From a bacterium BMS3Abin03 (GTDB lineage Bacteria > Bacteroidota > Ignavibacteria > Ignavibacteriales > Ignavibacteriaceae): a stretch of 64,000 nucleotides of DNA. The stretch lies in NCBI GenBank assembly GCA_002898075.1, contig BDSV01000161.1:8168-72167 (forward strand), written 5' to 3'. Below the pieces are notes generated by a model, which saw nothing but the letters and a program-made list of their open reading frames with translations, did no database searches and had not been told where the DNA came from. How positions within the stretch are numbered: the first letter of the stretch is position 1; every line of letters starts with the position of its first letter. Below are positions 1 through 64,000 of this stretch, in pieces. Made by a program: the position numbers and the translations under genes.

Positions 1-1
1 A

Positions 2-682
2 TTACAAATATATGATAGATGTATTGAAGATAGTAAAGTCGAATCGCAAAGATTAGAAAAAGAATTAGAACAGCTAAAAGAAAAAATTAAGCTTAGGTTT
101 GCTGAAAAGAGTAACCGGGTAGCAAAGTTAGTAGCCTCAAAAGTAAAAGAAATAGAAAGAGAGATTCATAATCTGGACCTGATGGAAAAATTCAATCATA
201 AATTTACATTCAATAATTCGATAACGTATTCGGTTATCATATCATTTATAGTATTTATGATTGGCGGATTAGCCGGTTATGCTAATAGCGGCGATGTGAA
301 TGCCTGGGATTTTAAGAGTGTGATGAGTATTGTTTTTAGTGAAGGATTAAAATGGGCTGCAGTAAGTATTTTTATCGGAACATTAATTTCATTTGTTCTA
401 TCAGCATCAACTTTCCTGGAAAAATCGAACAGGAAAACGCAATTAATGAAGGAAATTGGGAGCATAAAAAAAAGAAAAGAAACAGAAATTGAAAATCTAA
501 AAATTATAGCCGAAGAGCGTGAAAAAAATCTTGAAGAGAGATTTCATAGTAGAATTAAAGAATATAATCAAAGAGCCGAAGGTTTGAAGAGCCAAAAGTT
601 AACCGAGCAAAATACTCTAAGGGAATCGGCAATGGTTAAATATACAAAACTCGATGAACAATTGGCTGCATTAATAAATTAA
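2..682 (+). CDS. hypothetical coiled-coil / membrane protein, probably 5-prime truncated by the window edge
   Basis: The ORF track starts at the first ATG (182), but the same frame is open with no stop back to nt 2 (LQIYDRCIEDSKVESQRLEKELEQLKEK...). There is no Shine-Dalgarno before 182. Two hydrophobic segments (ITYSVIISFIVFMIGGLAGY, WAAVSIFIGTLISFVLSA) are followed by a charged coiled-coil tail. No family recognised. Confidence 0.5.
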   Translation, partial: LQIYDRCIEDSKVESQRLEKELEQLKEKIKLRFAEKSNRVAKLVASKVKEIEREIHNLDLMEKFNHKFTFNNSITYSVIISFIVFMIGGLAGYANSGDVNAWDFKSVMSIVFSEGLKWAAVSIFIGTLISFVLSASTFLEKSNRKTQLMKEIGSIKKRKETEIENLKIIAEEREKNLEERFHSRIKEYNQRAEGLKSQKLTEQNTLRESAMVKYTKLDEQLAALIN

Positions 683-951
683 CTACTCACCTAAATTGCT
701 GGCTACTATTAGCCATCTAAACAGAGAAAACCACTACAGCCACTTAAATTCTTAATATTTGCGATAATAACTGCTTGGTATGGTTATAGGGATTAAAAGA
801 TGCAGGTAAAATACAGCTATGCTCTATTTGTTGCCGAATAGCAATTAATCAAGGCATTATAAAATCTTTCGAACGATAAAATATTTTTAGCGAATAACAA
901 CTTTTCATAGCTGTTCAATTAATTCTTATAAATTAATGCATAAGAAGTAGC

Positions 952-3900
952 ATGGATACAAATTATCATGATCAATTACCGGATGAAGATAAATTAAATT
1001 TTCTTTTTGAAAGACTTATTGCAGCAAAAAAATATGATGAATGCGAGGTATTATGTAAAAATATTTTAGAAAAAAATTCAAATAGTTCAATTGCATTTAA
1101 AGCTCTTGGAAATATTAATTTCGAACAAAACAATATTCAACAAGCACTTCAGTTTTATGAAAAGTCAATCGAAGCCAATCAAAATAATGTTGAAAGTGTT
1201 GAAAAACTATTTCAATTATATTCAACTTTCTTGCAACAAGATAAGTTAAATAATTTATTGTGCAGGGTATATAGAACAACGAATTTAAATTTCGGATATT
1301 TTTTACCAGAACTGGAAACCGCTGCTGCAACTGAATTTAATAAAATTTATCAGGAATACTTTTTACGAATAATCTTTAAGGAAATTAAATCCATTTTTGT
1401 TGAATTAGTTTATTCTCCAATTTGGAGCGGCTCTCCAGGTACTATCACCGAGTGGAAAAACAGTAGTATTCGGTCACCAAGATTTGAATGGCTGTTAAGA
1501 AACTGCCAAAATGTTATTCCAGAATTTTATTCTTTTCTGAATGATAAATTACAGGAATTCGATTCTAGCATCCCGATGAAAGAAACCTTTCGCCTATTAA
1601 ACAAAGGTTTATTGGATGTAACAAAAAGATTAAATGGAAATTTTATTTCGTTGGGAAAGAAAAAAATGGAATCTGAATTATCATTCGAGATTTGGGAAAA
1701 TAATCTTAAAGGCAGAGACGAAGAGGAATTATTATTAAAGTTTAATGAATTTATTCAAACAGAAAATATATATTCCGTGTTACTGCACGGAAGTCTTGCA
1801 GATGGAAAAACTGAAAAGGGGTATAGCGACTTCGATGTGACGTTTATTCTCAACATACCTAAAGACCCTTCCAAAGACGAATTATTTTCAATAGCTGAAG
1901 CCGTAGTAAAATCCAACCACTTTTTGCTCGCTTATAATCCTTTTATGCATCATGGTCCGTTATTAAATTTTATAGATGAATTAAATTGGGCAACTGAGGC
2001 ATCATTTCCGTCTGTACTTGTAAGAAATGGCATATGGATGAAAAACAGTATTAAACATGTATCCTATATTGATGATGGTTTGGATTTTATTCTCTCTTTT
2101 TCACCGTTCGATAATTTCTTCGCGAATAATTTTCAACAGCCCGAAGATTTTCATAATCCTTTTGATTTGATTTGGTGGTCTTCTTCCGTAATGTTTTTGC
2201 CCTTATTGTTAACACAAATGTTGGATAAAAAATCAATTTGGAAAAGAGATTTATTAACAAAAAAGAATGATTTAATTCCTGCAAAGTATTGGGAACTGCT
2301 TGAAGAAATATCTTCTATACGCAAAAAGGTAGCGCAATTAATCCAGAAGAAAGTATCATTACCTTCAACTGTTTTAATATCGGATGAGAATCCCGGTATT
2401 ATATTGAATCGATTTAAAGAAAAATTCCCGCTTGATTTAGCTGAAATACAATCGGTGGGAATAACAAATAAATTAATTAACACTACAAAAGAGTTCTGGC
2501 TATTTTGTAAAAACGCTGTCTTCTATTATAATTTTATTAACCAGCATAGTTCTAACAGTAGCTTAAATATTTTTCTTAATAATTGGGCTAATGATATAAC
2601 AGAGATACCTGTACCTTCAACATTCGATATTTATCAAGAGACCAAGGAGTATTTCTTAAAACTCTGCGAAACTATTCCTCAGATCATTTCTGTATATGAA
2701 TTTGGAAACGTTGGCAGCCCCGGATTATCGGATCTGGATTTGCTTGTGATATTTGATGATGAATTATCCGGAATACCATCTCAATTAACGATCAATTCGA
2801 TGCAGCAAAAATATGCTGAGGTTTTCAATCATAATCCCATATTTATTTCGGAATCTTCGCTGCCGATGTTTGGTGCGATCTTTCCATTGTTTAATTGTAA
2901 AAGAATATTCGGCAAAGAACAAATAATTAAGCTAACAACAGAATTTGATACGCTTGTTCAGCTTTCACTATTCACTTTTATAAATGTATTAAAATATCCT
3001 AGAGATATAATTTATCTTTCAAAACAAAATAAACTACGTTGGAAAACTTTACTTACTTATCTGAACAGCTTTAATCATGTAGCAAAAGCATTTGAGTTAT
3101 TAAATATAACAGTACCTTTATCGATTCAGAAATGCTTGCAATTGAATGATTACATAAGGACTAATTTTCAGGAAAATAAAATGTCGATTGATGATCTGAA
3201 GGATGCACTTTTATTAATGCTTGAAGGCAGTACAGATATGATTTTGGTTTTTGATAAAATATGGGCAGAAGCAATTCCTGAACTTAAAGATATATATGGA
3301 ACTGTTGAAAAAAATAAATATTTTAAACAAGTATTAAATTCTTTAACATCAAAAACCACAACCTATCCAAAATTACCACCTATACTTAATGTAGTTATGC
3401 TTCACCTTCAAAAAATTGATGACAAAATAAATATTCCATCATCTGTTTTTGAGAAAATTGAAAAAGCTTTCTCTGAATATATTCGTTATAAAAATAATTT
3501 CATCCAAAATGAACTTGTTCACCGTCGAAATATAGATCATTATATTATTGGTAATGCATTTTCCACTTTGCCCGACCAAGCTGAACAAAAAGATTATTCC
3601 CTTGCAAACATCAAAGAATTAGAATCCCCTCAGTTTGAATGGTTCATGTTCAAATTAAATGCATTCGCTTATGAACACTCGCTTCGCATGATGATCAATT
3701 GGTCTAAAATATGGGAGTATCCCTGGATCTGGTTTAATGCATTACATAATATTGATTTTGATGGAAAGACTGCTGTCGATTTAGGGAGCGAACTTTCACC
3801 TATTCCCTGGCTGTTGGCAATGAAAGGTGCAAATGTTGTATTAATAGAAACTGATGAACAGTATATTTCAGACTGGCGGCGTCTTAATAAAGAATTAAAT

Positions 3901-6900
3901 CTGAATGTTGAATGGAGAATTGTTAGTGATGAAAAAATTCCTTTACCTAATAATTCTGCAGATATTCTAACAAGTTTCTCTGTTCTTGAACATCAGCCCG
4001 ATAAAAATGGAGCTGTTGAGGAAGTAATTAGAATTTTAAAACCAAATGGTGTTTTTGCTCTTTCATTTGATATTTGTGAAACTAATATGGGAATGACTTT
4101 CCCGGAATGGAATGGGAAAGCGATTGATTTACAGGACTTTGAAACTATATTATGGACGAATCCTGCATTTCAAAAGTCATTCAAACCAGAGTGGAATATA
4201 AATGATATTACAAGTTTCTGGCAGTGGCATTTACAGTCTGCTGAACATCATAACTATGTAACTGCTGCAGCAATATTTTATAATAAAAAGATCGAGTTAA
4301 AAAATGAAGAAGCTAAAAACATCGTTTGGGTTCGAATCGATTCTATTGGCGATAATATTCTTGCTTCTTCTATACTTCCGCACATCAAACAAAAATTTTC
4401 TAATTCGAAGACTACTGTCATCTGCCAGGAACACATCTCTGAGTTGTATGAATCATCACCGTATGTTGATAATATTATTCCACTTGACAAAAAGAAGTAC
4501 GAAGAAGATAATGATTACCGCAGAGAGTTCATTAACAAGCTTAATGAATTAGATCCCGATTATGTCCTTAATTCAGTTTTTTCGCGAGAAGAAATTGGAG
4601 ATGAAATTGTTGAAAATATTGATAGTAAAGTAAAAATTGGATTTTTTGGTGATACAAACAATATAAGTGAGGAGCAAAGGGAGACGAATAATAAATTCTA
4701 TACTCATCTTATTCCTAATGATAATTCCGATTATCCAATAGAATTGAACTTACACAAACAATTCTTAAATTACCTCAATATTGAAGTTGAAGCACTTAAG
4801 CCGGTAGTATGGATTACAGATGAAGACAGAGAATTTGCGAATCATCTAATGCAACAATATGATATTGAACAGAATAAATTCCTCGTACTATTTGCGGGAG
4901 CTCAAAGTTTTGCAAAAAGTTTTTATGATTTTGGTAAAGCTATTAAGTCTTTTGTAGAAGAAAATAGTCTTTCTGTAATAGCACTGGGTGATAATAAAGA
5001 TTTTAATGTAAATCAAATAAACCTTGATGAACTTAATGTTTCAACTGTTAATCTATCCGGTAAAACTACACTTAGGCAAGCAATCGCAATAGTAGAAAAA
5101 GCTTCAATGGCTGTAGGAGTGGATACTGGATTAGCTCATGTTTCTGCAGCCGTTGAAATACAAAACGTTATTCTGCTTGGCGGCGGTCACTTCGGCAGGT
5201 TTATGCCTTATTCTAATTTAACTTCTATAGTAGCCCTGCCGCTAAATTGTTACAGGTGCGATTGGAGATGTAAACATGGTTCCGCTTATTGCGTTAAAGA
5301 TGTTGATTACAAAGTAATTGAAGAAGCTGTCAATCAAACATTTAGTAAAAAGTCTGATAAGGCACGTGTTTTTATTCAGACAATTTTTCAACCTGAAACT
5401 GATAGAGAAAAACCCAAATGGGAATTTGATGATGACTTACTTTCAGATCAAAATATAGAAATAATAAAAGTTAAACCTGAAATCTCCTTGAAGGAAATTG
5501 AATTACTTATCCTTGGGAAAGAATATGAAAAAGCAATAAACCATTTACGAGGATTGTTAAATTTCAATCCTGATGATATTAATGTTCTAAATAATCTTGC
5601 AGTTGTTCAAATTTTAACAAAAAGATGGGAGAATGCCTCTCAAACATTAATAGCTGTTCTAAAAATTGATCCTGAAAATCAGGTTGCGATTGAAAATGTT
5701 CAATACCTGGAAAAGCAACTCGTATATCATAAAGCAATTCTTGATTCCGAAGAATTAATAAAACAACATAATTTTGAAGATGCGAAAAAGATACTTCGAG
5801 AAATATTAAATCATGAACCTAATCATATAGATGCTTTGAATAATCTTGCAGTTGTTGAAATTTCTAAAAACAATCTTGCCGAAGCAAATTTAGTACTTGA
5901 AAAAATACTTAACTTAGACCCCGAAAACAGTGTGGCATTGAATAATAAAAATGTATTATGGGAACTTATTGGGCAAGACACTTCCCCCGGTCAGGTAATA
6001 AAAATCGTCGATAGTAATTATCCGAAAATCTCCATAATCACCCCTTCATTCAATCAGGGCAAATACATCGAAAAAACAATCCAAAGTGTTTTTGAACAGA
6101 ACTATCCTAATTTGGAATATATTATAATCGATGGCGGCTCGACTGATAATACCGTTGAAATAATTAAAAAATATCAGGATAAAATTGATTATTGGGTAAG
6201 TGAAAAAGATGATGGACAAGCTGATGCAATAAACAAAGGAATTAAGAAAGCAACAGGTGAAATCATTGCTTGGCTTAACTCCGATGATTTCTATTATCCC
6301 GATGCGCTGCACGGCATTGCCGAAGCTTATCTAAAATATCCTGATGCCGGACTGTACACGGGAAACGGTTATAAGGTAGATCGTTCGGGAAATAATCCAA
6401 GGTTATATGCAAATAGTGTCGGATTCGATTACAATGCTCTGTTAAATGGTTCCTGTTTTATTTTACAACCTTCTACATTTATTAATAGAAAAGCTGTTGA
6501 TAAGCTCGGTTTGCTTGACGACTCACTCCGCTATGGTTTAGACCTTGAGTACTGGCTTAGAATAGGTAAGGAGTTTGATGTTATTGTTATTAATAAACCG
6601 CTCTCTGCTTACAGGTGGTACGATGAAATAAAAACAAACGAAGGATTTAAACGATGGATTGAACTGTGGCAGATTTACAAAAGATATACCGATGCGGAGA
6701 TTACTCCCGGTTTGCTGGTTGAATTTTTCTCTATTCTTAAAAAGGATTTTGTAAGGAAGGATTTAGAAATTGATGTTAAAGACTTAGCTGCGAAAGGTTT
6801 TGAATATACTTATCTTTTAATGCAGCAGGCACTTAACCTTAAAGATTGCATACCCGAAGGAAGGGGTATCATTTGCACTCCAACTTTGAAAGATAAAAGT

Positions 6901-9900
6901 AGTAATCATATTAAGCCCAAGCAAATCTCCGTTGTAAAAGATTTAAATACAAAACCTAAAATCGATGTTGTTCTTCAGGCAACGGGGGTGCATGCGTGGG
7001 GAGTAGGCAGAGGATGGGAAAATGGTGCTAATAAACTCGGGCTTCATCATAGAACATTTGCTCCGGGTGCAAGTTGGGGCGCAAAGGATGTTGATTGTGA
7101 TGATGGTTTGTACGATTACCTTCTCAAGCCCGAAGCGGATGTTATGATTCTTTTAGGTTTCGATTGGCATTCTCAGATGCTTCATTTGAATCCTAAATGG
7201 AAAGATAGATGGCTGAAGACAAGCATTTATAAAGTGCTTTATGTACAGGAATCTGTCGAAAATCATTGCAAGTTATTTAATACTCTAAATATGAAATCCT
7301 CCTTGATTTCGGCGGCAGAGATTGCTGACTTTATCGTTTATACCGATTTGAACGATACGGAATTTATTAAAAGTTTGGGTAAACCATACTTGTTGCAGCC
7401 ATTTGGTGTGGATGATACGGTTTTCAATATAAAAAAGGATTTAACTTCAAGGAAAAACAGGGCATTCTTCAGAGGTAAAATTGTACCGTTTAATAATGAC
7501 AACGCTTATGCAGAAAGACGGACGTTGCTAAAATACCTGCTGGATAATGATCTTATTGACTTAATTGAATATAGTAATCAACCGGTAACTGCCGGGGAAA
7601 TTGCCCGTGACTTTAATCAATATACAACTGCTGTAAACCTTCCATCCGTCTTTGCCAATCATCCCACGCGTGTTTATGAAGCATTAGCTTGCGGATGTGC
7701 GCTGATAACTAACAAGACAAACATTCCGAAAGTTGATAGTTTATTTGAGGATGGAGTTCATCTTATCTATTATTCTGATAAAACATCACTACAAAAATCG
7801 ATTGGGTTACTTCAAGGAGATAAGAAGTTACTTAATGACCTTTCAAAAAACGGATATGAGTATGTGCTTGATAATTTTACTTTGGATAAGCACTTAAATG
7901 AAATTATAAGTTATTCGAAAAATAGAATATCATTATCTGAACAAGAGACGAAAATTGACATTCCGGCTAAAAGGGATAAAACAAAAATTCTAATCGACGG
8001 TGTAATCTTTCAACTGCAAAAGAACCGCCCGCATGGGATCTATCGCGTCTGGGAGGCATTACTACGAGAATTTTCAAAGACTGATTTAGCAGATCGGATT
8101 CTTCTTTTAGATCGCGAATTATCTGCTCCGGACATTCCTAATATTCAAACAAAAGTAATTCATAGCTATACTTATGCTCAATGCAATGCAGATTCTCATT
8201 ACTTGCAGGATATTTGTGATGAAGAAAAGGCATCACTCTTTATTTCTACATACTATACTTATCCTGATAGAACGCATAACGTGTTGCTGTTACATGATAT
8301 GATTCCGGAAGCAATGGGCTGGGATTTAAGCAATGAGCATTGGAGTACCAAAATAAAAGCTTTACTTAAAGCTAATGCCTATTTCTCAGTTTCAAATTCA
8401 ACAAAAAATGATTTCATCAAATATTATCCAAAACTTTCTAATAAGAAAATATTTGTTGTTAACAATGCAGCAGATCATCATTTTAGAAAAAATAGCTTAC
8501 CTGAAATAGAAAACTTCAAGATAAAAAAGGGATTAAAAAAACCGTACTTTATTGTTAGCGGTAACAGGGATAAGTATAAAAATGCTATTCTGTTCTTTAA
8601 AGCATTTTCTAAATTGCGTAATAAAAAATCTTTCCAGGTACTAATTACCGGTGGTTCAGAAAATATCGAAGAAGAATTTCTGCCCTACTTAAAAGGAATA
8701 AATTATCAGTTAGTTCGATTAGATGATAAAGAATTATCTCTCGCTTATAACGGTGCTGTTGCCTTAGTTTATCCGTCAAAACATGAAGGGTTTGGTTTAC
8801 CGATTTTAGAAGCAATGCAATCAGGTTGCCCTGTTATAACTTGTAAAAATTCTTCGATTTCTGAAGTTGCAAATAATGCCGCGATTTATGTGAATGAAAA
8901 TGACGTTAACGAAATGAAGCAGGTATTAATTAAAGTTCAGAAGCAGGATGTAAGAAATAGCTTTATTAACAAAGGATTGAAAAATGCACTTAGATTTTCC
9001 TGGAAGAAAAGCGCAGCCGAATATAAGAAATATTTATACCGGCTTCTCCGGGAATTTAAGAATAAAAAATTAAATCCTTCAACTCCGCTTGATGAGTATA
9101 ATAAACTTTATTACCTGATTATGAAAGATGAAAGACTCGGTGTTGCTCATTCAAAACTGATTGATTTGCTTATTGACGGTATAAAAGCAGACCCTGCTGA
9201 ATTTTATAAGATCGAAAAAGAGTTGGTTAGGTTAGAGCAGTTTGATTTCTATCATCTGCTTAAATCTTTAAATAAAAAGAATAAAAAAGATCCGTTCTAT
9301 TGCTATGTAGAAGGATTAATTTATCAAAAAAATAATGATTACCATAATGCATTAGCACTTTATATGGATTCGCTAAATGCGGGGTGGACACACTGGAGAA
9401 TTGGTTACCTTGCTGCATTGGCTGCTATCGATGACAATAATCTTGATGTTGCTAAACAACTACTTGAGACAGTAATAAAAGCTAAACCGGATTACCGGGA
9501 TGCGGTGGATAAATTGCAGTTTGTAGTAGATATAATGAGCGGTAAGATTAAACCGAATAAAATAAAAGTATCGGCAATTGTATCAACGTATAATTCTGAA
9601 AAATTTATTCGTGGCTGTCTCGATGATTTAATTAATCAAACTCTCTACAAAAAAGGTGAATTGGAAATCATTGTTGTGAATTCCGGTTCAAATGAAAATG
9701 AATCACGAATCGTTCAAGAGTATCAAACGAAATTTTCAAATTTAGAATTGATCTCGACGGATGAAAGAGAAACGGTTTATAAAGCATGGAACAGGGGAAT
9801 AAAGGCAGCAACCGGAAAATATATTACAAATGCAAATACCGACGACCGTCACAGACATGATGCTTTAGAAATACTCACTCTCGAACTGGATAAAAATAAT

Positions 9901-12759
9901 GATGTGGCTTTAGTTTATGCTGATTCGAAAGTAACGCAAACTGAAAATCGTACATTCGATAATACACCTTTGAGCGGCTACTTATTATATCCTGAATTTG
10001 ATCGGCAAAAATTGTTTGAGATTTGTTTTATCGGTCCGCAGCCGATGTGGCGAAAATCATTACACGAAAAGTATGGCTATTTTGATGAAAAATTTAAATC
10101 TGCCGGCGATTCTGAATTTTGGCTTAGAATAGTATCAAAAGAAAAGTTTAAGCATATAAATCAATTGCTCGGTTTATATCTGCTTTCGATGGATAGTATT
10201 GAAAATTCTGATCGAAAGACTTCACAAAAGGAATCGGAAATTGCAAGAGAACGATACTGGAAAGGTAAAAGAAAACGTCCTTTACCGGCAGGTGCTTATT
10301 TTATTCCTTACAAAGAATCAAAATTGCAGGTAAAAGAACCTTTGTTTTCTGTCGTTGTTCCCACATTCAATAGACCGGATTACTTACCAAAAGCTCTGGA
10401 CAGCTTATCAAACCAGGTGTTTAAGAATTTTGAAGTAATTGTAGTTAATGATGGGAAAACGGATGAATCATATATAGTTGATAAATATGAAGGCAAAATT
10501 TATATTCGATATTTACATCATATTGTAAACCGTGAACGCTCAGCTTCGAGAAACGATGCGATAAAAATCGCGAGGGGAAAATATTTAGCATTCCTTGATG
10601 ATGATGATATTTATTATCCCGATCATCTTCAGTTGCTGGCAGAAAATATGGATGAGCAGTACGATATTTTTTATACAGATGCGGTTCGGGCGGTTTACGA
10701 AAAGACAGGGAATAAATATAAACTGAAGGACAAGTATGTTCTCTATTCTATCGAATATGACAGGAATAAATTATTAATTGGAAATATTGCACCAATCAAC
10801 TGTTTTGCCGTATCTAAATCAATTGCATTTAAAGCGGGTTTATTTGATGAAACAATTAATGTTTTGGAAGACTGGGAATTCCTTATTCGACTATCCAAAT
10901 TCTCAAATTTCAAACATATAAAACAAAATACTGTTGAAGTAACCTGGAAAGATGATGAAACTACAACTACTTCAAAAATGAGAGATGAATTTTCTATAAC
11001 GAGAAAAAAAATCTATCAAAAGTATGAAAAAGAAATAGCTGAAATTCCAAACAAAGATGAAATCATAAGTGAGTTTAATTCTATTTGGAGAAATGATTTT
11101 TCTATTAATAAAGTCATTGTATCGATAATTATTCCGACGATTAATCAAGTAGAGTTTACACGGCAATGTATTGAAAGTATTGAAAAGTTTACCGATGTAG
11201 AATATGAGATTATTGTAGTTGATAATGCTTCAACAGATAACACGATTGAAGAAGTTCGGAAATATTCAAATGTTAAGATTATAAGAAATTCAGAAAATAG
11301 GGGCTTCCCTAAAGCAATAAATCAAGGAATAAAAGCGGCTAAAGGTAAATATATTCTTATCGCCAACAACGATATTGTTGTTACTGAAGGTTGGTTAAAC
11401 CGTATGATTGAGATTGCAAAAGGCGACGATAGTATTGGCTTGGTAGGTCCAATTTCAAATTCTGTTAGTTGGTATCAGATAGATAAAGATGCAAAGTATA
11501 ACACTTTGGAAGAGATGCATACTTATGCAGAGAAGGTAAAAGAGAAAAACAAAAATAAAACGGAAGAATTCCCACGCATTGCATTTTTATGCGCTCTAAT
11601 CAAGCGAGAAGTTACAGATAAAATTGGCGGTTTGGATGAGCGGTTTTCACCCGGGAATTATGAAGATGATGATTTTTGCCTGCGTGCGCAGTTGGCAGGT
11701 TATAAAACAGTAATAGCAAAGGATGTATTTATTCATCATTTCGGATCAAAGAGTTTTACTAATGAGGGTAAAGATAAATATTTGCAGTTGCTCGGGAGGA
11801 ATAAAGAAATATTTGTTGAAAAATGGGGAGCCGATCCGGAACAGATCTGGCTGAAAGGTGAAAAACCAAAATCGGTGGATATAGTTTACCCTCTTCATGA
11901 AAACAAATTTACAAAATCATTCCGAAGGGCAACAAAAAATATTAATGAAAAAGATTTCAAATCTGCAAGTGCCAATCTGAAAATTGCAATTGAAAATTAT
12001 GAGGAGTCTGCGAATAATGAATTAATTGAATATTCAACTTTACTAAATCTTGCAGGTAATATTGCATTATATAATAATGATTTGCAATCGGCGAAAAACT
12101 TTTTTGAAGATGAACTTAATTACAAACCCGATTCTGCTACTGCTTGCTTTGGTCTTGCAGAGTTATTATTCCTCGATGAAAACTACAAAGCAGCTAAGAT
12201 AATGTTTGAATACGCAGTAAAAAACGATCCCGATTATGAATTAGCAATATCAGGTTTACGAAAGACAAACAGACTATTGCAGTTACCGCCGGATGATAAC
12301 ACTTTGCAAGTAAATGATGGACAAAATTCTTTAGAAAAAGTAGAAAAATTGCTAAAGGAAGCACGTAAAAATTTTGAGAGTAAAAACTTTAGTGATGCTT
12401 TAAAACTGGTAACGGAAGCAGAGAAATTGATAGAAAATGGCTCGCTTAATGGGCAAGAGCAGGAGTTGCTCGTTCCTTTAAATAACTTTAAAGGGTATTG
12501 CTATGTAGGTTTAAATAAACTTGATGATGCCAAATCATGCTTTGAAAATGCTTTGAAAACCGAACCGAATTCCTCCGATGCTTGCGCTGGTCTGGCAGAA
12601 GCGGATTACCTTTCCGGGAATGATCAAGAAGCGAAGGTTATGTTTGAGTGGGCGGTTAAAAATGATTCGGATAATTTATTTGCGGTTGAAAGGTTGAAAA
12701 AAGTTAATTTACATTTAGGATACGAAGAAGCACATAATTCTCTTTTAGTTGAACAATAA
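952..12759 (+). CDS. giant multidomain TPR / nucleotidyltransferase-like / SAM-methyltransferase / multi-glycosyltransferase protein (3,935 aa)
   Basis: Uninterrupted 11.8-kb ORF in AT-rich DNA. Motifs read by eye, approximate nt: TPR 952-1280. Pol-beta-type NTase signature LLHGSLADGKTEKGYSDFDV ~1768-1850. Second NTase-like FGNVGSPGLSDLDLLVIF ~2695-2760. Class I SAM-MTase (AVDLGSE ... LEHQPD ... ILKPNGVFALSFD) ~3760-4080. GT9/heptosyltransferase-like (VWVRIDSIGDNIL ... VGVDTGLAHVSAA) ~4315-5345. TPR ~5490-5960. GT2 no.1 (ISIITPSFNQGKYIEKTIQSV..IIIDGGSTDNT) ~6025-6700. CgeB-like GT-B (FFRGKI ... RVYEALACGCALITNK) ~6960-7920. GT4 (PSKHEGFGLPILEAMQSGCPVI, E-x7-E at 8785-8811) ~7975-9060. TPR-like ~9060-9540. 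GT2 no.2 (VSAIVSTYNSEKFI) ~9565-10230. GT2 no.3 (FSVVVPTFNRPDYL) ~10342-11000. GT2 no.4 (VSIIIPTINQVEF ... VVDNASTDNT) ~11119-11850. TPR ~11900-12756. No signal peptide or convincing TM helix. Confidence 0.9.
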   Translation: MDTNYHDQLPDEDKLNFLFERLIAAKKYDECEVLCKNILEKNSNSSIAFKALGNINFEQNNIQQALQFYEKSIEANQNNVESVEKLFQLYSTFLQQDKLNNLLCRVYRTTNLNFGYFLPELETAAATEFNKIYQEYFLRIIFKEIKSIFVELVYSPIWSGSPGTITEWKNSSIRSPRFEWLLRNCQNVIPEFYSFLNDKLQEFDSSIPMKETFRLLNKGLLDVTKRLNGNFISLGKKKMESELSFEIWENNLKGRDEEELLLKFNEFIQTENIYSVLLHGSLADGKTEKGYSDFDVTFILNIPKDPSKDELFSIAEAVVKSNHFLLAYNPFMHHGPLLNFIDELNWATEASFPSVLVRNGIWMKNSIKHVSYIDDGLDFILSFSPFDNFFANNFQQPEDFHNPFDLIWWSSSVMFLPLLLTQMLDKKSIWKRDLLTKKNDLIPAKYWELLEEISSIRKKVAQLIQKKVSLPSTVLISDENPGIILNRFKEKFPLDLAEIQSVGITNKLINTTKEFWLFCKNAVFYYNFINQHSSNSSLNIFLNNWANDITEIPVPSTFDIYQETKEYFLKLCETIPQIISVYEFGNVGSPGLSDLDLLVIFDDELSGIPSQLTINSMQQKYAEVFNHNPIFISESSLPMFGAIFPLFNCKRIFGKEQIIKLTTEFDTLVQLSLFTFINVLKYPRDIIYLSKQNKLRWKTLLTYLNSFNHVAKAFELLNITVPLSIQKCLQLNDYIRTNFQENKMSIDDLKDALLLMLEGSTDMILVFDKIWAEAIPELKDIYGTVEKNKYFKQVLNSLTSKTTTYPKLPPILNVVMLHLQKIDDKINIPSSVFEKIEKAFSEYIRYKNNFIQNELVHRRNIDHYIIGNAFSTLPDQAEQKDYSLANIKELESPQFEWFMFKLNAFAYEHSLRMMINWSKIWEYPWIWFNALHNIDFDGKTAVDLGSELSPIPWLLAMKGANVVLIETDEQYISDWRRLNKELNLNVEWRIVSDEKIPLPNNSADILTSFSVLEHQPDKNGAVEEVIRILKPNGVFALSFDICETNMGMTFPEWNGKAIDLQDFETILWTNPAFQKSFKPEWNINDITSFWQWHLQSAEHHNYVTAAAIFYNKKIELKNEEAKNIVWVRIDSIGDNILASSILPHIKQKFSNSKTTVICQEHISELYESSPYVDNIIPLDKKKYEEDNDYRREFINKLNELDPDYVLNSVFSREEIGDEIVENIDSKVKIGFFGDTNNISEEQRETNNKFYTHLIPNDNSDYPIELNLHKQFLNYLNIEVEALKPVVWITDEDREFANHLMQQYDIEQNKFLVLFAGAQSFAKSFYDFGKAIKSFVEENSLSVIALGDNKDFNVNQINLDELNVSTVNLSGKTTLRQAIAIVEKASMAVGVDTGLAHVSAAVEIQNVILLGGGHFGRFMPYSNLTSIVALPLNCYRCDWRCKHGSAYCVKDVDYKVIEEAVNQTFSKKSDKARVFIQTIFQPETDREKPKWEFDDDLLSDQNIEIIKVKPEISLKEIELLILGKEYEKAINHLRGLLNFNPDDINVLNNLAVVQILTKRWENASQTLIAVLKIDPENQVAIENVQYLEKQLVYHKAILDSEELIKQHNFEDAKKILREILNHEPNHIDALNNLAVVEISKNNLAEANLVLEKILNLDPENSVALNNKNVLWELIGQDTSPGQVIKIVDSNYPKISIITPSFNQGKYIEKTIQSVFEQNYPNLEYIIIDGGSTDNTVEIIKKYQDKIDYWVSEKDDGQADAINKGIKKATGEIIAWLNSDDFYYPDALHGIAEAYLKYPDAGLYTGNGYKVDRSGNNPRLYANSVGFDYNALLNGSCFILQPSTFINRKAVDKLGLLDDSLRYGLDLEYWLRIGKEFDVIVINKPLSAYRWYDEIKTNEGFKRWIELWQIYKRYTDAEITPGLLVEFFSILKKDFVRKDLEIDVKDLAAKGFEYTYLLMQQALNLKDCIPEGRGIICTPTLKDKSSNHIKPKQISVVKDLNTKPKIDVVLQATGVHAWGVGRGWENGANKLGLHHRTFAPGASWGAKDVDCDDGLYDYLLKPEADVMILLGFDWHSQMLHLNPKWKDRWLKTSIYKVLYVQESVENHCKLFNTLNMKSSLISAAEIADFIVYTDLNDTEFIKSLGKPYLLQPFGVDDTVFNIKKDLTSRKNRAFFRGKIVPFNNDNAYAERRTLLKYLLDNDLIDLIEYSNQPVTAGEIARDFNQYTTAVNLPSVFANHPTRVYEALACGCALITNKTNIPKVDSLFEDGVHLIYYSDKTSLQKSIGLLQGDKKLLNDLSKNGYEYVLDNFTLDKHLNEIISYSKNRISLSEQETKIDIPAKRDKTKILIDGVIFQLQKNRPHGIYRVWEALLREFSKTDLADRILLLDRELSAPDIPNIQTKVIHSYTYAQCNADSHYLQDICDEEKASLFISTYYTYPDRTHNVLLLHDMIPEAMGWDLSNEHWSTKIKALLKANAYFSVSNSTKNDFIKYYPKLSNKKIFVVNNAADHHFRKNSLPEIENFKIKKGLKKPYFIVSGNRDKYKNAILFFKAFSKLRNKKSFQVLITGGSENIEEEFLPYLKGINYQLVRLDDKELSLAYNGAVALVYPSKHEGFGLPILEAMQSGCPVITCKNSSISEVANNAAIYVNENDVNEMKQVLIKVQKQDVRNSFINKGLKNALRFSWKKSAAEYKKYLYRLLREFKNKKLNPSTPLDEYNKLYYLIMKDERLGVAHSKLIDLLIDGIKADPAEFYKIEKELVRLEQFDFYHLLKSLNKKNKKDPFYCYVEGLIYQKNNDYHNALALYMDSLNAGWTHWRIGYLAALAAIDDNNLDVAKQLLETVIKAKPDYRDAVDKLQFVVDIMSGKIKPNKIKVSAIVSTYNSEKFIRGCLDDLINQTLYKKGELEIIVVNSGSNENESRIVQEYQTKFSNLELISTDERETVYKAWNRGIKAATGKYITNANTDDRHRHDALEILTLELDKNNDVALVYADSKVTQTENRTFDNTPLSGYLLYPEFDRQKLFEICFIGPQPMWRKSLHEKYGYFDEKFKSAGDSEFWLRIVSKEKFKHINQLLGLYLLSMDSIENSDRKTSQKESEIARERYWKGKRKRPLPAGAYFIPYKESKLQVKEPLFSVVVPTFNRPDYLPKALDSLSNQVFKNFEVIVVNDGKTDESYIVDKYEGKIYIRYLHHIVNRERSASRNDAIKIARGKYLAFLDDDDIYYPDHLQLLAENMDEQYDIFYTDAVRAVYEKTGNKYKLKDKYVLYSIEYDRNKLLIGNIAPINCFAVSKSIAFKAGLFDETINVLEDWEFLIRLSKFSNFKHIKQNTVEVTWKDDETTTTSKMRDEFSITRKKIYQKYEKEIAEIPNKDEIISEFNSIWRNDFSINKVIVSIIIPTINQVEFTRQCIESIEKFTDVEYEIIVVDNASTDNTIEEVRKYSNVKIIRNSENRGFPKAINQGIKAAKGKYILIANNDIVVTEGWLNRMIEIAKGDDSIGLVGPISNSVSWYQIDKDAKYNTLEEMHTYAEKVKEKNKNKTEEFPRIAFLCALIKREVTDKIGGLDERFSPGNYEDDDFCLRAQLAGYKTVIAKDVFIHHFGSKSFTNEGKDKYLQLLGRNKEIFVEKWGADPEQIWLKGEKPKSVDIVYPLHENKFTKSFRRATKNINEKDFKSASANLKIAIENYEESANNELIEYSTLLNLAGNIALYNNDLQSAKNFFEDELNYKPDSATACFGLAELLFLDENYKAAKIMFEYAVKNDPDYELAISGLRKTNRLLQLPPDDNTLQVNDGQNSLEKVEKLLKEARKNFESKNFSDALKLVTEAEKLIENGSLNGQEQELLVPLNNFKGYCYVGLNKLDDAKSCFENALKTEPNSSDACAGLAEADYLSGNDQEAKVMFEWAVKNDSDNLFAVERLKKVNLHLGYEEAHNSLLVEQ

Positions 12760-12785
12760 AAACCGGTAATAAATAATTTAATAAT

Positions 12786-15700
12786 ATGGATGAATATTCG
12801 AAAGCAATAGAATACTTTAACAATAAGGAATTTCTACCGGCTGAGGAAATTCTTATAAATTTATTAGAGCAGAATGATAATGATTATGATGTTGCAAATT
12901 TCCTCGGGATAATTCAGCTATATCTTTGTAATTATAAAAAAGCAATAAGTTATTTTAACCGGGTTGTTTTTATTTATGATAAACATGCAAATGCGTTTTA
13001 TAACCTCGGTATTTGTTATGAGAAAACCGGTAATAACAATCTGGCAATATCGAATTATGAAAAAGCAATTGAATACAATCAGAATCTGGTAGATGCCTAT
13101 TTAAATTTAGGACGGTTACTAACTACTAAAGGTGAATTTGCTGAAGCGGAAAAACTTTATAAAACTGCAATAAAAAACAATTCGAAGTATCCACAATTAT
13201 ATAATAATCTTGCAAACCTGTATTTCAAATTAAATAAATGGCAGGATGCCATAAGAAATTATAAATCTGCGATAAAGCTTAATACTAATAACGGTAACTA
13301 TTATTTCAATCTCGGTAGTTGTTATGCTAAGAATGAAGAGTATAATCTTGCGATTGAAAATTATGAAAAAACAATTCAATTAAAACAGGATCATATCGGG
13401 GCGATGAATAATTTAGCTATAATTCAAACAAAACTTAATTGTAATAAAAAAGCTATTGAATTATATCATAAAATAATCTCAATCGATGAAGATAACGCAC
13501 AAGCATACTTTAACCTGGCAAATACTTACCACGAAGAAAAAAATTACGATGAAGCACTAAGATATTACGAACATGCAATTAAACTCGACCCTAACCTAAA
13601 AAGCGTATTTGTTAATATCGGCAGAATATTTCTACAAAAAGGAGATACTCAAACTGCCGAAGAGTTTTTTCTTAAAGCCATCGATGATGAAGAGAACAGG
13701 GTAATTGCTTTTACAAATTTAGGTGTAGGCAGTCTTGAGAATTTGAAAATTGATGAAGCGATTTCCTTCTTTGATATTGCAATAAAAAGCAAATCTGATT
13801 TAATCGAAGCACACTATAATAAAGCACATGCTCTATTGTTAAAGGGTAAATATTCTGAGGGCTGGCAGGAATACGAGTGGAGAAAGAAACGGAAAGATTT
13901 TATTAAACCGAATCTATCCAAGCCGGAATTAAAGGATCAGAATATTAAAAATAAACGAATATTGGTTTATGCAGAACAGGGTTTAGGCGATACGATACAT
14001 TTTGTTCGCTATCTCAAATTACTTAAAGAAAAAAATTGCTACCTGATATTTGAGTGTGATGAAAAATTAGCCGGTCTCTTTGAAAACATTAATTGGATCG
14101 ATGAATTAATAATTTGTCAAAATTCAGATGAACCGGAAATTGAGTACGATTATCAGATAGCATTGCTGAGTTTACCTTTCTATTTTAATACAGAGTTTAA
14201 AACTATTCCTTCATTTGAGAAATACCTGGTTCCCGATACGAAATTTGAGGATAAGTGGAAACTAATTATTGGTAAAAATGAAAATTTAAAAGTCGGAATA
14301 GTGTGGGCGGGAAATCCCAATAACAATAGAGATAAAATTCGTTCTATTCCTCTGCTGAATTTTCTTCCGCTATTTGCAATAAAGGGTGTTGATTTTTATA
14401 GTTTGCAAGTTGGTCCCGCAGCCGATCAGTTATCCGATATTTATTATCCGATTGTTCGGCTTGATAAACACATAAAGAATTTTTCCGATACGGCTGCAAT
14501 AATAAATCGTCTTGATTTGATTATAACTGTAGATACATCTGTTGCGCATTTAGCAGGTGCATTGGGTAAACCGGTTTGGAATTTATTAATGTATCTGCCC
14601 GATTGGCGATGGTTATTGAACCGTAAAGAAACACCATGGTATCCATCTATGAGACTTTACAGGCAGCAGAAGAAAGGTGATTGGAATAGTGTTTTAAATG
14701 AAATCAATTATGATTTACAAAGTTTAGTGAATGTAAATATAGGTGTTGGTACTAACAGTAAAATTAAGTCGATGCGGAATGAAAAAACTATAACTGATAA
14801 TAAAAATGAACTTCCACTTTATCTCGGACTGAGCAATGGAGAAAACTTCGGATGGGGGATTTGCAGTAAATATCTGAGAAAAGAATTAACCGGGAAGGTT
14901 AAAACTGTTAACCTCGGTGAAGCAGATATCACTTCACAAGCGAAGAGTTTACCCGGTTATTTATTCAATGCAATCACTAATAACAGCTTAAAAGGATTAT
15001 ATAATTTAAAAGGAATTAGATCCTATGGCTATACTTTTTTTGAAAACGAATTAACACATTCAGCTGCCGAAAACGCAAAGCAATTTGATGTAATCCTTGC
15101 CGGTTCATCGTGGTGCTGCCAAAAATTGAAAGAAGGTAAGATTAAAAATACAGATGTGCTGATTCAGGGAATCGATCCGAATTTATTTTTCCCGGGAGGA
15201 GAAAAAGAAGATAATAATTTGTTCGTGATTTTTTCCGGCGGAAAATTCGAATTAAGAAAGGGACAGGATTTAGTTATTAAAGCATTCAAAATATTACAAC
15301 AAAAATATTCTGATATGATTCTGATAAACGCATGGTATAATCTCTGGTCGGATGTTATTGCTTCGATGCAATATTCCAAATACATAAACTTCAAAATGGA
15401 AGGTAATAACTGGCAGGATAAGATGGAATCCCTTTTCCAGGCAAATGAAATCGATTCCTCAAAAATATTTTCTCTTCCGCTCGTACCGAATGGAAAAATG
15501 CGTGAATTATATCTAAAATCAGATGTCGGGCTTTTCCCCAACAGATGTGAAGGTGGAACGAATCTCGTTATGATGGAATACATGGCTTGCGGTAAAGCCG
15601 TAATTGCTTCTTATAACAGCGGGCATAAAGATATCTTAAATGAAAGCAACTCGTTACAGTTAAAAACAATGAATGATTTCCGGTTATTTGATGATGAAAA

Positions 15701-15875
15701 AAATTTGATTGCAGACTGGAGTGAACCGGAACTCGATGAAATAATTGAACATATCGAATACGCCTATAATAATAGAGAAGAAATAGAAAAAATCGGAAAG
15801 ACAGCAGGAGAACATCTTAAAAGGTTTACCTGGTCTGACACAGCGGATAATTTATTAAAGATTATTTATAAATGA
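12786..15875 (+). CDS. TPR-repeat protein fused to a GT9-like domain and a C-terminal GT1/GT4-like glycosyltransferase domain (1,029 aa)
   Basis: About 350 aa of canonical TPRs (A..YYNLG.CY...G....AI..YEKAI repeated) at 12786-13850. GT9-like motifs ILVYAEQGLGDTIHFVRY (~13960-14015) and ITVDTSVAHLAGALGKPVW (~14529-14580). C-terminal GT-B motif EGGTNLVMMEYMACGKAVIAS (~15549-15610). Starts 26 nt after the giant ORF. Confidence 0.85.
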   Translation: MDEYSKAIEYFNNKEFLPAEEILINLLEQNDNDYDVANFLGIIQLYLCNYKKAISYFNRVVFIYDKHANAFYNLGICYEKTGNNNLAISNYEKAIEYNQNLVDAYLNLGRLLTTKGEFAEAEKLYKTAIKNNSKYPQLYNNLANLYFKLNKWQDAIRNYKSAIKLNTNNGNYYFNLGSCYAKNEEYNLAIENYEKTIQLKQDHIGAMNNLAIIQTKLNCNKKAIELYHKIISIDEDNAQAYFNLANTYHEEKNYDEALRYYEHAIKLDPNLKSVFVNIGRIFLQKGDTQTAEEFFLKAIDDEENRVIAFTNLGVGSLENLKIDEAISFFDIAIKSKSDLIEAHYNKAHALLLKGKYSEGWQEYEWRKKRKDFIKPNLSKPELKDQNIKNKRILVYAEQGLGDTIHFVRYLKLLKEKNCYLIFECDEKLAGLFENINWIDELIICQNSDEPEIEYDYQIALLSLPFYFNTEFKTIPSFEKYLVPDTKFEDKWKLIIGKNENLKVGIVWAGNPNNNRDKIRSIPLLNFLPLFAIKGVDFYSLQVGPAADQLSDIYYPIVRLDKHIKNFSDTAAIINRLDLIITVDTSVAHLAGALGKPVWNLLMYLPDWRWLLNRKETPWYPSMRLYRQQKKGDWNSVLNEINYDLQSLVNVNIGVGTNSKIKSMRNEKTITDNKNELPLYLGLSNGENFGWGICSKYLRKELTGKVKTVNLGEADITSQAKSLPGYLFNAITNNSLKGLYNLKGIRSYGYTFFENELTHSAAENAKQFDVILAGSSWCCQKLKEGKIKNTDVLIQGIDPNLFFPGGEKEDNNLFVIFSGGKFELRKGQDLVIKAFKILQQKYSDMILINAWYNLWSDVIASMQYSKYINFKMEGNNWQDKMESLFQANEIDSSKIFSLPLVPNGKMRELYLKSDVGLFPNRCEGGTNLVMMEYMACGKAVIASYNSGHKDILNESNSLQLKTMNDFRLFDDEKNLIADWSEPELDEIIEHIEYAYNNREEIEKIGKTAGEHLKRFTWSDTADNLLKIIYK

Positions 15876-15893
15876 GTTTACCAAAATCTCATT

Positions 15894-17426
15894 ATGGAGA
15901 AAGTTAATATGATAACATTAAGTATGATAGTTAAAAATGAAGAGGAACATCTTAAAGATTGTTTGCTCTCGGTAAAAGACGTCGTAGATGAAATTGTATT
16001 AGTGGATACCGGCTCGACTGACAATACAATTGAGATAGCTAAAAAATTCGGTGCGAAAGTATATAACTTTAATTGGATCGATGATTTTTCCGCGGCAAGA
16101 AATTTTGCACTGGACCATTCATCCGGTGATTGGATTTTATACCTGGATGCCGATGAAAGACTATCAGATTCGTCGAAGAATGAATTAAAAAATTTAACAA
16201 GAAGAAAAAATGAATGTGCATATTTTTGTAAAGTAAAAAGCATTAACGATTTTAACCGCAGATCTTCAGTAATGGATTATGTGCGGTTATTTCCCAACGA
16301 GAAGAATATTAGGTTTGAGGGAAAAATTCACGAACAAATTGAAAACGCATTAAGAAATGAAAATTATTCAATTAAAAAATCGAATATTGAAATCTTACAT
16401 CTCGGTTATAATCTTTCTGATGAAAATTTAAAAGAAAAAGCGAAAAGAAATCTACAGTTGTTAAGTAAAGAATTCGAAAATAACCCATCATCCTATTATG
16501 CTTTTCAGCTTGGGCAATCGTATGGTATATTAAATGATAAGATAAATGCGGAAAAATATTTTCGCATCTCGTTAAATGATACAACCCTTAAAAACGAATA
16601 CAAATCATTGGCATATAGATATCTGTCTGTAAATTCAGTGGAAAAGGGTGAGTGGGATTCAGCACTTAGTTATATCGAAAAAAGTTTATCGGCTGACGAG
16701 GCGCAGCCAATAGCTTTAATGGTTGCTGCAAAAATATATTTGCATTTCGGCAAAGGCGGGGATGCTAAATATTATTGTAAAAAAGCTTACCTGATTAATG
16801 AAGATTATCTATCGGGTAACCGGTCTTCACATCAGACTATTTTATTAGATGAGCAGATAATTATTGATGAAAGCATAAACATTGCAGCTAAATTATCGGA
16901 TAAAGAATTATTTAAGTTCTTTTATGAAAAAATTGAGCCGGATGTTGATAAAGTAGAAGAAACCGAAAACCATGTTAGGGCTATTATATTTAATAAGTTA
17001 TTCGAGGATACAGAAATCACAAAAAGTGAAATAGAAAAATTTGAAAAATATTTAATGAGCGAGAGCGATGTTAACACAATAGTTGACTTGTTGGAAAATT
17101 ATTCATACGTAGAAGCAAAATTATTAATTTTAGACTCGATATATAAGATTTTTCCGCAAAATACACTTGTTCTTAATAAATTTGCATTAGCGTTAGAAGA
17201 AGACAATAATTTTACAAAAGCGGAAGAATTATTAGAAAAATCACTTGCTTTAAATAGTGAAGACCCTGCCGTAATTTTTTATCTAATTTCAATTTATTTA
17301 AAAAGTGAGCAATTCAATAAAATACCAAACTTAATTCGTATAGCCGAAGAAAATTTTATGAATGAGCCGGTTGTTTTACAGAGGATTGAAATATTAAAGG
17401 ACAAATTAAGGCAATTTATTAAATAA
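15894..17426 (+). CDS. family-2 glycosyltransferase with C-terminal TPR-like helical repeats (510 aa)
   Basis: N-terminal GT-A motifs: ITLSMIVKNEEEHLKDCL, VLVDTGSTDNT, WIDDFSAARN, LYLDADE (DxD ~16147-16158). The C-terminal half is helical-repeat/TPR-like. Starts 18 nt after the previous gene and ends 120 nt before flagellin. Confidence 0.85.
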   Translation: MEKVNMITLSMIVKNEEEHLKDCLLSVKDVVDEIVLVDTGSTDNTIEIAKKFGAKVYNFNWIDDFSAARNFALDHSSGDWILYLDADERLSDSSKNELKNLTRRKNECAYFCKVKSINDFNRRSSVMDYVRLFPNEKNIRFEGKIHEQIENALRNENYSIKKSNIEILHLGYNLSDENLKEKAKRNLQLLSKEFENNPSSYYAFQLGQSYGILNDKINAEKYFRISLNDTTLKNEYKSLAYRYLSVNSVEKGEWDSALSYIEKSLSADEAQPIALMVAAKIYLHFGKGGDAKYYCKKAYLINEDYLSGNRSSHQTILLDEQIIIDESINIAAKLSDKELFKFFYEKIEPDVDKVEETENHVRAIIFNKLFEDTEITKSEIEKFEKYLMSESDVNTIVDLLENYSYVEAKLLILDSIYKIFPQNTLVLNKFALALEEDNNFTKAEELLEKSLALNSEDPAVIFYLISIYLKSEQFNKIPNLIRIAEENFMNEPVVLQRIEILKDKLRQFIK

Positions 17427-17441
17427 ATTACAAGAATCTTC

Positions 17442-17469
17442 TAAACTTTTAGTTACCTCCATCCGATAA
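17442..17469 (+). promoter_or_regulatory. sigma-28 (FliA/SigD)-type promoter of the flagellin gene
   Basis: TAAACTTT (17442-17449), a 12-nt spacer, then TCCGATAA (17462-17469). The consensus is TAAAGTTT-N11-GCCGATAA, so there is one mismatch in each box and a spacer one nt longer. It lies 77 nt upstream of the flagellin ATG. Confidence 0.7.
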
Positions 17470-17499
17470 TCTACTTGAGAGAATTATCTTAATTAACAG

Positions 17500-17539
17500 C
17501 GGGTAAGGATACCCGTCACTCATTAACTATACAAGGAGG
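17500..17539 (+). promoter_or_regulatory. flagellin 5-prime leader with two candidate CsrA sites (GGA-loop hairpin and GGA in the Shine-Dalgarno)
   Basis: Perfect 6-bp stem CGGGTA/TACCCG with loop AGGA at 17500-17515. Shine-Dalgarno AAGGAGG at 17533-17539, 6 nt before the ATG at 17546. csrA and fliW are present in the same window. Confidence 0.55.
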
Positions 17540-17545
17540 TATAGA

Positions 17546-18355
17546 ATGCCTTTCAAAATCAACACAAACCTAAGCGCATTGGACGCTTATAATGCCTTAG
17601 CCAGGGTAAATGCTCAAACAAATAAAGCACAGTTACGGCTGGCTTCACAATTGAGAATCAACTCTGTTGCCGATGACACATCGGGTTACAGGGTTGGTAA
17701 AGAGCTCGAAGGTAAAGTAACTCTTATGAAAGCTGCCCAGGGTAATATCGGTGCAGCAAAAAATACTCTTTCCACTGCTGAATCAGCACTAACTAACATA
17801 AATGATTTGCTGATACAGATTAAGGGTAAAATAGCCGAAGCAAATGATCCTACTAAAAACCTGACCGCTCTGGCTAATGATATAAATGCACTGGGTGATG
17901 AAATCAGTGCAATATTTACTAACACCAAGTTTAATGATACTGCACTACTTAGTGGATCGGCACTTCCGTCAAGCAGTAATTTTGTATTCCAGACCGGGGA
18001 AACTGAAAAGACAACCATCAACTTCGGTACAATGAATACACTTGATCTTGCATCTATTTCAAGCAGCGGTGCTACATCATCCAATATTACTTCCCTTAGT
18101 GTTTCTACCCTCGAAACAGCAGTGCAAGATTCATTAGGAAAGATTGGTAACTATGTACAAAGACTTGATGTAAAAGATGATTATCTAACCAGCGCCATAA
18201 CGAACGCTACAGCAAGTGTGAGCAGGCTATTTGACGCTGATATGGCAATTGAGCAGTTAAAAGCTACCAAGGGTCAGATTGGTCAACAAGTCTCCACAAC
18301 AATGTTAGCTCAGCTCAACTTTCAACCACGATCACTTCTCACCTTATTCCAGTAA
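17546..18355 (+). CDS. fliC: flagellin, short form (269 aa)
   Basis: N-terminus MPFKINTNLSALDAYNAL...RINSVADDTSGY and C-terminal D0/D1 helices (...RLFDADMAIEQLKATKGQIGQQVSTTMLAQLN) are typical flagellin_N/C. The central part is only about 55 aa and is Ser/Thr-rich. Confidence 0.95.
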   Translation: MPFKINTNLSALDAYNALARVNAQTNKAQLRLASQLRINSVADDTSGYRVGKELEGKVTLMKAAQGNIGAAKNTLSTAESALTNINDLLIQIKGKIAEANDPTKNLTALANDINALGDEISAIFTNTKFNDTALLSGSALPSSSNFVFQTGETEKTTINFGTMNTLDLASISSSGATSSNITSLSVSTLETAVQDSLGKIGNYVQRLDVKDDYLTSAITNATASVSRLFDADMAIEQLKATKGQIGQQVSTTMLAQLNFQPRSLLTLFQ

Positions 18356-18374
18356 AAGTTGGGCTTATAGTAAA

Positions 18375-18411
18375 CCTCTTCCGGAATAGTTACTCCGGGA
18401 GAGGATTTTTT
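18375..18411 (+). terminator. rho-independent terminator after flagellin
   Basis: 11-bp stem CCTCTTCCGGA / TCCGGGAGAGG (one G-U pair), 8-nt loop, then A-TTTTTT (18406-18411). Confidence 0.75.
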
Positions 18412-18424
18412 AACATAAAATAAA

Positions 18425-18769
18425 ATGATTATGCAAAATTATACAACATTAAACAACAGACGTCCTAACATGAATCCGTATCTTGTAAAAGATATTTTAG
18501 AAGCTACCCAGCAGCAGCTTGTAATTAAATTGTATGATTTAGCTATCGTAAGTTGTAAAAAACATGAACTGAGAAAAACTAATAATGCAATTCAGGCGCT
18601 GATTGACGCTCTTAATTTTGAGGAAGAAAATGCTTCTCAAATCGCTACGGGTCTTTTTAAGCTTTATAAATATTGTCAGGATCAGATGAGGAACTCAAAT
18701 TACCCTATCGTAGTTAGGATTTTATCTGAACTCAGGGAAAGCTGGGTATCTGTATTTAATAATAACTAG
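18425..18769 (+). CDS. fliS: flagellin-specific chaperone FliS
   Basis: 114 aa. Motifs ...ATQQQLVIKLYDLAI...AIQALIDALNFE....IATGLFKLYKYC resemble the FliS four-helix-bundle family. Position is next to fliC/fliD. Confidence 0.8.
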   Translation: MIMQNYTTLNNRRPNMNPYLVKDILEATQQQLVIKLYDLAIVSCKKHELRKTNNAIQALIDALNFEEENASQIATGLFKLYKYCQDQMRNSNYPIVVRILSELRESWVSVFNNN

Positions 18770-18777
18770 GTAAAACG

Positions 18778-20562
18778 ATGGCAATAGATATATTATCAAC
18801 TTCCTTTATAAATTCTTTAGTCGGTTCCTATACTTATAATGAAACACAAAAAGTGGTTTCCCCTCTACAGAATAAAAAGTCGAAGTATCAAAATTTATCT
18901 TCTGCCTACAGTACATTCAGCACAAAGTTAAGCTCGTTAAAAACTGTACTAACCAATTTAAAACTAACCGGAACCGATTCTTTATTTAATAAAAATTCAA
19001 CTACAACATCAAATTCATCCTTTGTAACAGCAACGGCAACAAGCTCTTCTTCAAACGGGGCATATACATTTCGCATTAATCAATTAGCTAAAAGCGATGT
19101 TGCGATTTCTACAGATGTTACATCGGCAACAACAAATTCCATTACCGGAACTCATGATTTTTTAATTAAAACAGGTGATGGAAGTACCGGCGAATTTGTT
19201 AGTAACATTGAAGTAACTTTTACGGCGTCCGAGACAAACCAGACGGTTATGGAAAAAATTGCCGATGCAATTAATTCTGATAAAGCTGTTATTGAATCCG
19301 GTACAAAAACGGCATCCTCTTCCTATTCAGATGGTGCAAGTTCGTTCGTAATAGATCTTAATGGTACTGAAACTACAATTTCAGTTACGGGGGGTGGAAC
19401 TTATGAAGATTTAATTAACGAAATTGTTTCAAATATTAATGATAATATCGACGGTATAACTGCTGAGAAAGTTCTCGATTCTCCAAATACAGGCGATGTA
19501 AGTTTAAAATTAACTGTTAATGATTCTTCCGATTATATCTCGATAACACATTCATCCGGCTTCGATCTGGTTACTGATTTGAATATAAGTGCAACTAAAG
19601 AAAAAGGTGCTTCGGGAATTGTTACTGCATCCGCATTTTCTCCAACATCAACTACATCCCAACTCTCAATTACATCTAAAGAAACCGGTGTTGACTATAG
19701 GATTAAAGATATTTCCGATTCGGGTTCATCAACTGCCTTAGCTTCGGTAGGATTAAATTTGGGAACTACCAGAACCGTTTTTGATCAGTCTCCCGATCCC
19801 GATACAGCCGGATTTCTATATTCGGATATTACCGATACTAATAACCAGTTAAACTCAAAATTTGATTTTAATGGTTTAACTTTACAGAGAAATTCAAATT
19901 CTGTCAGCAATTTAGTAACCGGGGTAACTTTTAAGTTGCAATCGGTAATGCAAACTTCTGATACTACAGTAAACATGACCGTTGTAAATGATGTTAGCTC
20001 CATAAAGTCTTCTATTGAAGATTTCATTTCAAAGTTTAATGATCTTTATACATTTTTGAGAGAAAACACAAAATCAACCTTAGATGGCAGGGGGCTGCTG
20101 ATTTCAGACACGAATGCTTCTTCTATTTTAAGCAGTCTTTCTTCTATAAGCTATACTCAGGTTTCAGGACTGTCGGCAGGGAATTTAAATCTTTTGTCTC
20201 AAATTGGAATTTCTTTTAGTTCATCTACCGGTTTAAGCATTTCTGATACCAGCCAACTTGAAACTAAAATATCTGAAGATGCTTCCCAGGTCGAAGCATT
20301 GTTCAATTCAACTAATGGAATAGCTAATACACTATACGATAAAATAGATCCGTATCTTGGTTCGGGTGGTTATCTTGCTTTAGCTCAATCTTCATTTGAA
20401 AATAATATTTCTACTTACGATGATCGTATAGTATCGGCTCAGAAGAGAATAAACAAAAGCGCTGATAATTTAAGAACAAGTTATGAGGGACTTCAAATCC
20501 AGCTCGCAAATCTTCTTGCAACACAAAATATGCTTAGTTTTATTGGGAATAGCTTTTTTTAA
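18778..20562 (+). CDS. fliD: flagellar filament cap protein FliD
   Basis: 594 aa. The C-terminus (YDDRIVSAQKRINKSADNLRTSYEGLQIQLANLLATQNML) is FliD_C-like. The central region is Ser/Thr-rich. Position follows fliS. Confidence 0.85.
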   Translation: MAIDILSTSFINSLVGSYTYNETQKVVSPLQNKKSKYQNLSSAYSTFSTKLSSLKTVLTNLKLTGTDSLFNKNSTTTSNSSFVTATATSSSSNGAYTFRINQLAKSDVAISTDVTSATTNSITGTHDFLIKTGDGSTGEFVSNIEVTFTASETNQTVMEKIADAINSDKAVIESGTKTASSSYSDGASSFVIDLNGTETTISVTGGGTYEDLINEIVSNINDNIDGITAEKVLDSPNTGDVSLKLTVNDSSDYISITHSSGFDLVTDLNISATKEKGASGIVTASAFSPTSTTSQLSITSKETGVDYRIKDISDSGSSTALASVGLNLGTTRTVFDQSPDPDTAGFLYSDITDTNNQLNSKFDFNGLTLQRNSNSVSNLVTGVTFKLQSVMQTSDTTVNMTVVNDVSSIKSSIEDFISKFNDLYTFLRENTKSTLDGRGLLISDTNASSILSSLSSISYTQVSGLSAGNLNLLSQIGISFSSSTGLSISDTSQLETKISEDASQVEALFNSTNGIANTLYDKIDPYLGSGGYLALAQSSFENNISTYDDRIVSAQKRINKSADNLRTSYEGLQIQLANLLATQNMLSFIGNSFF

Positions 20563-20564
20563 AG

Positions 20565-20897
20565 ATGGAAAATTTAGTTAACGAAATAAATAAGATTGAA
20601 TTATTGCTCAAAAGTGCTTATTCAGATTTAGATGATATTTCCAAAGAATCGTTTAATGAAAAAATGCCCCGGATAAGAGGCAAACTAAGTTTAATTGTTT
20701 CAAAAAGGAACGAACTTTTAATAAAATATAAGAGGGAAAAATTACTGAAGTACGACGAAAGCTTGTTTACCTTGTCTAAACAAATCCAAAAAAAGTTCGA
20801 TAATATAATTGAGTATTATAGTGCGGAAAAACTTGAAATTGCTCAAAAAATATTGCAGATTGAAAATAGAAAAAAATTGGCTTATTATTTAAGGTGA
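20565..20897 (+). CDS. hypothetical helical protein, possible FliT/FlgN-like export chaperone
   Basis: 110 aa, all-helical and charged. Tightly coupled, starting 2 nt after fliD. The call rests on position only. Confidence 0.35.
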   Translation: MENLVNEINKIELLLKSAYSDLDDISKESFNEKMPRIRGKLSLIVSKRNELLIKYKREKLLKYDESLFTLSKQIQKKFDNIIEYYSAEKLEIAQKILQIENRKKLAYYLR

Positions 20898-20901
20898 GAA
20901 A

Positions 20902-21159
20902 ATGGATATCAAAGGCATAAATAATCAGTTTCAGTATTCAAAAAATGTTAAAAAAAACAAGTTGGAAAAGACTGAAAAAAAATCTGGTAAAGATAAATTA
21001 GAAATTTCTGATAAAGGCAAAGTATTAAGTAATTCTAAAAAAGATGAAGCAAAAAAAATAGATGAAATAACAAAAAAGATCGAATCTAAATATTACAATT
21101 CTGATGATGTAATCGGAAAAGTTGCCGATAAAATTTTAAAAGACGTTAAACCCGAATAA
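20902..21159 (+). CDS. flgM: anti-sigma-28 factor FlgM
   Basis: 85 aa, Lys-rich and probably disordered. DKLEISDKGK and the C-terminal KIDEITKKIESKYYNSDDVIGKVADKILKDV match the FlgM pattern (V..ik..I..G.Y.vd...iAdkll). Confidence 0.7.
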   Translation: MDIKGINNQFQYSKNVKKNKLEKTEKKSGKDKLEISDKGKVLSNSKKDEAKKIDEITKKIESKYYNSDDVIGKVADKILKDVKPE

Positions 21160-21299
21160 CTACTCCCCACACTTTTATTTCCCGGTCAATTCACTTAATT
21201 TAACAATTGTTTCTATAACTTAGTTGTAAAAAGAATTTATAAATTAGTTATATTTCTTTATGAAAAAGAATATGTTTTTGCTGGTTACCCCATTGTTCA

Positions 21300-22013
21300 A
21301 TGTCAAGTAATAAAATAGTTAGCAATAAGATGGAAATTTTGGGTAAGCTTACAGCAAGTCTTACGCATGAACTGCGTAACCCGCTCTCTGCTGTAAAGCT
21401 TAACCTAGACTATCTTAAGCTGCTGGAAAATGAATTACCCGACCACATTAATGAAACTGTAAACTCAACTGTTGAAGCACTCGAACGAATTCAATACCTG
21501 ATTGAAAACATCCTTGGTTTTTCCAGGAATACTATCAGTAAAAACATTCCTTGTTATATTAATGAAGTTTCCAGAAAAGCTGTGGATATAATTAAAGGAA
21601 CCTTGAGTAGAGAAAACCTATCAATAAATGTTAGTTTAGATGATACAATTCCTTTATTATCATGTGATGAAAATAAGCTGTTGCAGGTATTTTTGAACCT
21701 AATAACCAACGCAATAGAAGCTTGTAACGGTCCAGGAGAAATCTATATTAAAAGTTACAGAGATAAATGCAATTATATTATTTGGTCGATTACCGATAAC
21801 GGAATAGGTATAGAAAAAAGTGACCGGGATAAAATATTCGATGATTTTTTTACAAAAAAATCTAATGGAACAGGATTAGGGCTTAGTGTCTGTAAAAGAT
21901 TATTAGGAGATATGGGTGCAGAATTATCATTCGAAAGTGAAGTTGGTAAGAATTCCACGTTCTTCATAAAATTCAAATCAAAAAATATTACAGATGTTAG
22001 GCAACAAGATTAA
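21300..22013 (+). CDS. sensor-less histidine kinase (DHp + CA only, 237 aa), FlgS/FlrB/FleS-like by context
   Basis: H-box LTHELRNPL at residues 21-29. N-box LNLITNAIEA, G1 ITDNGIGI, G2 GTGLGLSV. An in-frame stop at 21261 rules out a longer N-terminus. Overlaps the downstream activator gene by 20 nt. Confidence 0.85.
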   Translation: MSSNKIVSNKMEILGKLTASLTHELRNPLSAVKLNLDYLKLLENELPDHINETVNSTVEALERIQYLIENILGFSRNTISKNIPCYINEVSRKAVDIIKGTLSRENLSINVSLDDTIPLLSCDENKLLQVFLNLITNAIEACNGPGEIYIKSYRDKCNYIIWSITDNGIGIEKSDRDKIFDDFFTKKSNGTGLGLSVCKRLLGDMGAELSFESEVGKNSTFFIKFKSKNITDVRQQD

Positions 22014-23394
22014 AATACTTGTAATCGATGACGACGATTTAGTTGTTCGGTCTTTGAAAAATGTACTTACTAAAATTGATTACGATGTTGAAATATGTTT
22101 AGACGCCGGTGAAGCTGATGGAAAAATCCAGGAATATAATCCTGACATTATACTTCTCGACATATATCTTACCACACATAATGGAATTGAATTGTTAAAG
22201 CAATTCAAACAATCTTATCCTGAAATTCCTATAATAATGATAACCGGTTTTTCCGATGTTAAAACTACCGTTACCGCAATTAAATCGGGTGCATTTGATT
22301 TTTTACTGAAACCGATGGAGCTAGATTACCTGAAATTTGTTCTTGGTAAAGCCGCCGAAGAAGTAAATTTGCGTAGTGAAGTTAATAAGCTGCAGCTTTT
22401 ACTTAAGGAGAATAAACTTTCACGGGATTATTTTGGCAAATCCCGGGCAATTGTAAAAGTTCTTAATTTTGTTGAAAAGTTGGCTAAGAGTTCCGACACA
22501 ACTATTTTAATTGAAGGGGAAAGCGGTACTGGAAAAGAAGTGATAGCCAAATACATCTATCAAAATAGCCCCAGGGCAAATTCACCTTTTATCCAAATAA
22601 ATTGTTCAACTATTCCAAATGAATTAGCAGAGAGTGAACTGTTCGGACACGAAAGGGGTGCGTTTACAGGTGCTCAAAATAAAACTAAACTGGGGAAATT
22701 TGAATTGGCAAACGGCGGAACGCTATTACTGGATGAGATCGGTGACTTGAATATAGATTTACAAGCAAAACTTTTACGTGTTCTTCAGGAAAAGAAATTT
22801 TTTAGGTTAGGCGGTCAGAAAGAGATTTCCGTTAATGTTAGAATATTAACTGCTACAAATAAGAATTTAGAAGATGAGGTTATGAAAGGAAATTTTAGAG
22901 AGGATCTGTTTTACAGGTTGAACGTGGCAAAGATTCACCTTCCACCTTTGCGTGAAAGGAAAGGCGACATTCCTCTGTTTGCTCATGTGTTTCTTAAAGA
23001 ATTTTCCAAGAAATTTAACAAAAAAGTAAAAAGAATTACTCCTGAAGCAATTGAATTATTAAAAACTTATAAATGGAAAGGTAACATAAGGGAATTAAAA
23101 AATGTAATTGAAAGAGTTACCCTCCTTTTAGATGAAGATGAAATAAGAGATTATCATTTGAGTCAGTTACTGGGAAAGAAACAGACAGATTTACTTTCCA
23201 ACGATGAATTTATTCTTAACATTCCTGAAACCGGGGTTAAAGCCGATTTGGTTCTAAAAACTTTAATTCAGAAAACTCTTCGATTAACTGATGGAAACCA
23301 GGTTCATGCTGCTAAAATTTTAGGTTTATCGCGTTCGAAACTCCGCTATAGAATGGAACAATTAGGAATTGAAGTAACAAAGAAAGTAAACTAA
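21994..23394 (+). CDS. NtrC-family sigma-54-dependent response regulator (REC-AAA+-HTH), FlgR/FlrC/FleR-like
   Basis: REC domain (ILVIDDD...IILLDIYL). Walker A GESGTGKE. GAFTGA motif in ELFGHERGAFTGA. C-terminal Fis-type HTH (AAKILGLSRSKLRYRM). Confidence 0.9.
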   Translation: MLGNKIKILVIDDDDLVVRSLKNVLTKIDYDVEICLDAGEADGKIQEYNPDIILLDIYLTTHNGIELLKQFKQSYPEIPIIMITGFSDVKTTVTAIKSGAFDFLLKPMELDYLKFVLGKAAEEVNLRSEVNKLQLLLKENKLSRDYFGKSRAIVKVLNFVEKLAKSSDTTILIEGESGTGKEVIAKYIYQNSPRANSPFIQINCSTIPNELAESELFGHERGAFTGAQNKTKLGKFELANGGTLLLDEIGDLNIDLQAKLLRVLQEKKFFRLGGQKEISVNVRILTATNKNLEDEVMKGNFREDLFYRLNVAKIHLPPLRERKGDIPLFAHVFLKEFSKKFNKKVKRITPEAIELLKTYKWKGNIRELKNVIERVTLLLDEDEIRDYHLSQLLGKKQTDLLSNDEFILNIPETGVKADLVLKTLIQKTLRLTDGNQVHAAKILGLSRSKLRYRMEQLGIEVTKKVN

Positions 23395-23602
23395 CCTCGT
23401 CCACGCCTCTCATAATTTGCAATCAAATATTATTTAATGTCTATCTGTATTTTTATCAATTTGCACTAAAAATTTCGGTTCGATATTTTTTAAAAATAAA
23501 ACCCCGATAAATTAACTTTTGCAGACTATTTTCGATAATAAATACAGAGTAATCTTTCTATTTATGGCTTTTAAGAGTACGGCTATTCATTGGATATAAT
23601 AA

Positions 23603-25261
23603 ATGAATCAGGAATCGACCTATACTGAAAATAAAACTATTTCGTTAACAGAAATTCTTAATTCTATAAACGAAATTATATATGTTGCCGACCAAAATGG
23701 AACCCTGGTAAATATTTACGGTAAAGAAGCTGTGGAACCCGGTATTAAGAACGGGAACTATTTAAGCAAGTTAGTATCTGAAATTTTTGAAAATGACGAG
23801 AACCATATTCACACTTCATCCCATCACCGTTGTTTGAATGGTGAAAGCTTTTCCTATGAATGGGAGTTAAAATTTAACTCAAAAACTTATTATTATCAAA
23901 CTTTACTCACCCCAATTGAAAATAATCGTACAAAAGTTACGGGAATTACAGGCGTTGTACGTAATATAAGCAGAGAAAAAGCTTTAAACAGATATCACCA
24001 GGAAATTGAGTTAATGTTTAAAACGTTAACTAATGCTGCTAAATCTGCAATTATTTCAGTTAATGAAGAAGGGCAGATAGAATATTGCAACCCGGTTACT
24101 GAAAGAATGTTTGGATATGAACATAATGAATTATTAGGGCAGGAGTTCCTGATTTTATTTCACAAAGAGGATACAATATTTGGCAACGATAAGGATAATA
24201 GAGTTATTTTTAATAAAAAGCTTTCCAGTGTAGAAAATATAGAATTATTCGGCGTGAAAAAAGACGGTAAAAAGATTCCAATCGAATGTCACATATCACT
24301 TTATGAAATTATAAATATAAAACATCGTGTAGTAATTATACAGGACATTAGCGAAAGGAAATTAGTTGAAGAGCAAAGAAAATCCTATCAAAAAAATCTC
24401 GAAAAGAAAAATAAAGAAATACAGGATGCTTTAGAATATACAAAGAAGGTTCAGGATCAACTGGTACAATCCGAAAAGATGGCATCCCTGGGCGCTCTTA
24501 TTTCGGGGATTGCGCATGAAATCAATAATCCACTTGCATTTGTGTCCAGCAATCATAACCGGTTTGGCGAGTATTTTTCAGATTTATTTGATCTTTTAGA
24601 TAAGTGGAAGGATTTAGGGTTTAACATGAAAGATTCAGATCAATTCTCAGCCGAATTGAGCGAGATTAATCTATTGGAAGAAAAAATAGATTATAAATTT
24701 ATTAAAGACGATTGTGAAGAACTATTGAAACATAATTTTGAAGGAATCGACAGGATAAAAAATATTGTATTACAGTTGAGAGGTTTCTCACATGTTTCGG
24801 ATGATAACGCCATTGAAGTCGATATTAATAAAGCCATTGAAGAAACCTTAACAATAGTATGGAATGAGTTGAAGTACAAAGCCACAATTAAAAAGTATTA
24901 CGGTAAATTACCGCTTGTACAATGTCAGGCAGGAGAGATTAAGCAAATTTTTGTGAATTTATTAGTCAATGCATCGCATGCAATTGAAACAAGAGGTGAA
25001 ATTATAATAGAAACTTGCCGGGACGATACTAATGTAATTATTAAAATTTCCGATACCGGCAAAGGAATGAGCGCTGAGATAAAAAGAAAAATATTCGACC
25101 CATTTTTTACAACAAAAGATGTTGGTGAAGGAACAGGACTCGGTTTATGGATCTGTATGTCTATTATACAAAAACACCACGGTAAGCTGGAAGTAGAAAG
25201 TAAAGAAGGAAAAGGAAGTACATTTAAGATTACCTTGCCAATAGAATTTGAGAACCAATAA
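23603..25261 (+). CDS. cytoplasmic PAS-PAS histidine kinase
   Basis: Two PAS-like regions. H-box ISGIAHEINNPL, N-box NLLVNASHA, G1 ISDTGKGM, G2 GTGLGLWI. No TM helix. Confidence 0.85.
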   Translation: MNQESTYTENKTISLTEILNSINEIIYVADQNGTLVNIYGKEAVEPGIKNGNYLSKLVSEIFENDENHIHTSSHHRCLNGESFSYEWELKFNSKTYYYQTLLTPIENNRTKVTGITGVVRNISREKALNRYHQEIELMFKTLTNAAKSAIISVNEEGQIEYCNPVTERMFGYEHNELLGQEFLILFHKEDTIFGNDKDNRVIFNKKLSSVENIELFGVKKDGKKIPIECHISLYEIINIKHRVVIIQDISERKLVEEQRKSYQKNLEKKNKEIQDALEYTKKVQDQLVQSEKMASLGALISGIAHEINNPLAFVSSNHNRFGEYFSDLFDLLDKWKDLGFNMKDSDQFSAELSEINLLEEKIDYKFIKDDCEELLKHNFEGIDRIKNIVLQLRGFSHVSDDNAIEVDINKAIEETLTIVWNELKYKATIKKYYGKLPLVQCQAGEIKQIFVNLLVNASHAIETRGEIIIETCRDDTNVIIKISDTGKGMSAEIKRKIFDPFFTTKDVGEGTGLGLWICMSIIQKHHGKLEVESKEGKGSTFKITLPIEFENQ

Positions 25262-25278
25262 CAATTTAACATAATAAT

Positions 25279-26472
25279 ATGATTGAACAATTGGAAAACA
25301 TAGCAGAAGCAAAGGCAACCAAAATCAAAAGACTCTCATCAATTATTTTCATTGATGATGAAGAAGCAATATTATCTGCCATAAAAAGTTTATTAAGGAA
25401 AGAAAAATTTAACAAGTACTATTTCACATCACCAAAAGAAGCACTAGGTTTTATAAGTGTTCATCATGTAGATTTGATTGTTACCGATTTACTCATGAAG
25501 GAAATGAGCGGTGAACAATTTCTCCGGCTTGCTCAAAGCATCGAGCCGAAAGCTATGAAAATGATATTAAGTGCTTATGAAGAAAAATCTGTTGTGCTGG
25601 AATTATTAAGACGAGGATATGCACAATTCTATTTACTAAAACCATGGGACGATGAAGAATTTGTTAATATTCTTAAAAACTTTATGGAGTTGCATAATGA
25701 GCTTGAACAAAATAATTTAATCACCTATCTAAGCTCGTTATCCGATTTACCCAATCCGTCAACTTTCGATACAGGGTTACTGGATATGTTTTCCGGCGAG
25801 ATAACAATTAATCAAATTGCTCAGCACATCGAAAAATATCCCTTCTTTGTAACGAAACTTATTCAAATTGCAAACTCGGTAAGTTTCGGAACTTATAGAG
25901 CAATTACATCCGTAAGAGATGCAATAATGTTGATGGGGATAGAACCATTAAAAGAGCTACTGCTTTCTTTGAGTATCCTGAATAAGTTTCAAAATTCAGT
26001 AAATAAAGAATGTTCTTTTATGATGAATGATATTTGGGAAAGATCGTTAAAAAGAGGGATCTATGCCAAGAAAATTTCCTTATTATGGGATAAACCTTTT
26101 AATAGGGATATTGTGTTTATTTCATCTCTCGTATCTGATATTGGATTCTTTGTTTGGTTATATACAGAACCGGAAAAGTATAAGGAATTCCTTATAAAAA
26201 TGAAAGCAGATGAAAGAACTTTACAATCGGTAGAAAATGAATATTTTAAATATCCTCATCATAAACTTGGTGCAACATTATTAGAACTATGGAATTTTCC
26301 TTTTGAAGTTGTAAATGTTGTACGAAATCATCATGGGAATAGCGTGGGTAACGAGGTAATTAAAATCGTACAATTATCAGAAGTACTTGAAGGATCTTTT
26401 CCTAACATTCAGCATGATAGTGCTATAGATAACTTAATTCCATATTATAAAGAAAAAGTAAACAATGAATAG
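25279..26472 (+). CDS. response regulator receiver fused to HDOD domain
   Basis: REC (IIFIDDEE...DLIVTDLLM...KMILSAY). HDOD-like region (...VTKLIQIANSVSFG...ITSVRDAIMLMGIEPLKELL...HHKLGATLLELWNFP...VRNHH). Confidence 0.8.
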   Translation: MIEQLENIAEAKATKIKRLSSIIFIDDEEAILSAIKSLLRKEKFNKYYFTSPKEALGFISVHHVDLIVTDLLMKEMSGEQFLRLAQSIEPKAMKMILSAYEEKSVVLELLRRGYAQFYLLKPWDDEEFVNILKNFMELHNELEQNNLITYLSSLSDLPNPSTFDTGLLDMFSGEITINQIAQHIEKYPFFVTKLIQIANSVSFGTYRAITSVRDAIMLMGIEPLKELLLSLSILNKFQNSVNKECSFMMNDIWERSLKRGIYAKKISLLWDKPFNRDIVFISSLVSDIGFFVWLYTEPEKYKEFLIKMKADERTLQSVENEYFKYPHHKLGATLLELWNFPFEVVNVVRNHHGNSVGNEVIKIVQLSEVLEGSFPNIQHDSAIDNLIPYYKEKVNNE

Positions 26473-27694
26473 TTTTGTACCCAATAGAAAGATTTTATAC
26501 GTTGATGACGAGGTAAATTTATTATCATCATTTCGTTCTTTAATGAGAAAGGAAGATGTTGAAACCTATCTCTTACAGGATTCAACAAAGATAAAAGACA
26601 TGCTGGAAAAGAACGGACCGTATGCCGTTGTTCTTTCCGATCAAAGAATGCCCGGATTAACCGGTGCCGAACTTCTTGAAAAAGTTGCTAATATCCATCC
26701 GCAAACATTAAGAGTGCTCGTAACCGGGTATAGCGACTATGAAGAAATGATACAAGCCATAAACAACGGCGGTATAAGCCACTATATTACAAAACCATGG
26801 AAAGATGACGAGCTAAAAAAAATTATTAAAACGATGGCGGATCGTTATAATTTAATATCTGAAAATAAATTCCTTCTTGCAGAATTAAAAGTAAAAAACT
26901 CAAAGCTTAAAGAATTACTTGACGGCACTGTTTTAGAATCGACTCATTTATTGGTCGATGTCTTATCATATATCAATCCACATGCTGCAAGTCAAACAGA
27001 TAGGGTTAAAGCTGCCGGCTTACCTATTCTGGATAAGATTGATAGTATCTCTCACCAGGAGCGGTGGGAAATATCAATAGCATTCGATTTATTTAATTTA
27101 GGTTTCGCTGTTTTGCCAACGTGGGTTCAACTTGCATTGAATAAGGAAGGGTTAGCCGCAGCAAGCAGATTCTCTATATGCAACAATCATCATCTTCTTG
27201 CCGCACAGTTACTCGAGAGAATTCCCGGATTTGAAGGCGCAGCTAAGAGTATTCAACTGTCCAGAAAAGATTTCGATGGTACCGGTTCGCCGGAAAAGAT
27301 ACATGTTAGCGGGAAAGACCTGCCTTTAGGTGCACGATTGTTAAAAATATTTGTCGATCTGGACAGAAGGCAATCGTCCCACTTCAAGGATATTGAAATA
27401 CTTAAAGCAATGGTAAAACAGTCATCGAAATATGATATTGACCTTCTCCATTTAATTATTGAATCGTACATTGCAGCTAAGGAATTAAAGACCAAAGAGT
27501 TAATGGTTTATTCCCAGGATTTGATGCCGGGTATGCTGATATTACAAACAATTCAAACCGTTTCCGGAATTAAGCTTATGAATCCGAATACCGTTCTAAC
27601 TAAAACATCCTTAATGGCAATTAGATCGTGGGAAAAACTTGAGGGTATTAAAGAACCGATTAAAGTTGAAGTAAAGATCGATCCTGCAAAATAA
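26465..27694 (+). CDS. response regulator receiver fused to a degenerate HD-GYP-like domain
   Basis: REC (ILYVDDE...VVLSDQRMPGLTG...YITKPW). The C-terminal domain aligns by eye to HD-GYP, but LHDIGK reads LFNLGF (~27080-27106) and HHERWDGSGYP reads SRKDFDGTGSP (~27266-27292). The IPL.ARI element is retained as LPLGARL. Confidence 0.7.
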   Translation: MNSFVPNRKILYVDDEVNLLSSFRSLMRKEDVETYLLQDSTKIKDMLEKNGPYAVVLSDQRMPGLTGAELLEKVANIHPQTLRVLVTGYSDYEEMIQAINNGGISHYITKPWKDDELKKIIKTMADRYNLISENKFLLAELKVKNSKLKELLDGTVLESTHLLVDVLSYINPHAASQTDRVKAAGLPILDKIDSISHQERWEISIAFDLFNLGFAVLPTWVQLALNKEGLAAASRFSICNNHHLLAAQLLERIPGFEGAAKSIQLSRKDFDGTGSPEKIHVSGKDLPLGARLLKIFVDLDRRQSSHFKDIEILKAMVKQSSKYDIDLLHLIIESYIAAKELKTKELMVYSQDLMPGMLILQTIQTVSGIKLMNPNTVLTKTSLMAIRSWEKLEGIKEPIKVEVKIDPAK

Positions 27695-28135
27695 ATCATA
27701 TTTTTATTAACGGAATTGATGCATATAAATCCTTTCGTTGATATACCTTTTACAAATTGGTTTTCGGATTTTGGTTTTATTATAAACTTACCTTAAATTC
27801 ATAATTTTCACACAGTCTCTAAAAGTCGGTGCAATTAAGTTGACGCACATGCGGTTTATCAGAAGAAATATTTGCAAATAGTGCAAACCTTCAACCTTGA
27901 GATTCTTCTTCGAAGGAGTACTTCGAACACCTCACCCCGTTCCGTTCAGAATGGCAATTTTGCGTAAGGAGAGTTAATACGTTTTTTAATTCTTGTTTCC
28001 ACTGAAATTACTTTTTCGAAGTGGAAGTATATATCCTTTCTATATCAATACTTAATAAAATTCCGCATCTGGTTAATATTCAACACCTGCTAATTAAAAT
28101 TCTAACATTTTGAGTTGCTAATGAGTTTATTTATT

Positions 28136-28151
28136 CGGCATTGATTTTGCG
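28136..28151 (+). promoter_or_regulatory. candidate sigma-54 promoter upstream of the flgB operon
   Basis: CGGCAT-TGATT-TTGCG has the invariant GG (28137-28138) and GC (28149-28150) separated by exactly 10 nt, against the consensus TGGCAC-N5-TTGCW. It lies 78 nt upstream of the ATG at 28229. An NtrC-type activator is encoded nearby. Confidence 0.4.
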
Positions 28152-28228
28152 AAAAGACCTAAAACATTGTTATTAGATGTTTTAAATCAAATAATATTTA
28201 CTGATTAACATAAACTATTTAATATTTT

Positions 28229-28474
28229 ATGGATGAAGATTTTTTAGAACCTATTTATGACGAAATTGCCCCTGTTAGTGCGTCAGCCAGTAATGTATTG
28301 AAATCTTCAGATTTAAAAATAATTGGTAATTCCAAAATATCAATTGATGAAGATAGTCATGATGGCGTGACTATTTTTCTGAAAAAGGATGCTAATGATA
28401 ATATCCATGAAATCAAATTCATTTGTTCGTGCGGAAAAACCAAATCAATAATATTAGATTATTCTGATCAGTAG
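28229..28474 (+). CDS. small hypothetical protein (81 aa) preceding flgB
   Basis: Acidic N-terminus and a C-terminal beta-like segment with a CSCG motif. No family recognised. Lies between the sigma-54-like promoter and flgB. Confidence 0.4.
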   Translation: MDEDFLEPIYDEIAPVSASASNVLKSSDLKIIGNSKISIDEDSHDGVTIFLKKDANDNIHEIKFICSCGKTKSIILDYSDQ

Positions 28475-28579
28475 AAATTTCAGAATGAACTAATATCCTG
28501 ATTATTTTGGCAGGTCTTATGAATGATAGCTACGGTTTATTATTTACTCATTTGAAAATGTTATTTAAAAGAGAATACA

Positions 28580-28969
28580 ATGGCTGCTTCCATTAAACAA
28601 TTAGAAAATTTGATCAGTTACCTAGTTGTAAAAAACAACGTACTAAGTAAGAATATAGCAAATATAGGTACGGAAAATTACAAGAGGGAAGATGTGGTGT
28701 TTAAAGACTTAATGAATGAAAATTTAAATGGGGGATTAAAAACAACAAACCCGAAACACTTTGGCTCTAACAATCCGGCTTCTGTAGGTGGAAAGGATTA
28801 TCAAATGGTTTACGATCCTAATAATGATGCTATCTCAGGAATTAATAATGTTGATATAGATAAAGAAATGTCTGAACTTGCCGAGACAACTCTTCTTTAC
28901 CGTTTCGCTACTCGAAAAGTTGGAGACTATTTTAAAAGTATTCAAAGCGTAATAAGAGGAGGCAGCTAA
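28580..28969 (+). CDS. flgB: flagellar proximal rod protein FlgB
   Basis: 129 aa. NIANIGTENYKRED motif and C-terminal DKEMSELAETTLLYR. Standard flgB-flgC order. Confidence 0.9.
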   Translation: MAASIKQLENLISYLVVKNNVLSKNIANIGTENYKREDVVFKDLMNENLNGGLKTTNPKHFGSNNPASVGGKDYQMVYDPNNDAISGINNVDIDKEMSELAETTLLYRFATRKVGDYFKSIQSVIRGGS

Positions 28970-29466
28970 TGAAAATAGGCGGAAAACTACCGGGGTTTGA
29001 TATAAGTGCGCAGGGGTTAAGCATTCAGCGGGAAAGAATGAATTTAATTGCTGAAAATATTGCGAAAGCAAATACAGTCCGGGATGCCAACGGGCAGCCG
29101 TATCAAAGAAAAATTTTAGTAGTTAAGCAGAAGCAAAATCAATTTATTAATTCAATTGGTGGATATGAAAATACAATAAAGTTAAAGACGACTAATGAAA
29201 ATCATATCTCCAATACAACTAATAATCAAACCGGAAATATTAATCAGGAAAATTTGAAAATAAAAGAGGTAAGAGATAAATCGGAAGGTGAGATTGTTTA
29301 TATGCCCGATCATCCCGATGCTGATGAAAATGGCTATGTACAGATGTCTAATGTGAATACCGTTACGGAAATGGTAGATATGATAGCCGCCACAAGAAGC
29401 TACGAAGCCAATTTAACAGCTTTGAATTCTTCCAAGCAAATGATAAAAGATACATTGGAGATTTAG
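28969..29466 (+). CDS. flgC: flagellar proximal rod protein FlgC
   Basis: 165 aa. GLSIQRERMNLIAENIANANT-like N-terminus and C-terminal VNTVTEMVDMIAATRSYEANL. Confidence 0.92.
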   Translation: MKIGGKLPGFDISAQGLSIQRERMNLIAENIAKANTVRDANGQPYQRKILVVKQKQNQFINSIGGYENTIKLKTTNENHISNTTNNQTGNINQENLKIKEVRDKSEGEIVYMPDHPDADENGYVQMSNVNTVTEMVDMIAATRSYEANLTALNSSKQMIKDTLEI

Positions 29467-29470
29467 AAAT

Positions 29471-29704
29471 ATGAAAATTTCTACAAATGCAATTAATAAT
29501 TATACACTGCAAACCGTTAGCCAGGTAAATAAGCCCGCCGATATTAAGAAACAAGAATTAGGATCATTATCCAGCGATGAAAAAAATTTTTTTGTCGATG
29601 TATATCCTAATTACCAAAATGAAATAATGGATTACCATTATTATAATAAAGAAGGAAAAATGTCGGGTGTTTCCTTAGGTTCTAACATTGATAGGAGAGG
29701 ATAA
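29471..29704 (+). CDS. small hypothetical protein (77 aa) inserted between flgC and fliE
   Basis: Start is 4 nt after the flgC stop. Its stop is 1 nt before the fliE ATG at 29706, a layout consistent with translational coupling. No family recognised. Confidence 0.5.
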   Translation: MKISTNAINNYTLQTVSQVNKPADIKKQELGSLSSDEKNFFVDVYPNYQNEIMDYHYYNKEGKMSGVSLGSNIDRRG

Positions 29705-29705
29705 A

Positions 29706-29996
29706 ATGAAAATTGGTTCAATAAACAGTATTATTAATAATCCTTTGATAAATGATCCTGTTAACAAAACTAAAAGTCCAAAGTTTAATAATATATTAAC
29801 TAATTTTATCGGGGAAGTGAATAAAAGCAGCATGGATGCGGATAAGCTGGTAACCGATTTTATTAACGGTAAAGATGTTCAGTTGCATGAAGTGATGATA
29901 GCGGGAGAAAAAGCCAAAACAAATCTCGAACTCTTGATGGAGATAAGAAATAAAGCAGTAGATATGTATAAAGAACTAACTAGAATGCAAACTTAA
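29706..29996 (+). CDS. fliE: flagellar hook-basal body protein FliE
   Basis: The ORF track starts at 29688. The ATG at 29706 (MKIGS...) is preceded by the AGGAGAGG Shine-Dalgarno and is preferred. The C-terminus DVQLHEVMIAGEKAKTNLELLMEIRNKAVDMYKELTRMQ is FliE-like. Confidence 0.85.
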   Translation: MKIGSINSIINNPLINDPVNKTKSPKFNNILTNFIGEVNKSSMDADKLVTDFINGKDVQLHEVMIAGEKAKTNLELLMEIRNKAVDMYKELTRMQT

Positions 29997-29998
29997 CA

Positions 29999-31627
29999 AT
30001 GAATAATTCCGCTTTTCAACAGATAATTAAAATATTTAACAAATTTACAATTCAGCAAAAGATTATACTTGGCGGTGCTTTCTTAATATCCGTGGTAATC
30101 TTCGGGGTAATGATTTTATTCCTTAACGAACCGAGCTACTCGGTATTATATACTAATCTTTCAGAAACGGACGCATCCAAAGTTGTTAATTACTTAAACA
30201 CGCAAAAAATTTCTTACGAACTCGCCTATAACGGAACAACCATAAAAGTTCCCAAGAATAAGTTGTATGAAATCCGGTTCTCATTGGCTGCAAAAGGAAT
30301 ACCCAACAGCGGTATTTTAGGATATGAAATCTTTGATAAGAACACGATGGGTATGTCGGAATTTATGCAGAAATTAAATTTTAAAAGAGCATTAGAGGGA
30401 GAGCTTTCCAGAACAATTATGCAGCAGGATGGTATTGAAGCTGCAAGAGTATTAATTGTTCTTCCCCAAAAAACTGTATTTAAAGAGGAAGAAGAACCGC
30501 CCAAAGCATCGGTAGTTATAAAATTAGCCGGTGGTTATTCCTTTTCAAAAAGAAACACAACTGCTATTACAAACCTGGTTGCTAATAGCGTGGAAGGACT
30601 TACTCCTCAAAATGTAACTATAATTGATACCAAAGGGAGGTTACTAACAAAAAAAATAGATGACGGGCAAGATGGGATGATAAATTCGAAACAGTACGAG
30701 ATCAAGCAATCTGTAGAAAAATATCTCTCCGGTAAAGTACAATCAATTTTAAACCGGGTAATCGGGTTTGGAAATTCTACTGTTCAGGTTAACGCAGATT
30801 TTAATTTTAATCAGGTTGAAAAGACGATGGAGACTTTCGACCCGGAATCTCAGATTGCAATAAGCGAACAATCCATTAAAAATGAAAATCTCGGTACCAC
30901 TCCCAGTGATTCAACAACCGAATCCAGCCAAACCAGTACTGTAAATTATGAGATAAATAAAACCGTTCAAAAGGTTATTGAAGGATCCGGTAATATTAAG
31001 CGGCTTAGTGTTGCTGTAGTTATAAATGATATCCGAAAGGAAGTTAAAAAGGGTGACGAAACTGAAATAGTTTATGAACCGCGTTCATCCGAACAAATGA
31101 AAAAGCTTGAAAACATAATCAAGAGTTCCATCGGGATTAATTCTGAGAGAGGCGACCAGATTTCATTGGTAAACATACCCTTTGAAACTAAGGATTTAAG
31201 CGGAATTGAATTTGGCGAACCAACTACAACGGGCGATACGAATAAAATTATCAATTTGGTATTGATATTAGTTGCGATAGTATCCTCCATTTTTCTACTA
31301 AAGGGAATAATGAACAAGTTAAAAAATGAAAAACTGATGATTACCGGTGGGAACACAGGAACCGGTGGGAGCACAGAAAGAGAAACTACCCGGACCATAC
31401 ACGCACCGCAATTATCGACTTTTGAAAACAATATCCGTAATAATATCAATTTCAATAGGCAAAGGAATTTTATAATTGAAGGGGATTTGGAAGATGAAAT
31501 TACAGATGAGGCGATGAGGAAGAAAAGTCAACAGGATAAAATAAGTTCTTATGTTTCTAAAAATCCGGAAGATGCTGCAAGATTAATAAATTCATGGTTG
31601 CACGAAGGTGAATTCCAACAACAATAA
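29999..31627 (+). CDS. fliF: flagellar MS-ring protein FliF
   Basis: 542 aa. N-terminal TM, then the YscJ/FliF region (YSVLYTNLSETDASKVVNYLNTQKISY...) and a second TM (IINLVLILVAIVSSIFLL). Confidence 0.92.
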   Translation: MNNSAFQQIIKIFNKFTIQQKIILGGAFLISVVIFGVMILFLNEPSYSVLYTNLSETDASKVVNYLNTQKISYELAYNGTTIKVPKNKLYEIRFSLAAKGIPNSGILGYEIFDKNTMGMSEFMQKLNFKRALEGELSRTIMQQDGIEAARVLIVLPQKTVFKEEEEPPKASVVIKLAGGYSFSKRNTTAITNLVANSVEGLTPQNVTIIDTKGRLLTKKIDDGQDGMINSKQYEIKQSVEKYLSGKVQSILNRVIGFGNSTVQVNADFNFNQVEKTMETFDPESQIAISEQSIKNENLGTTPSDSTTESSQTSTVNYEINKTVQKVIEGSGNIKRLSVAVVINDIRKEVKKGDETEIVYEPRSSEQMKKLENIIKSSIGINSERGDQISLVNIPFETKDLSGIEFGEPTTTGDTNKIINLVLILVAIVSSIFLLKGIMNKLKNEKLMITGGNTGTGGSTERETTRTIHAPQLSTFENNIRNNINFNRQRNFIIEGDLEDEITDEAMRKKSQQDKISSYVSKNPEDAARLINSWLHEGEFQQQ

Positions 31628-32651
31628 TAAAAATAAAAAGAGCAAAATATCCGAGCTAACCGGTCCGCAAAAAGCCGCATTGCTTATGATAGCATTAGAT
31701 GTTGAAACCGCATCACAAGTATTTAAAAATCTTGATACTGATGAGGTAGAAGCTATTTCTACAGAAATATCTAAAGTAAAAAATATACCGGCTAATCAGG
31801 TGCAGAATGTGCTGGAAGAATATTATCATATGGTTACCGCGAGAGAATATGTTTTAGAAGGCGGGCTTGAATATGCCGAGGCAATTCTAGAAAAATCGTT
31901 CGGTTTGAATAAAGCAGTGGAGGTTGTTGAGAAAGTTAAAAATCTAACTACACTCAAGGGTTTTGATGTTTTAAAAAAGGCGGATTCTACTCAGCTTGTA
32001 AATTTTTTAAATAAAGAACATCCTCAAACGATAGCATTAATACTCGCACGTCTTAATCCTAATCAAACCGCAGATGTTCTGAAAGAGCTGCCCGAAGATG
32101 TTCGCTCAGAAGTAGCATATAGAATAGCTACTTTGGGAAAAATTTCTCCGCAAACTCTAAAGCAGGTTGAAAAAGTTGTTGACGAGCTGGCAGGTTTGAG
32201 CATGAGTCAATCGATAAGCAAGGTAGACGGAACAAAAAGTCTGGCAACAATTCTTAACAGAACAAGCATAGCTCTAAGCAAAGAGATACTTGAAAAGATG
32301 GGCGAACTTGACGATGAAATTGCGCAGGAAGTAAAGAAACTAATGTTTTTGTTTGATGATATTATCGGTATTCAGGATAAGGATATTCAAAAGGTTCTGC
32401 GCGAAGTAGAAAGAAAAGACCTTGCAATTGCGTTAAAAACTGCAGATGACGACCTCAAGAATAAAATATTCAGTAATATGTCTGAAAGAGCTGCGGATTT
32501 ATTAAAGGAAGAATTAGAATACATGGGAATGATAAAACTTAAAGAAGTTGAAGCTGCCCAGGCAAGAATAATAAATGTAATTAAATCATTGGAAGAATCT
32601 GGTGAGATTGTTTTAAATGCACGAGGAAATTCAGAGGATGTTTATGTCTGA
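31608..32651 (+). CDS. fliG: flagellar motor switch protein FliG
   Basis: 347 aa. LTGPQKAALLMIAL, EHPQTIALILARL, and the C-terminal torque helix region RAADLLKEELEYMG. Confidence 0.95.
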   Translation: MNSNNNNKNKKSKISELTGPQKAALLMIALDVETASQVFKNLDTDEVEAISTEISKVKNIPANQVQNVLEEYYHMVTAREYVLEGGLEYAEAILEKSFGLNKAVEVVEKVKNLTTLKGFDVLKKADSTQLVNFLNKEHPQTIALILARLNPNQTADVLKELPEDVRSEVAYRIATLGKISPQTLKQVEKVVDELAGLSMSQSISKVDGTKSLATILNRTSIALSKEILEKMGELDDEIAQEVKKLMFLFDDIIGIQDKDIQKVLREVERKDLAIALKTADDDLKNKIFSNMSERAADLLKEELEYMGMIKLKEVEAAQARIINVIKSLEESGEIVLNARGNSEDVYV

Positions 32652-33261
32652 TATTCTTAGACTCAATGGAAATTCAAAAAGACTTAAAATAAAGGTTCAA
32701 AACCCCGGGTTGAATGAATATGATTCGAATAATAAAATTGAGGATAATTATATTCAAACTAATTTGCAGAATTATTACGATAGAGGATATACGGAAGGCA
32801 GAGAAACTGCTAAGGATGAAATAAAGAGAGAATTTGAGAAAAAAATTAATGAGGTAATAGAAAAATTCGGTCCCATCATAGAAAAAATAGAAAACCAGGC
32901 AGCGGGATACGGTAAAATATTTGAGAGCCTGGTTATTAAGCTTTCATTTATGATTGCCGAAAAATTGATTCGATCAGAATTATCTAATAAAAGTATAATT
33001 AAAGAAACATTACAGAATTCGCTGAAGAAAGTAATAGGTTCCAATAATATAATTGTAAAATTGAATCCGGATGACTTAAAAACACTGAATGAAAAATCCA
33101 ACAGAGTTGTACAGCAGGGGGACCTATCACAAATTAAGTTTGAACCGGACGATAGCATCGAGCCGGGCGGATGTTATGTTGAAACTGAAATTGGCAACGT
33201 TGACGCGAGAATTTCGACTCAGCTAGACGAATTGGAAAAACTTCTCAAAGAAACCTTGTAA
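32617..33261 (+). CDS. fliH: flagellar export ATPase regulator FliH
   Basis: 214 aa. Coiled-coil N-terminal part and a C-terminal FliH/YscL-like part (...GGCYVETEIGNVDARISTQLDEL). The true start may be the ATG at 32644, which overlaps the fliG stop. Confidence 0.8.
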   Translation: MHEEIQRMFMSDILRLNGNSKRLKIKVQNPGLNEYDSNNKIEDNYIQTNLQNYYDRGYTEGRETAKDEIKREFEKKINEVIEKFGPIIEKIENQAAGYGKIFESLVIKLSFMIAEKLIRSELSNKSIIKETLQNSLKKVIGSNNIIVKLNPDDLKTLNEKSNRVVQQGDLSQIKFEPDDSIEPGGCYVETEIGNVDARISTQLDELEKLLKETL

Positions 33262-33266
33262 CACGG

Positions 33267-34598
33267 ATGGATATTCAAGCTGCATACATCGATAAGTATA
33301 AAGCCATTATACAAAATAGCGACCCGATTAAGCTGAACGGAAAAGTACAGGATGTAATAGGATTAGTTATCGTTTCTCTCGGACCGAATGTAGCCCTGGG
33401 CGAGATCTGTAAAATTATAGATCACTCCGGTAATGAAGTATGTGAGTCTGAAGTTGTTGGTTTCAAGGAAGGAAAAGTTTTATCGATTGCACTCGGTGAA
33501 GTTCAGAGGATATCTCCTGCATGTGAAATAATTGCAACCGGTGAAAATTTTAAATTTGGATTGAGCGATGCATTACTTGGAAGAGTAATCGACGGATTAG
33601 GTAACCCGATCGATGGTAAAGGCAGGATAAAACCGGAAATAGAATCCAGTATTTATAAAGAACCGCCGCAACCATTGGAAAGAAAAAGAATAAGTGAACC
33701 TTTGCAAACAGGAATAAGAGCTATCGACGGATTGCTTACAATTGGTAAAGGGCAGCGTGTTGGTATTTTTGCCGGCAGCGGTGTCGGTAAAAGTGTTGCC
33801 CTGGGAATGATTGCGCGAAATACAAATGCAGATGTTAATGTGATAATGCTTATTGGAGAACGTGGAAGGGAAGTAAGGGAGTTTATCGAGAAAGACCTTG
33901 GAGAAGAGGGGCTTAAGAAATCTGTAGTAATTGTTGCAACAAGCGATAAATCAGCATTGATTAGAATGAAGGGTGCGTTTATAGGAACAACCATTGCAGA
34001 GTATTTTCGTAACAAGGGAAAAGATGTTGTTCTTATGATGGATTCTGTTACAAGGTTTGCAATGGCTCAGCGTGAAGTAGGATTAACGATAGGCGAGCCG
34101 CCTACTACAAAAGGATACACACCCTCGGTATTTGCAATTTTACCAAAATTATTAGAACGTGCCGGTATAACAAATAAAGGTTCCATTACAGGTTTTTATA
34201 CTGTGCTCGTAGATGGCGACGATATGACCGAACCGATTGCCGATGCTGTAAGATCGATTTTAGACGGGCATATAGTATTAAACAGAAAATTAGCCAATAG
34301 AGGACAATATCCTGCGATAGATACATTACAGAGTGTAAGCAGAGTAATGCCCGATATAATTGACGAGGACCATTTTAGAAGAGCACGGGTGTTTAATGAA
34401 ATTCTTTCGACATACAAAGAAGCTGAGGAATTAATAAATATCGGGGCTTATGTGCGGGGAAGTAATCCTCAAATTGATCATGCTATTTCCAAAATAAATG
34501 ACTTAAGACAATTTCTTAAGCAGAACATGACTGAAATGGCTTTATATAACGAAACATTATCCCGCTTAAACGAAATTATTGAAAAACCTATAGTATAA
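33267..34598 (+). CDS. fliI: flagellum-specific ATPase FliI
   Basis: 443 aa. Walker A GSGVGKS, Walker B VVLMMDSVTR, F1/T3SS ATPase-like throughout. Confidence 0.97.
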   Translation: MDIQAAYIDKYKAIIQNSDPIKLNGKVQDVIGLVIVSLGPNVALGEICKIIDHSGNEVCESEVVGFKEGKVLSIALGEVQRISPACEIIATGENFKFGLSDALLGRVIDGLGNPIDGKGRIKPEIESSIYKEPPQPLERKRISEPLQTGIRAIDGLLTIGKGQRVGIFAGSGVGKSVALGMIARNTNADVNVIMLIGERGREVREFIEKDLGEEGLKKSVVIVATSDKSALIRMKGAFIGTTIAEYFRNKGKDVVLMMDSVTRFAMAQREVGLTIGEPPTTKGYTPSVFAILPKLLERAGITNKGSITGFYTVLVDGDDMTEPIADAVRSILDGHIVLNRKLANRGQYPAIDTLQSVSRVMPDIIDEDHFRRARVFNEILSTYKEAEELINIGAYVRGSNPQIDHAISKINDLRQFLKQNMTEMALYNETLSRLNEIIEKPIV

Positions 34599-34601
34599 TT
34601 T

Positions 34602-35036
34602 ATGGCTGCATTTAAATTCAAATTTGAATCGTTGCAAAATGTTAAGAAAAGTTTGGAGAAAAAAGCGCAAAGAGAATTAGCTGCAATCGATGCTAAAATT
34701 AAGAATCTGGAAACAGCAAAGATTGATCTGCTGGTAGAATTAAAAAATCACCGGCTCTCAACCGATTCTAATACTATAATGTCTGAAATCCAGTTTATTA
34801 AAGGATATGCCCGTCTCATTCAAGCTAAAATAAGTTCAATAGATAATGCAACTACCGAGCTTAATACCGAAAAAGATAAAAAAATAGACGAGCTTCTGCA
34901 GAAGAGTAAGGAGCACAAAATATTCGATAAAATAGAAGAAAAACATTTTGAAAGGTTTACTAAAACACAGAATAAAATCGAATTGAAAAACACAGACGAA
35001 ATTGCAATTCTGAAATTTGCAAGAGTACATAAATGA
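34602..35036 (+). CDS. fliJ: flagellar export protein FliJ
   Basis: 144-aa coiled-coil protein directly after fliI. N-terminus FKFKFESLQNVKKSLEKKAQ resembles FliJ. Confidence 0.65.
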   Translation: MAAFKFKFESLQNVKKSLEKKAQRELAAIDAKIKNLETAKIDLLVELKNHRLSTDSNTIMSEIQFIKGYARLIQAKISSIDNATTELNTEKDKKIDELLQKSKEHKIFDKIEEKHFERFTKTQNKIELKNTDEIAILKFARVHK

Positions 35037-35629
35037 AAACAAAACTCATATATATTATGTCTTTTGTCGGCGCTTTTATTTTAATAACAGCCGTAATCGT
35101 TTATGTTAATTCACAGTACAATAATATTTTTAAGTTTGATTTTTCACCCCCGACGGAAATTTCGCCGCCAGCCAATACTTTGTCCACACCCGATCAGAAC
35201 CAGCCAATTAAAAATGATACATTGTCTTTCCCTTTGACAAAAAACCCCGAAAAAAAGATTCTTAATATTATGGATGATAGTAAACTCCCTGAAAATCCTA
35301 CAGATAATAAAATGTTGAAGGATAGTTTAAATATTTTAAAATCGGAAATCGAGAAACTAAAAAAGGATAAGGCGAATTCTAATAATCAACCGGTAAAAAA
35401 CACAAATAAGCCGGACACAAAAACTGATGAAAACAACTACAAAATATGGTTGAAAAAAACATCGGCTCTCTATGCATCGATGGATTCTAAAAAGGCAGCT
35501 AAAATAATTCAGAATTATTCCGATAATATAGCGAGAGACATTCTTTACTCAATGAATAAGAAAAAAGCAGCGGAAATATTAGCCGAATTGAATCCTGAAA
35601 CAGCAACAAGAATAATGAGTATTAACTGA
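35033..35629 (+). CDS. membrane-anchored protein with MgtE_N-like C-terminal domain (B. subtilis YlxF / MotE-like)
   Basis: N-terminal TM helix and a low-complexity linker. The C-terminus KKAAKIIQNYSDNIARDILYSMNKKKAAEILAELNPETATRIM resembles the MgtE intracellular N domain found in flagellar operons. Confidence 0.5.
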   Translation: MKTKLIYIMSFVGAFILITAVIVYVNSQYNNIFKFDFSPPTEISPPANTLSTPDQNQPIKNDTLSFPLTKNPEKKILNIMDDSKLPENPTDNKMLKDSLNILKSEIEKLKKDKANSNNQPVKNTNKPDTKTDENNYKIWLKKTSALYASMDSKKAAKIIQNYSDNIARDILYSMNKKKAAEILAELNPETATRIMSIN

Positions 35630-37584
35630 TGCAATTTAATCCCATATTTTTTCCTTCAAATTCTGTTTCTAAATCATCGTTTAGAAAAGATGTTAAAGCA
35701 TTTAACAACTTAAAATATCTATTCTCGGATCTTGTAAAAGTCAGCATCGATGACTCCCCGGGACCAACAATATTTTCAAAAATTCTTCACAAATCAAAGC
35801 CAAACACTTCTCAAACTCCTGTTGAAAACAAAATAGAACTCGATATTGACAAACCTGCTGAAAATGAATTGTTTTCGAAATTAGCTAACGATTCGTCCCC
35901 GTCATTAATAGCTATTCTTAATTCACTATATAATTCAATAGACCCGTTTTCAAAGCCAAGTGCTAACCCGGGTGATGTGCATAATGATCAAAATAAGATT
36001 GCGGAATTTGAAATAAAAGGTGTTGATAAAGAAATGCTGAAAGAATTTCTTATGGACTTAAAATTCAATCTAAATGAAAATTTTTTAAGTTCTTCAACCT
36101 CAGGGATGAAAAGCTATTTTGACCAAAATAAGATAATAAAAGATATCCCGAACATTGAAAACCGAAAGTTAACTTACCTTAGCATAGAAGATATAATTAA
36201 ACAAATCGAGAATAACTCTAAAGTAGAATTTGAATTGAATAAAAACAGCACCTATGAGAAAGTTATTAATTCTGCTGCAAATATTGATCAAAAAAACGAA
36301 GGGGGATTTAACTTCCTGACGGAGTTAATGAATGATAAAGTAGCCGGATCAAAAGATTTTCCCGTAATAAATGATGTATTAGAAAAGTTGGATTTAACAT
36401 CCGTCGACAAAGAAATTAAATTCAGATATAACAATAAAGCGGATGAAATTGTAAATAATATTAATAAATCACCGAAAAAAAATTCTGCTGACAATTCCGG
36501 GGAACTTACCGATGAAAACAAACATATTGTAAATAGCATTAAAAGAATTAAAATAGAAATTACAAAAAACCGGCTTTCGCCCGGGCAATTACTTTCCGGT
36601 ATTAGCGGCAAATCACATGCGAGGAATAAGCAATATTCTGTTATAATGAAAATTGCTAATCAGCCGGTTGCTGACGGCAAGAACAATTCTTCACAACATC
36701 TGTTTGTAACCAACAATTCGATACAAAATTATCTACGGAGTAATGAAAACCTGCGGGAGCTTAAAACTAAGTTATCGAATGTATTTAAAAATGCAGAACA
36801 GATTAATGTTGCAGATAAAACTATACCTAACAAGGTTGTTCCCGAACTGAGCGAACTAAATACTAATGAAATTGTTATAACCAGGCAGGGGGAAAATATC
36901 GATAAAAAAAATCCGGCTATAAAAGAAAAAGTTATGGTCTTTGATGTGAAGAAAAATCAGCCGGAAACAGAAATTAACACCGGGTTAAATAACGATTCAC
37001 CGGAGCAGCAGAAAACGGATAAGAACTTGCCTGTTGCTGAAAACCAGACAAAATCTTCTCCGGGTGATGCTGCAAAAACACCCCGTAAAATATTTAATGA
37101 TCCTCAAATAAATTTAGTGGATAAAAACAGTTTGAACATTTTAGGGCAGACTAAGCTGGGAAATAAAATCTCCCAGCAGAAACTATTAAATAGTTCGGAG
37201 GTAATTAACAAGGTTTCGGAAATAATACAAAAAAAGGAAAAGAAAAGTATCGAGATTAAATTGAATCCGCCTGAGTTGGGTAAAATGAAGGTAAGGGTAG
37301 ATTACGGGCAGAAAAAAATATACGTTAGAATGGAAGTTGAAAATGAAGCTGCAAAGCAATTAATATCTCAGAATCTCGAGCAACTAAAGCAAACAATAAA
37401 TCAAAGCGGAATGCAGCTAAAAGAAATATTTGTTTCTTTAGCCGGTAGCGAACAGAGAAAACAAAAATCTTCTGCAACGCGTAAACGCGAAACGGAAATT
37501 AAAACAAAATCAATTTTTGAAAGCCCTAATACCGAAATGACGGTAAAAATGATGGGTTATAACACTTACGATTATTTAATATAG
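35629..37584 (+). CDS. fliK: flagellar hook-length control protein FliK
   Basis: 651 aa. Long low-complexity N-terminal part and a C-terminal Flg_hook domain (IEIKLNPPELGKMKVRVDYGQKKIYVRMEVENEAAKQLISQNLEQLKQ). Confidence 0.85.
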   Translation: MQFNPIFFPSNSVSKSSFRKDVKAFNNLKYLFSDLVKVSIDDSPGPTIFSKILHKSKPNTSQTPVENKIELDIDKPAENELFSKLANDSSPSLIAILNSLYNSIDPFSKPSANPGDVHNDQNKIAEFEIKGVDKEMLKEFLMDLKFNLNENFLSSSTSGMKSYFDQNKIIKDIPNIENRKLTYLSIEDIIKQIENNSKVEFELNKNSTYEKVINSAANIDQKNEGGFNFLTELMNDKVAGSKDFPVINDVLEKLDLTSVDKEIKFRYNNKADEIVNNINKSPKKNSADNSGELTDENKHIVNSIKRIKIEITKNRLSPGQLLSGISGKSHARNKQYSVIMKIANQPVADGKNNSSQHLFVTNNSIQNYLRSNENLRELKTKLSNVFKNAEQINVADKTIPNKVVPELSELNTNEIVITRQGENIDKKNPAIKEKVMVFDVKKNQPETEINTGLNNDSPEQQKTDKNLPVAENQTKSSPGDAAKTPRKIFNDPQINLVDKNSLNILGQTKLGNKISQQKLLNSSEVINKVSEIIQKKEKKSIEIKLNPPELGKMKVRVDYGQKKIYVRMEVENEAAKQLISQNLEQLKQTINQSGMQLKEIFVSLAGSEQRKQKSSATRKRETEIKTKSIFESPNTEMTVKMMGYNTYDYLI

Positions 37585-37596
37585 GAGGGAAAACTT

Positions 37597-38307
37597 ATGA
37601 TAAATGGAATAAATCCTACTAATCAAAATCCAGTTGCTGATTTCCAGGCAAACTCTACTATAATGGGAAAGGATGATTTTTTACAGTTGTTGGTTACGCA
37701 GCTAAGATATCAGGATCCTCTAAGCCCGATGGACGGAACAAAGTTTGCATCGCAGTTGGCACAGTTCAGCTCACTTGAACAATTATCAAATTTAAATCAG
37801 GCAGTTCAAATGAGCATAGATGGAAACTACTATTTATCCCAATCGATTAACAACACATTAACCGCAACATTGATCGGGAAAAATGTTAAGCTCGCCGGCG
37901 GTACTATCGTAAAGAATGGTCAGACAAATGTTAAGCTCGGTTATACCTTGCCTAATTCTGCATCATCTGTAGAGGTTAATGTTAAAGATGAGAATGGAAA
38001 TATTGTAAAAACATTCGATGCCCCGCCTTCAAAAACGGGGGACAGTAAACTTTTATGGGATTTTACCGATAATAACGGCAGTAAGTTACCGGATGGTACT
38101 TATACATTTGAAGTAATTGCAAAAAACGACAGCGGTGATGATATGACAGCAACATTATTTAAATGGGGAAAGATCGACGGGATAAGATTCTCGGAGAAAG
38201 GAACAACCCTGGTTGTTGACGGCAATGAATACTTACTATCGGATATTTTAGAAATTTTGGATACTGTCGATGATAATTCCGGAGGTATAAAGCATGCCGG
38301 AAGTTAA
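37597..38307 (+). CDS. flgD: flagellar hook capping/assembly protein FlgD
   Basis: 236 aa. MGKDDFLQLLVTQLRYQDPLSPMD and FASQLAQFSSLEQL motifs, plus a C-terminal Ig-like part. Confidence 0.92.
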   Translation: MINGINPTNQNPVADFQANSTIMGKDDFLQLLVTQLRYQDPLSPMDGTKFASQLAQFSSLEQLSNLNQAVQMSIDGNYYLSQSINNTLTATLIGKNVKLAGGTIVKNGQTNVKLGYTLPNSASSVEVNVKDENGNIVKTFDAPPSKTGDSKLLWDFTDNNGSKLPDGTYTFEVIAKNDSGDDMTATLFKWGKIDGIRFSEKGTTLVVDGNEYLLSDILEILDTVDDNSGGIKHAGS

Positions 38308-38668
38308 TGGTATTGCAGTTCCCTTTCTGCCAATTGTTAATGATAGAAAGAGTCCCGGAAGAAATGTAAATGCATCGACAGACAGCTTCGATATAATATT
38401 CCAGAAAGAGCTTACAAAACTTAAATTTTCAGGTCATGCAATGAAGAGATTAGAAGCGAGAAATATTAAGCTAAGTGAAAATGAATTGAGCAAAATTGAA
38501 ATTGCTCTGCAAAGAGCAGAAACAAAAGGAGCTAAAGATTCATTGGTTATTATGGACGATAAAGCTTTTATTATAAATGTTCCTAATAAAACAGTTATAA
38601 CGGCAATGAATGTTAGTGAAGAATCTGAAAATATTTTTACGAACATCGACAGCGTAGTTTTTACTTAA
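38294..38668 (+). CDS. flagellar operon protein of unknown function (TIGR02530-like, found between flgD and flgE in Firmicutes)
   Basis: 124 aa. FSGHAMKRLEARNIKLSENELSKIEIALQRAETKGAKDSLVIMDDKAFIINVPNKTVITAM matches my recollection of that family. Position is between flgD and flgE. Confidence 0.6.
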   Translation: MPEVNGIAVPFLPIVNDRKSPGRNVNASTDSFDIIFQKELTKLKFSGHAMKRLEARNIKLSENELSKIEIALQRAETKGAKDSLVIMDDKAFIINVPNKTVITAMNVSEESENIFTNIDSVVFT

Positions 38669-38774
38669 TTAAAAAAAATAATCGGAAGAGCGGGACCTTT
38701 TAAGGACGCTCTGGATTTGGCGGACTGACAGAAGCCGAATCATTTATATTAAAAATAAACCTTAGGAGGTTAAA

Positions 38775-40439
38775 ATGGCACTTTCCATTTCTCTTTTCAC
38801 CGGATTTTCAGGTTTGCGGAACCACCAGGGAATGTTAGACATTGTCGGTAATAATATCGCAAATGTCAACACGCTCGGGTTTAAAAAATCCAGGATACTC
38901 TTTAGCGATGCCCTAAATCAGTTTATTCGTGCGGGCAGTAAACCTACCGATTTGAATGGCGGAACAAACCCTTTCCAGGTAGGTTTAGGTGTTAAAGTTA
39001 ATTCTATCGACCGTAATTGGAGCCAGGGTTCGTTAGAAAATACAGGAATTACAACCGATCTTGCATTACAGGGTCCGGGGCTTTTTATTCTTAAAAGTAA
39101 CGGGAATAATTTATATACTCGTGCAGGTTCTTTCCAGTTTGATGCGGACGGTCGCTTGGTCAGCTCTCAGAACGGTGCGGTTGTTCAAGGAAAAATAGCA
39201 ATTGACGGTAAAGTTCTTCCGGGAAATAATCTTGAAGATATTATTATAGATACAAATCTTAGAATACCTGCAGTAGCAACAACAGAAGTTAAATGGGGCG
39301 GTAATCTTGAAAGTGATTCTGATCTTACAAGAAGTGAAAACGTAGTTCAAAAAGGAAATATCAATTCAGATTTACCGGGACCGTTTGCGATAAATACAAC
39401 AGTTTATAACGATTACGGTGATTCTTACGATTTGGTTCTAACCTATTCTAAAACGGCAAATCCCAATCAATATGATTTATCATGGGAAGTATTTAATTCT
39501 GAAGATCCGCCTGTTTCAGTTGGTTCGGGTACAATTTCACCAATTCAATTTGAAGATGATGGGAATGGCAATTTTGTGATGGATGCAGCTAGTGTTGCCT
39601 TATTCGACGGCATAAATAACAGGGTAAATATAGCAAATGAAAATTTAGACTTTATCTTTGATTCGACTACAACTACTCAGGATGCAAGTGCAACCACATT
39701 AAGTATTTCGGCTGACGATGACCGTGACCCTAATATTGTAAGCGGGTCGATTAATGCGTTCGATTCACTTGGAAGTTCGCATCTCATTACAGTTAAGTTT
39801 ACAAAAATAGGAGATAACCAGTGGACTTATATTGCAAGCGTACCCGGAACCGAAACAACTTCCGGGCAGGAAGAATCTTTAACCGGAACAATAGCTTTCA
39901 ATAGTGATGGTTCGATTAGTCCCGGAAATATTTCTCCCACCGACCCTCACCTAACTTTTGATCCCGCAGGCGGAGCAGATACATTGAGTGTAAAATTGAA
40001 TTTCGGAAAAGACTTTGAAGGTATTACCCAAACGTCTTCCGATTCTAAAATATTAGGGCTTAGCCAGGACGGTGCAGCTTCTGCTACCCTTAATGATATT
40101 CAAATCGATCAATACGGAAATATTCAGGGAATATTTTCAAATGGTACATCGAGAACATTAGCGCAATTAATGGTGGCTAATTTTGCTAATGTAGAGGGTC
40201 TCGCCAGTAAAGGTGATAATATGTATTCAGCCCAGCCGAATTCAGGTGATGTTATCATTTCAACATTGGGCGCTGAGTCGGGCACAGTTGTGCAATCCGG
40301 AGCGTTGGAACAATCCAATGTAGATCTTTCAGAAGAATTTACAAAAATGATTATTGCTCAACGTGGATTTCAAGCTAACACCCGGGTAATAACTACTGCC
40401 GATACTATTCTACAGGAAACGATTAATCTCGTTCGATAA
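38775..40439 (+). CDS. flgE: flagellar hook protein FlgE
   Basis: 554 aa. N-terminus GFSGLRNHQGMLDIVGNNIANVNTLGFK. C-terminus GALEQSNVDLSEEFTKMIIAQRGFQANTRVITT. Strong Shine-Dalgarno TAGGAGG. Confidence 0.95.
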   Translation: MALSISLFTGFSGLRNHQGMLDIVGNNIANVNTLGFKKSRILFSDALNQFIRAGSKPTDLNGGTNPFQVGLGVKVNSIDRNWSQGSLENTGITTDLALQGPGLFILKSNGNNLYTRAGSFQFDADGRLVSSQNGAVVQGKIAIDGKVLPGNNLEDIIIDTNLRIPAVATTEVKWGGNLESDSDLTRSENVVQKGNINSDLPGPFAINTTVYNDYGDSYDLVLTYSKTANPNQYDLSWEVFNSEDPPVSVGSGTISPIQFEDDGNGNFVMDAASVALFDGINNRVNIANENLDFIFDSTTTTQDASATTLSISADDDRDPNIVSGSINAFDSLGSSHLITVKFTKIGDNQWTYIASVPGTETTSGQEESLTGTIAFNSDGSISPGNISPTDPHLTFDPAGGADTLSVKLNFGKDFEGITQTSSDSKILGLSQDGAASATLNDIQIDQYGNIQGIFSNGTSRTLAQLMVANFANVEGLASKGDNMYSAQPNSGDVIISTLGAESGTVVQSGALEQSNVDLSEEFTKMIIAQRGFQANTRVITTADTILQETINLVR

Positions 40440-40464
40440 ACCACCTCTTCATCGGACGATTCGG

Positions 40465-40496
40465 GAGGAGTACTGAAATGGTACTCCTTTTTTTAT
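40465..40496 (+). terminator. rho-independent terminator after flgE
   Basis: Stem AGGAGTAC (40466-40473) / GTACTCCT (40481-40488), 7-nt loop, then a T-run (the stem's closing T at 40488 begins an 8-T run that ends at 40495). Confidence 0.8.
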
Positions 40497-40621
40497 ATTA
40501 AATCCACATCCTTTTACTCTCAATAAAAATAAGTTACATTCCAATTTCGACCAACTGTATAATAATAACCATAGATTCAATCTGTTTTGAACTAAAAAGC
40601 AATTATTCGAAACTTTTTCGA

Positions 40622-40637
40622 TGGCATATCAATTGAA
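40622..40637 (+). promoter_or_regulatory. weak sigma-54-like element upstream of fliL
   Basis: TGGCAT-ATCAA-TTGAA has correct spacing, but the -12 GC reads GA (40635-40636). It lies 33 nt upstream of the fliL ATG. Confidence 0.25.
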
Positions 40638-40669
40638 TTATTGCTGATGCACTAATTACAAAGGGTAAA

Positions 40670-41215
40670 ATGGCTAAGGATAAAACTGAGAAACCTGAAG
40701 AGATAGAAAAGAAACCTAAATTTAATATTAAAGTTCTTCTAATTGGTATTCCACTTTTTATGATCCAATTAATAATTGTTTACTTTATCACCGCCAATTT
40801 TCTTCTCGATAAATGGAAAGAGGGTAATCAGCAATTAACGGCAAACAGCAATGCAGAACTTACTTCGGAAAATAAAAATGAAGATAATACTTCCGCATCT
40901 CAAAATGAATTGGGAAAATATGTCTATTTGGAAGAGGATGTAATTGTTAACCCGGCTAACACCCAGGGCAAAAGGTTGTTGTTAACATCTATTGGGTTTG
41001 ATTTAAAAAGCGAAGAAAATAAAACAGCTATGAAAGAAAAAGAAATACCAATACGCGATATGATTATAACAACGCTTGCAAGTAAGACTATTGATCAATT
41101 AAATAGTATTTCCTTCAGGGATAGTTTAAAATCCGAAATTTCTCAAAAAGTTAAAAATCTAATTCCGAATTTAAAAGTTAACAAGGTTTATTTCAGTAAA
41201 TATATAATTCAATAG
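40670..41215 (+). CDS. fliL: flagellar basal body-associated protein FliL
   Basis: 181 aa. Single TM, then the FliL-like motif VIVNPANTQGKRLLLTSIGFDL ... IRDMIITTLASKT. Confidence 0.85.
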   Translation: MAKDKTEKPEEIEKKPKFNIKVLLIGIPLFMIQLIIVYFITANFLLDKWKEGNQQLTANSNAELTSENKNEDNTSASQNELGKYVYLEEDVIVNPANTQGKRLLLTSIGFDLKSEENKTAMKEKEIPIRDMIITTLASKTIDQLNSISFRDSLKSEISQKVKNLIPNLKVNKVYFSKYIIQ

Positions 41216-41217
41216 AT

Positions 41218-42186
41218 ATGTCAGAAGGATTCTCAGAAAAAGAAGTCGAACGGCTTATAAACAAATCAGAAAAGAATATTAAGCAGGATAAAGAGCCGAT
41301 TCCCTATGATTTTCGTTTGCCAAATAGAATTTCAAAAAATCAGTTGAAGGTTTTGCACAGCATTCATGATTCTGTTTGCGATACGTTCGGATCTTTTCTT
41401 GTATCCAAGCTTCAAACGATGTTAAGTGTAAAGGTAACAGCGGTAGATCAGATATATTATTCCGAATATGTTCTGGCTGTTCCAAATCCTGCCTGTCTTT
41501 ATACATTCAAATTAAAAGACACAGACATAAAAGGTATTCTCGAGCTAAACGTTGAGCTTGCTTTAAATCTTGTAGAACGTTTATTAGGCGGAGTGGGTAA
41601 CGGGAAAAAAGAATCGAAGGTTATTACACCCATAGAGCAGAAGGTATTGGAGGATGTTGTAATTCATCTTATGGACGATTTGAAAAATGCCTGGCAGACA
41701 ATTGATGATTTTGAATTTGTAATCGATCATTTTGAAGCAGATATTGATTTTGCACAAATTACAGCACAGAGCGAATCAATCCTGCTCATCAGCTTTGATG
41801 TTTCAATAGGTGAACAGTCTTACCCGATGAATATTTGTTTTGCTACCTATGCATTCGATACTATACTATCGAAGTTATCTGTACAAAAATTATCATCGAT
41901 TCGTCCGGCAAATTATGGCGGGTTATCCTCACGTGAATTGTTGACTCTTCATTTACAAGAAGCCCTGCTGCCGGTTGTAGTTGAGTTGGGAAGATCCCGG
42001 ATAACCGTAAAAGAATTAATGGAGCTGAACGAAGGTGATGTAATTAAGCTGCAAACAAAAATAATCGATGAACAATTAGTAAAAGTAACCAACGAAAACT
42101 TTTTCTACGGTCGTGTAGGAATTCTTAACGACCATAAGGCGATTAAAATCACAAGAAAAATAAAATCACATAAAAATAATTTATAG
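41218..42186 (+). CDS. fliM: flagellar motor switch protein FliM
   Basis: 322 aa. PYDFRLPNRISKNQLKVLHSIHD motif and a C-terminal SpoA-like part. Confidence 0.93.
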   Translation: MSEGFSEKEVERLINKSEKNIKQDKEPIPYDFRLPNRISKNQLKVLHSIHDSVCDTFGSFLVSKLQTMLSVKVTAVDQIYYSEYVLAVPNPACLYTFKLKDTDIKGILELNVELALNLVERLLGGVGNGKKESKVITPIEQKVLEDVVIHLMDDLKNAWQTIDDFEFVIDHFEADIDFAQITAQSESILLISFDVSIGEQSYPMNICFATYAFDTILSKLSVQKLSSIRPANYGGLSSRELLTLHLQEALLPVVVELGRSRITVKELMELNEGDVIKLQTKIIDEQLVKVTNENFFYGRVGILNDHKAIKITRKIKSHKNNL

Positions 42187-42195
42187 GCGTAAACT

Positions 42196-42624
42196 ATGGC
42201 TGAAAATATAAACAGAGGTACCGAAGGAAAAAACAGCACAACTCCCGGTAATCCTCAAGCTGCTCAAGTTGCCAAACAAGCAAATGTAAAACCGAAAACT
42301 GTAGAAGGCGCCACTGCAAACTTTGAAGAGTTTGATGAGACTTTCCTGAGCGGAAAAGATATTTGCGGAGAGAAATTATCATTGCTGCATGATTTAATGC
42401 TGAATATTTATATCGAGCTTGGCAGAACACAAATGAAAGTAAAGCATATTCTTGAATTAGAGAGAGGCTACGTTATAGAACTGGATAAATTAGCAAGCGA
42501 ACCGGTAGAGATTTTTGCCAATAATAAAAAAATAGCCGAAGGTGAAGTAGTAGTAATCGACAAACATTTTGGAATTAGGATCACTAATCTGCTGGATACT
42601 CACAAGCGTCTAGAAGGTGTTTAA
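42196..42624 (+). CDS. fliN: flagellar motor switch protein FliN
   Basis: 142 aa. C-terminal SpoA domain (IELGRTQMKVKHILELERGYVIELDKLASEPVEIFANNKKIAEGEVVVID). Confidence 0.9.
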   Translation: MAENINRGTEGKNSTTPGNPQAAQVAKQANVKPKTVEGATANFEEFDETFLSGKDICGEKLSLLHDLMLNIYIELGRTQMKVKHILELERGYVIELDKLASEPVEIFANNKKIAEGEVVVIDKHFGIRITNLLDTHKRLEGV

Positions 42625-42627
42625 GGT

Positions 42628-42966
42628 ATGTCAACAGGTGATTTGTTAAAGGCACTCCTTCCGCTAATTCTTATTATAGGATTGCTTTATGCAGCATTGT
42701 ATTTTTTGAAAAAATATTCTTTTAGAGGGAAGGGTAAGGAATCCGGAATATTAAACATTCGTGTACTAAGTAATAAGATGATTATGCCAAAAAAATTCAT
42801 TTCTGTTGTCCGTGTTGAAGACAAGTTATTTGTGCTCGCTATTAGCGAGAACTCGATAACCTTGCTCGAAGAAATTAATTCTCCGAATGATAGTACAATT
42901 CCTTCGATTCATAAGGAGAAGGAAAGCTTTTTGGCAGCTTTGAAAAAAAACATTGGAATGAGATGA
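42628..42966 (+). CDS. fliO: flagellar biosynthesis protein FliO/FliZ
   Basis: 112 aa, single N-terminal TM, directly before fliP with a 4-nt overlap. Motif VRVEDKLFVLAISENSITLL. Confidence 0.6.
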   Translation: MSTGDLLKALLPLILIIGLLYAALYFLKKYSFRGKGKESGILNIRVLSNKMIMPKKFISVVRVEDKLFVLAISENSITLLEEINSPNDSTIPSIHKEKESFLAALKKNIGMR

Positions 42967-43718
42967 GAAGGAATATTATCATTATCCTGTTCCTAATATT
43001 AATTTCTTTTGCGGCAAATGCACAACAACAAAATACAACTATTCCTTTCCCCAAAATTGGTATTAATATAGGTACAGCCAGTAATCCGCAGGATATATCC
43101 GTTACGCTTCAGATTTTACTATTGATGACCGTATTAGCGTTAGCACCTTCATTATTAATTATGACAACTTCCTATTTGAGGTTAATTATTGCCTTCCATT
43201 TTTTAAAAAGTGCTCTCGGTACCCAACAAATGCCGCCGGGGCAGTTACTTGCCGGGATAGCTTTATTCATAACTTTTTTTATTATGGCGCCGACATGGAA
43301 TAAAGTGAATGATGAAGCTTTAAAACCCTTGATGGATGGTAAAATAACTATGGAACAAGCATACGACAAAGGGGTGCTGCCCATAAGAGAGTTTATGTTT
43401 AAAAATGTAAGAGATGAAGACCTTGCTTTATTTATTGGCTTATCAAAACTAAAAAGACCGAATAACCGTGAAGATCTGCCAACTTATGTATTAGTGCCTG
43501 CATTTGCCTTAAGTGAGTTAAGAGCAGGATTCATCATCGGATTTTTCCTTTTTATTCCATTCATTATGGTTGATATGATAATCTCAAGTATCCTTATGTC
43601 TATGGGTATGATGATGCTTCCGCCTATGTTAATTTCACTACCTTTTAAAATCCTGCTTTTTATTCTTGTTGATGGATGGAATCTGATTGTAGGATCATTA
43701 GTTAGGAGTTTTGCATAA
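42963..43718 (+). CDS. fliP: flagellar export apparatus protein FliP
   Basis: 251 aa. Signal peptide, then LLMTVLALAPSLLIMTTSYLRLIIAFHFLKSALGTQQMPP, which is highly FliP-like. Confidence 0.96.
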   Translation: MRRNIIIILFLILISFAANAQQQNTTIPFPKIGINIGTASNPQDISVTLQILLLMTVLALAPSLLIMTTSYLRLIIAFHFLKSALGTQQMPPGQLLAGIALFITFFIMAPTWNKVNDEALKPLMDGKITMEQAYDKGVLPIREFMFKNVRDEDLALFIGLSKLKRPNNREDLPTYVLVPAFALSELRAGFIIGFFLFIPFIMVDMIISSILMSMGMMMLPPMLISLPFKILLFILVDGWNLIVGSLVRSFA

Positions 43719-43988
43719 ATGACAGAAAGTCTTGTAATAGAAATTCTAACCGAGGTTTTCTACACATCTTTTTTGGTGCTACTACCTGTATTAGGTTTAT
43801 CGCTTATAGTTGGTATTATTATTTCTATTTTTCAGGCGGCAACATCTATACAGGAAATGACTCTAACGTTCGTTCCCAAAATAATGGTAACTGCCCTCGC
43901 TATAATTTTTTTCATGCCCTGGATGCTCGATAAAGTAATCAGCTTAACAGTTAGAATATTTACGATGATTAATACGGTTATTAAATGA
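43719..43988 (+). CDS. fliQ: flagellar export apparatus protein FliQ
   Basis: 89 aa, two TM helices, motif IISIFQAATSIQEMTLTFVPK. Confidence 0.93.
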   Translation: MTESLVIEILTEVFYTSFLVLLPVLGLSLIVGIIISIFQAATSIQEMTLTFVPKIMVTALAIIFFMPWMLDKVISLTVRIFTMINTVIK

Positions 43989-44758
43989 GTGGAATATTAA
44001 TGTCCGATTTTGTAATAGTTCTTTTAATTACTGTGCGCATTACCGGTGCGCTGGTTGCTGCACCTGTTTTTGGTCACAAATCATTGCCTGTTCTCGTTAA
44101 ACTCTTTTTATCGTTATTTATTGCATATCTCATTTTTCTAACACTAGACACTTCTAAAATTCATTTGGAATTAACTCTTTGGTTTCTTGTTTCAAGTGCG
44201 TTAAAAGAAATGTTTGCCGGGTTAATATTAGGATTTATGTTAAATTTTGTTTTTTACGGTGTATTGTATGCCGGGTCGCTGATTGGATTTGATATGGGTA
44301 TTGCAATTTCCAATATGTTCGATCCGGCTGAAGGAATTAACAGCAATGCTATAGGAGAAATGTTATATTTCTCGGCTTTACTTGTTTTTCTTTTAATCAA
44401 TGGTCATCATTATATTATAGAAGGGTTATCCTTTTCCTTTGTGGCAATTCCTATAGGTAATCCCATCCTAACCCAATCTGTTAATGATTTAATAATCAAA
44501 TACTCTGCGCAGGTTTTTATAATTGCGTTAAAAATCGCATCCCCTATAATGGTTTCATTTTTTCTTATACACATTGCAGAAGGAATTATTGCAAGGGTTA
44601 TTCCGCAGATGCAGGTATTCTTTGTGACCCAGCCGTTAAAGCTCGGGCTGGGATTTTTAATACTTGCCGGTATCTCTCCAATTTATATTTATGTAATAAA
44701 AAGTCTTCTGCAAAATTATGAAAATCAGTTGGCTGCAATTATAAGAGCGATGAGTTAA
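43985..44758 (+). CDS. fliR: flagellar export apparatus protein FliR
   Basis: 257 aa, polytopic, in the position between fliQ and flhB. RITGALVAAPVFG motif. Confidence 0.9.
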   Translation: MSGILMSDFVIVLLITVRITGALVAAPVFGHKSLPVLVKLFLSLFIAYLIFLTLDTSKIHLELTLWFLVSSALKEMFAGLILGFMLNFVFYGVLYAGSLIGFDMGIAISNMFDPAEGINSNAIGEMLYFSALLVFLLINGHHYIIEGLSFSFVAIPIGNPILTQSVNDLIIKYSAQVFIIALKIASPIMVSFFLIHIAEGIIARVIPQMQVFFVTQPLKLGLGFLILAGISPIYIYVIKSLLQNYENQLAAIIRAMS

Positions 44759-44763
44759 TAGTT

Positions 44764-45849
44764 ATGCCAGAGGTTGACGGACAAGAAAAAACTGAAAAAG
44801 CGACTCCTAAAAAACTGCTCGAAGGCAGGGAGAAAGGACAGGTTGCAAAGAGTGTAGAAATTAATTCTTTGGCGATTTTTACAATCGGGTTATTACTCCT
44901 TTATATTACAAAGAATTTATTAAGCACTCAATTTGCAACTCTTGCGAAACTAATATTTAGCTCTTTAGATACATTAAGTATAAATCTTAATAATATTACC
45001 TTATTTATTAATAAGATAATCTTTTTTTTCTTAACAGCATTAGCACCGGTATTTATAACAATGATCGTTGTTGCTTTAACAGTAAGTTTTATTCAAGTCG
45101 GCTTTAAAATCAGCCCCAAAGCGTTAGAGCCGAAATTAAGTAAGTTTAATGTATTAAAAGGCGTTAAGAATATATTCTTCTCCTCTCGATCTATTGTGGA
45201 AGCAACAAAATCTCTTTTTAAGTTATTTATAATTGGCGGGTTTGCATACTTTATTCTAAATGATTACGTAAACCAGTCATCAAAATTAGTTGAATTAACT
45301 GTTGCAGAAATTGTTGGGTTTATGTTAAACGCCGCTTACAGTTTGGTCTGGAAAGTTGCAATACTCTTTGCTGCGTTAGCAGGTTTAGATTATGTCTATC
45401 AGAGATATAAATTTAATAAAGATATGATGATGACCAAGCAGGAAATAAAAGAAGAAACCAAGCAGACAGAAGGTGACCCGGTAGTAAAAAGACGTATTCG
45501 TCAAATTCAGCATGAAACTTCACGGAAAAGAATGATGCAAAATGTTCCCGATGCAGACGTGGTTATTACCAACCCCGAACATTACGCTGTTGCTCTCAAG
45601 TATGAAATGGATAAAGAATCTGCACCTAAAGTAGTTGCCAAAGGAGCCGACACAATTGCTCAAAGAATCAAATCTATTGCCAAAGAACACGGGATTCCTA
45701 TTCATGAGAATAAGGAGCTGGCACGTGCACTTTATAAGTATTGTGATGTTGGAGAGCTTATCCCGCAGGAATTATTCCAATCCGTTGCCTCGGTACTGGC
45801 TTATATTTATCGGCTGAGAAGGAATAAAAAGCGCAGGAATATTATATAA
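44764..45849 (+). CDS. flhB: flagellar export switch protein FlhB
   Basis: 361 aa. N-terminus EKTEKATPKKLLEGREKGQVAKS, four TM helices, a MTKQEIKEETKQTEGDP linker, and an autocleavage site that reads NPEH (45571-45582). Confidence 0.95.
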   Translation: MPEVDGQEKTEKATPKKLLEGREKGQVAKSVEINSLAIFTIGLLLLYITKNLLSTQFATLAKLIFSSLDTLSINLNNITLFINKIIFFFLTALAPVFITMIVVALTVSFIQVGFKISPKALEPKLSKFNVLKGVKNIFFSSRSIVEATKSLFKLFIIGGFAYFILNDYVNQSSKLVELTVAEIVGFMLNAAYSLVWKVAILFAALAGLDYVYQRYKFNKDMMMTKQEIKEETKQTEGDPVVKRRIRQIQHETSRKRMMQNVPDADVVITNPEHYAVALKYEMDKESAPKVVAKGADTIAQRIKSIAKEHGIPIHENKELARALYKYCDVGELIPQELFQSVASVLAYIYRLRRNKKRRNII

Positions 45850-45852
45850 GAC

Positions 45853-47904
45853 ATGAAAATATTTAATAAAAATACTGATATAGTTCTTGCGGTTGCATTG
45901 CTTTTAATGCTCGGGCTAATGTTAATGCCTCTGCCTGCCGCAATGTTGGATTTTTTCCTGGCTATAAACATAACTTTGGCGATCTTAATATTTATCGTTT
46001 CACTTTACATAACAAAGCCCCTCGATATTTCAATTTTTCCCGGGCTGTTATTAATACTTACTCTTTTCAGATTATCACTGAATATTAGTTCGACAAGATT
46101 AATTTTACTGAATGGTTATGCCGGTAAAGTAATCGAATCGTTCGGAACTTTTGTTGTTGGTGGAAATTATGTGGTGGGATTTATCGTATTTATAATTCTT
46201 GTGATAATACAGTTTATTGTTATCGTTAAAGGTTCGGGAAGAATTTCGGAGGTGGCTGCAAGATTCACACTCGATGCAATGCCCGGAAAACAAATGGCTA
46301 TAGATGCCGATCTGAACTCCGGTTTAATTACTGAAAATGATGCCCGTACACGCAGAGAGGAAATTAGTAAAGAAGCTGAATTTTACGGTGCGATGGATGG
46401 TGCAAGTAAATTTGTAAAAGGCGATGCAATTGCCGGACTGCTTATAACTATTATCAATATTATAGGCGGATTTATTATCGGTGTTGCACAGCTTAACTTA
46501 ACAATTGGTGAAGCATTAAAAACATATACGATACTTACAATAGGCGACGGGTTAGTTTCTCAGATACCTGCTTTATTAATTGCTACCTCCGCCGGTTTGG
46601 TAATAACCCGCAGCGGCGCAGGCACTGCACTCGATACTCAAATGAAGAGCCAGCTTTTAAAAAATTCCAGGGTTCTGGCTATTGTAGGGGTTGTTGCAAT
46701 TTTATTCGGATTTTTGCCCGGTATGCCGGCCATTCCATTCCTTCTGATTGGTTTAGTATCGGGAGTAGGTTCCTTCTTTGTTAAACGCAGTAAAGATGAA
46801 GAACAACTTCATATTGATGAGGAAGAAACACCTGAAGAAACGGGTGATGAAAAAATAGAGCAATACTTGCAGGTAGACCCGATTGAGATTGAAATTGGAT
46901 ACGGCTTAATTAGTTTGGTCGATGAGAGTGAAGGCGGAAATCTTTTTCAGAAAATTGCTTTTACGAGAAAACATATAGCATTAGAGTATGGCGTTTTAAT
47001 TCCGCCTGTTAGAGTTAGAGACAATTTACAGCTCGAGCCGAACACTTATATAATCAAAATAAAAGGTATTGTCGCTGCTACTTTTGAAATCCATACAGAT
47101 AGATTTCTGGCAATGAATCCCGGGGTCGAAACCACAGAATCGCTCGAAGGTATCCCGGCTAAGGACCCGGCATTCAATCTGCCCAGCTACTGGATTTCTA
47201 AAGCAGAAAAGGAAAAAGCTGAAATTCTCGGGTTTACTGTGGTTGACGGTATTTCCGTGTTATCAACTCATTTACAGGAAACACTAAAGCAGAACTTTGA
47301 TAAAATTCTCTCCCGGCAGGCGGTAAAACAATTATTGGAAAATCTTAAGAAAGAATATCCTGCAGTTATTGATGATATAAACCCGGAAGTTTTATCGCTT
47401 GGTATAATACAAAAAGTACTGCAAAGTCTTCTTAAAGAGCTTATACCCATTAAAGACCTTGTTCAGATATTGGAAGCTCTAATTGATTATTCCAAAGTAA
47501 CAAAAAATGTAGATGTCTTAACAGAATATGTAAGACACGCAATTGGAGATACGATTGCAGCGCTTTATAAAGATGGAAACAATATAATACATGCCGCTGC
47601 TATTGGCGAGGAACTCGAATCGAACATAACCGAAGCATTACAGAATCAAAAAGAAGCAGTACAGACACTTGGATTAAGCCCGGAGCTGTTGAACGAGTTA
47701 AAATTGAGTTTTGAAAATACTTTGGAGAAATTTAAAATGGTAGGTTATCAACCTATTATAATTTCATCGGCAACCATAAGACCGTACTTGTTCAGGTTAA
47801 TTCATTCTACTTTCCAAGAAGCAATATTTTTATCTTTTTCCGAACTTCCTTCCCAAATTGAAATTGAATTTATAGATAAGATAGAGGTAGAATATGCAAC
47901 TTAA
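45853..47904 (+). CDS. flhA: flagellar export gate protein FlhA
   Basis: 683 aa. FHIPEP-region motifs RISEVAARFTLDAMPGKQMAIDADL and EAEFYGAMDGASKFVKGDAIAG. Confidence 0.97.
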   Translation: MKIFNKNTDIVLAVALLLMLGLMLMPLPAAMLDFFLAINITLAILIFIVSLYITKPLDISIFPGLLLILTLFRLSLNISSTRLILLNGYAGKVIESFGTFVVGGNYVVGFIVFIILVIIQFIVIVKGSGRISEVAARFTLDAMPGKQMAIDADLNSGLITENDARTRREEISKEAEFYGAMDGASKFVKGDAIAGLLITIINIIGGFIIGVAQLNLTIGEALKTYTILTIGDGLVSQIPALLIATSAGLVITRSGAGTALDTQMKSQLLKNSRVLAIVGVVAILFGFLPGMPAIPFLLIGLVSGVGSFFVKRSKDEEQLHIDEEETPEETGDEKIEQYLQVDPIEIEIGYGLISLVDESEGGNLFQKIAFTRKHIALEYGVLIPPVRVRDNLQLEPNTYIIKIKGIVAATFEIHTDRFLAMNPGVETTESLEGIPAKDPAFNLPSYWISKAEKEKAEILGFTVVDGISVLSTHLQETLKQNFDKILSRQAVKQLLENLKKEYPAVIDDINPEVLSLGIIQKVLQSLLKELIPIKDLVQILEALIDYSKVTKNVDVLTEYVRHAIGDTIAALYKDGNNIIHAAAIGEELESNITEALQNQKEAVQTLGLSPELLNELKLSFENTLEKFKMVGYQPIIISSATIRPYLFRLIHSTFQEAIFLSFSELPSQIEIEFIDKIEVEYAT

Positions 47905-49024
47905 AAAATACGTTGCCCAAACATTAAAAAGCGCAACTGAACAAATGAAAACCGAGCTGGGCGATGAAGCAATAATTCTTGGTACAAGAGTGCTGCACGA
48001 TAGCCGTTACCCCGGCGGTAAAATGTTTGAGCTGACTGCTGGAATTGATGATGAAGCGGATTACAGCAATTCTTCTAATATGCCGCATCCGGCTAATGAT
48101 GGAGCGTATAAAAGTTTTGAAGAAGAACTTAAGAAAATTTCAGGTAAAGTATCTCAAAGTACATCTGGAATCGATAAAAAGTCAGGGCTGCAAAAACCTG
48201 ATGATAAGCACCGCGGCATTACTAATTCAGCCAAGCCAATCAGGAAAGTAATTGAAGAAACTGTAGAAAGACTTAAAGATAAAGAAATAGATAAACCGAT
48301 TATTAAAAAAATCATACTCCAGTTGAAAAAATATGGTAAGTTCCTTCAACCGGCTGAATTAAACAACTATATAATTACCGGCATTTCTACTATGATACCC
48401 ACTGAAACATTTAGCGTTTCAAAAGGCAGAAAACCTAAAGTTGTTGCACTTGTCGGACCAACCGGGGTGGGAAAAACTACCTGCATTGCTAAATTAGCGA
48501 TCATATCCAAAATAATTCACGAATTAGATGTTGGGTTAATTTCTATCGATACTTATAGAATTGGTGCGTTGGATCAGTTGAAAGTATTTTCCGAAGTAAG
48601 TAGTATTGATATGCTTGTCGCTTATGAAGCGGATGAGCTTACCGGCATTATGAAAGAGTTCAGAAACAAAGATGTAATTTTCATCGATACGGCTGGCAGG
48701 AGTCAGAAAAATTCGGAATTTCTTATTAAAGCCAAGAAATTTTTGCAGAAAGCAAATATTGATGATACATATCTTGTAATGAGTTCTACTTCCAGCACAA
48801 GAACCCTACTCGATATTTCCGAAAAATTCAAAATATTTGATTACAATTCTTTGATTTTTACTAAGATTGACGAAGGTGTTGTCTTTGGTAATATTTTAAA
48901 TTTAATAACAAAAATAAATGTTCCCGCTGTCTTTCTGGCAAACGGACAGGTTATACCGGATGACATAATTTCTGCTGATGCGGATTATATGGCAAGACTT
49001 ATTTACACAGGAAAGATATTTTAA
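47894..49024 (+). CDS. flhF: SRP-type GTPase FlhF
   Basis: 376 aa. G1 GPTGVGKTT, G3 DTAGR, G4 TKIDE. Position after flhA. Confidence 0.9.
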   Translation: MQLKKYVAQTLKSATEQMKTELGDEAIILGTRVLHDSRYPGGKMFELTAGIDDEADYSNSSNMPHPANDGAYKSFEEELKKISGKVSQSTSGIDKKSGLQKPDDKHRGITNSAKPIRKVIEETVERLKDKEIDKPIIKKIILQLKKYGKFLQPAELNNYIITGISTMIPTETFSVSKGRKPKVVALVGPTGVGKTTCIAKLAIISKIIHELDVGLISIDTYRIGALDQLKVFSEVSSIDMLVAYEADELTGIMKEFRNKDVIFIDTAGRSQKNSEFLIKAKKFLQKANIDDTYLVMSSTSSTRTLLDISEKFKIFDYNSLIFTKIDEGVVFGNILNLITKINVPAVFLANGQVIPDDIISADADYMARLIYTGKIF

Positions 49025-49854
49025 TGATCGGGCAGCTAAAGAGAATAATCGAGTTCCAGAATCTTGGTAATAGTAAAACATCTAAACCCAGCCGTAACTT
49101 AATTGCTTTTACCTCCGGTAAGGGAGGAGTTGGTAAAACCGTTCTGTCATTAAATTTGGCTTACCTGCTTAGCCAAAAGGGAAAGAGAGTATTATTTGCG
49201 GATCTCGATGTGAACTTTTCAAACGCTCACATTTTATTGAACATAATAGTACCGAAAAATCTAAAAGACTTTTTTGAAGGGAAGAGTTTATTAAACAATA
49301 TAATATCGAAGGTTGATAACAACTTTTATTTATTAGCAGGTGATTCCGGTTCGATGTATCAGAATACTTACTTGAAAGGGAAGATTAGTTCTTTATTAAC
49401 AGAGCTTAAAAAAATATCGGGCAACTATGATTATGTTATTATCGATACAGGGCAAATGAATGATCGCGAGCAAATGGAAATTTTACTAAGCTCGGATTCT
49501 ATAGTTATCGTTACATCACCCGAGCCGACTGCCGTAATGGATGCTTACGTAATAGTAAAAATATTAAAACAGCAAAATTGTTGTCTAACTAAACATGTCA
49601 TCGTAAATAAGTGTTCTGATGTGCGTGATTCCGATATTACATTCAATAATTTAAACACTGCTACCGAACATTTTCTGAATGAAAAATTGCATCTTATGGG
49701 TTACGTAAACTTTGATTCATTAATTCATAAATCAGTAACATCTCAAAAACTATTTTCAAAAGAATATTTCAACAGTCCTGTTTGCAAACAGATTTCGAAG
49801 CTATCCGGTTCTTTAACTGAATTCGTCCAAGTGGCTAATATTAATCAGTCATAG
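49024..49854 (+). CDS. flhG: MinD/ParA-type ATPase FlhG (FleN/YlxH)
   Basis: 276 aa. Deviant Walker A SGKGGVGKT. Position after flhF. Confidence 0.88.
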   Translation: MIGQLKRIIEFQNLGNSKTSKPSRNLIAFTSGKGGVGKTVLSLNLAYLLSQKGKRVLFADLDVNFSNAHILLNIIVPKNLKDFFEGKSLLNNIISKVDNNFYLLAGDSGSMYQNTYLKGKISSLLTELKKISGNYDYVIIDTGQMNDREQMEILLSSDSIVIVTSPEPTAVMDAYVIVKILKQQNCCLTKHVIVNKCSDVRDSDITFNNLNTATEHFLNEKLHLMGYVNFDSLIHKSVTSQKLFSKEYFNSPVCKQISKLSGSLTEFVQVANINQS

Positions 49855-49875
49855 TATTTCATTTAACTCAAATAT

Positions 49876-49883
49876 GCCGATAA
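49876..49883 (+). promoter_or_regulatory. perfect sigma-28 -10 box (GCCGATAA) without a recognisable -35
   Basis: GCCGATAA at 49876-49883, in the flhG-fliA intergenic region. The expected TAAA 15-16 nt upstream is absent (TTTC). Confidence 0.3.
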
Positions 49884-49963
49884 CAAGCCGGTTTAGTACT
49901 TTTTAATTTATTTTCGGTGGTATAATCTTTGTTTTTTCCCAATAGAATATCTAAAGGTATAAT

Positions 49964-50179
49964 TTGAATCAAGTAATTATTCGCATTGGTTTACTGTTCT
50001 TTTCTCTGGCTGTTATCTTTTTTTTACAAAGAGGACTGCCGTTAATAAATGTTCTATTCAAGTCATTAGTAGTTTTTTTTGTATCGTCAATTTTAATAAG
50101 TGCAGTAGCTTTAATATTTATCAGATCATCGAATCAATACTCAACTCAAAAAAGAAACAATCTATCTCAGCATAAATAA
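49964..50179 (+). CDS. small hypothetical two-TM membrane protein (71 aa, TTG start)
   Basis: Two hydrophobic helices (IIRIGLLFFSLAVIFFL, LVVFFVSSILISAVALIFI). Lies between flhG and fliA. No family recognised. Confidence 0.35.
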   Translation: MNQVIIRIGLLFFSLAVIFFLQRGLPLINVLFKSLVVFFVSSILISAVALIFIRSSNQYSTQKRNNLSQHK

Positions 50180-50190
50180 AGATAAAGAAA

Positions 50191-50829
50191 ATGATTAGTT
50201 CTGAAATGTGGAAGGATTATAAATTAAATTCAAATTCCAATTTGAAGAAGGAAATTATTAAACAATATACCAACCTGGTTTATTATGTAATTAAAAGATC
50301 AAAATTTGTGAATCTGGAAATAATGGATAACGGTGATTTTTTTCAATTTGGAATTGAAGGGCTTAGCGAAGCGATAGACCGGTATGATCCTGATTACGGG
50401 ACTAAATTCGAAACCTATGCAATTCAGAGAATAAGAGGAAAAATTATCGATGAGTTACGTAAAATACAAATTAAGCCGAGGTCGATGACAAACAGTGACG
50501 GCAATAAACCTTATTATACAAATGTTTCTTTAAATCAACCGGCAGATCAGGAAGAAGGATATTTGTTATCTGAAACCATACCGGATGATAAGGAAACCCC
50601 CGAAACTACCACTGAAAAAAACGAAGAAAAATATTTATTAATGAATGCAATAAAAGGATTACCTGAAAAGCAGAGATTAGTTATAACCCTTTATTATTAT
50701 GAGGACCTTACATACAAAGAGATTGCAAAGATTTTAGCTATAACAGTCTCCAGAGTATCACAAATACATTCTCAGGTAGTTAAAATTTTAAGAAGAAACT
50801 TACAGGTGTTAAGTGAAGGTCGTGTTTAA
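50191..50829 (+). CDS. fliA: flagellar sigma factor FliA (sigma-28)
   Basis: 212 aa. Region 2 (FETYAIQRIRGKIIDELR) and region 4 HTH (LTYKEIAKILAITVSRVSQIHSQ). Position after flhF-flhG. Confidence 0.9.
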   Translation: MISSEMWKDYKLNSNSNLKKEIIKQYTNLVYYVIKRSKFVNLEIMDNGDFFQFGIEGLSEAIDRYDPDYGTKFETYAIQRIRGKIIDELRKIQIKPRSMTNSDGNKPYYTNVSLNQPADQEEGYLLSETIPDDKETPETTTEKNEEKYLLMNAIKGLPEKQRLVITLYYYEDLTYKEIAKILAITVSRVSQIHSQVVKILRRNLQVLSEGRV

Positions 50830-51709
50830 AAATATTGTTAGTGCGAGGGAGAAAACCATCGCGGATTTGAAACAAATTAGTTACCTGCCGGTTGATCCGG
50901 ATGCAGTAAACGAAACTGTATTTTTGTTAAAAGACCCGAATGTCAACTTTGCAATGCTTTCAAAAAAAATTCTAAGGGATCATGGATTGCTGACAAGGGT
51001 TTTGAGCAGTGCAAATTCTCCCGGGACAGGATTACCACAAAAAATTTATACAATCGATCGGGCTATAATTATTCTGGGTCTGGAAAAAATTAAAACTATA
51101 ATAACTGAAGCTGCAGAGGATCGTTCATTTATAATGAATGATTCCGATGATTGGTATAGAAACACTTTTTGGAGACATTCTATACTTGTAGCTAACGCCG
51201 CTAAATCTATTTCAGAAGATTTAAGATACAAAAAACCGGGGCACGTGTTTATTACGGGTTTAATGCATGACATCGGAATTTTTATTATCCGGAATTTCTT
51301 TCCCGATGAATACAGCAAAATTGAAGACCTTGCCGAAGAGGATGGATTTTCTCATATCAAAGCTGAAGAAGTGATTCTTGGTTTGAGCCATTCAGAAATA
51401 GGAAAAATATTACTTGAACAGTGGAACCTACCGGATCAAATTTCCGATGCTGTGGAGAACCATCATTTTCCTTCAAATGCAGAAGAAGGAATAATAATTT
51501 CCTCAATTGTTCATCTTGCGGATTTTATGGTAAGCAGATACGGAATGAGTAATAATCACTGGGATAGAAACCTTGTATTAGACGAGGGCATTACTGCGAT
51601 CCTGAAATTAAATAATGGTGAATACGAAGAAAGAATTCCTTTTGCTTACCAAGATATGTTAACGGAAATATTGAGTGAAAAGAGAAAAAAAGAGGAAAAC
51701 TATTCTTGA
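50813..51709 (+). CDS. stand-alone HDOD domain protein
   Basis: 298 aa with a GTG start overlapping the fliA end. HDOD-like motifs (LPVDPDAVNETVFLLKDPNVNFAMLSKKILRDHGLLTRVLSSANS ... IDRAIIILGLEKIK ... GLMHDIGIF ... HSEIGKILLEQWNLP). Confidence 0.75.
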   Translation: MKVVFKNIVSAREKTIADLKQISYLPVDPDAVNETVFLLKDPNVNFAMLSKKILRDHGLLTRVLSSANSPGTGLPQKIYTIDRAIIILGLEKIKTIITEAAEDRSFIMNDSDDWYRNTFWRHSILVANAAKSISEDLRYKKPGHVFITGLMHDIGIFIIRNFFPDEYSKIEDLAEEDGFSHIKAEEVILGLSHSEIGKILLEQWNLPDQISDAVENHHFPSNAEEGIIISSIVHLADFMVSRYGMSNNHWDRNLVLDEGITAILKLNNGEYEERIPFAYQDMLTEILSEKRKKEENYS

Positions 51710-51758
51710 ATTTATAATCAAGTCGATAAATGATTTTAAAAACAAATATTAAAATATA

Positions 51759-53093
51759 GTGAGAGTAATAAAAAATACGGATATAGAGTATAAACCATTT
51801 GTCGGTACAATGAATTATTCAGATGATAAAAAAAATGTTAGCCGCAGACATCCGGAAAACTTCGAACAAAATGATAGGGATACGGAATCGAACGATCTGA
51901 AGGAAATTATAATCTTTGAAAAAGAGATTGAGAAAGCCGGCAGTGTATTAGAAGCGACGGAAGGACTTAATACGTTCTTGAAAAATAAGCTGGAAGTAAT
52001 TAGCACCCAACTATTTTTCTTCGATAAATCGAAAACACAATTAATCCCGGTTGGTATTACCAACAACAATAATACGGTTTCTTTTATACGGCATCTGAAC
52101 AGTGAAGGTTCGATCGATTGGATTTTTCAAAACGATTCCAATTCTAATTTCACCGAGTTAATAACTTATACTGTAAATGGTAACAGCACTAAACTAATTA
52201 TTATTCCAATCATTCAAAAAAATAAAAGGAGGGGGATACTTTTACTAACCTCGCTAAACGATGTCTTTTCAAACAATGAGAAGAGTTACAACCTGGTTCA
52301 ATCTGCCTTGAATTATACCCTGACAAAGATCGAATCACTCTTATATAAATTCCAGGTAAAAGAAGTTACAAAGGAGCTGCAGTTGTATCAGTCAAAAAAC
52401 TTAAATGATCACCGGCTTTTAGCCGTAGGTGAAATGGCAATTGGAGCTATAGAGGAGATTCTAAACCCGATGCAGGTAATATTAAGCTATGCAGACATGT
52501 TGGCTGATGAAAACAACAATTCCAATTCTGATGCGCTAAAGATAATTAAGGAACAGGTTAGCGACGTTACAAAAGTTATTTCGGGTCTTATGAAATTTGC
52601 TCACCGTGATGAAAAATCTCCGGCATTACAACCAATAAATATAAATAATGTAATTAAAGAATATCATAAAATTATTTCGCCGTCGGTTCGTAATAAAAAT
52701 TTTGAATTAATATTAGACCTGCAAAAAAATATTCCGATGATAATTAGTAACAGAGATTATATATACCAGTTGCTAACGAATGTATTTACAATAGTATTAT
52801 CAGGGAACAGCAGCGAAGGCGGAATATTACTGCAAACAAAACACACTAATAATTCTATCTCTATCCGGGTAATCTCCACTGCTTATTTAAACTTGCTGGA
52901 TCATAATAATTCAGAGATAAATTCTGATTTGAGTATCGGGATAATTCAAAAGTTGATGGGTAAACACGAAGGTAATCTAAAAACAAGTTCTAATCCCGAT
53001 ACAGGTTCAACCTTAATTTTAAATTTTCCTTTACAAAGAAAGAAAAATGAAAGAACTAATAAAAAAAGCTGCAATAATCTTTTTGCTTATTAA
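51759..53093 (+). CDS. degenerate histidine-kinase-like protein (pseudokinase: H-box His replaced, G1/G2 boxes lost)
   Basis: 444 aa with a GTG start. The DHp-like segment LAVGEMAIGAIEEILNPMQ aligns to GIAHEINNPL of the neighbouring kinases, with Glu (52452-52454) in place of the phospho-His. The N-box is partly kept (QLLTNVF). G1 reads ISTAYLNL and G2 reads DLSIGI. Confidence 0.7.
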   Translation: MRVIKNTDIEYKPFVGTMNYSDDKKNVSRRHPENFEQNDRDTESNDLKEIIIFEKEIEKAGSVLEATEGLNTFLKNKLEVISTQLFFFDKSKTQLIPVGITNNNNTVSFIRHLNSEGSIDWIFQNDSNSNFTELITYTVNGNSTKLIIIPIIQKNKRRGILLLTSLNDVFSNNEKSYNLVQSALNYTLTKIESLLYKFQVKEVTKELQLYQSKNLNDHRLLAVGEMAIGAIEEILNPMQVILSYADMLADENNNSNSDALKIIKEQVSDVTKVISGLMKFAHRDEKSPALQPININNVIKEYHKIISPSVRNKNFELILDLQKNIPMIISNRDYIYQLLTNVFTIVLSGNSSEGGILLQTKHTNNSISIRVISTAYLNLLDHNNSEINSDLSIGIIQKLMGKHEGNLKTSSNPDTGSTLILNFPLQRKKNERTNKKSCNNLFAY

Positions 53094-53751
53094 TTCGATT
53101 AGCGTATCTAATTTAATTGCAGGCGATACGCCGGTTGCTGCAAAAAACCATGAAGAATTTGTTAACCGGGAAAATAACGGCGTTAATATCCGGGAATTGA
53201 TAAAAAGACAGGTTCAGGCATCTGAACAGAAACAGTTGAATCGATACCTGGAAACTTCGCTTCACGATATTATTAGAATTGAAAGTGAAGATAATAATAT
53301 TACAAAGCTGTCATCGGTAAAAAAATCGACTCTTATTCAGGGATACGATTTGGGATTATTAATTTTTATCGGTGCTGTAATCTCAGCGATTCTTATAATT
53401 TTGGCTCGCCGTTTTGGATATAGAAAAATAGAAACTGAAGATGATTTGCAATTGTTGAAGAGAAGAATTTCCATGATTAGAAATGAAGAACCTCTATTCT
53501 CCGACGACAAGGAATTAAAAAAAGTACGAAAAAACCTTTATAAAGAATCATTAATAGAATATGATGAGGTAGAAAACCGTAACGGTAAGTACCGAAGAAA
53601 TAAAAATCCGGTACAATCTGCCGGACTAAAACAAAATCCATTAAACAAGCTAAGCGATAATATTTCCACAAGGGCAAAAGAGCTTAACATTTCTATAGGT
53701 GAGTTGATGTTGGTTCTAAAAATTAAATCATACAAAATGAATGAGATATGA
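53047..53751 (+). CDS. hypothetical secreted/membrane protein (234 aa)
   Basis: N-terminal signal-like segment (AAIIFLLINSISVSNLIAG), an internal TM (GLLIFIGAVISAILIILA) and a basic C-terminal part. Overlaps the previous ORF by 47 nt. No family recognised. Confidence 0.45.
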   Translation: MKELIKKAAIIFLLINSISVSNLIAGDTPVAAKNHEEFVNRENNGVNIRELIKRQVQASEQKQLNRYLETSLHDIIRIESEDNNITKLSSVKKSTLIQGYDLGLLIFIGAVISAILIILARRFGYRKIETEDDLQLLKRRISMIRNEEPLFSDDKELKKVRKNLYKESLIEYDEVENRNGKYRRNKNPVQSAGLKQNPLNKLSDNISTRAKELNISIGELMLVLKIKSYKMNEI

Positions 53752-53905
53752 TAAATTCAGTTGATATTAAAAAACATACCTTTTTCTATCAAGCATCGGC
53801 AAATTTTCCGGTCAGGCAGGAAGTCCCGCTTTTACACGATCGGACAGCAGAAGATTTATTGATGATTTTCTTTAGAGCTGATCTAAAAACACAAAGGAGG
53901 ATTAT

Positions 53906-54613
53906 ATGATTAAAGGAATTTATTATGCTGCCCGGAGCTTGAACAACGGCTTTAGAAAAATGAGCAATATTGCAAATAATCTTGCTAACATAAATACAAC
54001 CGGCTATAAAAGAGAAATACCATTTTCCGAGGTAATGTTTAGCGAAGGAAAATCGCAGATGACACAGTTTACAGACTTTAAGCAAGGAGGTTTTGTGCAG
54101 ACTTCCAGTCCCCTCGATATGGCAATTTCGGGAACGGGATTTTTTGTCGTTCAAACTTCCAGGGGAGCTGCGTTAACACGGAACGGCAACTTCAATGTAT
54201 CGGATGACGGATTTATTGTAAATGATAACGGTGACAAATTAGTCGGTCTTAAAGGACCGATTAATTTAAACGATTTTCTCTTCGAGGAAAATAAAGAACT
54301 AAAGGTATTACGAAACGGAGAAATTTATTTGGGAAAACAGTTGGTTGACAACTTGTTGATTATGCAGGCAGATGATCCTTCATCGTTACAAAGAGACAGC
54401 AACCTGAATTTTCTATCGCCCTCCGGTGATTTCCTTCCCGTGGATGAAAATGATTTCCAGGTGATGCAAGGATATTTGGAAGAATCAAATGTAAACCCCA
54501 TCGTCGAGATGGAAACAATGATTAAAACAAGTACGGATTATCAATCATCGTTCAAAATTATAAATTTTCTGGATAAGTCATTAGAAAAAGCAAATGAAAT
54601 TGGAAAAGTATAA
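53906..54613 (+). CDS. flgF: flagellar proximal rod protein FlgF
   Basis: 235 aa. N-terminus SNIANNLANINTTGYKRE, C-terminus GYLEESNVNPIVEMETMIKTSTDYQS. Shine-Dalgarno AAGGAGG. Confidence 0.88.
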   Translation: MIKGIYYAARSLNNGFRKMSNIANNLANINTTGYKREIPFSEVMFSEGKSQMTQFTDFKQGGFVQTSSPLDMAISGTGFFVVQTSRGAALTRNGNFNVSDDGFIVNDNGDKLVGLKGPINLNDFLFEENKELKVLRNGEIYLGKQLVDNLLIMQADDPSSLQRDSNLNFLSPSGDFLPVDENDFQVMQGYLEESNVNPIVEMETMIKTSTDYQSSFKIINFLDKSLEKANEIGKV

Positions 54614-54629
54614 TTAAAGGAGTATAACC

Positions 54630-55430
54630 ATGCCAAACAGAGCATTAAGAACCGCTGCATCGGGAATGTATGCACAGCAGTTGAACATAGAGGTAATTGC
54701 AAACAACATAGCCAACGTTAATACGAATGGCTACAAAAAAAATAAACCCGAATTTCAGGATTTGATGTACCAGCAGGTTTCCGCAAACCCGTTATCAACA
54801 ACTGAACCGGGAATAATCGATGTTTCGAATAAGAACATCCAGGTTGGAATTGGCGTTAAACCTTCTTCGAATATAAAACTATTCCAGCAGGGAGATCTTC
54901 TTGAAACAAATAACCAGTTCGATTTATCAATTCAGGGTGAGGGCTTTTTCCAGTTAAGAAAAGGTGATGGAACTATAATGTATACGAGGGACGGCTCATT
55001 TAAATTAAATGGTAACGGGCAATTAGTATCTGCGGGTGGTTACCTTGTAGAACCCGATATATCATTAAATGAAGATACACTTGGGTTTACAGTCAGCAGA
55101 AGCGGTTCGATTGAAAGCCAGGAAACTGACGGTGATAGTTTTGTTGTAGGTGATATCGAACTTGCAAGGTTTATTAACCCGGCAGGATTGAAAGCAATAG
55201 GTGATAATTTATTTGTGGAAACCGAAGCTTCCGGACAACCTATAATCGGCACACCGGGTGAAACAGGTTTTGGCGAGGTGCATCAGGGTTACATCGAATC
55301 ATCGAACGTTGATATTGTCGAAGAGATGATCGCTATGATTACTGCACAACGGGCTTATGAAATTAATTCAAAAACTGTGAAGACAGTTGAAGAAATGATG
55401 GCAATGGCGAATAATCTTAAAAGAGGTTAA
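54630..55430 (+). CDS. flgG: flagellar distal rod protein FlgG
   Basis: 266 aa. ALRTAASGMYAQQLNIEVIANNIANVNTNGYK and GYIESSNVDIVEEMIAMITAQRAYEINSK. Confidence 0.95.
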   Translation: MPNRALRTAASGMYAQQLNIEVIANNIANVNTNGYKKNKPEFQDLMYQQVSANPLSTTEPGIIDVSNKNIQVGIGVKPSSNIKLFQQGDLLETNNQFDLSIQGEGFFQLRKGDGTIMYTRDGSFKLNGNGQLVSAGGYLVEPDISLNEDTLGFTVSRSGSIESQETDGDSFVVGDIELARFINPAGLKAIGDNLFVETEASGQPIIGTPGETGFGEVHQGYIESSNVDIVEEMIAMITAQRAYEINSKTVKTVEEMMAMANNLKRG

Positions 55431-55436
55431 CCAATA

Positions 55437-56084
55437 ATGATTGCAGTATTGATTTCCATATTGCTTTTGGTTTCTCAACCCGGTTCTGATTTAAAGAACG
55501 ATATTTCAAAATATTTGAATAATCATTTTAAAGAATACGAAAAGTTTGAATATGAAATAATAAGAATACCGTCGGGTTATTCTGCTATCGAAATATTAAA
55601 TGATAAAGAATTTAAAATTAACGGAACCATGGCTTACATTCCTGTTAAAATCCGGAGGAACAAACACATTGCGCAATCATATATTTCTATCAGACTGAAA
55701 TTATATAAAGTTGTTTTAGTAACGGTTAGAGATGTTAAAAGAAAAGGCGAACTAAGAAAAGCTGATCTTGAATTATCTTTACAGAATATTGCGGGAATAA
55801 ACGGCAGACCTATAACAACTATAGATAAGATCGGTTTATACCGCAGCAAAAAAAATCTGAAACAGGGGGAAATCATAACAGAAAATGATATTGAAAAATT
55901 ACCCGTTATAAAGGTTGGCGATAGAGTAAAGGGCAGCATTGTGCGGGGAAATGTAATAATACAAACTGATGTTGTTAGTAAACAGGAGGGCAGCGTAGGT
56001 GACATCATCAGTGTTCACACCATGGAAAACAAAATATTCAAAGCAAAAGTTGTTGATAATAATAACGTAATAATAGTCGAGTGA
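55437..56084 (+). CDS. flgA: P-ring assembly chaperone FlgA
   Basis: 215 aa. SAF-like segment (RSKKNLKQGEIITENDI) and the FlgA C-terminal motif (VKVGDRVKGSIVRGNVIIQTDVVSKQEGSVGDIISV). Confidence 0.8.
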   Translation: MIAVLISILLLVSQPGSDLKNDISKYLNNHFKEYEKFEYEIIRIPSGYSAIEILNDKEFKINGTMAYIPVKIRRNKHIAQSYISIRLKLYKVVLVTVRDVKRKGELRKADLELSLQNIAGINGRPITTIDKIGLYRSKKNLKQGEIITENDIEKLPVIKVGDRVKGSIVRGNVIIQTDVVSKQEGSVGDIISVHTMENKIFKAKVVDNNNVIIVE

Positions 56085-56087
56085 TTT

Positions 56088-56666
56088 ATGAAAAAGTTTA
56101 TACCAATAGCAATAATAATATTCTCGATAGCGAGTGTTATTAATGCACAGAATATGCGGCAAAACGCTTTCGCATCACTTTTCTCCGATCAGAAAGCAAG
56201 CCGGGTGGGCGATGCCATTACTATTGTAGTAGTTGAGTTTTCACAAGCTTCAAATAATGCACAAACAACTACCGGAAGGTCTAGCGATATTGCATTAAAC
56301 GGCGGTGGAGAATTCAACGGGAAACAGTTGCCGGGCGCCAATGTGTCTTTGGGGTTATCGAACGATTTTAAAGGTTCCGGTGTTACAAAAACTTCGGGAA
56401 TGATGAGGACGAAAATCAGCGCAACGATCGATTCGGTTTTAGATAACGGTAACTTAATGATAAAAGGCAGCAGAAAAATTGTAATCAACGGCGAAGAGCA
56501 AACCATCTTTATAAAAGGAATAGTAAGAACAACCGATATTGATCCGAACAATTCCGTGCTTTCGTACAACATTTCCGAAGCGGAAATAAGAATCGACGGA
56601 AGCGGAAGAATTGCCGATTCGCAAAGCCCCGGTTGGTTAACAAAATTATTCCACTGGTTATTTTAG
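56088..56666 (+). CDS. flgH: flagellar L-ring protein FlgH
   Basis: 192 aa. SLFSDQKASRVGDAITIVV and NGNLMIKGSRKIVINGEEQTIFIKGIVRTTDI are FlgH-like. It has a signal peptide but no cysteine anywhere. Confidence 0.9.
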   Translation: MKKFIPIAIIIFSIASVINAQNMRQNAFASLFSDQKASRVGDAITIVVVEFSQASNNAQTTTGRSSDIALNGGGEFNGKQLPGANVSLGLSNDFKGSGVTKTSGMMRTKISATIDSVLDNGNLMIKGSRKIVINGEEQTIFIKGIVRTTDIDPNNSVLSYNISEAEIRIDGSGRIADSQSPGWLTKLFHWLF

Positions 56667-56674
56667 GAGTTAAA

Positions 56675-57763
56675 ATGAAAAAGATAACGATGATGATCGT
56701 TCTGATTTTTTCTGCCGCTTTATTCGGACAGCGGATAAAAGATATTTCATACCTGTCCGGAGAAAATTCGCAGCAAATTATTGGTTATGGTTTGATTGTA
56801 GGGCTTGCCGGAACAGGAGATACATACCGTACTAAATTTACCGTACAGTCTGTTACAAGTATGCTGAAAAGATTTGGTATAACTGTTCCGCAAACAGATT
56901 TGAGGACACGAAATGTTGCCGCGGTAATGGTTACCGCTACGCTCAATCCTTATTTAAAGCCGGGCGCTAAATTTGATGTTAATGTTTCTTCGATGGGAGA
57001 TGCATCGAGCTTGCTGGGCGGTATTTTGTTAATGACACCTTTATCGAGTATGGGCGGACAAGTTTATGCATTTGCGCAGGGTCCAGTTTCAATTGGCGGG
57101 TATGATTTTAGAACACCGACTGGGGGTAGAGTTGCTAAAAATCATGCATTAGCCGGAAGAGTTCCGGATGGAGGCTTGCTTCAAAAACCGCTGAGTAACA
57201 ACATAATCGGTGGGCAGGGATTTAGTGTTTTGCTAAGAGAGCCGGATATGACTACCGCATTTAATATTGCAAATGCTATTAATTCTCAGTTTGGTGATAA
57301 AACCGCTATCGCTTTAGATGCTTCCGAAATTAAAGTTACTATCCCTTCAAATAAACAGCAAAATATTGTTGGATTTGTTGCAGAATTGGAATCTATTAAC
57401 GTTGAGACCGATAATACAGCCAAGGTTGTGCTTAATGAAAGAACGGGAACTATTGTAGCCGGGGAGAATGTAAAGATTAAGCCCTGTACAATTTCCTACG
57501 GCAGTTTAAACATCATTATCAGGTCTTATCCGATTATTTCCCAGCCCGGGGCTTTTTCCAACGGAACGACTGCTATATTTAATAACCTGGTTCCAACTGC
57601 AACAATCGATTCAACGCATACAATTGCAATTTCCGGCGCTTCCAATGTTCAGGAGGTAGCCGCCGCTTTAAATTCATTAAAAGTATCCCCGCAAGATATA
57701 ATTGCAATTTTTCAAGCGCTGAAAGAGGCTAATGCATTAATTGGCGAATTAGTTATTCTATAA
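56675..57763 (+). CDS. flgI: flagellar P-ring protein FlgI
   Basis: The ORF track starts at 56633. The ATG at 56675 (MKKITMM...) follows a GGAG Shine-Dalgarno and gives a proper signal peptide. Motifs RIKDISYLSGENSQQIIGYGLIVGLAGTGD and QDIIAIFQALKEANALIGELVI. Confidence 0.93.
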   Translation: MKKITMMIVLIFSAALFGQRIKDISYLSGENSQQIIGYGLIVGLAGTGDTYRTKFTVQSVTSMLKRFGITVPQTDLRTRNVAAVMVTATLNPYLKPGAKFDVNVSSMGDASSLLGGILLMTPLSSMGGQVYAFAQGPVSIGGYDFRTPTGGRVAKNHALAGRVPDGGLLQKPLSNNIIGGQGFSVLLREPDMTTAFNIANAINSQFGDKTAIALDASEIKVTIPSNKQQNIVGFVAELESINVETDNTAKVVLNERTGTIVAGENVKIKPCTISYGSLNIIIRSYPIISQPGAFSNGTTAIFNNLVPTATIDSTHTIAISGASNVQEVAAALNSLKVSPQDIIAIFQALKEANALIGELVIL

Positions 57764-58581
57764 TGAATGAGATTCAGTTAAAAATAACACATCCTGAGCA
57801 GCACTTTACAACAGAGCATGTAAATAAGCTCAAACCAAGGTATTCGCCTGAACAAAAAAGAAGATTGGCGGAAGCTACCAAGGGATTTGAAAGCCTGCTG
57901 ACTTCGATGATGTTGAAAAGTATGACCAAAACAACCGGCGGAATGTTTGGTGAAAACAGTCTGGGTGGGGATTATTTCGACACTATTTTTGAGTCTGAAT
58001 TGGCTTCATATATTTCTCACAACAAAGGAATGGGGATTTCGGATTTGTTATATAAAAAAATAACAGGTGAAGACATTAATTCGATTCCCAATATTAAAAA
58101 ATTAAATCGATTAAACCGTATTAAAAATCCAAATATAAAAACGAAAGATTTACTATTACCAACAATTAATCCTACCAACTCTTCCCTCAAACGCCTTCAA
58201 AAATATGATCATATAATTAAGGAAGCTTCAAATCTTTTCAAAATTGACAAAAACCTTATAAAATCTGTAATTCTTACAGAATCTGCAGGAAATGAAAAAG
58301 CTCTGTCAAAAGCGAGCGCAAAAGGTTTGATGCAGCTTATGGATGCAACAGCTAATCAATTGGGGGTTAATAATGTTTGGAATCCGAAGGAAAATATATT
58401 CGGAGGAACTAAATATTTAGCTGATTTGCTTCGACAATATAATGGGGATGTTAAACTTGCTTTAGCAGGATATAATGCTGGACCCGGTAATGTAGAAAAG
58501 CATAATGGAATTCCGCCATTCACTGAAACTAAAAATTATATCAGCAGGGTACTGGGATATTTGAAATATTTTAACGGTTGA
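57763..58581 (+). CDS. flgJ: FlgJ-like rod-binding domain fused to an SLT (GH23) lytic transglycosylase domain
   Basis: The N-terminal rod-binding motif is ATKGFESLLTSMMLKSM...FESELASYISHNKGMGISDLL. The C-terminal SLT motifs are TESAGNE (Glu ~58278), AKGLMQLM and AGYNAGPGNV. Confidence 0.8.
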   Translation: MNEIQLKITHPEQHFTTEHVNKLKPRYSPEQKRRLAEATKGFESLLTSMMLKSMTKTTGGMFGENSLGGDYFDTIFESELASYISHNKGMGISDLLYKKITGEDINSIPNIKKLNRLNRIKNPNIKTKDLLLPTINPTNSSLKRLQKYDHIIKEASNLFKIDKNLIKSVILTESAGNEKALSKASAKGLMQLMDATANQLGVNNVWNPKENIFGGTKYLADLLRQYNGDVKLALAGYNAGPGNVEKHNGIPPFTETKNYISRVLGYLKYFNG

Positions 58582-58584
58582 AAA

Positions 58585-59040
58585 ATGGAAAATATTAAAT
58601 TATTGGAATTACTGAAGCATCAGGATGAGAATCTTGAGGCTTTGTTAAAAACTGTTCTTCATAAACAGAAAGCTATAGTTTCTAACGATATAACGGAAAT
58701 TGAAAGTACAACTTCGGAAGAGGAGAAGTTGCTGCTTGCGGTTAACCAAGCTGAAAAATTAAGAGCTGAATTACTGAATGATTTTTATAAAAAGAATTCG
58801 GTGAAATCTAATTCATTCAAATTAGATGATTATTTATTAATAGTTGGTGAACAGTTAGATATTCAACAGCGGGCGGAAATTTTAAATTTGCAAAGAAAAA
58901 TTAAAGAAACAACTAAAGAAATTATTAAAGTCAATCAGCAAAACAAGTATATAATAATTCAAGCGAGGACATTGCTTAACGAAATTGTTTCTGCAATTTT
59001 TAGTGAGAGGAACAATTCATTATTGGATAGAAAAGTATAA
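58585..59040 (+). CDS. flgN: FlgN-like chaperone for hook-associated proteins
   Basis: 151 aa, helical. LLELLKHQDENLEALLKTVLHKQKAIVSND resembles FlgN. Position is directly before flgK-flgL. Confidence 0.6.
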   Translation: MENIKLLELLKHQDENLEALLKTVLHKQKAIVSNDITEIESTTSEEEKLLLAVNQAEKLRAELLNDFYKKNSVKSNSFKLDDYLLIVGEQLDIQQRAEILNLQRKIKETTKEIIKVNQQNKYIIIQARTLLNEIVSAIFSERNNSLLDRKV

Positions 59041-59041
59041 T

Positions 59042-60397
59042 ATGTTAAGCAGGATTTTCAACATATCGTCACGTTCGCTCGATGTTTATAGAAAAGCGCT
59101 CGATGTAACAGCGCACAATATTGCCAACGCCGGTAACAAAAACTATACGAGGCAGGTTTCTAATATCTCAACAGCAATTCCTGAGAAGATGGCTGGAATT
59201 ATCTGGGGTTCGGGCGTTACGATGGATAACATTCAAAGGGTTAGAAACGGGTTTATTGATAACCAGCTAAGGGAAAGTACACAGGACAGCTCTTTTTACG
59301 ATAAGCAGTCGATTTTATTGGGCAGAGTAGAACAAATTTTCACGGAACCGACTGAATTTGGTTTATCCGAACAAATGACATCATTCTTCAATGCTTTTGG
59401 CGAGTTAGCTGTTGCACCGAATTCTACTGCATTAAGAGAAAATGTAATTGCAAAAGCTCAAAATATTTCTACGCGTGTCGATACTATCCATAGAAATCTT
59501 GAAACAACAAAACGTGAAGTCTTCGATGAATTTAACAGCAAGATTGATACGCTGAATGGGTTGCTTTCTAAAATTGAAAAATTGAATGTTAAAATTGCCC
59601 AGCAGGTTGAAGCAGGTTCTCAGCCGAATGATTTGTTGGACAGCAGAGATGCAATGATCGATGATGTAACAAAATTAGTCGATGCACAGGTTTCTTTTGA
59701 TTCTAACAAATCGGCAAATATTTCTATTGGCGGCATACTTGCTGTTGATTTATCTCAATCGGTTGAGTTCCAAATTACTGCCTCCAACGGTAAACTAAAC
59801 CTTTCTACCCAACAGAATCATGTTTTACAGCAAATTAAAGGCGGAGACCTCGGCGCTCTTTCGGATGTTTACTCCAAAAAAATTCCCGATTATTTAGACA
59901 AGTTAGATAATATAATCGATACTTTTGTTAATTCTGTCAACGATATTCATTCTACCGGTTATACGATAGATAACCCGCCGCAAACAGGAGTTGATTTCTT
60001 TAGCGGATATTCAAATGGGGTTATTCAGATAAATAATGAAATTCTTGAAAACCCCAATAAATTAGCTGTATCGGCAGACGGAACGTCCGGGAACGGTGAT
60101 TTAGCTATACAGATTGCTAATTTAAACAATCAACCGCTCATAAATGGAAACACCCTTGTTGAAAGTTACTCGTCTTTAATTAGTAAAGTTGGAAATGATA
60201 AAGCAGCTTCGGACAACCTGTCTTCTTCCACCGAATTGGTTTTACAACAGTTACAGCAGCAGCGGGCATCTTACTCCGGTGTTTCGCTCGATGAAGAAAT
60301 GGCAAACATTATAAAATTTCAAAGATCTTACGATGCATCCGCTAAATTAATTTCGGTGGCTGATGAAATGTTACAAACTTTATTACAAATGGTTTAG
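59042..60397 (+). CDS. flgK: hook-associated protein 1 FlgK
   Basis: The ORF track starts at 58985. The ATG at 59042 (MLSRIFNISSRSLDVYRKALDVTAHNIANA...) follows the flgN stop by 1 nt. C-terminus GVSLDEEMANIIKFQRSYDASAKLISVADEML. Confidence 0.92.
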   Translation: MLSRIFNISSRSLDVYRKALDVTAHNIANAGNKNYTRQVSNISTAIPEKMAGIIWGSGVTMDNIQRVRNGFIDNQLRESTQDSSFYDKQSILLGRVEQIFTEPTEFGLSEQMTSFFNAFGELAVAPNSTALRENVIAKAQNISTRVDTIHRNLETTKREVFDEFNSKIDTLNGLLSKIEKLNVKIAQQVEAGSQPNDLLDSRDAMIDDVTKLVDAQVSFDSNKSANISIGGILAVDLSQSVEFQITASNGKLNLSTQQNHVLQQIKGGDLGALSDVYSKKIPDYLDKLDNIIDTFVNSVNDIHSTGYTIDNPPQTGVDFFSGYSNGVIQINNEILENPNKLAVSADGTSGNGDLAIQIANLNNQPLINGNTLVESYSSLISKVGNDKAASDNLSSSTELVLQQLQQQRASYSGVSLDEEMANIIKFQRSYDASAKLISVADEMLQTLLQMV

Positions 60398-60400
60398 AAA

Positions 60401-61657
60401 ATGAGAATTACAGATTTAACAATATTTAATAATTATCTTTTTAATGTTGAACGTAACAGGGAATCGTTAGCCAAAATTCAATCGCAAATTGCCAACCAGA
60501 AAAAAATACAAAAACCTTCCGATTCGCCCGACGGAACAGGTAAAGTGATTAGACTTAGTAACCAGCTCGGCACATCTGAAGGATATTCCAAAAATATTGA
60601 AGAGGGGCTTTCCTATTTAAATGTTACTACTACGGCAATGGAAACTATGCAGACCGGTACGCAGAATGTTCTAATTGCATTAGCTAATGCAAATAATCAA
60701 ACTGTTGCGGACAATTTGCAAACTTTTGCCGATCAGATTGATGCGGCGCTCGATACAATATTAAATGCAGCCAATCAAAAATTTAACAGTAAATATTTAT
60801 TTGCCGGAACAGATTATTCTACACAGCCGTTCGGATATAATGCCGACGGCAGTGCAATTGAAATTAAAGCAAGCAATATTTCGGGTGAGCAGAATATACA
60901 GATATCGAAAAATATTGTTCAAAAAATAAACATGACCGGAGCAGAAATTTTTGGAACTATTGTTAAACAATCAGGAAATCTTAACTCAAGCGCACCGGTC
61001 GGAAATGTTCAAACCAATCAAACAAGTATTTATGATGCCGATGGAAACGAATATACATTCATAGCCAATTATACAAAAACAGCAGACAACACTTATAGTT
61101 TCACTTACGATATTCAGGATAGCGGAGGCGCTTCTGTTCTTACTTCACCGCCGGCTTCGCATAATATTAAATTTAATTCTCTAACCGGGCAAATGGATAC
61201 TATCGACGGGAAACCTGCCTCAGCTTTTATAATAGAAGCACCGTCACAAAATATTCAATTTATTTTTGATCCTGCAAAAATAAAAGAAAGCGGCAATCCA
61301 ACGAGCTTGAGTTTATCAGCAAATCAAAAGGTAGATATTTTTAATACACTTTTAACTATTAAGAATAAACTTGAAAATGGTGAACTGCCGACGGACGAAG
61401 AAGTTTCGAGGGTTAATGATTTTAATCAACATATACTTAATAAGCTATCTAATGCCGGTAATACTACAAATAAACTTGAGAACACGAAAGATGTTTTAAG
61501 CAACCAGCAGTTTGTTATTACCGGGCTAATTTCCGACGAGCAGGATGTAGATATAGCAAAAGCAGTTTTAGAGTTACAGAATCAGGATTACATTTTACAA
61601 TTAAGTTATAAAATCTCTTCAATTGTTCTACCTAAATCTCTTATGGATTATTTATGA
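60401..61657 (+). CDS. flgL: hook-associated protein 3 FlgL
   Basis: 418 aa. Flagellin_N-like N-terminus (MRITDLTIFNNYLFNVERNRESLAKIQSQIANQKKIQKPSDSP) and C-terminus VDIAKAVLELQNQDYILQLSYK. Confidence 0.88.
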   Translation: MRITDLTIFNNYLFNVERNRESLAKIQSQIANQKKIQKPSDSPDGTGKVIRLSNQLGTSEGYSKNIEEGLSYLNVTTTAMETMQTGTQNVLIALANANNQTVADNLQTFADQIDAALDTILNAANQKFNSKYLFAGTDYSTQPFGYNADGSAIEIKASNISGEQNIQISKNIVQKINMTGAEIFGTIVKQSGNLNSSAPVGNVQTNQTSIYDADGNEYTFIANYTKTADNTYSFTYDIQDSGGASVLTSPPASHNIKFNSLTGQMDTIDGKPASAFIIEAPSQNIQFIFDPAKIKESGNPTSLSLSANQKVDIFNTLLTIKNKLENGELPTDEEVSRVNDFNQHILNKLSNAGNTTNKLENTKDVLSNQQFVITGLISDEQDVDIAKAVLELQNQDYILQLSYKISSIVLPKSLMDYL

Positions 61658-62439
61658 TTAGGAAAGCAGGCACTGTTTATGGATTAATACTCGGCTTAAT
61701 TTCTATTTTTGGTGCGTTTTTATTTGAAGGAGGTACTGTTAAAGCACTCTTTCTTCTCGCTCCAATAGTAGTTGTGTTCGGCGGAACATTTGCTGTTACT
61801 ATAATTGGATTTGGATTCGAAAAGTTCAAGAATGTGTGGAAGCTGGTTCGGTTAGCATATTTCCCTCACAATTATGATTTAGAAAAGCTTATAGACAGTA
61901 TAATAATGATGTCGATCAAATCAAGGCGGGAAGGTTTGCTGGCTCTTGATAAGGAATTAAAAAAAATAGAATACATGTTTCCCAAGAAACTAATTAGTTA
62001 TGCAATAGACGGAACAGATGCCGAGTCGATTGAAAACTTTGCATGGTTGGAAATGAAAGCGATGAAAGAGAGACATGATTCTAATATTTCAATATTTACA
62101 AAAATGGGCGGATATGCACCGACAATGGGAATATTGGGAACTGTAATGGCGCTAATAATTACACTCGCCAATGCAGGCAGTGAACCTAATATTCTTATTA
62201 GAAACATCTCATCGGCTTTTATAGCTACTATGTGGGGAGTTTTTAGTGCAAATTTATTTTGGTTTCCAATTGCAGATAGACTTAAAAAATGTCATCTAGA
62301 AGAAAAAAATATGATGGAGATTTCTCTGGAAGGAGTACTGGCGCTGCAGAACGGAGAGATACCTTCACTGGTAAGAGCAAGGTTAAACAGTATATTGCCT
62401 CAGAGCAATCAAAAAAACGTTTTGATCGCCGTAAGTTAG
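61654..62439 (+). CDS. motA: flagellar stator protein MotA
   Basis: 261 aa, four TM helices. Motifs GGYAPTMGILGTVMALI and SAFIATMWGVFSANLFWFPIADRL. Confidence 0.93.
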   Translation: MIRKAGTVYGLILGLISIFGAFLFEGGTVKALFLLAPIVVVFGGTFAVTIIGFGFEKFKNVWKLVRLAYFPHNYDLEKLIDSIIMMSIKSRREGLLALDKELKKIEYMFPKKLISYAIDGTDAESIENFAWLEMKAMKERHDSNISIFTKMGGYAPTMGILGTVMALIITLANAGSEPNILIRNISSAFIATMWGVFSANLFWFPIADRLKKCHLEEKNMMEISLEGVLALQNGEIPSLVRARLNSILPQSNQKNVLIAVS

Positions 62440-63110
62440 AAGAAGATAATAGCGAAGATTCAACGAGAGACAGGTACCTGCTTACTTACGCCGATTTGAT
62501 AACCTTACTGTTAGGTCTCTTTATAATTTTATATGCTATATCTAATGTAGATATTGTAAAGTATAAAAAAATGAGTGCCGCATTAGGAAGTGTTTTCGGC
62601 GACAAAAGTAATGTTGTTGGTTTAAAAGATGAAAATGGTACCAATAGACTTACACCGAATGAACGACTAAAAAGAGATTTAAGAAGCTTTGCAGCCGATT
62701 ACGGTAATGATAAATCCATTAGAATAGAAGAGAATAAAAGAGGCGTTGTAATTCACATACTGGATAATCTGCTGTTTGCTTCAGGCGATGCTGAATTATC
62801 CCGAAAGGCGCAAACGGTACTGCATCGCCTGGCTGATATTCTTAAGAAGCTTCCTAACGATATTAGGATTGAAGGACATACGGATAATGTGCCGATTAGT
62901 TCGAAAATGTTTCCATCTAACTGGCATTTATCGGTTCGAAGAGCGCTGAACACGGCATATTATTTGATTTCTACCGAGAAGCTATCTCCGGATAAAGTTT
63001 CGATTGTTGGTTACTCGGAATATAAGCCGCTTGAAACAAATGATACTCCTGAAGGCAGAAGCATTAACAGGAGAGTTGATATTGTAATAATAAATAAAAA
63101 TAAAAAATGA
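62289..63110 (+). CDS. motB: flagellar stator protein MotB
   Basis: 273 aa. LLTYADLITLLLGLFIILYA (plug/TM with the conserved Asp). OmpA-like C-terminus (IEGHTDNVPI...SNWHLSVRRA...NRRVDIVI). The only in-frame ATG gives a 151-nt overlap with motA. Confidence 0.85.
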   Translation: MSSRRKKYDGDFSGRSTGAAERRDTFTGKSKVKQYIASEQSKKRFDRRKLEEDNSEDSTRDRYLLTYADLITLLLGLFIILYAISNVDIVKYKKMSAALGSVFGDKSNVVGLKDENGTNRLTPNERLKRDLRSFAADYGNDKSIRIEENKRGVVIHILDNLLFASGDAELSRKAQTVLHRLADILKKLPNDIRIEGHTDNVPISSKMFPSNWHLSVRRALNTAYYLISTEKLSPDKVSIVGYSEYKPLETNDTPEGRSINRRVDIVIINKNKK

Positions 63111-63490
63111 AAATTAATACTTTACAATTCGGCAAACTTGAATATGATGAAAATCAAATCGTAAAATTTCCCGAGGGGATTCTTGGATTTGAAGAGCTTA
63201 AAGAATACCTCCTAATAAAAACAGATAATGAATTATTTTACTGGCTAACGTCGGTCGATAATCCTAATGTAGCTTTTCCTTTAATTGGAATAAGATTGAT
63301 CGATTCGGAGTTTTTGGAAAAACCGGATAGCGAAGCTTTTGGAATTGTAAAGCTTGATAAAGATCCGCTTAACATAACCGTAAATCTTAAAGCTCCGGTA
63401 TATATAAATCAGGAAATAAAAGAAGGATTTCAAACCGTACTGGATGAAGATAAATATCCGGTTTCTTACCAATTATTTAAGGAAGATTAA
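63107..63490 (+). CDS. fliW: flagellar assembly factor FliW (CsrA antagonist)
   Basis: 127 aa. MKINTLQFGKLEYDENQIVKFPEGILGFEELKEYLLI and NLKAPVYIN are FliW-like. Directly upstream of csrA. Confidence 0.9.
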   Translation: MKINTLQFGKLEYDENQIVKFPEGILGFEELKEYLLIKTDNELFYWLTSVDNPNVAFPLIGIRLIDSEFLEKPDSEAFGIVKLDKDPLNITVNLKAPVYINQEIKEGFQTVLDEDKYPVSYQLFKED

Positions 63491-63501
63491 CCGGATAAAT
63501 T

Positions 63502-63738
63502 ATGCTGATATTAACACGAAAATTAGAAGAAGAAATTGTTCTTAATTCAGATATTAGAATTAAAATACTTGCTTCAGGTGATAACCAGGTAAAAATAGGA
63601 ATCGAAGCACCGAAGAATGTTATAATACTTAGAGGCGAGCTGTTTGATAAGATTAAAGAAGAGATGGAAGAAGTAATACAGAAAAGCACGGAAGCTATTG
63701 TTAATGTTTCTAATTTTAAAGTAAACAAGCTTAAATAA
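63502..63738 (+). CDS. csrA: carbon storage regulator CsrA (flagellar type)
   Basis: 78 aa. MLILTRKLEEEIVLNSDIRIKIL...VKIGIEAPKNVIILRGEL is canonical CsrA with a C-terminal extension. Confidence 0.95.
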   Translation: MLILTRKLEEEIVLNSDIRIKILASGDNQVKIGIEAPKNVIILRGELFDKIKEEMEEVIQKSTEAIVNVSNFKVNKLK

Positions 63739-63743
63739 CCTAT

Positions 63744-64000
63744 ATGCAGTCTAACAGAATAAAAATATTAATCGTTGATGACTCGGATATAATTTTAAAA
63801 GTATTGAAGGAATACTTTAAAGTTTACAATGTTAAAATCACTACGAGTATTAATGGTTTGGATGGAATTAAAAAAGCCATCGAGGTAAAACCCGATTTAA
63901 TCTTACTCGATTTACTGATGCCGAATTTTGACGGCTTAAAAATGCTTCAGGTAGTAAAATTATTAAATGAATTAAAAAATATACCTGTTATTGTAATAAG
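63744..64000 (+). CDS. CheY-like response regulator receiver, 3-prime truncated by the window edge
   Basis: ATG at 63744. MQSNRIKILIVDDSDIILKVLKEYF...KPDLILLDLLMPNFDGLKMLQVVK. The frame is open to the end of the window, so it is not in the ORF track. Confidence 0.75.
   Translation, partial: MQSNRIKILIVDDSDIILKVLKEYFKVYNVKITTSINGLDGIKKAIEVKPDLILLDLLMPNFDGLKMLQVVKLLNELKNIPVIVI

Follow-up and report, generated by a model that had tools for sequence, protein, structure and literature searches.

Glycosylation of flagellin is so far known almost entirely from single-sugar systems (Maf, FlmG, and GmaR) or from islands of separate small genes in pathogens. In the a-type flagellin island of Pseudomonas aeruginosa, several glycosyltransferases (GTs) encoded beside the flagellin gene build a heterogeneous O-glycan of up to ~11 sugars. 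These enzymes come from many separate genes of ordinary size, whereas a single polypeptide with TPR spacers combines most of those in the locus that we describe here.

GmaR of Listeria monocytogenes is a soluble GT-A enzyme with a TPR domain that transfers GlcNAc to flagellin in the cytoplasm (PMC9638930). Only one GlcNAc is added, and GmaR has a second role as anti-repressor of MogR. The same logic probably applies to a 510-aa protein of our locus, but here the GmaR-like enzyme is the small partner of an elongating protein of 3,935 aa, which is not itself a homologue of GmaR. FlmG of Caulobacter crescentus, a pseudaminyl-transferase for flagellin, combines TPR with a GT-B domain. Its TPR domain binds flagellins and is needed for their glycosylation, whereas sugar transfer, in the cytoplasm, is the task of the GT domain (PMC7591256). 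FlmG and Maf resemble the giant protein in being modular and in being encoded inside flagellar loci, but they transfer one nonulosonic acid per site, whereas seven GT modules are combined with modifying domains in the giant. By the account of one report, flagellin is glycosylated before it is bound by its chaperone and exported (PMC4065374).

A multi-module build is also known from the polymerase-terminator enzymes of ABC-transporter-dependent O-antigen synthesis: WbdA/WbdD (E. coli O9a and Klebsiella O3), WbbB (Klebsiella O12), and ORF6 (Klebsiella O7). These are GT proteins of the cytoplasmic face with several modules, though far fewer than the giant has (PMC11231755). In wzt-type pathways, the terminator adds a cap that is recognised by a module of Wzt, and it can be fused to the polymerising GT modules (PMC11231755; PMC3482155). 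The known terminators are either a methyltransferase-kinase or a capping GT. Polymerase-terminator enzymes have 2-4 catalytic modules in ~700-1,400 aa, a coiled-coil ruler and a membrane-associated helix, and their acceptor is lipid-linked. The giant, in contrast, has 10 modules, TPR spacers and no membrane segment; it has an NTase fold where WbdD-type enzymes have a kinase-fold phosphotransferase; and its proposed acceptor is flagellin.

The giant gene lies in the window (the whole stretch of DNA analysed, 64 kb) from 'bacterium BMS3Abin03'. We propose, with moderate confidence, that its product does the main work of elongation and decoration in a flagellin O-glycosylation system of an FCB-group bacterium, most probably one of the Ignavibacteriota. 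The product is a cytoplasmic protein with ten catalytic domains, among them those of a putative capping cassette.

A 3,935-residue protein with seven glycosyltransferase domains

An earlier note, made from the sequence alone, had described one intact ORF of 3,935 codons, and we recovered it almost to the base (Table 1). The note had also called this frame certainly coding. Indeed, the chance of 3,935 open codons at the given base composition is ~1e-143, and the other five frames of the gene have 187-528 stops. A Pfam search with the whole protein and with 14 segments of it put the class I methyltransferase, the four TPR blocks and seven GT domains (four GT2 and one each of GT9, GT4 and the CgeB-like GT-B type) where the note had placed them. 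The motifs too were where it had read them, exactly so for the E-x7-E of the GT4 domain.

Table 1. Features of the giant gene and its surroundings (positions in the window)
Feature	Position (nt)	Residues (aa)	Strand	Basis or remark
Membrane protein of 615 aa, conserved (3' part)	1..682		+	1-2 TM helices near aa 463-530; no Pfam family
Giant ORF, 3,935 aa	952..12759		+	ATG start; GenBank GBD88055.1, 'hyaluronan synthase', 'bacterium BMS3Abin03'
TPR block 1	1012..1200	21-83	+	Pfam
unk1, helical domain	1282..1716	111-255	+	always N-terminal to NT1
NT1, NTase-fold + helical domain	1717..2631	256-560	+	motif H279-G-S..S292-D-F-D295
NT2, second NTase-fold + helical domain	2632..3651	561-900	+	motif G..S593-D-L-D596
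Class I SAM-methyltransferase	3769..4134	~940-1061	+	Pfam Methyltransf_11 and relatives
GT9-like (heptosyltransferase-like) GT-B	4321..5334	~1124-1461	+	PF01075 Glyco_transf_9, E 6e-17, aa 1267-1436
TPR block 2	5485..5934	1512-1661	+	Pfam
GT2 'a'	6031..6684	1694-1911	+	Pfam aa 1694-1850; DxD-type motif SDD
CgeB-like GT-B	6952..7971	2001-2340	+	PF13524 Glyco_trans_1_2, E 1e-13, core aa 2209-2319
GT4	8281..8976	2444-2675	+	Glyco_transf_4 + Glycos_transf_1; E-x7-E at nt 8785-8811
TPR-like spacer 3, weak	9229..9513	2760-2854	+	Pfam, weak
GT2 'b'	9571..10266	2874-3105	+	Pfam aa 2874-3023
GT2 'c'	10348..10965	3133-3338	+	Pfam aa 3133-3287; DxD-type motif DDD
GT2 'd'	11122..11817	3391-3622	+	Pfam aa 3391-3558
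TPR block 4, C-terminal	11926..12690	3659-3913	+	Pfam
TPR-GT4 protein, 1,029 aa	12786..15875		+	26 nt after giant gene
GmaR-like GT2-TPR protein, 510 aa	15894..17426		+	18 nt after TPR-GT4 gene
Sigma-28 (FliA)-like promoter motif	17442..17468		+	TAAA-N16-TCCGATA, upstream of flagellin gene
Flagellin, 269 aa	17546..18355		+	no large outer domains; proposed acceptor
FliS chaperone + FliD filament cap	18425..20562		+	domain search

The highest 19-residue Kyte-Doolittle hydropathy of the giant is 1.48 (no stretch reaches the threshold of 1.6) and its N-terminus is acidic, so we find no transmembrane (TM) helix or signal peptide in it, as the earlier note had held. By this simple hydropathy test, as opposed to a dedicated predictor, the giant is predicted to be soluble and cytoplasmic, like the enzymes of flagellin glycosylation. 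Together with the Pfam and motif results, this bears out the view of a cytoplasmic multi-enzyme in which seven GT domains, a methyltransferase and two NTase-fold domains are punctuated by TPR blocks.

The DxD-type motif is kept in all four GT2 domains. The GT9-like domain matches the models for heptosyltransferases I, II and III well under their cut-offs (and PDB entry 1psw with E 8e-5), and GT2 'd' resembles rhamnosyltransferase and MftF models, again under their cut-offs. Because all of the GT modules score far below the cut-offs of specific NCBIfam models, no donor or linkage can be assigned to them. Motif I of the methyltransferase has a family-specific form, 'VDLGSELSPIPW'.

The name 'hyaluronan synthase' in GenBank is a misleading over-annotation, which our analysis corrects. 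Class I hyaluronan synthases have several TM helices and the giant has no TM segment; a class II enzyme, whose two GT2 domains would match HAS or chondroitin synthase specifically, is rejected because the GT2 modules fit only generic GT2 models, under all specific cut-offs. (The similarity of GT2 to the chondroitin synthase K4CP, E 2e-27, is at the level of the GT2 family.)

A flagellar neighbourhood with a GmaR homologue

The giant gene heads an operon with the TPR-GT4 and GmaR-like genes, at the gaps given in Table 1. The TPR-GT4 protein is likely a co-operonic elongating GT and is an optional member of the locus. In contrast, the GmaR-like gene is present in every related locus, adjoining the flagellin gene. 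Its product matches the catalytic domain of GmaR (PDB 22ao) with E 2.5e-37 and, like GmaR, has a TPR region (at its C-terminus). It also matches SunS peptide glycosyltransferases (E 1e-26; for the NCBIfam SunS family 1e-31, below the cut-off). We found no sign of an anti-repressor domain in it. This homology makes the 510-aa protein a candidate for the enzyme that primes flagellin. Thus the locus contains a homologue of a proven flagellin glycosyltransferase; the giant itself has no such specific match.

In the flagellin, 26 of the 70 residues at aa 131-200 are Ser or Thr. The sigma-28-like motif upstream of its gene is also present upstream of fliC in two related loci (L003 and L004); upstream of the giant gene, no such motif was found. 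After fliC, fliS and fliD, a flagellar cluster of >40 kb fills the rest of the window. (The flagellar context and the GmaR-like neighbour are absent from the earlier note.) We found no nucleotide-sugar biosynthesis genes in the window. Among the scanned ORFs of at least 150 aa (all but four of those in the window), there are no genes of the nonulosonic-acid (pseudaminic or legionaminic) pathway, and Pfam reports no Maf domain (PF01973) in the giant or in its nine nearest neighbours. A Maf- or FlmG-type nonulosonic-acid system is therefore improbable.

Directly upstream of the giant is the gene for a membrane protein whose homologues (615-621 aa) also precede the giant in L001, L002, L005, L006 and L007. 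The L003 homologue is broken up into two ORFs (359 and 170 aa), and in L004 three unannotated ORFs (265, 215 and 98 aa) are found at this position. It is possible that the 615-aa protein is a membrane partner of the giant.

Conservation, fusion and fission

The gene order giant, GT2-TPR, fliC, fliS, fliD is kept in seven further loci (L001-L007), whose giants are 36-51% identical to that of the window. Linkage of GT genes to the flagellin gene across genomes is characteristic of a flagellin glycosylation system. A protein substrate had been proposed before and is still the best reading; flagellin can now be named as the probable acceptor, because it is encoded 4.8 kb downstream of the giant, behind the GmaR-like homologue, and because this arrangement is kept in all seven loci.

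The most widely conserved module is GT2 'b', with 542 relatives in species-representative genomes. Among the loci around the best 80 of these 542 (49-77% identical), 20 have fliC in the flank, including loci from Ignavibacteria, Thiogranum, Thiohalobacter, Anaerolineales and Calditrichaceae. The other 60 have no fliC in the flank; many of these are short, or the giant ORF takes up all of their flank. In 37 of the 80 loci, there are ORFs of 2,000 codons or more, the longest of which encodes 4,710 aa. Giants with GT2 'b' in the cyanobacteria Microcoleus and Tychonema have no flagellin gene within the flank, and cyanobacteria are not known to have flagella, so this class of enzymes reaches beyond flagellin.

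The giant polypeptide is a fusion of enzymes that are encoded separately in relatives. GT2 'b', 'c' and 'd' with TPR block 4 form a separate gene of 1,077 aa in L008, and TPR block 4 is a gene of its own (281-286 aa) in L010 and L013-L015. In L007, the counterpart of P0008, a relative of 2,337 aa, is a pair of overlapping genes for 1,140 and 1,192 aa, with 86% nucleotide identity. Hence, the fusion state differs among close relatives, and gene boundaries are module boundaries. (Spacer 3 is mostly missing from the alignment with the close relative L009.)

The earlier note had not recognised the architecture as described. We found no published description of flagellin-linked mega-enzymes in the literature that we searched, but the giant does not stand alone in its architecture: many phyla have relatives of 2,000-4,710 aa whose catalytic domains are as numerous or more so. 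It is one member of a widespread class of giant enzymes that has gone unstudied.

A putative capping cassette

Two Pol-beta-type nucleotidyltransferase signatures had been noticed in the N-terminal part, and they do belong to a conserved tandem of NTase-fold domains (HGS..SDFD at nt 1786-1839 and SDLDLLV at nt 2728-2748). NT1 matches PF01909 (NTP_transf_2) at aa 263-316 with 22.1 bits, just above the cut-off of 21, and its motif is nearly invariant in 26 homologues. NT2 has no match in Pfam; its G..SDLD motif is invariant in the 26 homologues. NT2 carries G-N instead of G-S, and its loop is shorter. The predicted order of strands and helices in both fits a Pol-beta-type core. For the AlphaFold model of NT1 (pLDDT 88), the top Foldseek matches are the aminoglycoside nucleotidyltransferases ANT(9) and AadA (E 0.03-0.6). 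For that of NT2 (pLDDT 87.6, pTM 0.86), they are MntA minimal nucleotidyltransferases, with a probability of 0.93-0.97 and an E-value of only ~0.07. By motif and predicted core, NT1 and NT2 may thus be assigned to the Pol-beta-type superfamily, although the E-values for the fold are weak (0.03-0.07).

In ANT(9), AadA and MntA, as in NT1 and NT2, an NTase core with the G-S...D-x-D motif is followed by a helical domain, and the ANT enzymes act on hydroxyls of amino sugars, which is the kind of chemistry needed for a glycan cap. In contrast to these enzymes, NT1 and NT2 are in tandem and are ~300-340 aa each, the structural matches are weak, with E 0.03-0.6 and a TM of 0.36-0.46 on the target, and comparison with ANT and MntA gave no significant sequence similarity. 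The helical domain unk1 has no match in Pfam, NCBIfam or the PDB.

In four independent loci (L088, L089, L094 and L100), the gene next after wzm/wzt encodes a free-standing NT-NT(-MT) protein; this is the slot of O-antigen-type loci that we take to be the place of the chain terminator WbdD. Pfam finds the cap-binding domain Wzt_C on the Wzt of L088 and L089; in L094 and L100, its presence is inferred from full-length tblastn matches to the Wzt of L088. The methyltransferase of the free-standing cassettes is 55-59% identical to that of the giant and has the same unusual motif I. The next module after the cassette is a GT9 in L088, L094 and L100, as well as in L097, but not in L089.

This NTase-fold family is unnamed; among 1.84 billion representatives, it has 35 clusters at E ≤ 1e-30. 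Because free-standing members occupy the terminator slot of wzt loci, we tentatively tie it to glycan capping. In the giant, a methyltransferase is fused to GT modules, with the NTase-fold tandem in the position that a kinase would take; the methyltransferase has no specific similarity to WbdD in our comparison. By analogy of position, the cassette may be a fused capping module, which is the weakest step of our proposal. One relative (P0002) is without the entire NT-MT half; therefore, capping is not universal in these systems.

Proposed mechanism and alternatives

We propose three steps. First, judging from homology and synteny, the GmaR-like GT2-TPR enzyme would place the first sugar, a HexNAc by analogy with GmaR, on Ser or Thr of flagellin in the cytoplasm before export. 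Second, the seven GT modules and the TPR-GT4 protein would lengthen this sugar to a hetero-oligosaccharide. The TPR blocks might serve to hold the partner enzymes or, like the TPR domain of FlmG, flagellin. Third, the unk1-NT1-NT2-MT cassette may methylate the non-reducing end and might put a phosphoryl or nucleotidyl group there as well. Such a cap could halt elongation as WbdD-type terminators do for O-antigen; gene position in other phyla suggests this.

The alternative that survives best, which we nevertheless consider unlikely, is that the giant makes a lipid-linked or free polysaccharide (like O-antigen, capsule or EPS) and that its flagellar neighbourhood reflects co-regulation or chance. 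The NT-NT-MT cassette with its subsequent GT9 module does occur in O-polysaccharide-type loci with wzm/wzt, GT9 is classically a family of the LPS core, and an ordinary polysaccharide locus (WecG, Bac_transf, Wzy_C) is a few kb upstream in L004 and L005. The conserved membrane protein before the giant and the cyanobacterial relatives without a nearby flagellin gene would also fit. However, neither the window nor L001-L007 nor any of the 80 anchored loci yielded a Wzm, a Wzt_C, a flippase or a polyprenyl-phosphate GT, and the giant has no membrane anchor. Furthermore, the order giant, GmaR-like GT, fliC, fliS, fliD is kept tightly despite the divergence of the giants, and fliC is near a quarter of the anchored loci (20/80), far above the ~1% that we roughly estimate for a random 20-kb stretch. 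By the same lack of wzm/wzt, which accompany only the four free-standing cassettes, the giants differ from the ABC-transporter-dependent polymerase-terminator class.

Two further alternatives are, in our view, each rather improbable. In the first, several modules would be inactive scaffolds and the true number of reactions much smaller than ten, with the NT domains perhaps structural or regulatory. The lack of a significant match of NT1 and NT2 to any characterised enzyme, the deviation of motif I from the canonical GxGxG, and the scores of the GT modules under all specific family cut-offs would agree with this. Against it, the DxD-type and E-x7-E motifs are intact, the carboxylates of the NTase G-S...DxD motif are (nearly) invariant in the 26 homologues, which come from several phyla, and the variant motif I is itself kept across phyla. 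Also, pN/pS is 0.15-0.30 in every catalytic module compared with L009, with synonymous sites near saturation.

In the second, with about as little in its favour, the system glycosylates proteins but its main acceptor is another protein, such as the Ser/Thr-rich cap FliD, hook-associated proteins or pilins, or flagellin is one of many targets of general O-glycosylation. TPR blocks are generic protein-binding modules, and the FliD of the window is conspicuously rich in Ser and Thr. Also, a cyanobacterial TPR-GT glycosylates pilin (PMC9306852), and cyanobacteria carry giants with GT2 'b'. On the other hand, the universally conserved partner is a homologue of GmaR, whose known substrate is flagellin, and fliC is always immediately downstream of the GmaR-like gene.

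It is very improbable that the single ORF arose by assembly or sequencing error from several ordinary GT genes: the source genome is metagenome-assembled, and parts of the giant are separate genes in close relatives, but two other assemblies contain an ORF of identical length with 1-2 amino acid differences (in contigs of 27 and 113 kb), no DNA repeat within the gene is longer than a 37-nt pair (73% identity), unrelated assemblies have fused ORFs of 3,300-4,710 aa, and so long an open frame would hardly occur by chance.

Implications

If our reading of flagellin O-glycosylation is correct, then environmental bacteria of several phyla can fuse a whole pathway of elongation and decoration into one soluble polypeptide of 2,000-4,700 residues. 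Such a fusion is a natural 'Rosetta stone', which shows which GTs, methyltransferase and uncharacterised domains act together, and it yields a directly testable prediction of capping for an unnamed NTase-fold family. For glyco-engineering, it may offer a compact, soluble and possibly reprogrammable means of placing defined oligosaccharides on a protein in the cytoplasm.

A bolder version, which we offer as speculation with the odds against it, is a 'glycan megasynthase': one polypeptide would hold flagellin by its TPR blocks and hand the growing O-glycan from each module to the next in a set sequence, so that the order and content of the modules encode the glycan sequence, much as the modules of NRPS and PKS enzymes encode their product. 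An NTase-fold capping family that has so far escaped recognition would finish the glycan. It would take the place of the WbdD-type kinase here and, in other phyla, in wzt-dependent O-antigen systems. If this were true, the module swaps that are visible between relatives in nature would reprogram the flagellar glycan.

A single open reading frame for the giant

The earlier note had described the giant gene as a single ORF of 3,935 codons, encoding four TPR blocks interleaved with sugar-modifying domains, and we confirmed one ATG-started frame on the forward strand. With this base composition, stops should turn up roughly once per 12 codons, and the probability of 3,935 open codons is ~1e-143; the five other frames across the gene contain 187-528 stops. 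An assembly artefact is unlikely: the ORF recurs in two other assemblies, differing there by 1-2 substitutions, and no internal repeats are present in the gene.

When we scanned the full-length protein and 14 overlapping segments against Pfam, every catalytic domain proposed by eye was recovered in its place (Table), except that the second of two NTase signatures had no match. Three TPR blocks were clear and the fourth was weak. The motif coordinates were also exact (E-x7-E at nt 8785-8811; NTase signatures at nt 1786-1839 and 2728-2748), and all four GT2 domains keep a DxD-type motif. As in the earlier note, no signal peptide or transmembrane (TM) helix is seen: hydrophobicity stays too low for a TM helix throughout the protein, and the N-terminus is acidic. 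A search of the modules against NCBIfam gave no assignments above the cut-off, so no donor sugar can be inferred for them. GenBank labels the giant (GBD88055.1, from "bacterium BMS3Abin03") as "hyaluronan synthase," a name that over-annotates the protein on the basis of a single GT2 domain; the giant does not qualify as a hyaluronan synthase. A neighboring gene is likewise named "TPR repeat-containing protein YrrB" in the database.

Features of the giant, its neighborhood, and related loci (window nt unless a locus or aa is given)
Feature	Location	Length	Remarks
Conserved membrane protein	1-682 (gene begins before window); L001:7884-9731	~615 aa	precedes giant
Giant	952-12759 (+)	3,935 aa	
TPR blocks	aa 21-83, 1512-1661, 3659-3913; weak fourth, 2760-2854		Pfam
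Methyltransferase	aa ~940-1061		Methyltransf_11 and relatives
GT9-like	aa 1267-1436		Glyco_transf_9
Four GT2	aa 1694-1850, 2874-3023, 3133-3287, 3391-3558		Glycos_transf_2
CgeB-like	aa 2209-2319		Glyco_trans_1_2
GT4	aa 2444-2675		Glyco_transf_4 + Glycos_transf_1
TPR-GT4 protein	26 nt past giant gene	1,029 aa	
GT2-TPR protein	18 nt past TPR-GT4 gene	510 aa	
Flagellin	17546-18355, 3' of GT2-TPR gene	269 aa	then FliS, FliD
FliD	18778-20562		cap protein
Two small ORFs	20565-20897; 20902-21159	110 aa; 85 aa	charged
Regulatory block	21300-27694		after filament genes; histidine kinase, sigma-54 response regulator (FlrC/FleR-like), PAS histidine kinase, two response regulators with HDOD or HD
HDOD-HD protein	50813-51709		
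ORFs in flagellar cluster	51759-53093; 53047-53751	444 aa; 234 aa	no Pfam family
Flagellar cluster			two-component and sigma-54 regulators; FlgB/C, FliE/F/G/H/I, FliK; FlgD/E, FliL/M/P/R; FlhB/A/F/G, FliA; rod and ring proteins, FlgK/L
Sigma-28 (FliA)-like motif	17442-17468; 35500-35525; 38046-38071; 52978-53001; 56512-56538		TAAA-N14-17-CCGATA; first is upstream of fliC
Giant ORF	L047:638-14770	4,710 aa	seven GT2 stretches, GT4, GT9, three methyltransferase stretches, TPRs
Giant ORF	L070:5930-19525	4,531 aa	five GT2, four GT4, one methyltransferase
Free-standing NT-NT(-MT) genes	L088:8570-15291; L089:8598-12997; also L094, L100		

The giant precedes a GmaR-like protein and flagellin

Beyond the genes for two TPR-containing glycosyltransferases and the filament, the remainder of the 64-kb window is filled by a flagellar cluster in the same orientation; the window contains no nucleotide-sugar pathway genes. 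Among solved structures, GmaR is the best relative of the GT2-TPR protein (E = 2.5e-37 over the catalytic domain); SunS-type peptide glycosyltransferases come next, and NCBIfam agrees. GmaR is the Listeria enzyme that adds GlcNAc to flagellin, and its TPR domain is proposed to recognize flagellin (PMC9638930). Similarly, the TPR domain of Caulobacter FlmG binds flagellins and is needed for their glycosylation (PMC7591256). The flagellin in the window is without large outer domains, and 26 of its 70 central residues are Ser or Thr. This gene neighborhood suggests that flagellin is probably the acceptor. FliD is also very rich in Ser and Thr, with long runs of them, and could be a second glycosylation target. 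A sigma-28 (FliA)-like motif lies upstream of fliC and at four other sites in the flagellar cluster; neither sigma-28 nor sigma-54 motifs were found 5' of the giant gene.

Gene order is conserved across giant loci

Seven relatives of the giant (2,186-3,528 aa) are 36-51% identical to it. We compared seven loci (L001-L007): those of five of these relatives, one split form, and a second assembly of the query. In all seven, the giant or its two halves is followed by an optional TPR-GT4 gene, a ~500-aa GT2-TPR protein, fliC, fliS, and fliD, and then, where the contig goes on, by two small ORFs. A histidine kinase and a sigma-54 regulator come next in L001, L003, L005, and L007; in L002, this pair is upstream on the opposite strand. 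The small ORFs (107-112 and 82-85 aa in L001, L002, L003, L005, and L007) have no Pfam match on record in the window and may encode flagellar chaperone or FlaG-like proteins.

Upstream of the giant, most of the seven loci encode a conserved protein of ~615 aa. It has 1-2 TM helices (near aa 463-530) and helical stretches rich in Lys and Glu, belongs to no Pfam family, and might anchor the soluble giant to the membrane or act as its partner. We considered whether the 615/616-aa upstream genes might be the missing NT modules of the relative P0002 (L002), but they encode a distinct, conserved membrane protein, to which BLAST found nothing similar in any giant. Together with the nearest relatives, an upstream T9SS-tail gene puts the organism in the FCB group, most likely in Ignavibacteriota.

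A scan anchored on GT2b, with one genome per species, found 542 relatives. Among the best 80 of these 542, fliC lies within the ±10-kb flank at 20 loci, which is far above the expectation for random 20-kb regions (~1%, a rough estimate) and probably understates the linkage, since the giant ORF takes up many of the loci and others are short; the count is therefore a minimum. The fliC-bearing loci include Ignavibacteria, "Bacteroidetes" MAGs, Thiogranum, Thiohalobacter, Anaerolineales, and Calditrichaceae.

Cyanobacteria (Microcoleus and Tychonema; L062, L066, L071, L074, L078-L080, L086, and L087) encode GT4-GT2b-GT2 giants of 2,250-2,830 aa with no flagellin gene nearby, and are a second context for the same enzyme class. 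GT2b-type sequences (55-64% identity) are also found on short contigs from two very unlikely hosts, a Candidatus Micrarchaeia MAG (L017) and an Akkermansia muciniphila MAG (L043); this is probably due to mis-binning, the alternative being gene transfer.

The giants are a widespread class of mosaic proteins

The giant is not the only protein of its class, and there are larger ones. An ORF that runs for at least 2,000 codons from stop to stop is present in 37 of the 80 anchored loci, and 9 have one of at least 3,000. Two ORFs (in L047 and L070) outsize the query; the MAGs that carry them are "Bacteroidetes" or Ignavibacteriae.

BLAST showed that the query is composite: the N-terminal half (TPR-unk1-NT1-NT2-MT-GT9) resembles the relatives P0003-P0007, while its C-terminal 60% (GT9-TPR2-GT2a-CgeB-GT4-TPR3-GT2b-c-d-TPR4) matches P0002, which is without the NT-MT half. 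Gene boundaries in the relatives coincide with module boundaries. As to whether relatives carry the gene intact or in pieces, it is intact in the two other assemblies, but some relatives carry its parts as separate genes. The counterpart of the 2,337-aa P0008 in an Ignavibacterium MAG (L007) is a pair of overlapping genes (1,140 and 1,192 aa); the fused and split loci share 86% DNA identity, with the junction in a linker past a TPR block. In the closest relative (L008, whose flagellin is 87% identical), GT2b-c-d-TPR4 is its own 1,077-aa gene, and TPR4 stands alone in L010 and L013-L015. Relative to the related locus L009, pN/pS is 0.15-0.30 for all of the catalytic modules, with synonymous sites near saturation, and the TPR spacers evolve faster (0.35-0.64). 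Purifying selection acts on the catalytic modules.

A tandem of NTase-fold domains from an unnamed family

The two Pol-beta-type NTase signatures that were spotted by eye are present, but only NT1 matches Pfam, barely above the cut-off for NTP_transf_2. Nevertheless, aa 111-900 is the best-conserved stretch among the giant relatives that have it, and in an alignment of 26 homologues both G-S...D-x-D signatures are invariant or nearly so. AlphaFold models are confident (pLDDT of 88.4 for aa 111-900, and of 87.6 with pTM = 0.86 for NT2 alone). The best Foldseek neighbors are NTases: the tandem comes closest to the aminoglycoside O-nucleotidyltransferases ANT(9) and AadA, and NT2 to the MntA minimal NTases, but E is only 0.03-0.6; E-values were weak throughout for the 790-aa model, and modeling NT2 separately raised pTM without improving them. 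Searches of PDB with the NT region, either as a single sequence or as a 26-sequence profile, gave just sub-threshold ANT matches at the two motifs. Together, the models and the conserved motifs support an NTase fold for NT1 and NT2, in a family without a name.

NT1 and NT2 do not appear to be recent duplicates, as neither BLAST nor hhalign found significant similarity between them. Both match one population of ~390-aa single-domain proteins, which also have no Pfam family. When HMMER was run exhaustively against 1.84 billion representative proteins, only 35 clusters reached E ≤ 1e-30, and 547 reached E ≤ 1e-3.

In four loci, a free-standing cassette adjoins wzm/wzt

O-antigen chains made by the ABC-transporter-dependent route are capped at their non-reducing end by a terminator, and the Wzt module recognizes only capped chains; the terminator is either WbdD (kinase + methyltransferase) or a capping glycosyltransferase, and terminators can be fused to polymerizing modules, as in WbbB or the 1,414-aa ORF6 of Klebsiella O7 (PMC11231755; PMC3482155).

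Free-standing unk1-NT1-NT2-MT proteins of ~1,000 aa are found in Myxococcota, Phycisphaerae, and others. In four independent O-polysaccharide-type loci (L088, L089, L094, and L100), the cassette is directly 3' of wzm/wzt. The cap-binding Wzt_C domain was identified by Pfam in L088 and L089, and its presence in L094 and L100 is suggested by full-length tblastn matches to the Wzt of L088. A GT9-containing gene comes next in L088, L094, and L100, though not in L089, and GDP-mannose and deoxyhexose genes lie beside the L088 cassette. The methyltransferases of the wzt-linked proteins are 55-59% identical to the giant's and share its unusual motif I (VDLGSELSPxPW).

Going by the gene order of E. coli O9a, the cassette occupies the terminator slot. 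From this position we tentatively infer that it might cap glycan chains, with an NTase fold in place of WbdD's kinase fold, although we consider this somewhat doubtful. As candidate glycan chain terminators, the free-standing NT-NT(-MT) proteins may form a new class. When the giant's methyltransferase was searched against PDB, the matches were all generic class I enzymes, and nothing specific to WbdD emerged. An ABC-transporter route was considered for the giants too, but they are not linked to wzm/wzt: the window, L001-L007, and the 80 anchored loci gave no match to either Wzm or Wzt_C.

A model for flagellin glycosylation

Overall, we lean towards a model in which a flagellin glycan is primed, extended by the giant and the TPR-GT4 protein, capped, and exported. 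The ORF and its domains, the gene order, the homology to GmaR, the fusion and fission of modules, the purifying selection, and the wzt linkage of the free-standing cassette are direct observations; we infer the acceptor, the sequence in which the enzymes act, the sugars they donate, and the chemistry of the cap. The GmaR-like enzyme would first prime Ser/Thr residues of flagellin in the cytoplasm. The seven glycosyltransferase modules of the giant, along with the TPR-GT4 protein, would then lengthen the glycan while the TPR blocks tether the substrate or partners. Finally, the NT-NT-MT cassette would cap the glycan, and the modified flagellin would be exported.

Such a system would work like the known flagellin glycosylation systems of GmaR and FlmG and would borrow the logic of the polymerase-terminator O-antigen enzymes. 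It does not belong with the Maf/FlmG nonulosonic-acid systems or with wzt-dependent assembly. In the literature, "multidomain glycosyltransferase" refers to enzymes with two catalytic domains, and the polymerase-terminator proteins described so far reach three or four modules at most (PMC11231755). The suggestion that this architecture had not been described survives in part: our literature search found no flagellin-linked mega-enzyme, but the giant is one example of a widespread and unstudied class, a mosaic of fusable genes. Its role is likely an elaboration of a known process.

Follow-up and report, generated by a model that had tools for sequence, protein, structure and literature searches.

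What is the function of the three genes, each coding for a fusion of TPRs with glycosyltransferase (GT) domains, that lie directly in front of the flagellin gene of an uncultured marine member of Ignavibacteriota? The original prediction was that they form a novel flagellin glycosylation system. We analyzed the island in the context of a 64,000-nucleotide stretch of DNA (the window) and of 80 related loci from Ignavibacteriota genomes, one per genome. In our view, this is likely an island for cytoplasmic O-glycosylation of flagellin, in which the product of the third gene, ORF3, would attach the first sugar and the other enzymes would lengthen the chain.

Organization of the island

The flagellin gene is preceded by three ORFs on the same (+) strand, whose coordinates are exactly those originally predicted: positions 952..12759 code for a giant 3935-aa protein, 12786..15875 for ORF2 (1029 aa) and 15894..17426 for ORF3 (510 aa; gene callers start it at ATG 15909 and report 505 aa). 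The ORFs are separated by 26 and 18 nt, as had been proposed, and the distance between the last of them and flagellin is 119 rather than 120 nt. The flagellin gene (17546..18355, + strand) codes for a 269-aa protein of the short type with Flagellin_N and Flagellin_C domains. It is followed by genes of its downstream partners FliS (18425-18769) and FliD (18778-20562), both on the same strand, and then by a full flagellar regulon; the flagellin-FliS-FliD order is kept in related loci.

Pfam scans revealed TPRs joined to GT domains in all three island proteins. Since nine firm GT domains and a weak one were counted (seven in the giant, one in ORF2, which also houses the weak GT9-like match, and one in ORF3), the earlier estimate of about ten was fair. 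No hydrophobic or membrane segment was predicted in any of the three. An open frame as long as that of the giant (3935 aa) cannot be accounted for by chance in 33% G+C DNA. Gene calls in two independent assemblies (ERZ1742237 and DRR093005) gave the identical length of 3935 residues, which rules out an assembly artefact.

A partial ORF (2..682, + strand) that runs off the 5′ end of the window codes for the C-terminal 226 aa of a conserved protein of ~620-645 aa. Its product matched no Pfam family and is 32% identical (E=6e-34) to a 621-aa protein that heads the island in a related locus, L089; the homologues from L089 and another locus, L091, are 30% identical over 560 aa. This protein at the island head contains two hydrophobic segments and a coiled coil.

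Neither Maf (PF01973) nor nonulosonic-acid synthesis families were present among Pfam hits of all genes called at 7.5-64 kb of the window. Positions 1-7.5 kb are occupied by the giant gene and the partial upstream ORF only, and the three island proteins had no Pfam match to PF01973 either. The predicted lack of Maf and nonulosonic-acid genes thus holds within the window, as judged by Pfam hits of called genes. There are no sugar-nucleotide genes in the window either.

ORF3 and its linkage to flagellin

ORF3 consists of a GT2 domain (aa 7-200) followed by C-terminal TPRs (TPR_19, TPR_2 and TPR_16; aa 250-465). Its best match among solved structures is GmaR (22ao, E=2.5e-37), with aa 7-197 of ORF3 aligned to residues 11-202 of GmaR and thus to the entire catalytic domain of the latter, and a family profile built from 25 orthologues matched GmaR with an E-value of 1.2e-50. 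The motifs for binding of metal and nucleotide sugar, DxD and those flanking it (DTGSTD, NDFSAARN and DADE), are invariant in the 25 orthologues; the corresponding D38-T-G-S-x-D43, F65-x-A-A-R-N70 and D85-A-D-E88 of ORF3 align with GmaR residues. GmaR of Listeria monocytogenes is a flagellin beta-O-GlcNAc transferase and an anti-repressor of MogR in which, as in ORF3, an N-terminal GT2 is followed by TPRs, and it was proposed to recognize flagellin through the latter (PMC9638930). ORF3 resembles GmaR also in being soluble and in that its predicted substrate is a short flagellin. The two proteins differ in length (510 and 637 aa) and host (Ignavibacteriota and Bacillota), and while GmaR adds one GlcNAc, the present island encodes 8-9 further GT domains beside ORF3. 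By its sequence, ORF3 is a candidate priming flagellin O-glycosyltransferase.

Sixty-nine of the 80 loci could be evaluated for flagellin. An ORF3 orthologue was located 0-500 nt upstream of flagellin(-FliS-FliD) in 46 of these, and in 11 more flagellin was found within 10 kb downstream, bringing the total to 57/69. A cultured relative, Stygiobacter electus 09-Me (locus L075), has this gene pair as well. In nine loci no flagellin was present in the fetched flank, which was shorter than 10 kb for several of them. The GT content upstream of ORF3 orthologues is heavily rearranged, while the ORF3-flagellin adjacency persists. The GT genes of one Melioribacteraceae clade stand apart from flagellin and are followed by unrelated genes (T9SS cargo, GH9 and DNA methylase). 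Linkage of orthologous islands to flagellar genes, by which the original prediction was to be judged, is therefore mostly upheld: it is seen within 10 kb in the 57 loci and is missing from this clade. Sugar-nucleotide genes, which are typical of flagellin glycosylation islands, are present in islands of some relatives and include epimerase and RmlD-like genes.

The expectation that the central segment of flagellin is rich in Ser and Thr was borne out: these residues make up 41% of aa 135-190 (nt 17948-18115) versus 14-18% of the flanks, and the mean for 67 orthologues is 32% versus 17%. The acceptor of the glycan is presumed to be this segment. Short flagellins commonly have a centre rich in Ser/Thr, glycosylated or not.

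A sigma-28 (FliA)-type promoter motif of flagellin, TAAACTTT-N12-TCCGATAA, is located at positions 17442..17469 (+ strand). Such a motif is present 45-135 nt upstream of the flagellin gene in 54 out of 70 orthologous loci, and a FliA-like sigma factor is encoded at 50191-50829. The flagellin 5′UTR can fold into two hairpins that present GGA motifs (17500..17544, + strand; fold z-score -3.15), the second of which includes the Shine-Dalgarno sequence; similar hairpins were found in orthologous loci. The 5′UTR is a probable CsrA target, and genes for FliW and CsrA are located at about 63 kb of the window. A search ahead of the island for a sigma-28 or sigma-54 promoter, which would point to co-regulation with flagellar genes, retrieved none.

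The giant protein and ORF2

The order of domains in the giant, all encoded on the + strand, is TPR, two nucleotidyltransferase (NTase)-like modules, methyltransferase, GT9, TPR, GT2, two GT-B, three GT2 and TPR. The N-terminal TPR block (aa 21-83, 1012..1200; Pfam TPR_1 and TPR_19) and the NTase-like modules are followed by a SAM-dependent methyltransferase domain (aa 937-1040, 3760..4071; PF08241, E=3.2e-13), which gives substance to an earlier guess that the glycan may be methylated. The GT9 domain (heptosyltransferase-like, GT-B fold; aa ~1120-1500, 4309..5451) matched PF01075 (E=8.8e-17), TIGR02195 (E=6.4e-18, under the cutoff of that model) and PDB entry 1psw (E=9e-5). The internal TPR block (aa ~1520-1660, 5509..5931; TPR_19, TPR_2 and related families) precedes GT2 domain a (aa 1694-1850, 6031..6501; PF00535, E=3.4e-34), which carries an “NSDD” DxD-type motif. 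Next come a GT-B domain of the Glyco_trans_1_2 family (aa 2208-2319, 7573..7908; PF13524, E=2.6e-13) and a GT4-type GT-B domain (aa 2521-2675, 8512..8976; PF00534, E=1e-20). They are followed by GT2 domains b (aa 2874-3021, 9571..10014; PF00535, E=3.4e-32), c (aa 3133-3286, 10348..10809; PF00535) and d (aa 3390-3602, 11119..11757; PF00535 and PF13641). The latter is of the polysaccharide type, its top PDB match being chondroitin synthase (E=1.6e-18), with GmaR matched at just 4.8e-5. The C-terminal TPR block (aa ~3670-3910, 11959..12681) contains TPR_16, TPR_19 and TPR_2.

The GT2 domains are only 20-42% identical to each other, which makes it probable that each has its own specificity. Counterparts (defined by an identity of 33% or more across 60% or more of the length, in flanks of up to 10 kb on each side) of domains b, c and d were found in 23, 21 and 51 of the 80 related loci, respectively. 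The best family matches of the island GT2 and GT4 domains other than ORF3 are WcaA, EpsD, TuaG and PglI/J-type, all under family cutoffs; these domains look like glycan-elongating enzymes, and the GT2 domains among them match the polysaccharide type rather than GmaR.

In ORF2, an N-terminal TPR array (aa ~20-380) resembling the TPRs of OGT is combined with a GT-B/GT4-like domain at the C-terminus (aa 807-1024), where Glycos_transf_1 matched aa 807-954 with an E-value of 5.8e-13. The additional GT9-like match is weak (E=7.7e-5, aa ~565-597), and the C-terminal 629 aa had no sequence match in the PDB. Orthologues of ORF2 are encoded, either before or after the ORF3 orthologue, in 26/80 loci within flanks of up to 10 kb on each side. 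ORF2 can be likened, by layout alone, to FlmG of Caulobacter crescentus, a 596-aa protein in which an N-terminal TPR array likewise precedes a C-terminal GT-B domain. [quoted passage not shown] In contrast to the present window, the FlmG system relies on a nonulosonic-acid pathway, since FlmG transfers pseudaminic acid.

Neither the NTase-like modules at the N-terminus of the giant nor the PF08241 domain had been noticed originally. The two tandem modules, putatively of the Pol-beta type (aa 84-940, 857 aa; 1201..3771), were picked out by Pfam (NTP_transf_2, E=3.6e-7, 30.9 bits versus a cutoff of 21), motifs and fold. Each is followed by a helical domain, and the motifs are located near aa 280-295 and 585-596. 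The Pol-beta signature hG[GS]-x(9-13)-D-x-[DE] occurs twice in the region and is invariant, and the GS...GxSDxD and GxxGxPGLSDxD motifs do not vary among 28 homologues. A Foldseek search of the PDB with the AlphaFold model of the region (pLDDT 88.5) retrieved AAD(9), AadA, LinB and MNT as best matches, with probabilities of up to 0.99 (0.9-0.99 for AAD(9), AadA and LinB) yet E-values of 0.03-0.3. The matches to AAD(9), AadA and LinB are remote (TM-score of 0.35-0.46 on target, 10-18% identity), and the family profile matched ANT(4')-IIb and AAD(9) with E-values of 0.024 and 0.12. Aminoglycoside and lincosamide nucleotidyltransferases adenylylate hydroxyl groups on sugar-like substrates. The modules of the giant carry the Pol-beta GS...DxD signature of AadA, AAD(9), LinB and ANT(4') and, as predicted from the model, may have the same fold of an NTase plus a helical domain. 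Unlike in these remotely similar enzymes, there are two such modules in a row, joined to glycosyltransferases in one chain. The conserved TPR-NTase-NTase-methyltransferase-GT9-TPR block also exists alone, as 1588-aa protein P0128 of the protein library. The tandem-module family has about 1,000 cluster representatives at E<=0.001.

The following mechanism, each enzymatic step of which we infer from gene content, homologies and synteny, can be proposed. Flagellin transcribed from its own sigma-28 promoter would be bound ahead of export by soluble ORF3, which would place the first sugar, by analogy with GmaR a HexNAc from a UDP-sugar, on Ser/Thr of the central segment (aa ~135-190). The primer would be extended by ORF2 and by the giant, whose three TPR blocks would tether its GT9, four GT2 and two GT-B domains, to yield an oligosaccharide that could reach about 8-10 residues. 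The PF08241 domain would methylate a sugar, and a decoration, nucleotidyl or phospho-linked, may come from the two aminoglycoside-nucleotidyltransferase-like modules. Modified flagellin would then leave through the flagellar type III apparatus. Gain, loss, fusion and splitting of modules among relatives would diversify the glycan between species. We hold to be rather unlikely a bolder version, in which the giant is a single-polypeptide glycan assembly line that docks on flagellin via its TPRs and makes a long, species-specific glycan with a new decoration. In this version the NTase modules would install, for instance, a sugar that is adenylylated, nucleotidylated in another way or linked by a phosphodiester, and the block that also exists as P0128 would be the functional unit for it.

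Flagellin versus other targets

We favor flagellin as the target because ORF3 is GmaR-like, its linkage to flagellin is conserved (with exceptions such as the clade mentioned above) and the island proteins are free of hydrophobic segments. The TPRs of FlmG, the Ser/Thr-rich acceptor segment and the type B system of Clostridioides difficile, considered below, argue in the same direction. We found no literature report of a glycosylated Ignavibacteriota flagellin; the published glycoproteins of Ignavibacteria are not flagellins, but cargo proteins of type IX secretion (T9SS).

It is unlikely that the island instead makes a glycan of the cell envelope (LPS core or O-antigen, exopolysaccharide or an oligosaccharide for general O-glycosylation of the Bacteroidota type) and is found next to flagellar genes due to inherited synteny, without a functional link. 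Most of its GT domains are LPS/EPS-like, which counts against the flagellin reading: GT9 is the family of LPS heptosyltransferases, and the GT2/GT4 domains are closest, below family cutoffs, to WcaA, EpsD, TuaG and PglI/J-type enzymes. The island of one relative contains a gene with a WavE (LPS) domain, glycans on T9SS cargo proteins of Ignavibacteria contain heptose and methyl-deoxyhexose, and the GT genes of one clade are separated from flagellin. However, judging by Pfam hits of called genes, the window lacks an initiating phosphoglycosyltransferase as well as any flippase, polymerase, ligase or ABC exporter, and no such transport or initiation genes are present in the inspected flanks of L089 and L091. 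In addition, ORF3 is specifically similar to GmaR and SunS, i.e., to protein- or peptide-directed enzymes, TPR fusions typify protein-directed transferases, and the ORF3-flagellin adjacency outlasts the upstream reshuffling.

Quite improbable is a different target among flagellar or secreted proteins (the FliD cap, the hook, or a sheath- or filament-associated protein), or a mainly regulatory role of ORF3 akin to that of anti-repressor GmaR. FliS and FliD are equally conserved neighbors, and adjacency cannot separate them from flagellin; yet known enzymes of the GmaR and FlmG types act on flagellin, and it is flagellin that has the exposed Ser/Thr-rich segment. As for regulation, GmaR is indeed bifunctional (PMC9638930), but the only GmaR chain matched by ORF3 is the 204-residue GT-domain entry 22ao. 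Solved GmaR 141-637 (TPR, linker and anti-repressor) was matched by neither ORF3 nor its family profile at E<=0.001, and GmaR has 127 aa more than ORF3 (PMC9638930). Finally, it is highly improbable that ORF3 acts like SunS, as an S/O-glycosyltransferase of a peptide that is secreted as a small glycopeptide (glycocin), with the other enzymes being unrelated, for although SunS (1e-26) and ThuS are its second and third PDB matches and the NCBIfam SunS-family model recognizes it (E=1.3e-31), GmaR is a clearly better match, the score of 110 bits is far under the SunS-family cutoff of 350, no gene for a precursor peptide, thiol-disulfide oxidoreductase or ABC exporter is located nearby, and the synteny is with flagellin.

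Flagellin glycosylation has been worked out chiefly in Proteobacteria, Campylobacterota and Bacillota and involves mostly nonulosonic acids. The system predicted here was overstated as novel, since the GmaR architecture (GT2+TPR beside flagellin) and the multi-GT, methylating type B system of C. difficile are known (PMC13317340, PMC5207246), and in Clostridium, GT2+TPR beside flagellin is already used to predict non-Maf flagellin transferases (PMC13317340). The PF00535 transferases of C. difficile type B, GT1, GT2 and GT3 (CDR20291_0241-0243), are encoded beside flagellin and assemble an O-linked oligosaccharide step by step, starting from a GlcNAc primer: GT1 adds GlcNAc, and GT2, which bears PF08241, adds and methylates rhamnoses (PMC5207246). 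The island studied here has five PF00535 domains and one PF08241 domain next to the flagellin gene; common to both systems are multiple PF00535 domains, a single transferase-fused PF08241 domain and the absence (here, from the window) of Maf and nonulosonic-acid genes. Whereas the C. difficile system consists of three separate modest-sized enzymes and dedicated sugar and peptide biosynthesis genes, the present island encodes 9-10 GT domains, of which the 3935-aa giant alone carries 7, together with TPR blocks, GT9/GT4 domains and two NTase-like modules, and has no sugar-nucleotide genes in the window. Flagellar islands of Clostridium, too, contain GT2+TPR in the flagellar locus and are hypervariable in content, including deoxysugar pathways (PMC13317340). 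However, their GT2+TPR transferases are predictions in Bacillota, often found alongside Maf and Pse genes, while islands of Ignavibacteriota are dominated by very large fusion proteins.

Most likely, then, the island is a large variant of known flagellin glycosylation and opens no new category of biology. The locus and the 80 related loci show that the under-studied phylum Ignavibacteriota keeps a gene of a GmaR-type transferase beside the flagellin gene and surrounds it with rapidly reshuffled, very large multi-transferase proteins. If our reading of the island is true, priming of the GmaR type would reach beyond Gram-positive bacteria, and the uncharacterised family of tandem NTase modules would be assigned its first context. 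The related islands, with their multi-GT enzymes fused in some cases and split in others, would also provide a natural series that bears on how the length and order of a glycan are encoded without a lipid carrier.

Genes and domains of the island

Three forward-strand ORFs, which encode a giant protein of 3935 aa (952-12759), ORF2 of 1029 aa (12786-15875) and ORF3 of 510 aa (15894-17426), precede a forward-strand gene for a 269-aa flagellin (17546-18355), with successive intergenic gaps of 26, 18 and 119 nt. Since the 3935-residue product is called identically, as is the 1029-residue one, in two independent metagenome assemblies, ERZ1742237 NODE_36 (112.7 kb; 8 mismatches to the window over 20.8 kb) and DRR093005, the giant ORF is real. 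In both assemblies, ORF3 has 505 residues, starting from the ATG at 15909. The G+C content is even (31-37%) over the island and the flagellar genes and thus gives no pointer to a recent foreign origin of the island. No phase-variable homopolymer tracts were found at positions 1-18400, and an Rfam search of the window returned no match.

The giant was scanned with Pfam both whole and as overlapping 500-aa pieces. It contains TPRs (aa 21-83), a region with no strong family (aa 84-940), a PF08241 methyltransferase (aa 937-1040), a GT9 domain (aa 1267-1436), further TPRs (aa 1520-1660), a GT2 domain (aa 1694-1850), a GT-B domain of the Glyco_trans_1_2 family (aa 2208-2319), a GT4-type Glycos_transf_1 domain (aa 2521-2675), three more GT2 domains (aa 2874-3021, 3133-3286 and 3390-3602, the last termed GT2d) and terminal TPRs (aa 3670-3910). 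In ORF2, an OGT-like TPR array (aa ~20-380) precedes a GT4-like domain (aa 807-1024), and there is also a weak GT9-like match; in ORF3, a GT2 domain (aa 7-200) is followed by TPRs. No hydrophobic segments are present in the three proteins. As can be seen, the ORF and Pfam analyses bear out the original prediction of three same-strand genes combining TPRs with glycosyltransferase domains in front of flagellin, and its estimate of about 10 catalytic domains agrees with the nine firm domains and one weak domain counted over the three proteins. The GT2 domains keep DxD-type motifs and share 20-42% pairwise identity, and are therefore diverged modules and not recent repeats; a recent internal duplication was ruled out at such identities.

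Within aa 84-940 of the giant, a match to Pol-beta nucleotidyltransferases was detected (NTP_transf_2, E=3.6e-7). An exhaustive profile search with the N-terminal region of the giant retrieved 1076 cluster representatives at E<=0.001, 44 of them at E<=1e-30. Since two signatures, GS...GxSDxD and GxxGxPGLSDxD, are both invariant in an alignment of 28 of these representatives, the region appears to house two tandem nucleotidyltransferase-like (NTase) modules. A free-standing 1588-aa protein, P0128, corresponds to this part of the giant, with the order TPR-NTase-NTase-methyltransferase-GT9-TPR. An AlphaFold model of the region built from the 28-sequence alignment (pLDDT 88.5) was used in place of one built from 3 sequences only, which was unusable (pLDDT 44.6). 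The best PDB matches of the model were AAD(9), AadA, LinB, ANT(3'')(9) and MNT antitoxins, at probabilities of at most 0.99 and E values of only 0.03-0.3, and sequence profiles marginally matched module 1 to ANT(4')-IIb and module 2 to AAD(9). The fold assignment is suggestive of two modules like aminoglycoside nucleotidyltransferases. Such a pair in the N-terminal region of the giant is an unexpected element of the locus.

ORF3 and its linkage to flagellin

When ORF3 was compared with all PDB sequences, the catalytic domain of GmaR, the Listeria flagellin O-GlcNAc transferase, was retrieved first (E=2.5e-37), followed by the peptide glycosyltransferases SunS and ThuS. With a profile of 25 ORF3 orthologues, the GmaR match rose to E=1.2e-50, and the DTGSTD, NDFSAARN and DADE motifs were aligned. 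Judged by sequence, ORF3 is a member of the GmaR/SunS GT2 family. GlcNAc transfer onto Listeria flagellin resides in the N-terminal ~180 residues of GmaR (PMC9638930). ORF3 cannot be classed as GmaR proper, since it does not match the solved part of GmaR, residues 141-637, where the anti-repressor domain lies. The best PDB matches of GT2d were chondroitin synthase and similar glycan-elongating enzymes, with GmaR only at 4.8e-5, and the GT9 domain of the giant weakly matched LPS heptosyltransferase II. With best matches thus divided between GmaR and glycan-elongating enzymes, ORF3 looks like the sole protein-directed enzyme of the island, with the others resembling enzymes of chain extension.

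More than 3600 homologues of ORF3 were found; the named full-length ones at 40-64% identity come almost all from Ignavibacteria/Ignavibacteriaceae, the single exception being labelled Methanosarcina. One genome per species was scanned, which gave 80 loci from Ignavibacteriaceae, Melioribacteraceae, Stygiobacter electus and related groups. The position of flagellin, determined by tblastn with the proteins of the window, could be assigned at the 69 loci whose downstream sequence was long enough. At 46 of the 69, flagellin starts 0-500 nt downstream of the ORF3 orthologue on the same strand and is followed by FliS and FliD; it lies elsewhere within 10 kb downstream at 11 and within 10 kb upstream at 3, and is not in range at 9. 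Cultured relatives with this gene pair are Stygiobacter electus 09-Me (L075), where 170 nt separate the ORF3 orthologue from the flagellin downstream of it, Ignavibacterium album and Melioribacter roseus. The linkage of orthologous islands to flagellar genes, whose absence the original prediction had named as a refutation, is thus mostly borne out.

The genes upstream of ORF3 are far less stable. Same-strand ORFs of 1000 to >3300 aa almost always precede the ORF3 orthologue, with variable content; the context 5' of the window is drawn from relatives only. In the closest relative (L009), the last ~1070 aa of the giant form a separate gene, in L013 there is a colinear fusion of at least 2423 aa, in L014 the middle modules are absent, and in L071 ORF2 and ORF3 are swapped. 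In an Ignavibacterium sp., the NTase region is a protein of its own (1140 aa); next come a GT9+GT-B+GT2 protein of 1192 aa, then the ORF3 orthologue and then flagellin, with housekeeping genes beyond. A GT2d-like domain was present at 51/80 loci, ORF2-like sequence at 26/80 and other modules at fewer, as counted within the fetched flanks of up to 10 kb on each side, which limit the count. A ~510-aa ORF upstream of ORF3 orthologues was not always a GT2d+TPR module, an idea dropped since in L015 it combines TPRs with another domain. Some islands of relatives include genes for sugar nucleotides, namely UDP-GlcNAc 2-epimerase, NAD-dependent epimerase/dehydratase and RmlD-like reductases, or additional glycosyltransferase, methyltransferase and WavE genes (L040, 1955-5304; L059, 3145-3972; L075, 2183-3040; L024, 15432-18428); the island of the window has none of these. 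A stable ORF3-flagellin pair among hypervariable transferase genes matches what has been described for flagellin glycosylation islands.

Separately, the ORF at positions 2-682 is cut by the 5' end of the window. It covers the C terminus of a conserved protein of ~620-645 aa, which has two hydrophobic segments, long coiled coils and no Pfam family and is also encoded ahead of the island in two further genomes (L089, 8005-9870; L091, 7901-9835).

Flagellar surroundings and regulation

Downstream of flagellin lie FliS and FliD, then two small ORFs, a histidine kinase paired with a sigma-54 activator, and two receiver proteins. Beyond these comes essentially the entire flagellar regulon up to FlgK/L, MotAB, FliW and CsrA, all on one strand. 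The small ORFs (20565-20897 and the next, 85-aa ORF) are conserved, also come after FliD in relatives (111 and 82 aa in L089, for example) and have no Pfam family; they could be FliT- or FlaG-like. Two response-regulator genes (25279-27694), which carry an HDOD and an HD-GYP-type (HD_5) output domain respectively, follow the sigma-54 two-component pair within the flagellar cluster.

Flagellin has its own sigma-28-type promoter (17442-17469), and the same motif precedes 54/70 orthologous flagellin genes. No convincing flagellar-type promoter was found ahead of the island (upstream of 952), which gives no support to a co-regulation of the island with flagellar genes. Four TAAA-N14-16-CCGATA matches (1.09 expected) were found, at 35500-35525, 38046-38071, 52978-53001 and, within ORF2, 14465-14490. 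Those in the flagellar cluster may act as internal sigma-28 promoters. The match in ORF2 is not conserved in relatives, where hits are sporadic (7/80 loci) and at unrelated positions, and it was rejected as due to chance. Sigma-54-like -24/-12 elements, each with two mismatches, are found immediately upstream of the flgB-side operon (28136-28150) and fliL (40622-40636), with no overall enrichment of such matches in the window.

The 5'UTR of flagellin (17500-17544) contains two hairpins, each presenting GGA: the first is CGGGUAAGGAUACCCG, and the second holds an AAGGAGG Shine-Dalgarno sequence. The fold has a z-score of -3.15, and similar hairpins occur upstream of orthologous flagellins. Since FliW and CsrA genes are present at ~63.1-63.7 kb, flagellin looks likely to be under FliW-CsrA translational control, as predicted from these hairpins. 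Among seven start sites inspected, a strong Shine-Dalgarno sequence precedes only that of flagellin (17526-17545); the starts of the island genes, FliS and FliD lack one (932-951, 12766-12785, 15874-15908, 18405-18424 and 18758-18777). Such a lack is usual for relatives of Bacteroidota.

Predicted glycosylation of flagellin

The flagellin is of the short type, and its residues 135-190 contain 41% Ser+Thr compared with 14-18% in the flanks; in 67 orthologous flagellins (262-328 aa), the mean is 32% for the central segment and 17% for the flanks. Such a segment is compatible with O-glycosylation, though not diagnostic of it.

We consider it probable that flagellin is glycosylated in the cytoplasm. 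ORF3 would dock onto newly made flagellin and prime Ser/Thr residues, ORF2 and the giant, kept close by their TPR blocks, would lengthen and methylate the chain, the NTase modules would perhaps add further decoration, and modified flagellin would leave through the flagellar export apparatus. The homologies, the order of the domains, the lack of membrane segments, the synteny and, within the window, the absence of lipid-carrier machinery are shown by the analysis; the catalytic steps, the sugars, the length of the chain and the part played by the TPRs are what we infer here. As a prediction, this functional reading has good support from comparative evidence.

An envelope or general O-glycosylation glycan as the product of the island appears unlikely. 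At some of the nine loci without flagellin in range, the island continues into additional transferase, methyltransferase and WavE genes (as in L024). In a Melioribacteraceae clade (L055, L061, L064, L069), GT2d-like, ORF3-like and ORF2-like genes are not near flagellar genes but upstream of T9SS cargo proteins, a GH9 cellulase, a DNA methylase or an EamA transporter, and may form a paralogous island that acts on another target. In the window itself, lipid-carrier machinery is absent: no flippase, polymerase, ABC-exporter or initiating phosphoglycosyltransferase families were found. That the island acts on a different flagellar substrate, or that ORF3 is mainly a regulator, is less likely still; the flagellar setting and the kinship with GmaR would suit it, but the Ser/Thr-rich segment of the flagellin and the missing match of ORF3 to the anti-repressor part of GmaR speak against it. 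A glycocin system is very improbable, since the SunS-type role that family membership might suggest for ORF3 was ruled out by score and context.

Known systems resemble the island in several respects. In C. difficile type B, GT1 adds GlcNAc and GT2, which bears PF08241, adds and methylates rhamnoses (PMC5207246), an overall logic that the island matches; type A provides a precedent for post-glycosylation modification via nucleotide-activated donors (bioRxiv 10.64898/2026.02.12.704994). ORF2 shares its layout with FlmG, the Caulobacter flagellin transferase (PMC7591256). GT2+TPR proteins in flagellar loci are in use already to predict non-Maf flagellin transferases (PMC13317340), and, as first proposed, no Maf or nonulosonic-acid genes are among the families of the window's genes. 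We found no literature report of flagellin glycosylation in Ignavibacteriota. The Ignavibacteria glycoproteins reported from anammox enrichments are T9SS cargo proteins and therefore belong to a separate system; published glycoproteomics was accordingly set aside as evidence of flagellin glycans. Given GmaR-type GT2 enzymes, C. difficile type B and the GT2+TPR predictors, the island is thus not the novel kind of system for which the original prediction took it. What would be new here is an unusually large and modular version of known flagellin glycosylation, in a phylum for which no such system had been described.
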